Assembly: GCA_976551045.1 (NCBI GenBank)
Contig: CDPCPM010000015.1
Location: 10,540,001 to 10,604,000 of the forward strand
Reading direction: 5' to 3'
Source: Glaucostegus cemiculus
Taxonomy: Eukaryota
DNA length: 64,000 nucleotides
Positions within the stretch are counted from its first letter, which is position 1, and every line of letters begins with the position of its first letter. Positions 1-64,000 of the stretch are shown here, piece by piece. Both the position numbers and the translations under genes were made by a program. The notes under the pieces are model-generated. The model was not told the origin of the DNA. It searched no databases and saw only the letters and a list, made by a program, of their open reading frames with translations.

Positions 1-90
1 GGGTTGAGGGAGGAAACCCATCCAGTCACAGGGGCAAACACAGACAGTACCGGAGGTCGGGATCAAACCTGGCGCTCTGGAGCTGTGCAG
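1..90 (-). mobile_element. tRNA-derived V-SINE fragment
   Basis: ggaaaccca...gtcacagggg...cacagacag...gggatcaaacc is the reverse of the SINE head/core seen at 48418. Confidence 0.5.
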
Positions 91-184
91 ATCTCTGCCA
101 AAAAGAGGTGTTTATGTGTAATGTCATGAGCTGGCAGCTCTTCTAATGCTGAAAACTAATGGAAAGTTTAAACAAAGGTTATAC

Positions 185-295
185 TTTAAAAGACATTTGG
201 CCGGTACTTGGACAGGAAGGGGGTAGGGGGATACAGACCTAAATGGGTTGAAGGGCCTGTGTCTGTGCTGTACAGCTCTAATACTTTATGACTCT
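185..295 (+). mobile_element. CR1 LINE 3' end fragment
   Basis: tttaaaagacatttgg...gaagggcctgtgtctgtgctgta, the tail shared with other CR1 copies here. Confidence 0.65.
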
Positions 296-689
296 AAGGT
301 CTATAATGCATTTATTTTCCCAACAATTGATGCAATGTCAGTCTAATTCTTTGTAACCATCTTTAAGAAACTGCTAGGAATTCCACACAACTATCAGAGT
401 ACTTTGAGCATTATGTTTTCTTTACAATATTCCAAACTTGCTAATTTTGGTCAAGCAGATTTTGAAAGATATCTATTACTATAGAAAGAATATCGAGGCT
501 GACAGCACTCTCCGTTGTTAAAGTGGAAATCAGGCCACAAACTCTGGCAATTCAATCAACAAGCTTCTGTGTTAGAAATTGTACAATAATATTACCTCAC
601 TGACAGATATATTTAGAAATCTGTGGAATAACATGCATTTTCATGACATATACTGAGAGAAACAAATATAGGGTTTGAAAATAAAAAAA

Positions 690-900
690 ATACTGCAGCT
701 GCTAGAACTCTGAAACCAGAACAGAAAAGGTTTGGACACTGAGCAGGCCATTGTGGAAAGAGAAACAGAGTTAACATTTCAGCTCAATGACCCTTGGTGA
801 GAACGGTTGCAACAAAAGTGTCACTGGCCTTAAACATAACACTGTTTCCCTTTCCACAGATGCTGCCTGACCTGCTTGGTGTTGTTTTGTTGTTTTGGCT
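690..900. mobile_element. Penelope-like-element terminal fragments in inverted arrangement
   Basis: gagaaacagagttaacatttcag and the reverse-oriented actgtttccctttccacagatgctgcctgacctgct motifs. Confidence 0.55.
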
Positions 901-1027
901 TCAAAAATTAGGGCTTGTTCATTTCAGTGTAACTAATGTCTTAATTATTGTCAAGTAAGCTCTATGTCTGTGCAAATTAAATTTTACATGCCTGGTGCCT
1001 CATTTCTTTAGATTTTAATGGCTAGAT

Positions 1028-1500
1028 CATAGAGTTGCGTGATAGAGTTACACAGCCAGGAAACTGGCCCTTTGGCCCAACTCGTCCATGTTGACCAAAA
1101 TGCCTATTTACACTAGTCCCATTTGCTTGCATTTGGCACGTATCCCTCTAAGCCTTTCCTATTCTTGTATGCATCCCAATGTCTTTAAAACATGCTGATT
1201 GTACCCCCCTCAACCACTTCCTCTGGCAGCTTGTTCCATATACGCACCACCCCCTGTGTGAAAAAGGTGCCCCTCAGGTCCCCTTTAAGTCCTTCCGTTC
1301 TTATCTATGTCCTCCAGTTTTAGTCTTCCTTACCCTGGGAAAAAGACCGTGATGATCTACCATATCTACGCCCCTCACGATTTTATAAACTTCTGTAAGG
1401 TCACTCCTCAGCCTCCTCCACTCCAAGGGAAACAATCCCAGCCTGTCCCATCTCTCCTTATAACTCTAGCCCTGCAGTCCAGACAATGTTCCCGTGAATC
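1028..1500 (-). mobile_element. CR1 LINE 3' fragment
   Basis: Tail ggccctttggcccaactcgtccatg plus degenerate ORF2 C-terminus. Confidence 0.8.
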
Positions 1501-2060
1501 TTAATTGTTGGAGTTTTAATTAAAAAAAATAAAAATCCAACTCTTTGGCCTGGTTTCTACCTTCTCCTTTCACTCCTATCTTCCTTCCCCTCTCTGCATT
1601 AAACTTTCTATATTTGATCCATCTTTGGATTAACAAGTGTGGAGTCATCGTCAGCCATGCAGGACTGAGACTTTTGGAATTCTCTACCTCAGATGATGAT
1701 TGAGAGCAACAGAATTTCGTACTCAGAGAATCAAGAGACAAGTAGGCAGACAGGAACAGGGTGGTGGGTATAAAATGTTATCCATGAACTTATTGAATGT
1801 CAGAGAAGGCCCGTTGCCCAGCTGCTTATTCTAGCTCCTTTTCCCTAAGCTTTGAGATGGATGATAGCTAATGACATTTGTTCATCATTGTCTGGCTCAG
1901 TGTGCCAAGTTTTATTTCATATCTAGAACAATCTCAATGACTTTTGTTAATTTAATTCTCTAAATAAAATGGAACTTTTGAAAATCTGTTTCCATATCCT
2001 ACAGTCAACTCATTCTGAACAGTTCTGAAAAATTATTTTTTGAATCGTAATCATCCTTAC

Positions 2061-2128
2061 CGTAAATAAATGGTCGTGCAGCTCGAGAAGGTAGCGTTTA
2101 AACTGCTCTGACTGTAAACATTGTTGAG
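2061..2128 (-). CDS. SEA domain exon 2 (LNNVYSQSSLNATFSSCTTIYLR)
   Basis: Acceptor tctcttccatcag|CTC, donor CG|gtaagg, 68 nt. Matches the length, Cys position and pattern of the short MUC16 SEA exon (LxxLFKNTSVGPLYSGCRLTLLR). Confidence 0.8.
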
Positions 2129-5100
2129 CTGATGGAAGAGATGTTTTAGGTTTCAGAAGTAAAATTAAAAGAAACAAATTTAAATCATAACATTTGGCAA
2201 TGCAAGATATTACTGACACTGGAAATCTGGAATAAAAACAGGATGTGCCGGGAATTCTGCACAAGTAAAAGAGCATCCATGGAGATAGAAACAGATTTAG
2301 CTTCTGATTAAAGTACATGGACCTGAAACACTGGGATCTAGACAGTCTTAGGCGATGTTTAAAGGTCAGCACAATTGTGGGCTGAAGGGCTTGTATTGCG
2401 CTGTACTGTTCTATGATTCTATGATCAGCATACCGCTCTCCACAGCTTTTCCTTTCCTCCACTTCTTGCAGAGGTTGGTGAATCTCTAGAATTCTTATCC
2501 TGGAGGGATTTCAGACGTGAGATCACTGGAGATATATAGAGGAGTAGATACATTTTTGAAAGATTGTAGGGCATGGGGAACTGACACAGAAGAGCAGCTG
2601 AGGCCAGCTGAATGCAGGGAGGCTCGAGGCTTGCTCCTGCTCCTATTTTCTTGTTTCCTTTTGTGTAGGGCGTAATGAGAAGACCTGAACTGGGAGACAT
2701 TCATCAAAATGTAACTGCCAGGCCTCGGAATCATGCCACTTAGACCCAGTCCTCTCAGAAATGTTTTGGCAGCCATTTTTGCAGGAGGCAAAGCTGAGAG
2801 CAGAGTCTCACCTGTCAAAGCTGGCTGGCTTCACTTGTCAGTCTTTAAAACTCCCTCATATTCAGGGACATAATAAACTATGAATAATGTTTCAAATATT
2901 TCTTTAAAATATTAGAAAAATAACATTCAAAAGGTTCTCGTAGCTTCTAAGAAACAAGATTATCTGAAGTAGCTCAGACAACATTTTTTGCACTCAACTT
3001 TTCACATGGCATCTATGGAGCTGGCACTCTCGAACCTAATGAATCTGGTCACTGTTCCTACACCAGGTTTTTCTGGCCTAGGGTATGAGGATCAGGAATT
3101 GAGAGAGTGAAGTATGCACTCATCAAAAGCATGAGGGTGAAGCGTTGCTGGTGATTGGTGAGAAGGGAGAGTCTAGGTTACACTCAGATCAGCCACACAC
3201 ATCAGATGGGGCAGACTTGAGAAAACGAGAAGTCTACTCTTGCTTCAAAAATGTATGTTCCTATTAGCAGCTCCAAGTAAATCTTGGACCTCCTCACCTG
3301 GAAGTGGCTCAGTTCCAGTCGTTCTATCACAGGTAGCCCAAGCGGCCAAGGAACTCCCTCTGTTTTCTTCACAGGTGCTGCCTACTGTTTCAGTACTTCC
3401 AGTTTTTGTCTAGTGATATAATGCTGCCACTCACCTGAACAAGGAGGGTGTTTGTCGTAATACTGTGCAAAATTGAAGCAGGATTTTGCAGACTATTGTT
3501 GATGGGTGGGTTGATTATAATGAAAGTCACATTAAAAAACATCGGTGGCACTCCTTGGGCTGGACTGTGTGTATGTAGTAAAACTGGTGCGTCCACTGTA
3601 AAACAGTAAATATTGAACAGAAAATGAGTTGCTCTTGCTTATGATTTTAAAATAAATTGAAAACATCCATATGAGGCACTGCCTCAAAAAGGTGGCATCT
3701 ATCATCGAGGATCCCCACTGTCTGGGTCATGCCCTCCTCTTGCTGCTATCATCAGACAGGAGGTACAGAAGCCTGAAGTCCCACGCCACCAGGTTCAGGA
3801 ACAGCTACTTTCTTGCAACCATCACGTCCTTGAACCAACCTGCAGAACCCTAACCCCACCTCAGCAATGGAACACTACGAACCACCTCTTGCACCCCCAT
3901 AGATTTGATTATGATGGGGTTTTTTGGCACTAGTGTCATGTTTTGCACACTTTTTCTTCACTGTCTTGTATAATTTATGTAGAATTTACTTTCACAGTTC
4001 AAAAACACAACACTGATGGCATGAGGAAGATTTGTTTTGTCAACCACTAACAGGCACAAAGTCATTAAAGCAGCTGCAATTCTGACCCAAACTTGGTATC
4101 AGAAAATCCAAACCGGTTTCAGTTAAAGCCTCCACATTGCAGCTTAGTTACAGTTACCATGCAGTAAAAACCTTATGGGCACATATCAAATTTCTCACTT
4201 TACCACCTTGAATAAATATTCCCAGATCGAATGTTGGACAGTTCCCTCCAACAACACATCTTCCATAGATATGCATCAATCAAATCAAATGGAGCCATGG
4301 AACATTCTCATTCAGATTGCATTCAGCATCAGCTTTTGCAAGAAATCGTCAAACTTCTCCACTGAAGAAAAACAGTTAAAAAAGCATATGTGTAATTATC
4401 TTTGGTCTAAGCTGCCTCATTTGTCACCAATAACGCAGCAGTGCTTTTGGGGACAATGATTTTGCTGATGATGTATTTGCTGTGAAATAGTTGCTGGATA
4501 TGGAAAGTAATCAGTAAAGTTATTGAAGTCTTTTTGGAAAGAGCAGAATTCTATCCCTTTTCGGTCTTTGTGAAGCAAATTTTATTTACCTGTTTACCAG
4601 AGAGAACTTGCAGAAGGAAATGTCGTCAAGTCAAGTTGAAGAAGTGTCAAGTCATCGAGTTTATTGTCATCTGCACAAGGACGTTGAGGTAGAGTACAAT
4701 GAAGAACTTGCACGCAGCAGTAACACAGACACATAGGTTCAGAATTCACACAAAAATAAATTATACAAGACAGTGAAGAGTAAAAGACTGTGCAAAAACA
4801 AAGTGAGAGTCAAAGTTGAGTTTATTGCCAGATGCACAAGTGTACATGTGTGCACAGGTGCAATGAAAAGCTTACTTGCAGCAGCATCACAGGCACACAG
4901 CATCAGGTACACAATGTTCACAAGAAAAATGTAAACTAAACATAAATTATACACAAAATTTTTACAAGAGAAAACACAATTAGAACAAAAGAAAAGTCGA
5001 TTGAAGTGCAAAATGGTAAAAGTATTGTTAAAATGAAGTAGTGATCAAGGTTTAAGAAGGAAAGTTGCTGTTCTTAAACCTAGTTGTGTAGACCTTTAGC

Positions 5101-8100
5101 TTTCTACATCTCCCACCTGCTGATAGCTGTGAGAAAATGGCAGGGTAAAACATACGTGAAAAAACAAAACCAGAATCAGAGACAAGTCCACGAGAGCGCA
5201 AGAGGTGGTGCATAGTGCTCTGCTGTTAAGGTAGAGTTTGGGTTGTGCAGATTAGTTCAAGAACTTGATAGTAGCAGGAAAGTAGCTGCTCCTGAACTTG
5301 GTGGTGGGAGAACAAGATGAAAACAATTAAAAAACAGTCCATGCCAAATATTCCTGAGAAAACCTCAGACACAGTGCGGAAGAATATTACAGTCACAAGT
5401 TCTTGCAATGCTGAGATAAATTCTGTCATGACTTTCCCAGATTAGGTAAAAATAATACTTGCATATCTTAAAGCAGCAAAATGAGTGTCAGAAATATTGA
5501 ACACTGACTTTCTATTTATTGTACGGTCTGTGCCAAAAAACCAAAGACAAGGTGATAATGGAAATGAATCAAAATCAAAAAGTCTGGACCGTACTCAGAT
5601 AGAGAAAGAAGAGGAGCAAACTATTGCACGAGGCGTTGAATTCAACAATTCAGATTTTGAGTAGTGCATATCCTTCAGTCCACCTGGGGTCAGTTGAGTC
5701 AAAAGAGACATGACTGTCAACATACAAAAGCAATGGGAGAGTAAGGCGATTAAGGTCTCTATGTTATGATGATTAAGGTCACCAAGACTTGTATTGCTTT
5801 CCATGCCAGTTGAAAAATGCTTCCTGCTCATATCAGTGTCAAACAGTCAGCAACTGAGATGTGTATTGCTTTCCATCCCACCTGATACACTTAGAACTGT
5901 GGTGGATTCTGGTGATAATGACTGTACAGATGAGCTTGGTGTTGCTGATGTGGAGATCGTTGACTGCCCTGAACCTGCAGTCGAAGCTGAAGCCTGTTCA
6001 GATGTGTAAACCGATGGCTCGGCTGAACCTGAACTGGCTCCCATCGATACACCTATCAGAAGAAAAGAGAATCGAATTTCCCTGACGTTACCATCTACCT
6101 TATATCCTTGCACAGATGACCTGGTTGCATGCTGTTTCTCGCCGAAATGCAGTTTGCTCTTGCACAAACATTTGCCTGCATAGCAAAACTGCAGATGGAA
6201 TGCTATTGTGCCCACAGATGTCCCTGCCAGTAAAGGTCTTTCAAACAATAATTTCTTCTTACTTGTTTCTGCCGTATCCATCGTCACCGCAGTGCTTTCC
6301 TCTGAAGTCCATTGTGCCGCTGAGGGACTTGCCACTTTACTCGGAGGACTCCGAGTTGAATGTGCACTTGTAGCTGTGGATGACAAAGAATCCATTGACT
6401 GCAGGTGTGCCTGATTCAGGATGCGAAAACACACATCCAGCCTATCTGCACTTCGCGACTTCTATCCTCCTCTGCCGCACATGTGAATCAAAGTTTAGAC
6501 ACAGTTTAATCTGGCAAAGCAGACTGGGGACTTCCTTCGTCAGGAAAGCAAGGATGTGCACTACTGTTCTCAAAAGATTGGACATTCTGAAGTGCTTTGC
6601 AGATACTTGTTGCTTGCCTGACCCGGCTGCAGTTTGACAAGAGTGCTTTGACCAGTGATAACCTACCTCCTTCAGTGTCCTGAAGAGTCAGCGTGGCATT
6701 TGTCACCAATGTTGATTTTGATCGAGCAGTTGCAGCCTGTTCTCCAGAAGTTGTTGTCAGCCATGTTTCAGACGAGGATAGCTTTGGCACTGCAGATGAT
6801 GAAGATGAATGAATGGCAGATGAAACGGCTGCACCTGAAGATGGAAGTTGTTCATTCCTCTCTGTGCTTTCCATATGGAAAAGGACAACTTGGGACAATG
6901 ACATTGTCTTACTTGATTCACTTGTGAGAAAGGACCCAGTACTGCCGTCCTGTGTCGACGATATTGCTGCTGGGGAACTTGCTGTTTCTCTTGCACTGGT
7001 GGATAGCACCGATGAGCGTGGAGTTGCATCCTCAGCTAAGGTAGACACTGTTGGTGCTCCTGTAATTGTCGAAGGTTCTGAAAGTAAAGAGAAATTTTTG
7101 CTCAACAAGTGTTAGCTCCGATTTGCAGAAAGTTGTCTGCTCATTTCAGTGTCGAACGGCGAGCAACCGAGACGTGTATTGCTTTCCATCCCACCTGATT
7201 CACTTCTGACTGTGGTGGATTCTGGTGATAATGACTGTGCTGCTGAACGTTGTGTTGTCGATGAAGGGAATGTTGACTGCCCCGAACCTCCTGTCGAAGC
7301 CGAATCCTGTGCAGATGTGACAACTGATGGCTCAGCTAATCCTCCAGTCAACGCTATCGATGGTCCTGTCAGAAGAAAAGAGAATTAATTTGCCCTGACA
7401 TTGCCATGCCTCTTATCCTTGCATATAAGAGCTGGCTGCTCGATGTTTCTCTCCCAAGTACAGTTTGCCTTTGCGTAAAACTTTGCATTCAGAGGAAATC
7501 AGGAAATGGAATGCAATCGTGACAACTAATATCTCTGCCAAGCAAAGGAGTCGCAAATAATTATTTCCTCTCACTTGTTTCTCCTGTGTCCAATGTCACT
7601 GCAGTGCTCTCTTCTGATGACCATTGCGCCGCTGAGGAGCTTGCCATTTTACTCAGAGGGCTCGATGTGGAATGCGGAGTTGTAGCTGTCGATGACAAAG
7701 AATGCACTTACTGCAGCTGTGTCTGAGTCAGGATTAGAAAACACATTTGCACACATTTGCAATCTGCATTCGGCTACTTCTACCTTCTGCCACTCAGCGG
7801 AATCTAAGCTTAAAGACAGCATGAACTGGCAAAGGAGACCTGGGCACTTCCTTTATCTGCCATTTCATCATCTGCACATCTGTTGCTCAAAGACTGGACG
7901 TTATCAAGATCTTCGCAGATCCTTGTTGTTCCCCGCACTGGCTGATGTTTGACAAGTGTCTTTTGCTCAGTGATAACCTACCTCCTTCAGTGTCCTCAAG
8001 AGTCAGCGTGCTGTTTGACACCAAAGTTGATTTTGATCGAGAAGTTGCTGCCTTTTCACCAGAGGTTGTTGTCAGCACCGTTTCAGACGGGGATTGATTT

Positions 8101-11100
8101 GGCTCTGCGGATGTTTCAGATGGTTGAATGGCAGATGAACTTGCTGCACCAGAAGATAGAAGTTGTTCATTACTCTCTGTGACTACCATAGGATAATAAG
8201 GGGGAACTGGGGACAATGACAATGTCTTACTTCTTTCACTTGTGAGAAAGGAGCCAGTACTGCTGTCCAGTGTTGATGATATTGCTGCTGAGGAATTTGC
8301 TGTGGCTCTCTCACCGGTGGAGGACACAAACGAGTGTGCGGATGCATCGACAGCCAAGTTAGACTTTGTTGGTACTCCTGTCATTGTCGAAGGTTCTGAA
8401 AGTAGAGTGAACTTTGTGTTAAATGACCGTGTGTTCCCAATTGAAAAATGCTTCCTGCTCATTTCAGTGTCAAACAGTCAGCAACCGAGACGTGTGTTGC
8501 TTTCCATCCCACCTGATACACTTAGAACTGTGGTGGATTCTGGTGATAATGACTGTGCAGATGAGTTTGGTGTTGCTGATGTGGAGATCGTTGACTGCCC
8601 TGAACCTGCTGTCGAAGCTGAAGCCTGTGCAGATGTGTCAACCGATGGCTCGGCTGAACATGAACTGGCTCCCATCGATACACCTATCAGAAGAAAAGAG
8701 AAGCAATTTGCCCTGACGTTACCATCTACCTTATATCCTTGCACAGATGACCTGGTTGCATGCTGTTTCTCGCCGAAATGCAGTTTGCTCTTGCACAAAC
8801 TTTTGCCTGCATAGCAAAACTGCAGATGGAATGCTATTGTGCCCACAGATGTCCCTGCCAGTAAAGGTCTTTCAAACAATAATTTCTTCTTACTTGTTTC
8901 TGCCGTATCCATCGTCACCGCAGTGCTTTCCTCTGAAGTCCATTGTGCCGCTGAGGGACTTGCCACTTTACTCGGAGGACTCCGAGTTGAATGTGCACTT
9001 GTAGCTGTGGATGACAAAGAATCCATTGACTGCAGGTGTGCCTGATTCAGGATGCGAAAACACACTTCCAGTCTATCTGCACTTCGCTACTTCTATCCTC
9101 CTCTGCCGCACATGCGAATCAAAGTTTAGACACAGTTTAATCTGGCAGAGCAGACTGGGGACTTCCTTGGTCAGGAAAGCGAGGATGTGCACTACTGTTG
9201 TTAAAAGATTGGACATTCTGAAGTGCTTTGCAGATACTTGTTGCTTGCCTGACCCGGCTGCAGTTTGACAAGAGTGCTTTGACCAGTGATAACCTACCTC
9301 CTTCAGTGTCCTGAAGAGTCAGCGTGGCATTTGTCACCAATGTTGATTTTGATCGAGAAGTTGCAGCCTGTTCTCCAGAAGTTGTTGTCAGCCATGTTTC
9401 AGACGAGGATAGCTTTGGCACTGCAGATGATGAAGATGAATGAACGGCAGATGAAACGGCTGCACCTGAAGATGGAAGTCGTTCATTACTCTCTGTGCTT
9501 TCCATGTGGAAAAGGACAACTCGGGACAATGACATTGTCTTACTTGATTCACTTGTGAGGAAGGACCCAGTACTGCCGTCCCGTGTCGACCATATTGCTG
9601 CTGGGGAACTTGCTGTTTCTCTTGCACTGGTGGATAGCACCGATGAGCGTGGAGTTGCATCCTCAGCTAAGGTAGACACTGTTGGTGCTCCTGTAATTGC
9701 CGAAGGTTCTGAAAGTATAGAGAAATTTTTGCTCAACAAGTGTTAGCTCCGATTTGCAGAAAGTTGTCTGCTCATTTCAGTGTCGAACGGCGAGCAACCG
9801 AGACGTGTATTGCTTTCCATCCCACCTGATTCACTTCTGACTGTGGTGGATTCTGCTGATAATGACTGGGCTGCTGAACGTTGTGTTGTCGATGAAGGGA
9901 ATGTTGACTGCCCCGAACCTCCTGTCGAAGCCGAATCCTGTGCAGAAGTGACAACTGATGGCTCAGCTAATCCTCCAGTCAACGCTATCGATGGTCCTGT
10001 CAGAAGAAAAGAGAATTAATTTGCCCTGACATTGCCATGCCTCTTATCCTTGCATATAAGAGCTGGCTGCTCGATGTTTCTCTCCCAAGTACAGTTTGCC
10101 TTTGCGTAAAACTTTGCATTCAGAGGAAATCAGGAAATGGAATGCAATCGTGACAACTAATATCTCTGCCAAGCAAAGGTGTCTCAAATAATTATTTCCT
10201 CTCACTTGTTTCTCCTGTGTCCAATGTCACTGCAGTGCTCTCTTCTGATGACCATTGCGCCGCTGAGGAGCTTGCCATTTTACTCAGAGGGCTCGATGTG
10301 GAATGTGGAGTTGTAGCTGTCGATGACAAAGAATGCACTTACTGCAGCTGTGTCTGAGTCAGGATTAGAAAACACATTTCCACACATTTGCAATCTGCAT
10401 TCGGCTACTTCTACCTTCTGCCACTCAGCGGAATCTAAGCTTAAAGACAGCATGAACTGGCAAAGGAGACCTGGGCACTTCCTTTATCTGCCATTTCATC
10501 ATCTGCACATCTGTTGCTCAAAGACTGGACGTTATCAAGATCTTCGCAGATCCTTGTTGTTCCCCGCACTGGCTGCAGTTTGACAAGTGTCTTTTGCTCA
10601 GTGATAACCTACCTCCTTCACTGTCGGCAAGAGTCAGCGTGCTGTTTGACACCAAAGTTGATTTTGATCGAGAAGTTGCTGCCTTTTCACCAGAGGTTGT
10701 TGTCAGCACCGTTTCAGACGGGGATTGATTTGGCTCTGCGGATGTTTCAGATGGTTGAATGGCAGATGAACTTGCTGCACCAGAAGATAGAAGTTGTTCA
10801 TTACTCTCTGTGACTACCATAGGATAATAAGGGGGAACTGGGGACCATGACAATGTCTTACTTCTTTCACTTGTGAGAAAGGAGCCAGTACTGCTGTCCA
10901 GTGTTGATGATATTGCTGCTGAGGAATTTGCTGTGGCTCTCTCACCGGTGGAGGACACAAACGAGTGTGCGGATGCATCGACAGCCAAGGTAGACTTTGT
11001 TGGTACTCCTGTCATTGTCGAAGGTTCTGAAAGTAGAGTGAACTCTGTGTTAAATGACCGTTTGTTTCCAATTGAAAATTGCTTCCTGCTCATTTCAGTG

Positions 11101-14100
11101 TCAAACAGTCAGCAACCGAGACGTGTGTTGCTTTCCATCCCACCTGATACACTTAGAACTGTGGTGGATTCCGGTGATAATGACTGTGCAGGTGAGCTTG
11201 GTGTTGCTGATGTGGAGATCGTTGACTGCCCTGAACCTGCTGTCGAAGCTGAAGCCTGTGCAGATGTGTCAACCGATGGCTCGGCTGAACCTGAACTGGC
11301 TCCCATCGATACACCTATCAGAAGAAAAGAGAAGCAATTTGCCCTGACGTTACCATCTACCTTATATCCTGGCACAGATGACCTGGTTGCATGCTGTTTC
11401 TCTCCGAAATGCAGTTTGCTCTTGCACAAACTTTTGCCTGCATAGCAAAACTGCAGATGGAATGCTATTGTGCCCACAGATGTCCCTGCCAGTAAAGGTC
11501 TTTCAAACAATAATTTCTTCTTACTTGTTTCTGCCGTATCCATCGTCAACGCAGTGCTTTCCTCTGAAGTCCATTGTGCCGCTGAGGGACTTGCCACTTT
11601 ACTCGGAGGACTCCGAGTTGAATGTGCACTTGTAGCTGTGGATGACAAAGAATCCATTGACTGCAGGTGTGCCTGATTCAGGATGCGAAAACACACTTCC
11701 AGTCTATCTGCACTTCGCTACTTCTATCCTCCTCTGCCGCTCATGCGAATCAAAGTATAGACACAGTTTAATCTGGCAGAGCAGACTGGGGACTTCCTTG
11801 GTCAGGAAAGCGAGGATGTGCACTACTGTTGTCGAAAGATTGGACATTCTGAAGTGCTTTGCAGATACTTGTTGCTTGCCTGACCCGGCTGCAGTTTGAC
11901 AAGAGTGCTTTGACCAGTGATAACCTACCTCCTTCAGTGTCCTCAACAGTCAGCGTGCTGTTTGACACCAAAGTTGATTTTGATCGAGAAGTTGCTGCCT
12001 TTTCACCAGAGGTTGTTGTCAGCACCGTTTCAGACGGGGATTGATTTGGCTCTGCGGATGTTTCAGATGGTTGAATGGCAGATGAACTTGCTGCAGCAGA
12101 AGATAGAAGTTGTTCATTACTCTCTGTGACTACCATAGGATAATAAGGGGGAACTGGGGACAATGACAGTGTCTTACTTCTTTCACTTGTGAGAAAGGAG
12201 CCAGTACTGCTGTCCAGTGTTGACGATACTGCTGCTGAGGAATTTGCTGTGGCTCTCTCACCGGTGGAGGATACAAACGAGTGTGCGGATGCATCGACAG
12301 CCAAGGTAGACTTTGTTGGTACTCCTGTCATTGTCGAAGGTTCTGAAAGTAGAGTGAACTCTGTGTTAAATGACCGTTTGTTCCCAATTGAAAAATGCTT
12401 CCTGCTCATTTCAGTGTCAAACAGTCAGCAACCGAGACGTGTGTTGCTTTCCATCCCACCTGATACACTTAGAACTGTGGTGGATTCCGGTGATAATGAC
12501 TGTGCAGATGAGCTTGGTGTTGCTGATGTGGAGATTGTTGACTGCCCTGAACCTGCTGTCGAAGCTGAAGCCTGTGCAGATGTGTCAACCGATGGCTTGG
12601 CTGAACCTGAACTGGCTCCCATCGATACACCTATCAGAAGAAAAGAGAAGCAATTTGCCCTGACGTTACCATCTACCTTATATCCTGGCACAGATGACCT
12701 GGTTGCATGCTGTTTCTCTCCGAAATGCAGTTTGCTCTTGCACAAACTTTTGCCTGCATAGCAAAACTGCAGATGGAATGCTATTGTGCCCACAGATGTC
12801 CCTGCCAGTAAAGGTCTTTCAAACAATAATTTCTTCTTACTTGTTTCTGCCGTATCCATCGTCACCGCAGTGCTTTCCTCTGAAGTCCATTGTGCCGCTG
12901 AGGGACTTGCCACTTTACTCGGAGGACTCCGAGTTGAATGTGCACTTGTAGCTGTGGATGACAAAGAATCCATTGACTGCAGGTGTGCCTGATTCAGGAT
13001 GCGAAAACACACTTCCAGCCTATCTGCACTTCGCTACTTCTATCCTGCTCTGCCGCACATGCGAATCAAAGTTTAGACACAGTTTAATCTGGCAGAGCAG
13101 ACTGGGGACTTCCTTGGTCAGGAAAGCGAGGATGTGCACTACTGTTGTCGAAAGATTGGACATTCTGAAGTGCTTTGCAGATACTTGTTGCTTGCCTGAC
13201 CCGCCTGCAGTTTGACAAGAGTGCTTTGACCAGTGATAACCTACCTCCTTCAGTGTCCTGAAGAGTCAGCGTGGCATTTGTCACCAATGTTGATTTTGAT
13301 CGAGAAGTTGCAGCCTGTTCTCCAGAAGTTGTTGTCAGCCATGTTTCAGACGAGGATAGCTTTGGCACTGCAGATGATGAAGATGAATGAACGGCAGATG
13401 AAACGGCTGCACCTGAAGATGGAAGTTGTTCATTACTCTCTGTGCTTTCCATATGGAAAAGGACAACTTGGGACAATGACATTGTCTTACTTGATTCACT
13501 TGTGAGAAAGGACCCAGTACTGCCATCCCGTGTCGACGATATTGCTGCTGGGGAACTTGCTGTTTCTCTTGCACTGGTGGATAGCACCGATGAGCATGGA
13601 GTTGCATCCTCAGCTAAGGTAGACACTGTTGGTGCTCCTGTAATTGTCGAAGGTTCTGAAAGTAAAGAGAAATTTTTGCTCAACAAGTGTTAGCTCCGAT
13701 TGGCAGAAAGTTGTCTGCTCATTTCAGTGTCGAACGGCGAGCAACCGAGACGTGTATTGCTTTCCATCCCACCTGATTCACTTCTGACTGTGGTGGATTC
13801 TGCTGATAATGACTGGGCTGCTGAACGTTGTGTTGTCAATGAAGGGAATGTTGACTGCCCCGAACCTCCTGTCGAAGCCGAATCCTGTGCAGAAGTGACA
13901 ACTGATGGCTCAGCTAATCCTCCAGTCAACGCTATCGATGGTCCTGTCAGAAGAAAAGAGAATTAATTTGCCCTGACATTGCCATGCCTCTTATCCTTGC
14001 ATATAAGAGCTGGCTGCTCGATGTTTCTCTCCCAAGTACAGTTTGCCTTTGTGTAAAACTTTGCATTCAGAGGAAATCAGGAAATGGAATGCAATCGTGA

Positions 14101-17100
14101 CAACTAATATCTCTGCCAAGCAAAGGAGTCGCAAATAATTATTTCCTCTCACTTGTTTCTCCTGTGTCCAATGTCACTGCAGTGCTCTCTTCTGATGACC
14201 ATTGCGCCGCTGAGGAGCTTGCCATTTTACTCAGAGGGCTCGATGTGGAATGCGGAGTTGTAGCTGTCGATGACAAAGAATGCACTTACTGCAGCTGTGT
14301 CTGAGTCAGGATTAGAAAACACATTTCCACACATTTGCAATCTGCATTCGGCTACTTCTACCTTCTGCCACTCAGGAGAATCCTAGGTTAAAGACAGCAT
14401 GAACTGGCAAAGGAGACCTGGGCACTTCCTTTATCTGCCATTTCATCATCTGCACATCTGTTGCTCAAAGACTGGACGTTATCAAGATCTTCGCAGATCC
14501 TTGTTGTTCCCCGCACTGGCTGCAGTTTGTCAAGTGTCTTTTGCTCAGTGATAACCTACCTCCTTCACTGTCGGCAAAAGTCAGCGTGCTGTTTGACACC
14601 AAAGTTGATTTTGATCGAGAAGTTACTGCCTTTTCACCAGAGGTTGTTGTCAGCACCGTTTCAGACGGGGATTGATTTGGCTCTGCGGATGTTTCAGATG
14701 GTTGAATGGCAGATGAACTTGCTGCACCAGAAGATAGAAGTTGTTCATTACTCTCTGTGACTACCATAGGATAATAAGGGGGAACTGGGGACCATGACAA
14801 TGTCTTACTTCTTTCACTTGTGAGAAAGGAGCCAGTACTGCTGTCCAGTGTTGACGATACTGCTGCTGAGGAATTTGCTGTGGCTCTCTCACCGGTGGAG
14901 GACACAAACGAGTGTGCGGATGCATCGACAGCCAAGGTAGACTTTGTTGGTACTCCCGTCATTGTCGAAGGTTCTGAAAGTAGAGTGAACTCTGTGTTAA
15001 ATGACCGTTTGTTCCCAATTGAAAAATGCTTCCTGCTCATTTCAGTGTCAAACAGTCAGCAACCGAGACGTGTGTTGCTTTCCATCCCACCTGATACACT
15101 TAGAACTGTGGTGGATTCTGGTGATAATGACTGTGCAGATGAGCTTGGTGTTGCTGATGTGGAGATCGTTGACTGCCCTGAACCTGCTGTCGAAGCTGAA
15201 GCCTGTGCAGATGTGTCAACCGGTGGCTCGGCTGAACCTGAACTGGCTCCCATCGATACACCTATCAGAAGAAAAGAGAAGCAATTTGCCCTGACGTTAC
15301 CATCTACCTTATATCCTGGCACAGATGACCTGGTTGCATGCTGTTTCTCTCCGAAATGCAGTTTGCACTTGCACAAACTTTTGCCTGCATAGCAAAACTG
15401 CAGATGGAATGCTATTGTGCCCACAGATGTCCCTGCCAGTAAAGGTCTTTCAAACAATAATTTCTTCTTACTTGTTTCTGCCGTATCCATCGTCACCGCA
15501 GTGCTTTCCTCTGAAGTCCATTGTGCCGCTGAGGGACTTGCCACTTTACTCGGAGGACTCCGAGTTGAATGTGCACTTGTAGCTGTGGATGACAAAGAAT
15601 CCATTGACTGCAGGTGTGCCTGATTCAGGATGCGAAAACACACTTCCAGTCTATCTGCACTTCGCTACTTCTATCCTCCTCTGCCGCACATGCGAATCAA
15701 AGTTTAGACACAGTTTAATCTGGCAGAGCAGACTGGGGACTTCCTTGGTCAGGAAAGCGAGGATGTGCACTACTGTTGTCGAAAGATTGGACATTCTGAA
15801 GTGCTTTGCAGATACTTGTTGCTTGCCTGACCCGGCTGCAGTTTGACAAGAGTGCTTTGACCAGTGATAACCTACCTCCTTCAGTGTCCTGTAGAGTCAG
15901 CGTGGCAATTGTCACCAATGTTGATTTTGATCGAGAAGTTGCAGCCTGTTCTCCAGAAGTTGTTGTCAGCCATGTTTCAGACGAGGATAGCTTTGGCACT
16001 GCAGATGATGAAGATGAATGAATGGCAGATGAAACGGCTGCACCTGAAGATGGAAGTCGTTCATTACTCTCTGTGCTTTTCATGTGGAAAAGGACAACTC
16101 GGGACAATGACATTGTCTTACTTGATTCACTTGTGAGGAAGGACCCAGTACTGCCGTCCCGTGTCGACGATATTGCTGCTGGGGAACTTGCTGTTTCTCT
16201 TGCACTGGTGGATAGCACCGATGAGCGTGGAGTTGCATCCTCAGCTAAGGTAGACACTGTTGGTGCTCCTGTAATTGTCGAAGGTTCTGAAAGTAAAGAG
16301 AAATTTTTGCTCAACAAGTGTTAGCTCCGATTTGCAGAAAGTTGTCTGCTCATTTCAGTGTCGAACGGCGAGCAACCGAGACGTGTATTGCTTTCCATCC
16401 CACCTGATTCACTTCTGACTGTGGTGGATTCTGCTGATAATGACTGGGCTGCTGAACGTTGTGTTGTCGATGAAGGGAATGTTGACTGCCCCGAACCTCC
16501 TGTCGAAGCCGAATCCTGTGCAGAAGTGACAACTGATGGCTCAGCTAATCCTCCAGTCAACACTATCGATGGTCCTGTCAGAAGAAAAGAGAATTAATTT
16601 GCCCTGACATTGCCATGCCTCTTATCCTTGCATATAAGAGCTGGCTGCTCGATGTTTCGCTCCCAAGTACAGTTTGCCTCTGCGTAAAACTTTGCATTCA
16701 GCGGAAATCAGGAAATGGAATGCAATCGTGACAACTAATATCTCTGCCAAGCAAAGGTGTCTCAAATAGTTATTTCCTCTCACTTGTTTCTCCTGTGTCC
16801 AATGTCACTGCAGTGCTCTCTTCTGATGACCATTGCGCCGCTGAGGAGCTTGCCATTTTACTCAGAGGGCTCGATGTGGAATGTGGAGTTGTAGCTGTCG
16901 ATGACAAAGAATGCACTTACTGCAGCTGTGTCTGAGTCAGGATTAGAAAACACATTTCCACACATTTGCAATCTGCATTCGGCTACTTCTACCTTCTGCC
17001 ACTCAGGAGAATCCTAGGTTAAAGACAGCATGAACTGGCAAAGGAGACCTGGGCACTTCCTTTATCTGCCATTTCATCATCTGCACATCTGTTGCTCAAA

Positions 17101-20100
17101 GATTGGACGTTATCAAGATCTTCGCAGATCCTTGTTGTTCCCCGCACTGGCTGCAGTTTGACAAGTGTCTTTTGCTCAGTGATAACCTACCTCCTTCACT
17201 GTCGGCAAGAGTCAGCGTGCTGTTTGACACCAAAGTTGATTTTGATCGAGAAGTTGCTGCCTTTTCACCAGAGGTTGTTGTCAGCACCGTTTCAGACGGG
17301 GATTGATTTGGCTCTGCGGATGTTTCAGATGGTTGAATGGCAGATGAACTTGCTGCACCAGAAGATAGAAGTTGTTCATTACTCTCTGTGACTACCAAAG
17401 GATAATAAGGGGCAACTGGAGACCATGACAATGTCTTACTTCTTTCACTTGTGAGAAAGGAGCCAGTACTGCTGTCCAGTGTTGATGATATTGCTGCTGA
17501 GGAATTTGCTGTGGCTCTCTCACCGGTGGAGGACACAAACGAGTGTGCGGATGCATCGACAGCCAAGGTAGACTTTGTTGGTACTCCTGTCATTGTCGAA
17601 GGTTCTGAAAGTAGAGTGAACTCTGTGTTAAATGACCGTTTGTTTCCAATTGAAAATTGCTTCCTGCTCATTTCAGTGTCAAACAGTCAGCAACCGAGAC
17701 GTGTGTTGCTTTCCATCCCACCTGATACACTTAGAACTGTGGTGGATTCCGGTGATAATGACTGTGCAGATGAGCTTGGTGTTGCTGATGTGGAGATCGT
17801 TGACTGCCCTGAACCTGCTGTCGAAGCTGAAGCCTGTGCAGATGTGTCAACCGATGGCTCGGCTGAACCTGAACTGGCTCCCATCGATACACCTATCAGA
17901 AGAAAAGAGAAGCAATTTGCCCTGACGTTACCATCTACCTTATATCCTTGCACAGATGACCTGGTTGCATGCTGTTTCTCTCCGAAATGCAGTTTGCTCT
18001 TGCACAAACTTTTGCCTGCATAGCAAAACTGCAGATGGAATGCTATTGTGCCCACAGATGTCCCTGCCAGTAAAGGTCTTTCAAACAATAATTTCTTCTT
18101 ACTTGTTTCTGCCGTATCCATCGTCACCGCAGTGCTTTCCTCTGAAGTCCATTGTGCCGCTGAGGGACTTGCCACTTTACTCGGAGGACTCCGAGTTGAA
18201 TGTGCACTTGTAGCTGTGGATGACAAAGAATCCATTGACTGCAGGTGTGCCTGATTCAGGATGCAAAAACACACTTCCAGTCTATCTGCACTTCGCTACT
18301 TCTATCCTCCTCTGCCGCACATGCGAATCAAAGTTTAGACACAGTTTAATCTGGCAGAGCAGACTGGGGACTTCCTTGGTCAGGAAAGCGAGGATGTGCA
18401 CTACTGTTGTCAAAAGATTGGACATTCTGAAGTGCTTTGCAGATACTTGTTGCTTGCCTGACCCGGCTGCAGTTTGACAAGAGTGCTTTGACCAGTGATA
18501 ACCTACCTCCTTCAGTGTCCTGAAGAGTCAGCGTGGCATTTGTCACCAATGTTGATTTTGATCGAGAAGTTGCAGCCTGTTCTCCAGAAGTTGTTGTCAG
18601 CCATGTTTCAGACGAGGATAGCTTTGGCACTGCAGATGATGAAGATGAATGAATGGCAGATGAAACTGCTGCACCTGAAGATGGAAGTCGTTCATTACTC
18701 TCTGTGCTTTCCATATGGAAAAGGACAACTCGGGACAATGACATTGTCTTACTTGATTCACTTGTGAGAAAGGACCCAGTACTGCCGTCCCGTGTCGACG
18801 ATATTGCTGCTGGGGAACTTGCTGTTTCTCTTGCACTGGTGGATAGCACCGATGAGCGTGGAGTTGCATCCTCAGCTAAGGTAGACACTGTTGGTGCTCC
18901 TGTAATTGTCGAAGGTTCTGAAAGTAAAGAGAAATTTTTGCTCAACAAGTGTTAGCTCCGATTTGCAGAAAGTTGTCTGCTCATTTCAGTGTCGAACGGC
19001 GAGCAACCGAGACGTGTATTGCTTTCCATCCCACCTGATTCACTTCTGACTGTGGTGGATTCTGCTGATAATGACTGGGCTGCTGAACGTTGTGTTGTCG
19101 ATGAAGGGAATGTTGACTGCCCCGAACCTCCTGTCGAAGCCGAATCCTGTGCAGAAGTGACAACTGATGGCTCAGCTAATCCTCCAGTCAACGCTATCGA
19201 TGGTCCTGTCAGAAGAAAAGAGAATTAATTTGCCCTGACATTGCCATGCCTCTTATCCTTGCATATAAGAGCTGGCTGCTCGATGTTTCGCTCCCAAGTA
19301 CAGTTTGCCTCTGCGTAAAACTTTGCATTCAGAGGAAATCAGGAAATGGAATGCAATCGTGACAACTAATATCTCTGCCAAGCAAAGGTGTCTCAAATAA
19401 TTATTTCCTCTCACTTGTTTCTCCTGTGTCCAATGTCACTGCAGTGCTCTCTTCTGATGACCACTGCGCCGCTGAGGAGCTTGCCATTTTACTCAGAGGG
19501 CTCGATGTGGAATGTGGAGTTGTAGCTGTCGATGACAAAGAATGCACTTACTGCAGCTGTGTCTGAGTCAGGATTAGAAAACACATTTCCACACATTTGC
19601 AATCTGCATTCGGCTACTTCTACCTTCTGCCACTCAGCGGAATCTAAGCTTAAAGACAGCATGAACTGGCAAAGGAGACCTGGGCACTTCCTTTATCTGC
19701 CATTTCATCATCTGCACATCTGTTGCTCAAAGACTGGACGTTATCAAGATCTTCGCAGATCCTTGTTGTTCCCCGCACTGGCTGCAGTTTGACAAGTGTC
19801 TTTTGCTCAGTGATAACCTACCTCCTTCACTGTCGGCAAGAGTCAGCGTGCTGTTTGACACCAAAGTTGATTTTGATCGAGAAGTTGCTGCCTTTTCACC
19901 AGAGGTTGTTGTCAGCACCGTTTCAGACGGGGATTGATTTGGCTCTGCGGATGTTTCAGATGGTTGAATGGCAGATGAACTTGCTGCACCAGAAGATAGA
20001 AGTTGTTCATTACTCTCTGTGACTACCATAGGATAATAAGGGGGAACTGGGGACCATGACAATGTCTTACTTCTTTCACTTGTGAGAAAGGAGCCAGTAC

Positions 20101-23100
20101 TGCTGTCCAGTGTTGACGATATTGCTGCTGAGGAATTTGCTGTGGCTCTCTCACCAGTGGAGGACACAAACGAGTGTGCGGATGCATCGACAGCCAAGGT
20201 AGACTTTGTTGGTACTCCTGTCATTGTCAAAGGTTCTGAAAGTAGAGTGAACTCTGTGTTAAATGACCGTTTGTTCCCAATTGAAAAATGCTTCCTGCTC
20301 ATTTCAGTGTCAAACAGTCAGCAACCGAGACGTGTGTTGCTTTCCATCCCACCTGATACACTTAGAACTGTGGTGGATTCCGGTGATAATGACTGTGCAG
20401 ATGAGCTTGGTGTTGCTGATGTGGAGATCGTTGACTGCCCTGAACCTGCTGTCGAAGCTGAAGCCTGTGCAGATGTGTCAACCGATGGCTCGGCTGAACC
20501 TGAACTGGCTCCCATCGATACACCTATCAGAAGAAAAGAGAAGCAATTTGCCCTGACGTTACCATCTTCCTTATATCCTTGCACAGATGACCTGGTTGCA
20601 TGCTGTTTCTCTCCGAAATGCAGTTTGCTCTTGCACAAACTTTTGCCTGCATAGCAAAACTGCAGATGGAATGCTATTGTGCCCACAGATGTCCCTGCCA
20701 GTAAAGGTCTTTCAAACAATAATTTCTTCTTACTTGTTTCTGCCGTATCCATCGTCACCGCAGTGCTTTCCTCTGAAGTCCATTGTGCCGCTGAGGGACT
20801 TGCCACTTTACTCGGAGGACTCCGAGTTGAATGTGCACTTGTAGCTGTGGATGACAAAGAATCCATTGACTGCAGGTGTGCCTGATTCAGGATGCGAAAA
20901 CACACTTCCAGTCTATCTGCACTTCGCTACTTCTATCCTCCTCTGCCGCACATGCGAATCAAAGTTTAGACACAGTTTAATCTGGCAGAGCAGACTGGGG
21001 ACTTCCTTGGTCAGGAAAGCGAGGATGTGCACTACTGTTGTCAAAAGATTGGACATTCTGAAGTGCTTTGCAGATACTTGTTGCTTGCCTGACCCGGCTG
21101 CAGTTTGACAAGAGTGCTTTGACCAGTGATAACCTACCTCCTTCAGTGTCCTGAAGAGTCAGCGTGGCATTTGTCACCAATGTTGATTTTGATCGAGAAG
21201 TTGCAGCCTGTTCTCCAGAAGTTGTTGTCAGCCATGTTTCAGACGAGGATAGCTTTGGCACTGCAGATGATGAAGATGAATGAATGGCAGATGAAACTGC
21301 TGCACCTGAAGATGGAAGTCGTTCATTACTCTCTGTGCTTTCCATATGGAAAAGGACAACTCGGGACAATGACATTGTCTTACTTGATTCACTTGTGAGA
21401 AAGGACCCAGTACTGCCGTCCCGTGTCGACGATATTGCTGCTGGGGAACTTGCTGTTTCTCTTGCACTGGTGGATAGCACCGATGAGCGTGGAGTTGCAT
21501 CCTCAGCTAAGGTAGACACTGTTGGTGCTCCTGTAATTGTCGAAGGTTCTGAAAGTAAAGAGAAATTTTTGCTCAACAAGTGTTAGCTCCGATTTGCAGA
21601 AAGTTGTCTGCTCATTTCAGTGTCGAACGGCGAGCAACCGAGACGTGTATTGCTTTCCATCCCACCTGATTCACTTCTGACTGTGGTGGATTCTGCTGAT
21701 AATGACTGGGCTGCTGAACGTTGTGTTGTCGATGAAGGGAATGTTGACTGCCCCGAACCTCCTGTCGAAGCCGAATCCTGTGCAGAAGTGACAACTGATG
21801 GCTCAGCTAATCCTCCAGTCAACGCTATCGATGGTCCTGTCAGAAGAAAAGAGAATTAATTTGCCCTGACATTGCCATGCCTCTTATCCTTGCATATAAG
21901 AGCTGGCTGCTCGATGTTTCGCTCCCAAGTACAGTTTGCCTCTGCGTAAAACTTTGCATTCAGAGGAAATCAGGAAATGGAATGCAATCGTGACAACTAA
22001 TATCTCTGCCAAGCAAAGGTGTCTCAAATAATTATTTCCTCTCACTTGTTTCTCCTGTGTCCAATGTCACTGCAGTGCTCTCTTCTGATGACCACTGCGC
22101 CGCTGAGGAGCTTGCCATTTTACTCAGAGGGCTCGATGTGGAATGTGGAGTTGTAGCTGTCGATGACAAAGAATGCACTTACTGCAGCTGTGTCTGAGTC
22201 AGGATTAGAAAACACATTTCCACACATTTGCAATCTGCATTCGGCTACTTCTACCTTCTGCCACTCAGCGGAATCTAAGCTTAAAGACAGCATGAACTGG
22301 CAAAGGAGACCTGGGCACTTCCTTTATCTGCCATTTCATCATCTGCACATCTGTTGCTCAAAGACTGGACGTTATCAAGATCTTCGCAGATCCTTGTTGT
22401 TCCCCGCACTGGCTGCAGTTTGACAAGTGTCTTTTGCTCAGTGATAACCTACCTCCTTCACTGTCGGCAAGAGTCAGCGTGCTGTTTGACACCAAAGTTG
22501 ATTTTGATCGAGAAGTTGCTGCCTTTTCACCAGAGGTTGTTGTCAGCACCGTTTCAGACGGGGATTGATTTGGCTCTGCGGATGTTTCAGATGGTTGAAT
22601 GGCAGATGAACTTGCTGCACCAGAAGATAGAAGTTGTTCATTACTCTCTGTGACTACCATAGGATAATAAGGGGGAACTGGGGACCATGACAATGTCTTA
22701 CTTCTTTCACTTGTGAGAAAGGAGCCAGTACTGCTGTCCAGTGTTGACGATATTGCTGCTGAGGAATTTGCTGTGGCTCTCTCACCAGTGGAGGACACAA
22801 ACGAGTGTGCGGATGCATCGACAGCCAAGGTAGACTTTGTTGGTACTCCTGTCATTGTCAAAGGTTCTGAAAGTAGAGTGAACTCTGTGTTAAATGACCG
22901 TTTGTTCCCAATTGAAAAATGCTTCCTGCTCATTTCAGTGTCAAACAGTCAGCAACCGAGACGTGTGTTGCTTTCCATCCCACCTGATACACTTAGAACT
23001 GTGGTGGATTCCGGTGATAATGACTGTGCAGATGAGCTTGGTGTTGCTGATGTGGAGATCGTTGACTGCCCTGAACCTGCTGTCGAAGCTGAAGCCTGTG

Positions 23101-26100
23101 CAGACGTGTCAACCGATGGCTCGGCTGAACCTGAACTGGCTCCCATCGATACACCTATCAGAAGAAAAGAGAAGCAATTTGCCCTGACGTTACCATCTAC
23201 CTTATATCCTTGCACAGATGACCTGGTTGCATGCTGTTTCTCTCCGAAATGCAGTTTGCTCTTGCACAAACTTTTGCCTGCATAGCAAAACTGCAGATGG
23301 AATGCTATTGTGCCCACAGATGTCCCTGCCAGTAAAGGTCTTTCAAACAATAATTTCTTCTTACTTGTTTCTGCCGTATCCATCGTCACCGCAGTGCTTT
23401 CCTCTGAAGTCCATTGTGCCGCTGAGGGACTTGCCACTTTACTCGGAGGACTCCGAGTTGAATGTGCACTTGTAGCTGTGGATGACAAAGAATCCATTGA
23501 CTGCAGGTGTGCCTGATTCAGGATGCGAAAACACACTTCCAGTCTATCTGCACTTCGCTACTTCTATCCTCCTCTGCCGCACATGCGAATCAAAGTTTAG
23601 ACACAGTTTAATCTGGCAGAGCAGACTGGGGACTTCCTTGGTCAGGAAAGCGAGGATGTGCACTACTGTTGTCAAAAGATTGGACATTCTGAAGTGCTTT
23701 GCAGATACTTGTTGCTTGCCTGACCCGGCTGCAGTTTGACAAGAGTGCTTTGACCAGTGATAACCTACCTCCTTCAGTGTCCTGAAGAGTCAGCGTGGCA
23801 TTTGTCACCAATGTTGATTTTGATCGAGAAGTTGCAGCCTGTTCTCCAGAAGTTGTTGTCAGCCATGTTTCAGACGAGGATAGCTTTGGCACTGCAGATG
23901 ATGAAGATGAATGAACGGCAGATGAAACGGCTGCACCTGAAGATGGAAGTCGTTCATTACTCTCTGTGCTTTCCATATGGAAAAGGACAACTCGGGACAA
24001 TGACATTGTCTTACTTGATTCACTTGTGAGAAAGGACCCAGTACTGCCGTCCCGTGTCGACGATATTGCTGCTGGGGAACTTGCTGTTTCTCTTGCACTG
24101 GTGGATAGCACCGATGAGCGTGGAGTTGCATCCTCAGCTAAGGTAGACACTGTTGGTGCTCCTGTAATTGTCGAAGGTTCTGAAAGTAAAGAGAAATTTT
24201 TGCTCAACAAGTGTTAGCTCCGATTTGCAGAAAGTTGTCTGCTCATTTCAGTGTCGAACGGCGAGCAACCGAGACGTGTATTGCTTTCCATCCCACCTGA
24301 TTCACTTCTGACTGTGGTGGATTCTGGTGATAATGACTGTGCTGCTGAACGTTGTGTTGTCGATGAAGGGAATGTTGACTGCCCCGAACCTCCTGTCGAA
24401 GCCGAATCCTGTGCAGATGTGACAACTGATGGCTCAGCTAATCCTCCAGTCAACGCTATCGATGGTCCTGTCAGAAAAAAAGAGAATTAATTTGCCCTGA
24501 CATTGCCATGCCTCTTATCCTTGCATATAAGAGCTGGCTGCTCGATGTTTCTCTCCCAAGTACAGTTTGCCTTTGTGTAAAACTTTGCATTCAGAGGAAA
24601 TCAGGAAATGGAATGCAATCGTGACAACTAATATCTCTGCCAAGCAAAGGAGTCTCAAATAATTATTTCCTCTCACTTGTTTCTCCTGTGTCCAATGTCA
24701 CTGCAGTGCTCTCTTCTGATGACCATTGCGCCGCTGAGGAGCTTGCCATTTTACTCAGAGGGCTCGATGTGGAATGTGGAGTTGTAGCTGTCGATGACAA
24801 AGAATGCACTTACTGCAGCTGTGTCTGAGTCAGGATTAGAAAACACATTTCCACACATTTGCAATCTGCATTCGGCTACTTCGACCTTCTGCCACTCAGC
24901 GGAATCTAAGCTTAAAGACAGCATGAACTGGCAAAGGAGACCTGGGCACTTCCTTTATCTGCCATTTCATCATCTGCACATCTGTTGCTCAAAGACTGGA
25001 CGTTATCAAGATCTTCGCAGATCCTTGTTGTTCCCCGCACTGGCTGCAGTTTGACAAGTGTCTTTTGCTCAGTGATAACCTACCTCCTTCACTGTCGGCA
25101 AGAGTCAGCGTGCTGTTTGACACCAAAGTTGATTTTGATCGAGAAGTTGCTGCCTTTTCACCAGAGGTTGTTGTCAGCACCGTTTCAGACGGGGATTGAT
25201 TTGGCTCTGCGGATGTTTCAGATGGTTGAATGGCAGATGAACTTGCTGCACCAGAAGATAGAAGTTGTTCATTACTCTCTGTGACTACCATAGGATAATA
25301 AGGGGGAACTGGGGACCATGACAATGTCTTACTTCTTTCACTTGTGAGAAAGGAGCCAGTACTGCTGTCCAGTGTTGACGATATTGCTGCTGAGGAATTT
25401 GCTGTGGCTCTCTCACCAGTGGAGGACACAAACGAGTGTGCGGATGCATCGACAGCCAAGGTAGACTTTGTTGGTACTCCTGTCATTGTCGAAGGTTCTG
25501 AAAGTAGAGTGAACTCTGTGTTAAATGACCGTTTGTTCCCAATTGAAAAATGCTTCCTGATCATTTCAGTGTCATACAGTCAGCAACCGAGACGTGTGTT
25601 GCTTTCCATCCCACCTGATACACTTAGAACTGTGGTGGATTCCGGTGATAATGACTGTGCAGATGAGCTTGGTGTTGCTGATGTGGAGATCGTTGACTGC
25701 CCTGAACCTGCTGTCGAAGCTGAAGCCTGTGCAGATGTGTCAACCGATGGCTCGGCTGAACCTGAACTGGCTCCCATCGATACACCTATCAGAAGAAAAG
25801 AGAAGCAATTTGCCCTGACGTTACCATCTACCTTATATCCTTGCACAGATGACCTGGTTGCATGCTGTTTCTCTCCGAAATGCAGTTTGCTCTTGCACAA
25901 ACTTTTGCCTGCATAGCAAAACTGCAGATGGAATGCTATTGTGCCCACAGATGTCCCTGCCAGTAAAGGCCTTTCAAACAATAATTTCTTCTTACTTGTT
26001 TCTGCCGTATCCATCGTCACCGCAGTGCTTTCCTCTGAAGTCCATTGTGCCGCTGAGGGACTTGCCACTTTACTCGGAGGACTCCGAGTTGAATGTGCAC

Positions 26101-29100
26101 TTGTAGCTGTGGATGACAAAGAATCCATTGACTGCAGGTGTGCCTGATTCAGGATGCAAAAACACACTTCCAGTCTATCTGCACTTCGCTACTTCTATCC
26201 TCCTCTGCCGCACATGCGAATCAAAGTTTAGACACAGTTTAATCTGGCAGAGCAGACTGGGGACTTCCTTGGTCAGGAAAGCGAGGATGTGCACTACTGT
26301 TGTCAAAAGATTGGACATTCTGAAGTGCTTTGCAGATACTTGTTGCTTGCCTGACCCGGCTGCAGTTTGACAAGAGTGCTTTGACCAGTGATAACCTACC
26401 TCCTTCAGTGTCCTGAAGAGTCAGCGTGGCATTTGTCACCAATGTTGATTTTGATCGAGAAGTTGCAGCCTGTTCTCCAGAAGTTGTTGTCAGCCATGTT
26501 TCAGACGAGGATAGCTTTGGCACTGCAGATGATGAAGATGAATGAACGGCAGATGAAACGGCTGCACCTGAAGATGGAAGTCGTTCATTACTCTCTGTGC
26601 TTTCCATATGGAAAAGGACAACTCGGGACAATGACATTGTCTTACTTGATTCACTTGTGAGAAAGGACCCAGTACTGCCGTCCCGTGTCGACGATATTGC
26701 TGCTGGGGAACTTGCTGTTTCTCTTGCACTGGTGGATAGCACCGATGAGCGTGGAGTTGCATCCTCAGCTAAGGTAGACACTGTTGGTGCTCCTGTAATT
26801 GTCGAAGGTTCTGAAAGTAAAGAGAAATTTTTGCTCAACAAGTGTTAGCTCCGATTTGCAGAAAGTTGTCTGCTCATTTCAGTGTCGAACGGCGAGCAAC
26901 CGAGACGTGTATTGCTTTCCATCCCACCTGATTCACTTCTGACTGTGGTGGATTCTGCTGATAATGACTGGGCTGCTGAACGTTGTGTTGTCGATAAAGG
27001 GAATGTTGACTGCCCCGAACCTCCTGTCGAAGCCGAATCCTCTGCAGAAGTGACAACTGATGGCTCAGCTAATCCTCCAGTCAACGCTATCGATGGTCCT
27101 GTCAGAAGAAAAGAGAATTAATTTGCCCTGACATTGCCATGCCTCTTATCCTTGCATATAAGAGCTGGCTGCTCGATGTTTCGCTCCCAAGTACAGTTTG
27201 CCTCTGCGTAAAACTTTGCATTCAGCGGAAATCAGGAAATGGAATGCTATCGTGACAACTAATATCTCTGGCAAGCAAAGGTGTCTCAAATAATTATTTC
27301 CTCTCACTTGTTTCTCCTGTGTCCAATGTCACTGCAGTGCTCTCTTCTGATGACCATTGCGCCGCTGAGGAGCTTGCCATTTTACTCAGAGGGCTCGATG
27401 TGGAATGTGGAGTTGTAGCTGTCGATGACAAAGAATGCACTTACTGCAGCTGTGTCTGAGTCAGGATTAGAAAACACATTTCCACACATTTGCAATCTGC
27501 ATTCGGCTACTTCTACCTTCTGCCACTCAGCGGAATCTAAGTTTAAAGACAGCATGAACTGGCAAAGGAGACCTGGGCACTTCCTTTATCTGCCATTTCA
27601 TCATCTGCACATCTGTTGCTCAAAGACTGGACGTTATCAAGATCTTCGCAGATCCTTGTTGTTCCCCGCACTGGCTGCAGTTTGACAAGTGTCTTTTGCT
27701 CAGTGATAACCTACCTCCTTCAGTGTCCTCAACAGTCAGCGTGCTGTTTGACACCAAAGTTGATTTTGATCGAGAAGTTGCTGCCTTTTCACCAGAGGTT
27801 GTTGTCAGCACCGTTTCAGACGGGGATTGATTTGGCTCTGCGGATGTTTCAGATGGTTGAATGGCAGATGAACTTGCTGCACCCGAAGATAGAAGTTGTT
27901 CATTACTCTCTGTGACTACCATAGGATAATAAGGGGCAACTGGGGACCATGACAATGTCTTACTTCTTTCACTTGTGAGAAAGGAGCCAGTACTGCTGTC
28001 CAGTGTTGATGATATTGCTGCTGAGGAATTTGCTGTGGCTCTCTCACCGGTGGAGGACACAAACGAGTGTGCGGATGCATCGACAGCCAAGGTAGACTTT
28101 GTTGGTACTCCTGTCATTGTCGAAGGTTCTGAAAGTAGAGTGAACTCTGTGTTAAATGACCGTTTGTTCCCAATTGAAAAATGCTTCCTGCTCATTTCAG
28201 TGTCAAACAGTCAGCAACCGAGACGTGTGTTGCTTTCCATCCCACCTGATACACTTAGAACTGTGGTGGATTCCGGTGATAATGACTGTGCAGGTGAGCT
28301 TGGTGTTGCTGATGTGGAGATCGTTGACTGCCCTGAACCTGCTTTCGAAGCTGAAGCCTGTGCAGATGTGTCAACCGATGGCTCGGCTGAACCTGAACTG
28401 GCTCCCATCGATACACCTATCAGAAGAAAAGAGAAGCAATTTGCCCTGACGTTACCATCTACCTTATATCCTGGCACAGATGACCTGGTTGCATGCTGTT
28501 TCTCTCCGAAATGCAGTTTGCTCTTGCACAAACTTTTGCCTGCATAGCAAAACTGCAGATGGAATGCTATTGTGCCCACAGATGTCCCTGCCAGTAAAGG
28601 TCTTTCAAACAATAATTTCTTCTTACTTGTTTCTGCCGTATCCATCGTCACTGCAGTGCTTTCCTCTGAAGTCCATTGTGCCGCTGAGGGACTTGCCACT
28701 TTACTCGGAGGACTCCGAGTTGAATGTGCACTTGTAGCTGTGGATGACAAAGAATCCATTGACTGCAGGTGTGCCTGATTCAGGATGCGAAAACACACTT
28801 CCAGTCTATCTGCACTTCGCTACTTCTATCCTCCTCTGCCGCTCATGCGAATCAAAGTTTAGACACAGTTTAATCTGGCAGAGCAGACTGGGGACTTCCT
28901 TGGTCAGGAAAGCGAGGATGTGCACTACTGTTGTCGAAAGATTGGACATTCTGAAGTGCTTTGCAGATACTTGTTGCTTGCCTGACCCGGCTGCAATTTG
29001 ACAAGAGTGCTTTGACCAGTGATAACCTACCTCCTTCAGTGTCCTGATGAGTCAGCGTGGCATTTGTCACCAATGTTGATTTTGATCGAGAATTTGCAGC

Positions 29101-32100
29101 CTGTTCTCCAGAAGTTGTTGTCAGCCATGTTTCAGACGAGGATAGCTTTGGCACTGCAGATGATGAAGATGAATGAATGGCAGATGAAACGGCTGCACCT
29201 GAAGATGGAAGTTGTTCATTACTCTCTGTGCTTTCCATATGGAAAAGGACAACTTGGGACAATGACATTGTCTTACTTGATTCACTTGTGAGAAAGGACC
29301 CAGTACTGCCGTCCCGTGTCGACGATATTGCTGCTGGGGAACTTGCTGTTTCTCTTGCACTGGTGGATAGCACCGATGAGCGTGGAGTTGCATCCTCAGC
29401 TAAGGTAGACACTGTTGGTGCTCCTGTCATTGTCGAAGGTTCTGAAAGTAAAGAGAAATTTTTGCTCAACAAGTGTTAGCTCCGATTTGCAAAAAGTTGT
29501 CTGCTCATTTCAGTGTCGAACGGCGAGCAACCGAGACGTGTATTGCTTTCCATCCCACCTGATTCACTTCTGACTGTGGTGGATTCTGGTGATAATGACT
29601 GTGCTGCTGAGCGTTGTGTTGTCGATGAAGGGAATGTTGACTGCCCCGAACCTCCTGTCGAAGCCGAATCCTGTGCAGATGTGACAACTGATGGCTCAGC
29701 TAATCCTCCAGTGAATGCTATCGATGGTCCTGTCAGAAGAAAAGAGAATTAATTTGCCCTGACATTGCCATGCCTCTTATCCTTGCATATAAGAGCTGGC
29801 TGCTCGATGTTTCTCTCCCAAGTACAGTTTGCCTTTGTGTAAAACTTTGCATTCAGAGGAAATCAGGAAATGGAATGCAATCGTGACAACTAATATCTCT
29901 GCCAAGCAAAGGTGTCTCAAATAATTATTTCCTCTCACTTGTTTCTCCTGTGTCCAATGTCACTGCAGTGCTCTCTTCTGATGACCATTGCGCCGCTGAG
30001 GAGCTTGCCATTTTACTCAGAGGGCTCGATGTGGAATGCGGAGTTGTAGCAGTCGATGACAAAGAATGCACTTACTGCAGCTGTGTCTGAGTCAGGATTA
30101 GAAAACACATTTCCACACATTTGCAATCTGCATTCGGCTACTTCTACCTTCTGCCACTCAGGAGAATCCTAGGTTAAAGACAGCATGAACTGGCAAAGGA
30201 GACCTGGGCACTTCCTTTATCTGCCATTTCATCATCTGCTCATCTGTTGCTCAAAGATTGGACGTTATCAAGATCTTCGCAGATCCTTGTTGTTCCCTGC
30301 ACTGGCTGCAGTTTGACAAGTGTCTTTTGCTCAGTGATAACCTACCTCCTTCACTGTCGGCAAGAGTCAGCGTGCTGTTTGACACCAAAGTTGATTTTGA
30401 TCGAGAAGTTGCTGCCTTTTCACCAGAGGTTGTTGTCAGCACCGTTTCAGACGGGGATTGATTTGGCTCTGCGGATGTTTCAGATGGTTGAATGGCAGAT
30501 GAACTTGCTGCACCAGAAGATAGAAGTTGTTCATTACTCTCTGTGACTACCATAGGATAATAAGGGGGAACTGGGGACCATGACAATGTCTTACTTCTTT
30601 CACTTGTGAGAAAGGAGCCAGTACTGCTGTCCAGTGTTGACGATATTGCTGCTGAGGAATTTGCTGTGGCTCTCTCACCGGTGGAGGACACAAACGAGTG
30701 TGCGGATGCATCGACAGCCAAGGTAGACTTTGTTGGTACTCCTGTCATTGTCGAAGGTTCTGAAAGTAGAGTGAACTTTGTGTTAAATGACCGTTTGTTC
30801 CCAATTGAAAAATGCTTCCTGCTCATTTCAGTGTCAAACAGTCAGCAACCGAGACGTGTGTTGCTTTCCATCCCACCTGATACACTTAGAACTGTGGTGG
30901 ATTCCGGTGATAATGACTGTGCAGGTGAGCTTGGTGTTGCTGATGTGGAGATCGTTGACTGCCCTGAACCTGCTTTCGAAGCTGAAGCCTGTGCAGATGT
31001 GTCAACCGGTGGCTCGGCTGAACCTGAACTGGCTCCCATCGATACACCTATCAGAAGAAAAGAGAAGCAATTTGCCTTGACGTTACCATCTACCTTATAT
31101 CCTGGCACAGATGACCTGGTTGCATGCTGTTTCTCTCCGAAATGCAGTTTGCTCTTGCACAAACTTTTGCCTGCATAGCAAAACTGCAGATGGAATGCTA
31201 TTGTGCCCACAGATGTCCCTGCCAGTAAAGGTCTTTCAAACAATAATTTCTTCTTACTTGTTTCTGCCATATCCATCGTCACCGCAGTGCTTTCCTCTGA
31301 AGTCCATTGTGCCGCTGAGGGACTTGCCACTTTACTCGGAGGACTCCGAGTTGAATGTGCACTTGTAGCTGTGGATGACAAAGAATCCATTGACTGCAGG
31401 TGTGCCTGATTCAGGATGCGAAAACACACTTCCAGCCTATCTGCACTTCGCTACTTCTATCCTGCTCTGCCGCACATGCGAATCAAAGTTTAGACACAGT
31501 TTAATCTGGCAGAGCAGACTGGGGACTTCCTTGGTCAGGAAAGCGAGGATGTGCACTACTGTTGTCGAAAGATTGGACATTCTGAAGTGCTTTGCAGATA
31601 CTTGTTGCTTGCCTGACCCGCCTGCAGTTTGACAAGAGTGCTTTGACCAGTGATAACCTACCTCCTTCAGTGTCCTGAAGAGTCAGCGTGGCATTTGTCA
31701 CCAATGTTGATTTTGATCGAGAAGTTGCAGCCTGTTCTCCAGAAGTTGTTGTCAGCCATGTTTCAGACGAGGATAGCTTTGGCACTGCAGATGATGAAGA
31801 TGAATGAACGGCAGATGAAACGGCTGCACCTGAAGATGGAAGTTGTTCATTACTCTCTGTGCTTTCCATATGGAAAAGGACAACTTGGGACAATGACATT
31901 GTCTTACTTGATTCACTTGTGAGAAAGGACCCAGTACTGCCGTCCCGTGTCGACGATATTGCTGCTGGGGAACTTGCTGTTTCTCTTGCACTGGTGGATA
32001 GCACCGATGAGCGTGGAGTTGCATCCTCAGCTAAGGTAGACACTGTTGGTGCTCCTGTCATTGTCGAAGGTTCTGAAAGTAAAGAGAAATTTTTGCTCAA

Positions 32101-35100
32101 CAAGTGTTAGCTCCGATTGGCAGAAAGTTGTCTGCTCATTTCAGTGTCGAACGGCGAGCAACCGAGACGTGTATTGCTTTCCATCCCACCTGATTCACTT
32201 CTGACTGTGGTGGATTCTGGTGATAATGACTTTGCTGCTGAACGTTGTGTTGTCGATGAAGGGAATGTTGACTGCCCCGAACCTCCTGTCAAAGCCGAAT
32301 CCTGTGCAGATGTGACAACTGATGGCTCAGCTAATCCTCCAGTGAATGCTATCGATGGTCCTGTCAGAAGAAAAGAGAATTAATTTGCCCTGACATTGCC
32401 ATGCCTCTTATCCTTGCATATAAGAGCTGGCTGCTCGATGTTTCTCTCCCAAGTACAGTTTGCCTTTGTGTAAAACTTTGCATTCAGAGGAAATCAGGAA
32501 ATGGAATGCAATCGTGACAACTAATATCTCTGCCAAGCAAAGGAGTCGCAAATAATTATTTCCTCTCACTTGTTTCTCCTGTGTCCAATGTCACTGCAGT
32601 GCTCTCTTCTGATGACCATTGCGCCGCTGAGGAGCTTGCCATTTTACTCAGAGGGCTCGATGTGGAATGTGGAGTTGTAGCTGTCGATGACAAAGAATGC
32701 ACTTACTGCAGCTGTGTCTGAGTCAGGATTAGAAAACACATTTCCACACATTTGCAATCTGCATTCGGCTACTTCGACCTTCTGCCACTCAGCGGAATCT
32801 AAGCTTAAAGACAGCATGAACTGGCAAAGGAGACCTGGGCACTTCCTTTATCTGCCATTTCATCATCTGCACATCTGTTGCTCAAAGACTGGACGTTATC
32901 AAGATCTTCGCAGATCCTTGTTGTTCCCCGCACTGGCTGCAGTTTGACAAGTGTCTTTTGCTCAGTGATAACCTACCTCCTTCACTGTCGGCAAGAGTCA
33001 GCGTGCTGTTTGACACCAAAGTTGATTTTGATCGAGAAGTTGCTGCCTTTTCACCAGAGGTTGTTGTCAGCACCGTTTCAGACGGGGATTGATTTGGCTC
33101 TGCGGATGTTTCAGATGGTTGAATGGCAGATGAACTTGCTGCACCAGAAGATAGAAGTTGTTCATTACTCTCTGTGACTACCATAGGATAATAAGGGGGA
33201 ACTGGGGACCATGACAATGTCTTACTTCTTTCACTTGTGAGAAAGGAGCCAGTACTGCTGTCCAGTGTTGACGATATTGCTGCTGAGGAATTTGCTGTGG
33301 CTCTCTCACCAGTGGAGGACACAAACGAGTGTGCGGATGCATCGACAGCCAAGGTAGACTTTGTTGGTACTCCTGTCATTGTCGAAGGTTCTGAAAGTAG
33401 AGTGAACTCTGTGTTAAATGACCGTTTGTTCCCAATTGAAAAATGCTTCCTGATCATTTCAGTGTCAAACAGTCAGCAACCGAGACGTGTGTTGCTTTCC
33501 ATCCCACCTGATACACTTAGAACTGTGGTGGATTCCGGTGATAATGACTGTGCAGATGAGCTTGGTGTTGCTGATGTGGAGATCGTTGACTGCCCTGAAC
33601 CTGCTGTCGAAGCTGAAGCCTGTGCAGATGTGTCAACCGATGGCTCGGCTGAACCTGAACTGGCTCCCATCGATACACCTATCAGAAGAAAAGAGAAGCA
33701 ATTTGCCCTGACGTTACCATCTACCTTATATCCTTGCACAGATGACCTGGTTGCATGCTGTTTCTCTCCGAAATGCAGTTTGCTCTTGCACAAACTTTTG
33801 CCTGCATAGCAAAACTGCAGATGGAATGCTATTGTGCCCACAGATGTCCCTGCCAGTAAAGGCCTTTCAAACAATAATTTCTTCTTACTTGTTTCTGCCG
33901 TATCCATCGTCACCGCAGTGCTTTCCTCTGAAGTCCATTGTGCCGCTGAGGGACTTGCCACTTTACTCGGAGGACTCCGAGTTGAATGTGCACTTGTAGC
34001 TGTGGATGACAAAGAATCCATTGACTGCAGGTGTGCCTGATTCAGGATGCAAAAACACACTTCCAGTCTATCTGCACTTCGCTACTTCTATCCTCCTCTG
34101 CCGCACATGCGAATCAAAGTTTAGACACAGTTTAATCTGGCAGAGCAGACTGGGGACTTCCTTGGTCAGGAAAGCGAGGATGTGCACTACTGTTGTCAAA
34201 AGATTGGACATTCTGAAGTGCTTTGCAGATACTTGTTGCTTGCCTGACCCGGCTGCAGTTTGACAAGAGTGCTTTGACCAGTGATAACCTACCTCCTTCA
34301 GTGTCCTGAAGAGTCAGCGTGGCATTTGTCACCAATGTTGATTTTGATCGAGAAGTTGCAGCCTGTTCTCCAGAAGTTGTTGTCAGCCATGTTTCAGACG
34401 AGGATAGCTTTGGCACTGCAGATGATGAAGATGAATGAACGGCAGATGAAACGGCTGCACCTGAAGATGGAAGTTGTTCATTACTCTCTGTGCTTTCCAT
34501 ATGGAAAAGGACAACTTGGGACAATGACATTGTCTTACTTGATTCACTTGTGAGAAAGGACCCAGTACTGCCGTCCCGTGTCGACGATATTGCTGCTGGG
34601 GAACTTGCTGTTTCTCTTGCACTGGTGGATAGCACCGATGAGCGTGGAGTTGCATCCTCAGCTAAGGTAGACACTGTTGGTGCTCCTGTAATTGTCGAAG
34701 GTTCTGAAAGTAAAGAGAAATTTTTGCTCAACAAGTGTTAGCTCCGATTGGCAGAAAGTTGTCTGCTCATTTCAGTGTCGAACGGCGAGCAACCGAGACG
34801 TGTATTGCTTTCCATCCCACCTGATTCACTTCTGACTGTGGTGGATTCTGGTGATAATGACTTTGCTGCTGAACGTTGTGTTGTCGATGAAGGGAATGTT
34901 GACTGCCCCGAACCTCCTGTCAAAGCCGAATCCTGTGCAGATGTGACAACTGATGGCTCAGCTAATCCTCCAGTGAATGCTATCGATGGTCCTGTCAGAA
35001 GAAAAGAGAATTAATTTGCCCTGACATTGCCATGCCTCTTATCCTTGCATATAAGAGCTGGCTGCTCGATGTTTCTCTCCCAAGTACAGTTTGCCTTTGT

Positions 35101-38100
35101 GTAAAACTTTGCATTCAGAGGAAATCAGGAAATGGAATGCAATCGTGACAACTAATATCTCTGCCAAGCAAAGGAGTCGCAAATAATTATTTCCTCTCAC
35201 TTGTTTCTCCTGTGTCCAATGTCACTGCAGTGCTCTCTTCTGATGACCATTGCGCCGCTGAGGAGCTTGCCATTTTACTCAGAGGGCTCGATGTGGAATG
35301 TGGAGTTGTAGCTGTCGATGACAAAGAATGCACTTACTGCAGCTGTGTCTGAGTCAGGATTAGAAAACACATTTCCACACATTTGCAATCTGCATTCGGC
35401 TACTTCGACCTTCTGCCACTCAGCGGAATCTAAGCTTAAAGACAGCATGAACTGGCAAAGGAGACCTGGGCACTTCCTTTATCTGCCATTTCATCATCTG
35501 CACATCTGTTGCTCAAAGACTGGACGTTATCAAGATCTTCGCAGATCCTTGTTGTTCCCCGCACTGGCTGCAGTTTGACAAGTGTCTTTTGCTCAGTGAT
35601 AACCTACCTCCTTCACTGTCGGCAAGAGTCAGCGTGCTGTTTGACACCAAAGTTGATTTTGATCGAGAAGTTGCTGCCTTTTCACCAGAGGTTGTTGTCA
35701 GCACCGTTTCAGACGGGGATTGATTTGGCTCTGCGGATGTTTCAGATGGTTGAATGGCAGATGAACTTGCTGCACCAGAAGATAGAAGTTGTTCATTACT
35801 CTCTGTGACTACCATAGGATAATAAGGGGGAACTGGGGACCATGACAATGTCTTACTTCTTTCACTTGTGAGAAAGGAGCCAGTACTGCTGTCCAGTGTT
35901 GACGATATTGCTGCTGAGGAATTTGCTGTGGCTCTCTCACCAGTGGAGGACACAAACGAGTGTGCGGATGCATCGACAGCCAAGGTAGACTTTGTTGGTA
36001 CTCCTGTCATTGTCGAAGGTTCTGAAAGTAGAGTGAACTCTGTGTTAAATGACCGTTTGTTCCCAATTGAAAAATGCTTCCTGATCATTTCAGTGTCAAA
36101 CAGTCAGCAACCGAGACGTGTGTTGCTTTCCATCCCACCTGATACACTTAGAACTGTGGTGGATTCCGGTGATAATGACTGTGCAGATGAGCTTGGTGTT
36201 GCTGATGTGGAGATCGTTGACTGCCCTGAACCTGCTGTCGAAGCTGAAGCCTGTGCAGATGTGTCAACCGATGGCTCGGCTGAACCTGAACTGGCTCCCA
36301 TCGATACACCTATCAGAAGAAAAGAGAAGCAATTTGCCCTGACGTTACCATCTACCTTATATCCTTGCACAGATGACCTGGTTGCATGCTGTTTCTCTCC
36401 GAAATGCAGTTTGCTCTTGCACAAACTTTTGCCTGCATAGCAAAACTGCAGATGGAATGCTATTGTGCCCACAGATGTCCCTGCCAGTAAAGGCCTTTCA
36501 AACAATAATTTCTTCTTACTTGTTTCTGCCGTATCCATCGTCACCGCAGTGCTTTCCTCTGAAGTCCATTGTGCCGCTGAGGGACTTGCCACTTTACTCG
36601 GAGGACTCCGAGTTGAATGTGCACTTGTAGCTGTGGATGACAAAGAATCCATTGACTGCAGGTGTGCCTGATTCAGGATGCAAAAACACACTTCCAGTCT
36701 ATCTGCACTTCGCTACTTCTATCCTCCTCTGCCGCACATGCGAATCAAAGTTTAGACACAGTTTAATCTGGCAGAGCAGACTGGGGACTTCCTTGGTCAG
36801 GAAAGCGAGGATGTGCACTACTGTTGTCAAAAGATTGGACATTCTGAAGTGCTTTGCAGATACTTGTTGCTTGCCTGACCCGGCTGCAGTTTGACAAGAG
36901 TGCTTTGACCAGTGATAACCTACCTCCTTCAGTGTCCTGAAGAGTCAGCGTGGCATTTGTCACCAATGTTGATTTTGATCGAGAAGTTGCAGCCTGTTCT
37001 CCAGAAGTTGTTGTCAGCCATGTTTCAGACGAGGATAGCTTTGGCACTGCAGATGATGAAGATGAATGAACGGCAGATGAAACGGCTGCACCTGAAGATG
37101 GAAGTCGTTCATTACTCTCTGTGCTTTCCATATGGAAAAGGACAACTCGGGACAATGACATTGTCTTACTTGATTCACTTGTGAGAAAGGACCCAGTACT
37201 GCCGTCCCGTGTCGACGATATTGCTGCTGGGGAACTTGCTGTTTCTCTTGCACTGGTGGATAGCACCGATGAGCGTGGAGTTGCATCCTCAGCTAAGGTA
37301 GACACTGTTGGTGCTCCTGTAATTGTCGAAGGTTCTGAAAGTAAAGAGAAATTTTTGCTCAACAAGTGTTAGCTCCGATTTGCAGAAAGTTGTCTGCTCA
37401 TTTCAGTGTCGAACGGCGAGCAACCGAGACGTGTATTGCTTTCCATCCCACCTGATTCACTTCTGACTGTGGTGGATTCTGCTGATAATGACTGGGCTGC
37501 TGAACGTTGTGTTGTCGATAAAGGGAATGTTGACTGCCCCGAACCTCCTGTCGAAGCCGAATCCTGTGCAGAAGTGACAACTGATGGCTCAGCTAATCCT
37601 CCAGTCAACGCTATCGATGGTCCTGTCAGAAGAAAAGAGAATTAATTTGCCCTGACATTGCCATGCCTCTTATCCTTGCATATAAGAGCTGGCTGCTCGA
37701 TGTTTCGCTCCCAAGTACAGTTTGCCTCTGCGTAAAACTTTGCATTCAGCGGAAATCAGGAAATGGAATGCTATCGTGACAACTAATATCTCTGGCAAGC
37801 AAAGGTGTCTCAAATAATTATTTCCTCTCACTTGTTTCTCCTGTGTCCAATGTCACTGCAGTGCTCTCTTCTGATGACCATTGCGCCGCTGAGGAGCTTG
37901 CCATTTTACTCAGAGGGCTCGATGTGGAATGTGGAGTTGTAGCTGTCGATGACAAAGAATGCACTTACTGCAGCTGTGTCTGAGTCAGGATTAGAAAACA
38001 CATTTCCACACATTTGCAATCTGCATTCGGCTACTTCTACCTTCTGCCACTCAGCGGAATCTAAGTTTAAAGACAGCATGAACTGGCAAAGGAGACCTGG

Positions 38101-41100
38101 GCACTTCCTTTATCTGCCATTTCATCATCTGCACATCTGTTGCTCAAAGACTGGACGTTATCAAGATCTTCGCAGATCCTTGTTGTTCCCCGCACTGGCT
38201 GCAGTTTGACAAGTGTCTTTTGCTCAGTGATAACCTACCTCCTTCAGTGTCCTCAACAGTCAGCGTGCTGTTTGACACCAAAGTTGATTTTGATCGAGAA
38301 GTTGCTGCCTTTTCACCAGAGGTTGTTGTCAGCACCGTTTCAGACGGGGATTGATTTGGCTCTGCGGATGTTTCAGATGGTTGAATGGCAGATGAACTTG
38401 CTGCACCAGAAGATAGAAGTTGTTCATTACTCTCTGTGACTACCATAGGATAATAAGGGGGAACTGGGGACCATGACAATGTCTTACTTCTTTCACTTGC
38501 GAGAAAGGAGCCAGTACTGCTGTCCAGTGTTGACGATACTGCTGCTGAGGAATTTGCTGTGGCTCTCTCACCGGTGGAGGACACAAACGAGTGTGCGGAT
38601 GCATCGACAGCCAAGGTAGACTTTGTTGGTACTCCTGTCATTGTCGAAGGTTCTGAAAGTAGAGTGAACTCTGTGTTAAATGACCGTTTGTTCCCAATTG
38701 AAAAATGCTTCCTGCTCATTTCAGTGTCAAACAGTCAGCAACCGAGACGTGTGTTGCTTTCCATCCCACCTGATACATTTAGAACTGTGGTGGATTCCGG
38801 TGATAATGACTGTGCACATGAGCTTGGTGTTGCTGATGTGGAGATTGTTGACTGCCCTGAACCTGCTGTCGAAGCTGAAGCCTGTGCAGATGTGTCAACC
38901 GATGGCTTGGCTGAACCTGAACTGGCTCCCATCGATACACCTATCAGAAGAAAAGAGAAGCAATTTGCCTTGACGTTACCATCTACCTTATATCCTTGCA
39001 CAGATGACCTGGTTGCATGCTGTTTCTCTCCGAAATGCAGTTTGCTCTTGCACAAACTTTTGCCTGCATAGCAAAACTGCAGATGGAATGCTATTGTGCC
39101 CACAGATGTCCCTGCCAGTAAAGGCCTTTCAAACAATAATTTCTTCTTACTTGTTTCTGCCGTATCCATCGTCACCGCAGTGCTTTCCTCTGAAGTCCAT
39201 TGTGCCGCTGAAGGACTTGCCACTTTACTCGGAGGACTCCGAGTTGAATGTGCACTTGTAGCTGTGGATGACAAAGAATCCATTGACTGCAGGTGTGCCT
39301 GATTCAGGATGCGAAAACACACTTCCAGCCTATCTGCACTTCGCTACTTCTATCCTCCTCTGCCGCACATGCGAATCAAAGTTTAGACACAGTTTAATCT
39401 GGCAGAGCAGACTGGGGACTTCCTTGGTCAGGAAAGCGAGGATGTGCACTACTGTTGTCGAAAGATTGGACATTCTGAAGTGCTTTGCAGATACTTGTTG
39501 CTTGCCTGACCCGGCTGCAGTTTGACAAGAGTGCTTTGACCAGTGATAACCTACCTCCTTCAGTGTCCTGAAGAATCAGCGTGGCATTTGTCACCAATGT
39601 TGATTTTGATCGAGAAGTTGCAGCCTGTTCTCCAGAAGTTGTTGTCAGCCATGTTTCAGACGAGGATAGCTTTGGCACTGCAGATGATGAAGATGAATGA
39701 ACGGCAGATGAAACGGCTGCACCTGAAGATGGAAGTTGTTCATTACTCTCTGTGCTTTCCATATGGAAAAGGACAACTTGGGACAATGACATTGTCTTAC
39801 TTGATTCACTTGTGAGAAAGGACCCAGTACTGCCGTCCCGTGTCGACGATATTGCTGCTGGGGAACTTGCTGTTTCTCTTGCACTGGTGGATAGCACCGA
39901 TGAGCGTGGAGTTGCATCCTCAGCTAAGGTAGACACTGTTGGTGCTCCTGTAATTGTCGAAGGTTCTGAAAGTAAAGAGAAATTTTTGCTCAACAAGTGT
40001 TAGCTCCGATTGGCAGAAAGTTGTCTGCTCATTTCAGTGTCGAACGGCGAGCAACCGAGACGTGTATTGCTTTCCATCCCACCTGATTCACTTCTGACTG
40101 TGGTGGATTCTGGTGATAATGACTTTGCTGCTGAACGTTGTGTTGTCGATGAAGGGAATGTTGACTGCCCCGAACCTCCTGTCAAAGCCGAATCCTGTGC
40201 AGATGTGACAACTGATGGCTCAGCTAATCCTCCAGTGAATGCTATCGATGGTCCTGTCAGAAGAAAAGAGAATTAATTTGCCCTGACATTGCCATGCCTC
40301 TTATCCTTGCATATAAGAGCTGGCTGCTCGATGTTTCTCTCCCAAGTACAGTTTGCCTTTGTGTAAAACTTTGCATTCAGAGGAAATCAGGAAATGGAAT
40401 GCAATCGTGACAACTAATATCTCTGCCAAGCAAAGGAGTCGCAAATAATTATTTCCTCTCACTTGTTTCTCCTGTGTCCAATGTCACTGCAGTGCTCTCT
40501 TCTGATGACCATTGCGCCGCTGAGGAGCTTGCCATTTTACTCAGAGGGCTCGATGTGGAATGTGGAGTTGTAGCTGTCGATGACAAAGAATGCACTTACT
40601 GCAGCTGTGTCTGAGTCAGGATTAGAAAACACATTTCCACACATTTGCAATCTGCATTCGGCTACTTCGACCTTCTGCCACTCAGGAGAATCCTAGGTTA
40701 AAGACAGCATGAACTGGCAAAGGAGACCTGGGCACTTCCTTTATCTGCCATTTCATCATCTGCACACCTGTTGCTCAAAGACTGGACGTTATCAAGATCT
40801 TCGCAGATCCTTGTTGTTCCCCGCACTGGCTGCTGTTTGACAAGTGTCTTTTGCTCAGTGATAACCTACCTCCTTCACTGTCGGCAAGAGTCAGCGTGCT
40901 GTTTGACACCAAAGTTGATTTTGATCGAGAAGTTGCTGCCTTTTCACCAGAGGTTGTTGTCAGCACCGTTTCAGACGGGGATTGATTTGGCTCTGCGGAT
41001 GTTTCAGATGGTTGAATGGCAGATGAACTTGCTGCACCAGAAGATAGAAGTTGTTCATTACTCTCTGTGACTACCATAGGATAATAAGGGGGAACTGGGG

Positions 41101-44100
41101 ACCATGACAATGTCTTACTTCTTTCACTTGCGAGAAAGGAGCCAGTACTCCTGTCCAGTGTTGACGATACTGCTGCTGAGGAATTTGCTGTGGCTCTCTC
41201 ACCGGTGGAGGACACAAACGAGTGTGCGGATGCATCGACAGCCAAGGTAGACTTTGTTGGTACTCCCGTCATTGTCGAAGGTTCTGAAAGTAGAGTGAAC
41301 TCTGTGTTAAATGACCGTTTGTTCCCAATTGAAAAATGCTTCCTGCTCATTTCAGTGTCAAACAGTCAGCAACCGAGACGTGTGTTGCTTTCCATCCCAC
41401 CTGATACACTTAGAACTGTGGTGGATTCTGGTGATAATGACTGTGCAGGTGAGCTTGGTGTTGCTGATGTGGAGATCGTTGACTGCCCTGAACCTGCTGT
41501 CGAAGCTGAAGCCTGTGCAGATGTGTCAACCGATGGCTCGGCTGAACCTGAACTGGCTCCCATCGATACACCTATCAGAAGAAAAGAGAAGCAATTTGCC
41601 CTGACGTTACCATCTACCTTATATCCTGGCACAGATGACCTGGTTGCATGCTGTTTCTCTCCGAAATGCAGTTTGCTCTTGCACAAACTTTTGCCTGCAT
41701 AGCAAAACTGCAGATGGAATGCTATTGTGCCCACAGATGTCCCTGCCAGTAAAGGTCTTTCAAACAATAATTTCTTCTTACTTGTTTCTGCCGTATCCAT
41801 CGTCACCGCAGTGCTTTCCTCTGAAGTCCATTGTGCCGCTGAGGGACTTGCCACTTTACTCGGAGGACTCCGAGTTGAATGTGCACTTGTAGCTGTGGAT
41901 GACAAAGAATCCATTGACTGCAGGTGTGCCTGATTCAGGATGCGAAAACACACTTCCAGCCTATCTGCACTTCGCTACTTCTATCCTCCTCTGCCGCTCA
42001 TGCGAATCAAAGTTTAGACACAGTTTAATCTGGCAGAGCAGACTGGGGACTTCCTTGGTCAGGAAAGCGAGGATGTGCACTACTGTTGTCGAAAGATTGG
42101 ACATTCTGAAGTGCTTTGCAGATACTTGTTGCTTGCCTGACCCGGCTGCAGTTTGACAAGAGTGCTTTGACCAGTGATAACCTACCTCCTTCAGTGTCCT
42201 GAAGAGTCAGCATGGCATTTGTCACCAATGTTGATTTTGATCGAGAAGTTGCAGCCTGTTCTCCAGAAGTTGTTGTCAGCCATGTTTCAGACGAGGATAG
42301 CTTTGGCACTGCAGATGATGAAGATGAATGAACGGCAGATGAAACGGCTGCACCTGAAGATGGAAGTCGTTCATTAGACTCTGTGCTTTCCATATGGAAA
42401 AGGACAACTCGGGACAATGACATTGTCTTACTTGATTCACTTGTGAGAAAGGACCCAGTACTGCCGTCCCGTGTCGACGATATTGCTGCTGGGGAACTTG
42501 CTGTTTCTCTTGCACTGTTGGATAGCACCGATGAGCGTGGAGTTGCATCCTCAGCTAAGGTAGACACTGTTGGTGCTCCTGTCATTGTCGAAGGTTCTGA
42601 AAGTAAAGAGAAATTTTTGCTCAACAAGTGTTAGCTCCGATTTGCAGAAAGTTGTCTGCTCATTTCAGTGTCGAACGGCGAGCAACCGAGACGTGTATTG
42701 CTTTCCATCCCACCTGATTCACTTCTGACTGTGGTGGATTCTGCTGATAATGACTGGGCTGCTGAACGCTGTGTTGTCGATGAAGGGAATGTTGACTGCC
42801 CCGAACCTCCTGTCGAAGCCGAATCCTGTGCAGATGTGACAACTGATGGCTCAGCTAATCCTCCAGTGAATGCTATCGATGGTCCTGTCAGAAGAAAAGA
42901 GAATTAATTTGCCCTGACATTGCCATGCCTCTTATCCTTGCATATAAGAGCTGGCTGCTCGATGTTTCTCTCCCAAGTACAGTTTGCCTTTGTGTAAAAC
43001 TTTGCATTCAGAGGAAATCAGGAAATGGAATGCAATCGTGACAACTAATATCTCTGCCAAGCAAAGGAGTCGCAAATAATTATTTCCTCTCACTTGTTTC
43101 TCCTGTGTCCAATGTCACTGCAGTGCTCTCTTCTGATGACCATTGCGCCGCTGAGGAGCTTGCCATTTTACTCAGAGGGCTCGATGTGGAATGCGGAGTT
43201 GTAGCTGTCGATGACAAAGAATGCACTTACTGCAGCTGTGTCTGAGTCAGGATTAGAAAACACATTTCCACACATTTGCAATCTGCATTCGGCTACTTCT
43301 ACCTTCTGCCACTCAGGAGAATCCTAGGTTAAAGACAGCATGAACTGGCAAAGGAGACCTGGGCACTTCCTTTATCTGCCATTTCATCATCTGCACACCT
43401 GTTGCTCAAAGACTGGACGTTATCAAGATCTTCGCAGATCCTTGTTGTTCCCCGCACTGGCTGCAGTTTGACAAGTGTCTTTTGCTCAGTGATAACCTAC
43501 CTCCTTCACTGTCGGCAAGAGTCAGCATGCTGTTTGACACCAAAGTTGATTTTGATCGAGAAGTTGCTGCCTTTTCACCAGAGGTTGTTGTCAGCACCGT
43601 TTCAGACGGGGATTGATTTGGCTCTGCGGATGTTTCAGATGGTTGAATGGCAGATGAACTTGCTGCACCAGAAGATAGAAGTTGTTCATTACTCTCTGTG
43701 ACTACCATAGGATAAGAAGGGGGAACTGGGGACCATGACAATGTCTTACTTCTTTCACTTGCGAGAAAGGAGCCAGTACTGCTGTCCAGTGTTGACGATA
43801 TTGCTGCTGAGGAATTTGCTGTGGCTCTCTCACCGGTGGAGGACACAAACGAGTGTGCGGATGCATCGACAGCCAAGGTAGACTTTGTTGGTACTCCTGT
43901 CATTGTCGAAGGTTCTGAAAGTAGAGTGAACTCTGTGTTAAATGACCGTTTGTTTCCAATTGAAAAATGCTTCCTGCTCATTTCAGTGTCAAACAGACAG
44001 CAACCGAGACGTGTGTTGCTTTCCATCCCACCTGATACACTTAGAACTGTGGTGGATTCCGGTGATAATGACTGTGCAGATGAGCTTGGTGTTGCTGATG

Positions 44101-46347
44101 TGGAGATCGTTGACTGCCCTGAACCTGCTGTCGAAGCTGAAGCCTGTGCAGGTGTGACTAGATATGGCTCACCTAATGTTGTATTAGCTGTAATTGCTGC
44201 ACCTGTTGGAACAAAATTAAGTCAAACTGGCTTCCAAATTTTTCTGCATTTTTTGTTCTCGTGTCATAAATTGTTTATGATAACTCCAAGTGTTCCCCCG
44301 CACTGCACACATATTCCCCTCTCCTTTTCTTTCAGCAGTTGACTGAAATCGCTCCCTTCACTGTTCCGTTGTCTGCTCTTCCATTCTCAAGTGCCACTTC
44401 TTGTTGCAGTCACCTTGCAATGCAAACACTGGTTTTGTCACGTCTGTGCTTTCATCTCTTCCTCCCTACCATATCAGCAGATGAGCATTCTTTGATGCGA
44501 AGCATGGATTCACTTTCTCCTCTTTGAATCTCATTTATTACGCTCTTTGTTCACAATAAGGACTCCTCCCCATGCAGTAACCAAACACCGATCCGGAATC
44601 TCTTTGTGGAACTGCTGCTCTCAGTCTGCATATTGACCTAATCTTCCAGTTTCCTTCTGTTTATCTGACTGTCCCACTGCCCTCTGATCTCTTTCTTTGT
44701 GTACCCAGAGAAACAAAGCACTGAAGATGTTGGAATCGAGATGCAAATCCCAATGATTCTGGAGGAACTCAGCAGGCTAGGCTGCAGAAGATAGGAAAAG
44801 GGGAAGCCCAATATATAGGAAGGAAAATCAGAGCAGTGATGGGTGGACAAATGTGGGGAGGCAGGGTGGGCACGGGGTGGTGATAGGTTGATGCTGTTAA
44901 GAGATAGTGATAGGCAGGTGTGGGTGAGGAGGGGAGGGCAGATCCATGGGGGAATGCGTCAGAAGTCAGGAGAGATTTAAAAGTAAAGGGTAGCTAAAGG
45001 AGATAGGCTAGGGCATGGAAGAAGAGAAGAATCATGGTCAGTGAGTGTTGTGGAGAAGTGCTTGGAGATTACTTAAAGTGGGAGAATTCAATGTTCTTGT
45101 CTTTAAGCTGCAAGGTTCCTTGAGAGAAAATGAGGTGCTGTTACTCCAGTTTATGCTTCGAGTTCACCTGGCAGTGGAGGAGGCTGAGGAATGATCTACC
45201 CGTTGCCAGTCACTTCAACTCCCCCTCCCACATGATCACTGATATGTCAGTTCTCGTGTTTTTGCTATTTCTCTGTGGTCTCCTGCACTGTTAAAAGACC
45301 CAACTTAAACTGAAGGTTCAGCTCCTCATCTGCCATCTGGGCGTGTTGCAGCCTGCAGGACTCATTATCAATTTGTTTAACTTTAGATAACATTCTCATT
45401 CTTCCTGTTAATATAAGAACCATATCTTGTCTGCTCTCCTTCTCTTTCCCTGTGCATAATCTGTCCTGCTGAACTTGTCACAATTTGCCAAAACCACATC
45501 AGCAACAATTTACACAACCAAGTACCCTCTCCCATCTCCCACGTGTCTTCAGTCTATCAGTGAAATTCCCTTGGATTCAACCCCATTTTTCTGCTACCCA
45601 GGCTAACTTATTTCCCTTTCTCAGATCTGATGAAGACGCCCTCATCTGAAAATTAACTGTTTCTCTCTCCATAGACGTTGCCTGACCTGATTAGTTTTAC
45701 CAGCATTTTCCATTATCTTTTTTTCATATGTCATGTTTGTTCAGTTTTCTTACTCTCTCTACATATTGCTAGCCTTGCCTCACCACTTAGAACCCACTAC
45801 ACAGACCTGGAAGTTTCATGTGCTGATAATTGTCCCCATTAGACTATTTTGATCAATCCTATAACAGGTTCTCCCTTTGTTCTACACTTTCTTACTCCAT
45901 CTTCTCTCCTACTTAGAATTAGCTTGCACCTCTCTGTTTCCCAGTTCTAGTGAAGGGTCTCAACCCAAAACATTGACCATTTCTCTTTCCACATTTGCTG
46001 CCTGACCTACTGAGTTTTTCCAGCATTTCCTGATTTTGTTTCATATTTCCAGCATCTGCAGATTTTCTTTTTAGTAATCTGCTGTTGCTTTAGTCAGCAA
46101 TCTTCTTGCATAAATGTGTTTATTATGAACAATGCAATGGAATACAACAGCAAAACTTCTGTTTTTATTGGATGTATCACATTCTGCTGGATAAAAAAGC
46201 CACTGGCAGCCCATGTAACCCAAAGGTTTTCACAAAGTTATCTTATCTTACTTCTTTCTATTGTGTCCAATGTTGCAGCAGTGTTTTCTGTTGAATTTGC
46301 TCGTTCAGTTGTACTCAGTGATGAGGATGTTGACTGTGGAATTGTTG
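2061..46347 (-). CDS. Giant SEA-domain mucin (MUC16-like), multi-exon; incomplete at the 3' end (runs off the left edge) and 5' end not located
   Basis: Predicted order on minus strand: unique S/T exon 46252-46347, then 88 repeated phase 1-1 S/T exons (44202 down to 5882), then SEA exon 1 (3435-3595, phase 1 to 0), then SEA exon 2 (2061-2128, phase 0 to 2). All have AG/GT boundaries with compatible phases. Joining them into one transcript is inference. Confidence 0.8.
2330..2425 (+). mobile_element. CR1 3' tail
   Basis: gggctgaagggcttgtattgcgctgtactgttctatgattctatga. Confidence 0.6.
3435..3595 (-). CDS. SEA domain exon 1 (VDAPVLLHTHSPAQGVPPMFFNVTFIIINPPINNSLQNPASILHSITTNTLLVQ)
   Basis: Acceptor tttactgttttacag|TG, donor CAG|gtgagt, 161 nt. 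FNVTFIIIN...LQNPAS resembles the SEA N-terminus (FTLNFTITNL...M..PGS). Confidence 0.8.
3670..3985 (+). mobile_element. Rex1/Babar-type LINE 3' fragment
   Basis: ORF 3671-3853, CLKKVASIIEDPH...RRYRSLKSHATRFRNSYF, is a typical Rex1/Babar C-terminus. Confidence 0.75.
4630..5310 (-). mobile_element. Cluster of Rex1/Babar 3'-tail fragments
   Basis: Repeated gagtttattgtcat...acaatgaa...cttgcagcagcatcacagg tails and aagtagctgctcctgaacttggtggtg. Confidence 0.65.
5595..5713 (-). CDS. Candidate alternative terminal exon (VMSLLTQLTPGGLKDMHYSKSELLNSTPRAIVCSSSFSI*)
   Basis: Acceptor ttgcttttgtatgttgacag|TC is phase-1 compatible with the last array exon. TGA at 5595-5597 and a minus-strand AATAAA at 5515-5520. 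Confidence 0.35.
5882..6052 (-). CDS. Repeat exon B1 (171 nt; VSMGASSGSAEPSV...STTVLSVS); 16 copies, this is the 3'-most
   Basis: Acceptor tctcttttcttctgatag|GT, donor CAG|gtggga, 57 codons, phase 1-1. Confidence 0.8.
6263..6373 (-). CDS. Repeat exon C1 (111 nt; ATSAHSTRSPPSKVASPSAAQWTSEESTAVTMDTAET); 15 copies
   Basis: Acceptor ttctttgtcatccacag|CT, donor CAA|gtaaga, 37 codons. The same acceptor context occurs in the unique exon at 46347. Confidence 0.7.
6667..7077 (-). CDS. Repeat exon A2 (411 nt; EPSTITGAPTVSTLAED...TLTLQDTEG); 14 copies
   Basis: Acceptor tttctctttactttcag|AA, donor GAG|gtaggt, 137 codons, S/T-rich. Confidence 0.85.
7195..7365 (-). CDS. Repeat exon B2 (171 nt; PSIALTGGLAEPSVVTSAQ...STTVRSES); 14 copies
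   Basis: Acceptor ttctcttttcttctgacag|GA, donor CAG|gtggga, 57 codons. Paralog of B1. Confidence 0.8.
7575..7685 (-). CDS. Repeat exon C2 (111 nt; ATTPHSTSSPLSKMASSSAAQWSSEESTAVTLDTGET); 14 copies
   Basis: Acceptor ttctttgtcatcgacag|CT, donor CAA|gtgaga, 37 codons. Not in the ORF track. Paralog of C1. Confidence 0.7.
7982..8395 (-). CDS. Repeat exon A1 (414 nt; EPSTMTGVPTKS...TLTLEDTEG); 15 copies including the hybrid at 11929-12342
   Basis: Acceptor ttcactctactttcag|AA, donor GAG|gtaggt, 138 codons, S/T-rich. Confidence 0.85.
44032..44202 (-). CDS. 5'-most array exon, chimeric (GAAITANTTLGEPYLVTPAQASASTAG...)
   Basis: Unique acceptor ttttgttccaacag|GT. The first ~18 codons are diverged and the rest match B1. 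Length is still 171 nt. Confidence 0.8.
44705..45720. mobile_element. Penelope-like element remnants in head-to-head orientation (GIY-YIG C-terminus plus terminal repeat)
   Basis: Plus strand from ~45198 reads PVASHFNSPSH, a GIY-YIG-type C-terminal motif. An inverted copy spans ~44705-45190. A hammerhead-like motif lies at 45622-45659. Confidence 0.65.
45730..46075 (+). mobile_element. Penelope-like terminal fragment
   Basis: gaagggtctcaacccaaaacattgac...gctgcctgacctactgagtttttccagcatt...ttccagcatctgcag. Confidence 0.6.
46252..46347 (-). CDS. Unique exon-C-like S/T exon (ATIPQSTSSSLSTTERANSTENTAATLDTIER)
   Basis: Branch-like ttgac followed by ttctctctttcatccacag|CA, donor GAA|gtaaga, 96 nt, phase 1-1. 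Aligns with C1/C2 (STAVTLDT). Confidence 0.7.
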
Positions 46348-46571
46348 CTGTGGATGAAAGAGAGAACTGTCAATGGTGGTGAACTTTCATTGGTCTTGGC
46401 AAGAGGAGATTTGTAGCCAGTGATGTCCATGCACCACCAGGGAGAAACTAACCTGAAAGAGTATGTCATTTGGACAGCTAGATGATGGAACTGCATGTGT
46501 CAACTTGACAACTCTCTTCTTGCCTACATCTCTGTAGCCCAACTCTATTCAAACCACACCATTGCTGTGAA

Positions 46572-46815
46572 TGCACACACAAAATGCTGGAGAAACTCAG
46601 CAGATCAGAATAAAAAGATAGGGGTAGGGGGTAGCACAAGCTGGATTTTTACCTTTTTATTCCAGCTTCTGCCTTCTTCCTTTCTACTCCTGATGAAAGG
46701 TCTTGACCAGAATCATTGACTGTTTATTTCCCTCCATACCTGACCTGCTGAGATCCTCCAGCACTTTGTGTGTGTTGCTCCAGATTCCAGCATCTGCAGA
46801 ATCTCTTGTGTCTTC
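46572..46815. mobile_element. Penelope-derived non-autonomous element
   Basis: cacacaaaatgctggagaaactcagc ... gctgagatcctccagcactttgtgtg inverted pair. Confidence 0.55.
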
Positions 46816-47799
46816 CTTCGTAGCTGTGGGCAGGACTGATTGCCTTTCCTGCCTGTTCCAATTGAAAACTGCCATGATATTAATCCTCAGGGTCTCTGTG
46901 AAGCTATCAAAACTGTACAACAAACATTATCAACTCACCAAACCATTTCCCAGAAGGTTCTGAAGAACTCATGCATGAACTAATCCCATACTTATCTAGG
47001 GTAAACCAGTCTGACCTGCCAGCATGTCTTCCTGTTCTGTACATCTCAATTCCAACATTCTTTGTCTAGGATCTCACTCTCTAATCACTTCCATTCACTC
47101 ATTGGCCAGCTAACCCTGTTTACAACTTATCCCCATGTTCACCCCAGTTTTCCCCTCCCAGTGACATTGTCCCTCCCCCACCCTCCCTGCACATATTAAC
47201 CAGCTTCTTTTGTCCCCTTTCCATTTCCACGAGCGGTCTTCCACCTGAAACATTAACTCTGTTTCTCTTCCCACAGATGCCGCTGGCTACTTCCAGAATA
47301 TTCTGACCTTTAATTAGCTTCTTTGATCTGCCACTCAATAACAGTATCAGGTTTTAGCATGGATTCCAAAATATCATCCTTATTTAAATGCTAGAATCAC
47401 AATCTGTGTTTGCACATGGTGTTATCCATATCCATTCCAATCGGGAGAAATGCTGCCTGATCTACTGAGTTTTTCCTAGTGTTTCCTTCTTTTATTTCAG
47501 GTGTCCTGCATCTGTAGTATTTTGCTGTTATTGAGAAAGGGTCTTTCTGGCGGGTTGGGTTTAGGTTATAATTTAACACCCAAGCACGCTGTCAAACTTC
47601 CCCCTCCAAACAAGGGAGTTAGAATTCCCACTGTTATCTAATTCAGCAACCACAAGAGTAACAGACACCAGAACTGTGTCACATATCATCCAATGTATAA
47701 TCTGTTTGGGTAAAGGTGAAGCATTAACTCTCCTCTCTCCACAAATGGTCCCTGACCTGCTGAATGTCCACCATGTTCTCCCTTGTTAATTATTGATTT

Positions 47800-48415
47800 C
47801 CCCATCGCCAGGAAGTCTAGAACCAGGGTCAGAGCATCATGATACGGGCTGTGGCATTAGAACTGAGATCAGGAGAAACTTCTTCACCCAGATAGTGGTG
47901 AACCTGTAGAATTTTGTCCCACAGGTGGCAGTGCATGCAAAATCAGCAAATATATTCAAGAAGTAGATACACAGGTTACGAATGACCTGACTTATGAAAA
48001 TCCAACTTTACGCAAATTCTCCTATATATTTTTAAAACATTTTTCAAGCTAGTGAGAACTATAATAATATGTTTCATGGTGTTCATTAGCGAATGGATAC
48101 AGTATAGGTTCTGTTAGTTTAATTATGGGTAGTGTTAGGGTAAATATTCAATGAAATGAAAGAATTATAGCAAGTGTATGCAGAGCGATACTATATGGGT
48201 CACTATAGGAAGTGGATGTTTCTGACTTTTGGAGAAATCGGGTTTATGGACAGTTCTCAGGAACAGATCTCTTCTCCAACCCAAAGGGGACTGCCTGTAC
48301 TTCTTAATGCTAAAGGGATCAAGGTATATAGTCAGGATACTGAAATGGATAATCAGTCATGATTATATGGAATAGCGGAGCAGTTTGAAGAGTTAAGTGA
48401 TCTCCTCCTGCTCCG
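47800..48415 (+). mobile_element. CR1 fragment interrupted by a Tigger/pogo-like MITE (~47968-48299)
   Basis: CR1 ORF2 end (gaaacttcttcacccagatagtggtgaacc) resumes after ggggactgcctgta. The MITE end matches 51496 in reverse orientation. Confidence 0.6.
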
Positions 48416-48417
48416 AG

Positions 48418-48710
48418 CAGGCACAGTAGTGTAGCAGTTAGTGTAACGTTTTACAGCGCCAGTGACCCAGGTTCAATTCCTGCCGCTGTCTGTAAGGAGA
48501 TTGTATGTTCTCCCCGTGTCTGCATGGGTTTCCTCCAGAAGCTCCAGTTTCCTCCCACATTCCAAAGACATACAGGTTAGGAAGTTGTGGGTATGCTATA
48601 ATGGCACCAGAAGAGTGGCGACACTTGCAGGCTGCCCCCAGAACACTAAGCAAAAAGTGCATTTCACTGTGTGTCTCGATCTACATGTGATTAATAAATA
48701 CCTTATCTTA
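48418..48710 (+). mobile_element. tRNA-derived V-SINE (HE1-like)
   Basis: A/B-box-like head (ggttcaattcc) followed by the V-domain tgtatgttctccccgtgtctgcatgggtttcc...tttcctcccacattccaaagac. Confidence 0.8.
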
Positions 48711-48764
48711 AAATTTCTATGTTTCTACAATTACCAATAGATGGTCCTCCTGCTTCTCATCTCT

Positions 48765-49030
48765 ATCCCTTGATTCAATTGATCTCTGATCTTGAATATA
48801 CTCAGTGACTGGCCTCCACAGCCTCTGGGCAGAGAATTCTAAACTTCACGCAGTTTTCAGTGAAGAAATTTCTTCCAACCTCAGTTCTGAATGGCCGACC
48901 CATTACTTTGAGACAGTAACCCCTGGTTCCACTCACATGAGCCAAGGGACACATCATCTCTGCATCTACCCTACCAAGCCATCCAAATTCTGAATGTTTC
49001 AATGAGAATACCTCTTATTCCTTTAAGATC
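48765..49030 (-). mobile_element. CR1 fragment
   Basis: ORF 48802-49002, GTRGYCLKVMGRPFRTEVGRNFFT. Confidence 0.75.
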
Positions 49031-49649
49031 AAAACTTGTACAAAACCCAGTAATGGAAGTAAAATCACTGATGAAGCCAAAAATGATTGGCTTAGGATGT
49101 TGCCTCATTGGAATTTCACAACCATGTTCTTGGGCTGAGATGGCTGATCTCCAGCAAGCTGGATGTGACTCCAGTCAGCAGAGATATTTTCCATTTATTT
49201 TCCCTGATTCCCATTGACTTTTTACTCTTAACTACTCTTGGATCAGTGAACAATATGCTGGAGGAACTCAGTGGGTTGAGCAGCATCTTTAGGAGGAGAG
49301 CAATTGTTGATATTTCAGGTCAAAACCCTACATCAGAACTCTTGGATCAGATATGGATCATCTGCAGATGTTGAAATTTTATTCTGCACACTAATGGCTG
49401 AGTCATTATCATATATCAAGAAAAGCTGTTACCTCAGTACCACCCTTGGGAAACATATTAATGCCTCCCTTCAGTATGACATTCAATAATAAAATTGGAC
49501 AATGCTGCAAACTCTCAGCAGGTCAGGCTGCATGTGTGGAAAGAGAAACAGAGTTAAGATTTCAGGTCATTAGTTCTGATTAGATATGTTAACTCTGTGT
49601 CCCTTTCTGTTCCAGATTTCTAGATGTTGCATTTGTTTAATTTTCAGCC

Positions 49650-49950
49650 ATGACGTGCCAACATTTTATCCTGCTCTAAGATCCATCTAACCCTTCCCTC
49701 CTATTTTTATATCATTCATGTGTCTATCTAAGAGTCTCTTAAATGTCCCCAGTGTATCTGCCCCCACAACCTCTGCAGGCAGTGCGTTCCACACACCCAC
49801 CACTCTCTGTGTAAAAAAACTTGCCCCTGACATCCCCATTATACCTTCCTCCAGTCACCTTAAAATTATATCCCCTCATGTTAGCCATTGTCACACTGGG
49901 AAAAAGTCTCTGACAGTCCACTCGATCTATGCCTCTTATCGTTTTGTACA
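49650..49950 (-). mobile_element. CR1 fragment
   Basis: ORF 49739-49963, YKTIRGIDRVD...RGYNFKVTGGRYNGDVRGKFF. Confidence 0.8.
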
Positions 49951-51495
49951 TGCTGTACAGCAAGCTGGAGGAGAAAGCCTGCCAATGTTTCTAAGCTTAC
50001 ACTGCTGACTCCTTGTCACTGGCTTCCCATGCCTCTGGCATTTACCAGAATCAGGAGCACCTCCCCCCAAGCAATACACCCAGGAGGCAAAATTCACATC
50101 GCCACATCACCAACAGTGTTAATACATCAGGGGCAGTCACCCGACTCTCTTACCACTAGGTGGAGCGCAGTCAGACAGGGGTTGCACAGTTGCCAATAGA
50201 GAGGCTCAGGAAAGGTCTTTTTCCAACCTGGGGGGTCTGATGTTCTGAGCTCAAGAAGTGCATCATTCCTTAACAACATGCTGAAATAACTTTTTATGAG
50301 ACCATCGTCCCTCCACATTTCAATGAGCAGCAGAAATGATGTCTGTGTGACAAGTTCTGTTATTTACCAAAACAAACCACTTGGGTTTATGGAGTTGAGG
50401 AAGAGGGAGGTTAGAGAAAGCCCAAAAAAGTAGCCAGCAGAAATCCTGAGACCATGCCACTGCTGTCCTGATGAGCAGGGCTCCATTGGGTACAATCCAG
50501 ATGCAGCCATCTTAATGGCTGCCCAAGGAACTTTGGAGTGTGTCTGATTGTTGCAAGTTTCAGAGAAATTAGATTAATCATGCATGGGAAAATGTTTTGT
50601 TGCTTCTTATCTTTGCTAGGCAAGTAACTTCAATGGCCATAGAACAGGGGATGATTGGATTAAAGTTTAAAATATAATTTATTGAATAGATTATTCTTGA
50701 ACTGTTAAACCACTGCCAATTGTAGAACACACTAGGGAAAACAGATTTGTTATTCCTATTTTGTAATTATTACCTTTTACAATGTGAACATTAGGGCAAA
50801 CCATGCTGATACTACTATTTGTAAAACAGGCTTATGTTTATGAAAATAATATTATCTTTTAAAAAGTCAGCATCAAATATATTCTGTTATTTAGAAATCA
50901 AAAATCTCTGAATAAAGCATCAGAAGTTGGAAAGTATCTTGGTTGCAAATGTTAAAATGGTCATTTATAATAAATGTCATAAAATATAAGTTTAATTTGG
51001 AGACACGAGTCTGGAGAGAAAGGCAAAGTTTAATTTGCCTTTTTTTTAAATTACATTGTTTATTTCACTTTATTTTATATGAGCAAATAAAAATTAATGG
51101 AAGCATGGTTGTTGAGGTTGACTGAGGAAGAAATGTATCCAGACATACCATATCACAGATATCATTGCATAATTTTTAAATCTTTTCACTTTGATTATGC
51201 AAAATGATGTCATGCATAATTGAACTATAACTGCTATTACCAATAAATTCTTACCTACAATTGTTGACCCAATCACCAAACATAGAAATATGCTCCATAA
51301 CATACACTTCACTGAAAACGTATTCCAATCCATGATCAAGTAGCAAGCAGCTCCTTCAAGAGGCACTGTGTCCTTATTAACATATTATCCAAAGAATTTA
51401 AGCGAAACAATGAAAGTTTCACAGCTCCATTTCCCTTTTGTTGCCTTAGCTACTTTTCAACTGACGCACCTCACTTAGTCACAGGAGCTTTAAAT

Positions 51496-51770
51496 ACAGG
51501 CTGTCCCCAGGTTACACAAGGGCTCTTTTACAAAGAACTATCCATAAGCTGATTTCTCCGTAAGTTAGAAGCATCCTCTTATCCACAGCTACCTATTTTG
51601 TATTGCTCTACATACGTTTGCTATAATTCTTTTACTTCATGGAATAAACCATGAACCCTAACACCATCCATAATTAAACTGATGGAATATATACTGTATC
51701 CAGACATTAATGATACTATTGAAACATTTTATAAGTATTATTCCTAGCTTGAAAAGTGCTTTCAAAATGT
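51496..51770. mobile_element. Tigger/pogo-like MITE fragment
   Basis: TA+caggctgtcccc terminus. About 80 bp is similar to the reverse complement of 48210-48299. Confidence 0.5.
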
Positions 51771-52190
51771 ATGGCAGTATTTGCATTGGATTTCCTAATT
51801 TGTATCCCAGGGATCAGAGGTGCAGTGATTATTATCATCTCCAGTTCAGGATGCAATGAAAGAAAGGTTCAAAATTCTTCACTGCAGTATAACTTACCCA
51901 GACAACTTGGTAACATATATTAAACTTCAATTGCCAAGACAATACCTTGATTTAGAGAGGGAATGGGAGTGAAGGTTATTAATAATTTCTTAACTCATGT
52001 CTGCAGAAGTTAAGTAAGTGTGCAGAATATTATTTTCAAAAATCAGTTTGGAGGTTCAACTTTACAAACAATTTATGATCCCACAGATGTCGGTGTTTGA
52101 ACTTGAGGGTGGACTGTTTCAGACAGTTGCACTTTACGAGGCTGGTTGTCAACAGCTAGAAATTCAGACCTTGAACTAATGCAGCCAGCT

Positions 52191-54336
52191 CACAAGATAA
52201 GATAATGGAGCAGAAGCAGGCCAGTCGGCCCATCGAGTCTGCTCCAAAGGGAAGGGAGGGTGGGGAAAAAAGGGAGGAAAAGAGGATGAGAAAAAAACTA
52301 TTCTAACTCCAAATTCCCGCCTTATCTCCATATCCCTTGATACCTCAACCAATTAGATATCTATCTATTTCCTTCTTGAATATCCCCAATGATCTGGCCC
52401 CCACTGCTATCTGTATTAAGGAGTTCCACAGGTTCACCACCCTCTGGCTAAAGAAATTCCTCCTTATCTCTGTTTTGAACCTGCTTCCTCTAATTCTAAG
52501 GTTGTGCCCTCTAGTCCTGGACTCCCCCACCAAGGGAAACAGCTTGACCACATTCACTTTGTCCATTCCTTTCAACATCTTGTACGTTTCTATTAGGTCC
52601 CCTCTCATTCTCCTGTACTCCGAGTACAGTCCAAGCGCCGACAGTAGCTCATCATATGTAAGCCTTTTCATCCCAGGAATCATCCTAGTAAATCTCCTCT
52701 GAACCCTCTCCAACATCAGCACATCCTTCCTAAGATATGGGGCCCAAAACTGTACACATTACTCTAAATGAGGCCTCACCAGTGCCCCGTATAGCCTCAT
52801 CAACACTTCCTTGCTTTTATATACTATACCCCCCGAAATAAATGCCAACATAGCATTTGCTTTCCTTACCACCGATCCAACCTGGCGGTTAACCTTTAGG
52901 TTATCCTGTACGAGCACCCCTAAGTCCCTTTGTACTTCTGTACTTCTAATTTTATCTCCTTCTAGATAATAGTCTGCCCGTTTATTTCTACTTCCGAAGT
53001 GTACAACTGCACATTTTTCCACATTGAATCTCATCTGCCATTTCCTTGCCCATTCTCCTAGACTATCCAAGTCTCTCTGTAACTTTCCTGTCTCTTCACT
53101 ACTCTCCACTCCTCCCCCAATCTTAGTGTCATCCGCAAACTTAGCCACAAACCCATTAACTCCTTCGTCTAAATCATTAATATACAAGGTAAAAAGAAGG
53201 GGCCCCAACACTGACCCCTGCGGAACACCACTAGTAACTGGCAGCCAACCAGAACAGGAACCTTTTATTCCCACCCTCTGCTTCCTGCCATCCAGCCAAT
53301 GCTCCACCCATTCTGTTATCCTGCCTGTTATTCCGTGATCTCTCATCTTACTAATTAGTCTTTTGTGTGGCACCTTGTCGAATGCCTTCTGAAAGTCTAA
53401 ATACACTACATCTATGGCCTCTCCCTTGTCCACCCTGCCTGAGATTTCTTCAAAAACTCCAATAAGTTGGTCAGGCAGGATCTTCCCTTCACGAACCCAT
53501 GTTGACTAGGACCTATCTTGCCTTGCACCTCCAAGTATTCCATCACCTCGTCCTTGAGGATCGATTCTAGTATCTTTCCCACCACAGACATAAGACTGAG
53601 AGGTCTGTAATTTCCTTTATGCTGTCTCCCACCTTTCTTATACAACGGAACTACATTCGCGACCCTCCAGTCCTCCGGAACCATGCCAGCGTCTATCGAT
53701 TCCTGAAAGATTATCACTAATGCCTCCACTATTTCTAAAGCTACTTCCTTCAGTACCCGGGGATGTATCTCATCTGGTCCTGGAGACTTATCAGTCTTTA
53801 ACCCATTTAGCTTCCCCAACACTTTCTCTCTAGTAATCTTAACTGAACTTAGTTCCGTCCCTCGAGACCCTTGACTAACTGGTATATTGTTAATGTCTTC
53901 CACCGTGAAGACTGACGCAAAATACTGATTTAGCACCTCCGCCATCTCTTTATCATCCATAATAATCTCTCCCACACCATTATCTATTGGTCCTATATCA
54001 ACCCGCGTCTCTCTTTTATTCCTTATATATTTAAAAAAGCTCTTAGTATCCTTTCAAATGTTCTCTGCCAATTTCATTTCATAATTTCTCTTTTCTTTCC
54101 TAATGACCTTCTTAGTTTCTTTCTGTAGGTTCTTAAAAGTTTCCCAGTCTTCTGTTTTCCCGCTTCTTCTTGCTTCCTTGTATGCCCTCCCTTTTGCTCT
54201 TATTTTAGCTTTCACCTCTCTCATTATCCATATTTGTGTCCTATTTCCATTTAAAACCTTTTTTCTTGGAATATATCTATCCTGCATTTTCCTTATTTCT
54301 TGCTGAAATTCCACCCATTTTTGTTCTGCCGTCCCT
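52191..54336 (-). mobile_element. Young 5'-truncated CR1 LINE with disrupted ORF2 (reverse transcriptase)
   Basis: RT motifs YRPLSLMSVVGK, QHGF, YLDFQKAFDKV, GVPQGSVLGP, FADD. Frameshifts near 54055 and 53445, stop at 52759. Candidate 5-bp TSD cagct at 52186-52190 and 54337-54341. Confidence 0.95.
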
Positions 54337-55214
54337 CAGCTGTCATAGAGTCACACAGCACAGAAACAGGACCTTCAGCCCACCCCATCCATGCTGACCA
54401 ACATGGATTTGCAGAGCCTCAGTAATCTGCTGGCTTGGAACTCGGTTCGCTGCCACACTTCTGACTTGCAAACTGTTTGGGTTACTAACAAATCACAGGA
54501 ACAGAACCCTGTTGTAATCCGGGGACGACCTGTGCTAAGTATCCAAAATGACCATTTCAGTGATGGAATTGAAACCGAAGCTAGCAGTGTGGGTAACAGA
54601 ATTTTAATGTTAAGACTGTTAAACCTCATGACTTTGGAAAAGGCCTTTCACACACTAAACACTGCTTGAATTTTGCCAGTAAGCTTTTAGCAACATCTCG
54701 CTCAGTCTAGTTATTTGCAGAATGAAACTAAAGGCAAGTTTTTCTTCCATTCTCACTTTCTCCCATTACAAATCCCACTACAACAAACCTGTCAGCCCAG
54801 ACATAACAACACTTGTCTGGTACTTACAGGTTGTGAAGCTCATCACTGAAGTCCGATCACCACTGAGTTTGTGCCCAATTGGAACGTGTGCACGAAAAAG
54901 GCAGAAGTGTTATCAGCACTTCAAAAGATATTTAGAGAGAGACAGTTCCCAAATTGGAATTTCCCATGTTTAATAGACACCACTGCTCTGAAACTGGATT
55001 TGACCTTTCCTGGTGTAAAACAGTCATGTGTAGCAGCAGCGTCAATTTGGGTCACCCCCCCAAATATTGTTAACACAGTTTTTGTCCAAAATGATGTGAC
55101 CCAATAGAGAGCACTCCCAGTTTATTAATGCTTCACTGTGCAGCAACCTAGGATGGTGTTGGCATATAAAGGCACACTCCTCTTGACACCTGAACACTAG
55201 ATATACATTTTACA

Positions 55215-55425
55215 GATGCCTTGAAGGAGAGACGTGCACTGCCAGAGGAGGTGGTCATGTCAGGTACAATCACAAGGCATTTAGAAAGACTCTTAAATTG
55301 GCAAGGCATAGAAATATATGGTCCGAATGTGGTCAATGGAATTAGTGAGGATGGGAAAAATGGGCAGTATGTACGTGGTGGGATGAAGGGTCCCCTTTTG
55401 TGCTGTGTGATTCCACGACTGTGAC
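55215..55425 (+). mobile_element. CR1 3' fragment
   Basis: ALPEEVVMSGTITRHLERLLN followed by a CR1-type tail. Confidence 0.65.
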
Positions 55426-56624
55426 AAACAAATGGATTCCCCAACAGTTAGTATCCAAAAGGTGCTAATTGGCAGTCTGAGCATAGTCTGGGTGGTTTGT
55501 GAGGCATGAGAGTCCCCAGTGAGCTTTGGAGTTTTGTGAAGTATCCCATGTGAGGCAAGTGGCCCTTTCTGTGGGGTCTAATTACAGAACTCCATGGGTT
55601 GTTCCTTGTTCTTTGTGACTGCCTACAGCGAGGATGAATCTTCGATGACTAAAGTGAATATGATGTCATGTTGTAATGTTGAAGCAACTGAGTTCAGATG
55701 CCCAGAGCTGATGTTAGTTTTACAGAACTGTGGTCTGGCTGCGTGTCAAGGACTGAGTGTGGCTCTGCCTGCAATGGGGTTGAGGCTAACTGGCCCTAGA
55801 TTCAGTGCACAGGAAATAAATAAGGCCAATTCCTGGCATTCGAGAGAAGAGCTGAAGAACAGGCAATGTGGTCTTTCAACCTTTAAGAGACATCTTGGAG
55901 AACCATAAAGTGCTATAGAAAGTAAATACTGAAAGAAAAGTAAACCCAAAACAGATGATGGAGGTAGCAGAAGGAGAGGGGTAGAAGGGATGATGAAAGA
56001 CAGGTTTATGTCTGGCACCCATTGAGAACAGGAGGGACACTAGGTGGAGTATTGTTAGTAGCAACATTATTTTGTACTAAAGATGATCAACAGCTGCAAC
56101 AGGTTGACAGGAGGAACAGCTGAGCCAGTTCATGAAATATTTTAATAACCCACTGTAAGGTATAAAGAGATAGCCAATAAGTATTTGGAAGGATGAGATC
56201 AAATCAGTTGATGGGTTCATTATGGGAACATTTGTGCAGATTTGTCTAATGAACTTTAACTATGTTCAGCTGAGATGAGGGAATGAAACTAGGTTGGAGT
56301 CCAAAACGAATCATTCCAAGACACCACCTCTTCCTCATTGTGTGAATTTTCAAGGACTAAATCAAGTGCAAGTTCCCTTACTAATACCTAGAGAGTTGTG
56401 AATGAGGAAATGATACCTTGTCAAGAACTGAAATGCTGAACTGGACATCCAAGGAATCATTACTTTGGTGACAAAACACATGCCACCATAGGGGTCTGAA
56501 TCAATGAAGTAAACAGGGATTCAGAATGAGTCAGTAAAATAAAAAGGCTTATAATGCACAAACAAACAACATTTGACCTCAGAAATTACATTTTATTAAG
56601 CCTGTCCATGCACATTAATAACAT

Positions 56625-57175
56625 AATGACACTTGGAGTATTGTGTGCAGTTCTGGCCACCACACTTTCAGAAGGATGTGATTAAGCTAGAAAGAGTGCA
56701 GAAAAAATTCACAGGAACATTGCCTGGATTGGTGGGCACAAATTATAAGGAGAGACTGGATAGGCTGGGACTAACTTCCCTGGAGCGAATGAGGCTGAGG
56801 GGGTGACCTTATAGAGGTTTATGAAAATGTGAGAGGCCGATAGATAGGATAGATAATCGCAGTGTTTTTCCCAGGGTAGGGAAGTGCAAAACTAGAAGAC
56901 ACAGGTTTAAGGTGAGAGAGGGAAGATTTAAAGGGGACCTGAGGGGCAAATTTTTCTAGACAGAGGGTGGTGGGTGTATGGAACAAGCTACCAGAGAAGA
57001 TGGTAGAGACAGGTACAATGCTCAAAAGACATTTGGACAGGTACATGTGTAGGAAAGGTTGAGAGGGAAATGGGCCAAACACAGGCAAATGAGTTTAGCA
57101 TAGATAGGCATCTTGGCTGGCATAGGCAAGTTGGGCTGAAGGGCCTGTTTCTGCACTATATAATTCAATGAATCA
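56625..57175 (+). mobile_element. CR1 3' fragment
   Basis: cacttggagtattgtgtgcagttctgg (HLEYCVQFW) through the tail gggctgaagggcctgtttctg. Confidence 0.85.
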
Positions 57176-58514
57176 GTGAATCTAGGCTACAGCTGCTCCC
57201 TGGAGCTGCGAGATCCACTTTGGGATAGGAAGTCTTCAAGCTTCCATTGCAGGATGGTTAATATCATGAGATGCAGTAAAACTGAAATGTGATAATGTGA
57301 ACCCTGACCTATATTGTCTGCTCCCATTTCACATTGAGTGCAATTTCACCCAGAAATTCCTGATTATGCCAGATTTTCTAAGGGCTGACAAAATTTTGGC
57401 AGATTTGCACAAAAATCAGCTCTTCTGCCTGGGCACTGCATCCAACACACTAGCTCCATTTTAAAGTCTCATGTTGATACCTGGGTGATGTCATTGACTC
57501 TGTTATTAACCTGCATCCACACAGCAGGCACCTGGGTATCTGCATCAAGATGTTGCCCCTTCACTAGCAACAGCTTTGTTTTTTCCCCAAAATGGGGAGG
57601 ACACATGGATTGCTAAAGTCTTCACTGTTGGCAGAATCCAGCTTCCAAAGAAATGGAGCCAATCTTTCCATTCCTGTCTTTGCTAAATACAACATACATT
57701 GGTATTGGTAATGGTTTATTATTGTCACATGTACCAAGGTACAGTGAAAACCTTGTCTTGCATAATGCTTGTAGGGGTCAATTCATTACACAGTGCAGTT
57801 ACATTGAGTTAGTACAGAGTGCATTGATGTGACATAGAGATTAAATTTAAAAGTGTAGAATGATTAGAGTAAGGGTAATGAGTAGATCTGTAGACAGCAG
57901 CTTGCAACGAGTTAATGTTAATGGACCTGGTGATGCACATATTGGAGGAGCCCAGTCTTGCTGGGACCCTGCACTCAGGCTAGACCTAGCTTGTGGGTCA
58001 AGAATTTAAGAGGTAAGAGATAAGATAAAATACAGTTGTTAAAGTTATTTTGCTTATGTCTTTAGTCACTTGGTGTTTTTGGTTATGTTTATATTTAAAA
58101 TTTCAAGAAGCTTTCAATTCCTTAATTAATTACTTCTGTTTGAAAGGCTTTTTAAGTTTCTGCAGCTGATCGGGCTGTACAAATCAATGGATAAAGTGGA
58201 CATCAGATCTTCGTCCTGCCACCCCAGCCCACCACTGGGATGAGGATCATGTAATGATCCAGGGTCACTCTCTTGGCTTGGGGCATCCCAGGTCCCAAGT
58301 AATGTCAAGGCAGAAGCTAGCAACAGTTGACTGAGGACACATAGGCATGTGATTAATCTTTCTGTCTACATTGCAAGGAAAATTGAGGCTGGAATTTTGG
58401 AGTTTTATCTTGTCCCTTATTCACACCTCTACAATAGAATCAATTTTTCCATTTGAGAAAGCCCTAAAATCATTTAGTTCAATTTGTGGGGGACCCCAAA
58501 ATGGCTTAGAAATC

Positions 58515-60365
58515 TATAGAGTCATGGAGCCATACAGCACAGAAAGCAGCCCTGTGATCCGCCATGTCCATGCCAAACATTTTGCCCATTGGTACACTAA
58601 TCCCATTATCAGAATCAGAATTAGTTTATTGTCACAACCATATACACACACAGCATGCATAGGAGTGAGATACCGTACTCCACAGGTGCACGTCACATTA
58701 AATATCAAACAGAAGGGACACACAGACAGAAAAACATTGAAAAACATTAGAACCACAAATATTAAGTTAAATTATGCAACTTAAATAAATAGTCTTAAAA
58801 TGAGTGAACTAGCAGCGGACATTTAAAGTGCTGGTGCGTTTCTGTACGCCTAGCATCCTTTAGTGTTGGCAGGAGAGATGGAGGGATGAGAGAGTTCACA
58901 GATCTAATGGCTAGTGGGAAGAAGCTATTACACAGCCTGGTTGTTCTCGCCCTGATACATTTGAGCCTTCTTCCAGATGGCAAGATGATGGGAGGGGTGA
59001 GAAGGATCCAACAATATATTTTTGGCCTTCCTAACACATCGGTCCTTGTATATGTCTGCAATGGAGGGTAGAGAGACACCTATGATCTTCTCCACTACCT
59101 TCACTATCCTCTGGAGGGACTTCCGTCCAGCAGCTGTGCAGCTCCCAAACCAGACAGTGATGCAGTGAGTTAGGATGCTCTCGATAGTCCTTCTATAAAA
59201 AGTTTTCATTACCGAGGGATGGGAGTTCACTTTCCTCAGTCTCCGCAGGAAGTAGAGGCTTTTCTGGGCTTTCTTAGTGAGGGCCGTGGTGTTAGTGAAC
59301 CAGGTCAGGTCACCATTGATGTGCACCCCCAGGAACTTGGTGCTGCCTACTTGTTCTACCGCAGACCATATCCTTGGATACCTTGCCTATTCAAGTGCCT
59401 GCCTAAATGCCTCTTAAGCAGAGTGACCATATGTGCCTCCACCACCTCCTCTGGCAGCAAGTTCCAGATGTCAAACTCTATGTATGAAAATCTTTCCCCT
59501 CAGATTCCTTCTAAAACTCCTTCCTCTCGTCTTAAACCTATGCACTCTTGTTTTTGCCACCACTACTATTTGAAAAAGATTCTATCTCCTCCATCTATAC
59601 CATTCATAATATAATACATCTCTGTAAGGTACCCCTCAGCCTCCCTCACGCCAGGGGAAAAAAGCCCAACATATCCAGCTCTCCTCATTAGCAAAGTTCT
59701 CCAGCCCAGACAACATCCTAGTGAATCTCCTCTGCACCCTCTCCAGTGCAATCAACTCTTCCTATAGTGTGGCAACCAGAACTGTACACAAGTTCAGCCT
59801 AACCAATGTTTCGTAGTGTTGCAATATGCTGTCACAACTCTTGTATTCTATGCCCCAACCTATGAAGACAAACATGCCATGTGCCTTCTTCACCAATCTA
59901 TCTCACTGTGCTGCCACTTTCAGGGAACTGTGGACCTGGACCCTGAGGTGTCTCTGTTCATCAATGTTCCTTAAGGCTGATGATCAGAATCAGAATCAGG
60001 TTTATTATCACTGACATATGTCGTGAAATTTGTTTTGCTGCAGCAGTACAGTGCAAGACATAAAAATTACTTTAAGTTACAAAAATAAATAAATAGTGCA
60101 AAACAGGGATAACAAGGCAGTGTTCATGGGTTCATGGACTGTTCAGAAATCTGAAGGTGGAGGGTAAGAAGCTGTTCTTAAAACATTGAATGTGGGTCTT
60201 CAGGCTTCTGTACCTCCTCCCCGAAGGTAGTAACAAGAAGAAGGCATGTCCCGGATGGTCAGGGTCCTTAATGATGGATGCCGCCTCTTGATGATGTCCT
60301 TGATGGTGGGGAGATTGTGCCTGTGATATGTCCTGCCTTTATTTGACTTCCCAAAATGAATCACT
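58515..60365 (-). mobile_element. CR1 fragment split by two Rex1/Babar insertions (58607-59360 and ~59985-60325)
   Basis: CR1 tail 58515-58605 and CR1 ORF2 59365-59975. Rex1/Babar ORF KKAQKSLYFLRRLRK...LPSGRRLKCIRARTTRLCNSFFP with (TTCTGA)n tails. Confidence 0.8.
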
Positions 60366-60469
60366 GCTGTAATTTTTTAGGAATTCGTCATACGTAGTTT
60401 AAGACTACACTGTATTTTTCAAGTAAATCAGCATAAAATTCACTCTCCAAGCAGGAATATTCTTAAGGA

Positions 60470-60730
60470 GAAACAAGAAATTCTGCAGATGCAGGAATAT
60501 GGAGCAATACGCAGAAAGTGCTGGAGGAACTCAGCAGGTCAGGCAGCATCCATGGAGGGAAATAACTAGACATTTCGGGCTGAGGCCCTTCATCAGGACT
60601 GAATAGGAAGAGGGCAGAAGCCAGAATAAGGTGGGGGAAGGGGGAGGAGCACACAAATGCAGGTGATAGGTGAGTCCAGGTGAGAGGGGGTAGGTAGGTG
60701 GGTGGGGGAGGGGGTGGAAGATGATGATGA
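60470..60730 (-). mobile_element. Penelope-like terminal repeat with minimal hammerhead motif
   Basis: Minus strand reads cagtcCTGATGAagggcctcagcccGAAAtgtc...gatgctgcctgacctgctgagttcctccagc. Confidence 0.65.
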
Positions 60731-61509
60731 ATTGGAAGTAAATGGAGACATTGTTTAAAATCTTTTGACAAGGATTAAACCTAGGGAACACCTGGTGAAA
60801 TAACATTCCTTTAAGACAGGCCAGACAATGAGTATTTTTATGCCACTGGTTCCAAAGAGTGGTGTGAAATTAAAAATCTAATCAGATTGTAAAGATTTGC
60901 TGGCCTGGAAAACTCAAAGGATGATAAAGAACGTAGGCAGTGTGGAGCATCAGAATTAACTTCACCTAGGGGTTGGGGGGAGGTGCAGTGGGGAAATGGT
61001 TGTCAATGGGAATTAAGCAAATGTGCTCTGGGAAAGGAAGAGTTAGGCTACCTTTAAACAGAACGTTCTGAAGCTGAACAAAAAGGACTGATAATAATCT
61101 TGCACGTAATCAATTACAATCCCCTGCCACGTTCCTACAGAGAGCATGAGATTGAACCATCCTGAATTTTGATGTGCCAGATTACTGAGACATCTTTTAT
61201 CCATATCGCCTTAGAAATACTCTAATGCAAAGCTCTTCAAATATCCATCTCTCATGCATTCATTTTGCCTGCAGATGTGGCACTAGTCAATGGTGTTGCA
61301 TGAAGCATGATGGTGAAGTGAACAGGGGGCGTTCTTTGAAGGCAATAGCTGACCTGAGTGGAGACCGAGACCAGTTCTCAATCCATGCAAACCAGATGGC
61401 ACAAAGGAATCTGTTGATTGCCCACACAGCTTGAGCAAATTCAATGACTCGCTGCCATGCTGAAGCCCACGTGAAAGATCCAGGTGAATTTGCTCTCACA
61501 GTTACCCTG

Positions 61510-62320
61510 AGTTAGTCACAGACTTCTGCGGGACAGAATCAGGCCCTTTGGCCCAACTAGTCCATGCCAACCACAATATCTCATTTGCTCACATTAAGCC
61601 CACATCCCTCTGTCATTCCTATCCATGTACCTGTCCAAGGGCCTTTTAATCGTTATAATTGTATCTGCCTCTACCACCTCCTCTGGCGACTCGTTTCAGA
61701 CCCACCACCCTCTGTGTGAAAAACTTACCCTTCAGATCTTTAGGTTTCTCCCCTCTCACTTTAAACCTATGCCTTCTACTTTTAGATTCCCCTGCTCTGG
61801 GAAAAAGACTGACTATCTACCCCATCTATACCCCTCATTATCTTATAAGCCTCCATAAGGTCACCACATAGCCTCCTACACTCCAGCAAGAACAAATCTA
61901 GCCTATCCAATCTCTCCTTGAAACAACAGCCCTCCATTCCAGGCATCATCCTGGTGAATCCCTTCTGCACTCTCTCTGTTGCTGCCACATCCTCCCTGTC
62001 GTGTGGTGAATAGAACTGTACACAACACCCTAAATGCAGTCTAACCAATGCTTTGCACAACTACAATATGATATCCCATCTCTTATACTCAATGATTCAG
62101 CCTATGAAGGCAAGTATACCACATGTCTTTTTCATGACCCAATCCACCTGTGTTGACACTTTCAGGGAGCTATGGGCTTGCACCCCATGGTATCTCCGTA
62201 TATCAGCACTCCTTATGTCCCTGCCATTTACTCTTTAGGTCCGACTAGAATTTGACTTCCCAATGTACCTTACCTCACACTGGTCTGGATTAAATTCCAT
62301 CTGCCACTGCTCTACCCAAC
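61510..62320 (-). mobile_element. CR1 3' fragment
   Basis: ORF 61782-62060, LVRLHLGCCVQFYSPH...ERVQKGFTRMMPG. Confidence 0.85.
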
Positions 62321-62711
62321 TTTCCAGCTGTTTTTGTCCACTGTATCCCAAGAAAACTTTCTGGTGTATCTGGGATACAATTGGTCTCTATCTTCTCTCC
62401 TGAATGTGTTGACTCTCACTGGGTACAACTGTGTAATAAAAATACACAAATAACAGGCAAAAGGAGAAGAAATCATGTTTCCTTCGACCAGGAGGGGAGG
62501 GAGAGTTTGGTCAAAAGCTGTAATTTCAGCTGTTAATGACAATTGGATTTTTACCTCAAAGCCACAAGAGTCCTGTAGAAAGCCACAAGTCTGACCTGTC
62601 TGGGCACCAGTGGATGTTGGCAGGTGGACCACATAGGCCGAGAATGCAGGTGGGGATGGGGGATTTGGTCAGCTAATAGATTGACCCGAGAGAGTCATGA
62701 GTAGGTAGGTT

Positions 62712-62835
62712 CAGTCATAGAGTTGTACGGCACAGAAACAAGCCCTTCAGTCCACCACATCCATTCCTATCACTGCACCCATCTGTACTCATCCCATTTA
62801 CCTGCATTAAGTCCATAGTCTTCAATGCCTTGTAT
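62712..62835 (-). mobile_element. CR1 3' tail
   Basis: gtcatagagttgtacggcacagaaacaagcccttcagtccacc. Confidence 0.6.
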
Positions 62836-63194
62836 ATGGGATGGAGAAAAAAAGAGAAGGGCACCATAGAATCAGCTGTTACATTAAAGTTACAGTAATT
62901 TTTCAGCCTCTATTAAAGACATTTTCCCAAAGAGCAAGGACTTCTAGTCTTTTACCTTTATTAAGTTCCTAGTTTGGACTTGTGCACAACCAGCATTTAT
63001 TCAATTCCTGGCCCATTGTAAATATCGGTAGGCAGGCAGACACAAAACAGGGGGTGGAACATGGTGGAGATAACCTTAAGGATGAGACCAATTAACTGGA
63101 ATGGACAGCACCATCTTCACTGACTGGCCTAGTGAATGAAATCAAGTTAATTCAGCTGAAGTTCCAGTTTGATCCATGCCTACTTGGTAGACAC

Positions 63195-63310
63195 AGCACC
63201 AAACTTCTGATGAAGGATCATTGACCTGAAACGTTACCTCTCTTTCTTTCTCCACAGAATGCTACCTGACCTGCTGAGCATTTTCAGCACCTTCAGTTTT
63301 GATTACAGAA
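63195..63310 (+). mobile_element. Penelope-like terminal fragment with hammerhead motif
   Basis: CTGATGAaggatcattgacctGAAAcgtt...gctacctgacctgctgagcatt. Confidence 0.55.
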
Positions 63311-64000
63311 CTTCTTCCCCTGGGAGGCTAAGTTAAGGTGAGGTAGTGACAAGGCTTCGGTTTCCACTGATTATTATTATTATTCTCAATGGCTCTTCTG
63401 TTCCCTTATGGGAAAACAAGAGAAAGCTGCAGCTCTTTTCTCAGTCTAATCCAATGATTGAAAGGCTGCATAAAAATCACTAATTTAATGGATGGAATGG
63501 TACTTTCAGTTTTTCACCACTCATAAAACTTGAAACAATCCTATTTTGAACATTATTCTTTTGAAGCTGTAAAACCCGACAACCTAGTGAGTGAAACCCA
63601 ATAAGAAGTTTCGCATTTATTTTATTTATTGTTATATCATTTGATAATTGTTTGCACTGTTCAACCATACAACGTAACTGAAATATAATATAAACATTAA
63701 AGCTCATTTCTTTGTGAACTGAAATATTAAACTACATTTTAGAAACATCCAATGCAATATTAATATACTGTTTTATAGTCTACATGCTGCTAAACAAAAT
63801 TGCAACTGACATTAAATATGAGTCTTCTTTCACTAACAGTAAGCATCTATCACGTCTGAATATCCCACATCATTTCCCAACAAATACCAGAGTACAACTG
63901 ATGCTCTTCAAATACTTTCTCTCATGTCCAGTACAAAGGAAAACTTCCAAAACGTCTAATAAACTGAAATGTGACCTTATGTGAAATGTAATCCAGTGGG

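Follow-up and report, generated by a model that had tools for sequence, protein, structure and literature searches.

A satellite-like tandem array of Glaucostegus cemiculus as the predicted 88-exon stalk of a MUC16-like membrane mucin

Introduction

In human MUC16 nine exons encode an N-terminal domain of ∼12,068 amino acids, and each of the 19 SEA repeats, which lie in tandem, has five exons (PMC3431878; PMC10829539); in 2006 it was the sole mucin then known with several SEA domains (Lang, 2006; PMC1552070). PTS domains that are spread over many exons have been described for chicken and zebrafish Muc13, where control of length by splicing was proposed (Lang, 2006; PMC1552070), for Xenopus MucXS/Otogl (PMC5789918) and for chicken MUC2, where the DNA flanking the domain is repeated and a PTS splice variant that keeps the frame is documented (PMC3549977). 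Schistosoma SmPoMuc genes contain ∼1-kb exon-plus-intron repeat units with introns that are > 93% identical, and give rise to many splice variants (PMC2576457). In the MaSp2 genes of Argiope the introns are 97.6% alike and of alternating types; this organization arose independently in clustered paralogues, intronless paralogues lie alongside, and the authors knew of no other gene with two alternating homogenized introns (PMC9779670). PMC4948705 and PMC3056801 contributed nothing on such a layout. A literature search, with most subscription journals outside its coverage, returned neither a description of the locus presented here nor a paper on the structure of a chondrichthyan MUC16 gene. LPA kringle IV-2 and the NBPF repeats may be vertebrate cases.

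Here we analyse a window of 64,000 nucleotides from Glaucostegus cemiculus (assembly GCA_976551045.1; contig CDPCPM010000015.1, hereafter C15, positions 10540001-10604000), in which a homogenized exon-plus-intron array forms part of a predicted mucin gene. With MUC16 the gene shares a predicted signal peptide, a giant Ser/Thr-rich (PTS) N-terminal domain, several SEA domains (four, of MUC16-type sequence), a membrane helix and a short tail. The human layout of few large PTS exons and 156-aa repeats of five exons (PMC3431878; PMC10829539), which we do not regard as defining the family, is absent; here 88 small exons encode ∼6,770 aa, the four SEA domains are divergent and have three exons apiece, and there are three tandem paralogues. 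Chicken Muc13, Xenopus MucXS/Otogl and chicken MUC2 belong to other mucin families; they likewise distribute the PTS domain over many exons, and the repeat exons of Muc13 are near-identical (PMC1552070; PMC5789918; PMC3549977). In chicken Muc13 each repeat is a single exon and the assembly is interrupted by a gap (PMC1552070); here a higher-order repeat of six exons and six introns is resolved over 38 kb. SmPoMuc has in common with the present gene a mucin repeat region built of exon-plus-intron units, but its exons are of 27 bp, there are at most ∼20 units per gene, and it is a parasite multigene family with demonstrated splice variation (PMC2576457). Homogenization of exon-plus-intron units within the gene, alternating intron types and, probably, independent origins in clustered paralogues are shared with Argiope MaSp2, which is a spider silk with one or two intron types (PMC9779670); the present gene encodes a predicted mucin of a vertebrate, and its six intron types alternate on two hierarchical levels.

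Results

The array contains 88 symmetric exons

The window is free of N and has a dominant period of 2631 bp from ∼5.8 to 44.2 kb. In this region exons delimited by splice-junction motifs follow one another in the fixed order B-A-C (Table 1). There are 30 B exons (171 nt), 29 C exons (111 nt) and two sizes of A exon (15 of 414 nt and 14 of 411 nt), each a multiple of three and phase 1-1, with a coding sum of 20,313 nt. The joined frame has no stop codon, against 225 and 311 in the two alternative frames. It encodes a peptide of ∼6,771 aa with 41% Ser+Thr (26% Ser, 15% Thr), 12% Ala, 6% Pro and three Cys. The introns measure 117 (n = 29), 293 (15), 296 (14), 209 (14) and 210 nt (15), and the monomers 1313/1318 bp. 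At least 29 genome matches were obtained for exon A, such repeat counts being lower bounds, and all of those listed lie inside the window.

The initial annotation had described these exon sizes, phases and coding sum, the series of intron lengths 117/296/209/117/293/210, stop-free exon copies and the words at the B/A, A/C and C/B junctions, and all of this was recovered across the 88 exons and 87 introns. Two of its statements need correction. Not all introns are GT-AG: 86 of the 87 are, and the acceptor of exon 33 reads TG (window 30050-30051). The tally of 14.5 dimers plus an extra B exon gives the right total, but the units are not strict dimers: the array consists of 29 monomers of three exons each and one additional B exon, and one of the monomers, number 25, is a hybrid. 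Skipping of exon 33 would preserve the frame, and the TG could also be a single-base assembly error. The B donor, GTGGGA, is off consensus at +4 and +6.

Table 1. Coordinates of the predicted features. Plain numbers are window positions; those preceded by C15 are contig positions.
Feature	Position	Strand
Exon 1, coding part (79 nt): ATG and predicted signal peptide, 26 aa, hydrophobic core, phase-1 donor	51255..51333	-
Exon 2: unique 96-nt phase 1-1 Ser/Thr-rich exon, like a diverged C exon	46252..46347	-
PTS array: 88 symmetric exons, 29 monomers (two alternating types) plus one B exon	5882..44202	-
First B exon, 5' third diverged (array edge)	44032..44202	-
Array exon 33 (C, type 1), acceptor TG instead of AG	29939..30051	-
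Hybrid monomer 25, 1316 bp, type 1 through the end of exon A, then type 2	11315..12630	-
SEA domain 1, first exon, 161 nt, phase 1-0, single copy in genome	3435..3595	-
SEA domain 1, second exon, 68 nt, phase 0-2	2061..2128	-
Twelve further exons, left of the window: remainder of SEA1, SEA2 to SEA4, membrane helix, tail with stop	C15:10539573 down to 10512054	-
Gene 2 PTS: single 2,331-nt exon, internal repeats, recurring single-cysteine motif	C15:10453629-10451299	
Gene 3 PTS array: 114 symmetric exons (110 of 159 nt), 18,093 nt, no stop, 60% Ser+Thr	C15:10336894-10285766	

The array lies inside a predicted membrane mucin gene

The initial annotation had not placed the array within a gene. 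It is preceded by a signal exon and followed by exons for SEA domains, a membrane helix and a tail. The resulting model, computed from splice signals and homology, has 104 exons and 22,242 nt and reads from ATG to stop through 7,413 aa without an internal stop; one of its 103 introns is non-canonical. The predicted order is signal peptide, PTS array, four SEA domains, membrane helix and tail. The proposal of a very large mucin domain made of symmetric exons is supported by a frame that joins a signal-peptide exon to four MUC16-type SEA domains, a helix and a stop codon, and by the depletion of stops and frameshifts described below. As to the product, for which either glycocalyx or mucus had been suggested, a membrane-tethered protein is predicted and not a gel-forming mucin. 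Open stretches on the plus strand reach 204 codons, but splice signals in register (signal, SEA and membrane exons) occur only on the minus strand, and coding from the plus strand was rejected.

Exon 1 is the sole hydrophobic ATG-to-donor exon in 17.6 kb scanned upstream and has two in-frame ATGs; its signal peptide was called by hydropathy rather than by a dedicated predictor. Each of the four SEA domains consists of three exons (phase 1-0, 68 nt of phase 0-2, and phase 2-1). The SEA domains of human MUC16 have a 68-nt middle exon. Scanned singly, two of the four SEA first exons gave a Pfam SEA match, one of them above the cut-off. The membrane exon is located at C15:10514702 and the tail exon with the stop codon at C15:10512054, and the C-terminal model of 583 aa comprises SEA domains, helix and tail alone, without an EGF domain. 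A LINE-like reverse-transcriptase fragment is found upstream of exon 1 (window 52300-54200, minus strand). Judged by eye and from candidate translations, LINE-like fragments and short interspersed repeats fill the flanks and are absent from the array.

The SEA domains are of the MUC16 type

The MUC16-type assignment comes from similarity searches with the third exon of SEA1. Against the PDB this exon gave three matches at E ≤ 10, all of them MUC16 (best E 4e-5). Four of eight candidate proteins matched it, all named mucin-16-like and belonging to three sharks and a chimaera, with 50-59% identity. The 583-aa C-terminal part aligned with the chimaera protein over 575 residues (40%), with both GSxKV motifs at matching positions. 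These motifs, GSVKV in SEA2 and SEA4, resemble the GSVVV cleavage motif of MUC1 (PMC3431878), so that the predicted product may be shed at these two domains. The four shark and chimaera models contain at most ∼255 aa of PTS sequence, compared with ∼6,770 aa here. Exon A itself had no protein homologue at E ≤ 1e-5 among 4,443 candidates (proteins up to 2,000 aa), and the array is therefore not corroborated in another species.

On this sequence evidence we file the gene as a MUC16-like membrane mucin rather than as a one-to-one orthologue of mammalian MUC16, since it is one of three paralogues and since the 28 exons scanned, of 32 candidates, from ∼200 kb upstream and 100 kb past the third gene of the cluster gave no Pfam match that would name a neighbouring gene.

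Two paralogues follow, one with an unrelated array

A profile search of 464 kb located 47 SEA domains and three membrane exons, all on the same strand, and a search of the genome brought up these three membrane exons alone. We interpret these as three MUC16-like paralogues in tandem: gene 1, which contains the array of the window and four SEA domains, followed by gene 2 with 25 and gene 3 with 18. A single giant gene across all 47 SEA domains was rejected, because each of the three membrane exons is followed by a tail-like exon (the stop being confirmed for gene 1). No signal exon or 5' end was found for gene 2, and one candidate for gene 3.

The PTS region of gene 2 is a single exon, whereas that of gene 3 is again an array (Table 1), in which introns vary by single bases and exons hold their length. 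The array units of genes 1 and 3 have no detectable DNA similarity (best blastn E 0.02 over 23 nt), which leaves a common origin of the two unsupported. The multi-exon PTS form has probably expanded twice in the cluster. The three-exon units of both arrays are near-equal in length, 1313/1318 bp in gene 1 and 1312/1313 bp in gene 3, which may be coincidence.

The SEA domains of genes 2 and 3 also form tandem exon-plus-intron arrays (C15:10278638-10266120 and 10446225-10397500); that of gene 3 comprises about nine almost identical copies of a 1488/1489-bp unit. Further SEA matches lie on contigs C143, C55, C573, C679, C119, C108, C508 and C318, and those inspected are unlike the MUC16-type exons of the cluster.

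Frame and splice signals are conserved between monomer types

Evidence of coding is clearest in the reading frame. None of the 218 exon changes (82 within and 136 between monomer types) creates a stop codon, compared with ∼8.5 expected from 87 intron differences (the two types of 117-nt intron being pooled); the P value of about 2e-4 is approximate, as variants were treated as independent. Taken separately, the 82 variants within types include no stop where 3.2 would be expected (P = 0.04), and the 136 between-type changes likewise include none (P = 0.004). Gaps follow the same pattern. No indel is seen within monomer types in any of the 88 exons, and between types the exons have one gap, of 3 nt, against seven in the introns, of which all but one shift the frame (six of seven; p = 0.011).

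A comparison of the two types shows 136 differences at 693 exon positions (0.196) and 136 at 530 positions of intron interiors (0.257; p = 0.013), and in 25 sampled monomer pairs exon divergence was 0.19-0.21 compared with 0.26 for intron interiors. Splice signals differ at 11 of 84 sites (p = 0.013). Synonymous sites (0.255) diverge about as much as intron interiors (0.257), and dN/dS is about 0.70, a deviation that falls short of significance with synonymous sites alone as the reference (p = 0.09) and reaches it with synonymous plus intron sites (p = 0.011). Within types, π is 0.0140 for exons and 0.0135 for introns, in agreement with the earlier statement that introns are as alike as exons between units, and same-type copies are ∼98.6% identical, introns included. 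Here nonsynonymous and synonymous changes number 56 and 26 (24 synonymous expected of 82, p = 0.35), which is the neutral ratio. This parity and the neutral ratio are as expected for young homogenized copies. Equal exon and intron divergence with a dN/dS near 1, named at the outset as the outcome that would speak against the coding reading, is therefore seen in part: divergence is equal within types, whereas between types the exons are the more conserved and dN/dS stays at ∼0.70.

Since all exons share phase 1-1 and lengths divisible by three, an in-register crossover or a lost splice site leaves the frame intact, and the targets of selection would consequently be the frame and the splice signals, with little effect on individual residues. 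A functional PTS domain should leave such a pattern, with frame and splice signals kept and residues under weak constraint, and the comparison of monomer types is consistent with one.

Copies are mosaics

Monomer 25 changes type near the end of exon A, and three type-1 A exons carry type-2 bases at their 3' end, the end at which monomer 25 switches. Twenty-eight of the 29 monomers are distinct, and variants at the 62 and 69 variable sites are shared in a mosaic, such that copies 5 and 13, copies 3 and 23, and copies 7, 9 and 15, though not adjacent, are closer to each other than most neighbouring copies are. We read the hybrid monomer, the type-2 bases and the mosaic variants as traces left by unequal crossover in register and by gene conversion. 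The initial annotation had envisaged tuning of length by unit copy number; change of copy number by unequal crossover is supported by the hybrid and the mosaic. Introns homogenized like the exons, and traces of crossover or conversion between units, are traits of the MaSp2 and SmPoMuc type.

Discussion

We consider it likely that the array forms the mucin stalk predicted for this MUC16-like gene, whose model is unbroken, and that it grew as whole exon-plus-intron units underwent in-register unequal crossover and gene conversion. A three-exon B-A-C block of ∼1.3 kb would have been duplicated, the two copies would then have diverged by about 20-25%, and the 2.6-kb dimer would have been amplified and homogenized to about 1.4% diversity. 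Most array exons would be spliced in, and the stalk would be O-glycosylated and project from the epithelial surface as glycocalyx, with a length set mainly by copy number.

The same gene could instead set the length of its stalk mainly at the RNA level, subsets of the 88 exons being skipped in a regulated or stochastic manner so that one allele yields a ladder of isoforms. Every array exon is frame-symmetric, and the one copy without an AG acceptor would probably be skipped harmlessly. Precedents exist in the in-frame PTS splice variant of chicken MUC2 (PMC3549977), in Xenopus FIM-C.1, called polymorphic through alternative splicing (PMC7177656), in the many SmPoMuc variants (PMC2576457) and in MUC16 transcripts that lack whole repeats (PMC10829539). 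However, symmetry is needed for exon duplication to be tolerated at all, and is therefore no indicator of skipping. The two monomer types have kept their splice signals, the acceptor is intact in 86 of 87 introns, and same-type copies are so alike, introns included, that little sequence is left for copy-specific control. We regard skipping as the main determinant of length as unlikely; length tuning by this route follows from exon symmetry only as a possibility. Nor is the idea new, since the proposal for chicken Muc13 precedes it (PMC1552070).

Somewhat more doubtful still is a broader scenario for the cluster, in which MUC16 was triplicated and two copies independently rebuilt their stalks as cassette arrays of 88 and 114 exons, from which tissue- or condition-dependent skipping would produce a ladder of glycocalyx lengths, while the third, single-exon copy would be of fixed length. 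If true, it would provide a splice-tuned glycocalyx in a vertebrate, with a control gene next door.

That the array is a recent, near-neutral amplification, now largely spliced out or unexpressed and with open frames inherited from the founding unit, appears very improbable. Such an origin would suit the equal diversity of exons and introns within types, the neutral ratio of nonsynonymous to synonymous changes and the youth of the copies (1.4%). Against it stand the absence of stops both within and between types, the lack of indels in 88 exons, the conserved splice signals and flanking exons that are intact and in frame; the second, unrelated array of the cluster behaves alike. Least probable of all is an assembly artefact, by collapse or over-expansion of a shorter array: some adjacent copies are near-identical (the longest identical run at lag 2631 is 2,415 bp), but the monomers are almost all distinct mosaics, the array edges are unique and diverged and the sequence lies without N inside a 21.6-Mb contig, and an artefact would alter the count, not the architecture.

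The architecture is a large, hierarchical version of a known multi-exon design with precedents in chicken, frog, schistosome and spider genes. Repeated-exon mucins are known; the present one is unusually large. A 38-kb repeat with the appearance of a satellite would make up > 90% of the coding sequence of a surface mucin, and under-annotation of such genes may be suspected, given that none of the four shark and chimaera models has more than a short stretch of PTS sequence. Within one family of paralogues the cluster combines two multi-exon arrays, unrelated to each other, with a PTS domain encoded by one exon, and so offers a rare comparison within a locus. It is relevant to the question which of the two PTS layouts is the ancestral one, and it makes the 2006 proposal of splicing-based control of mucin length directly testable.
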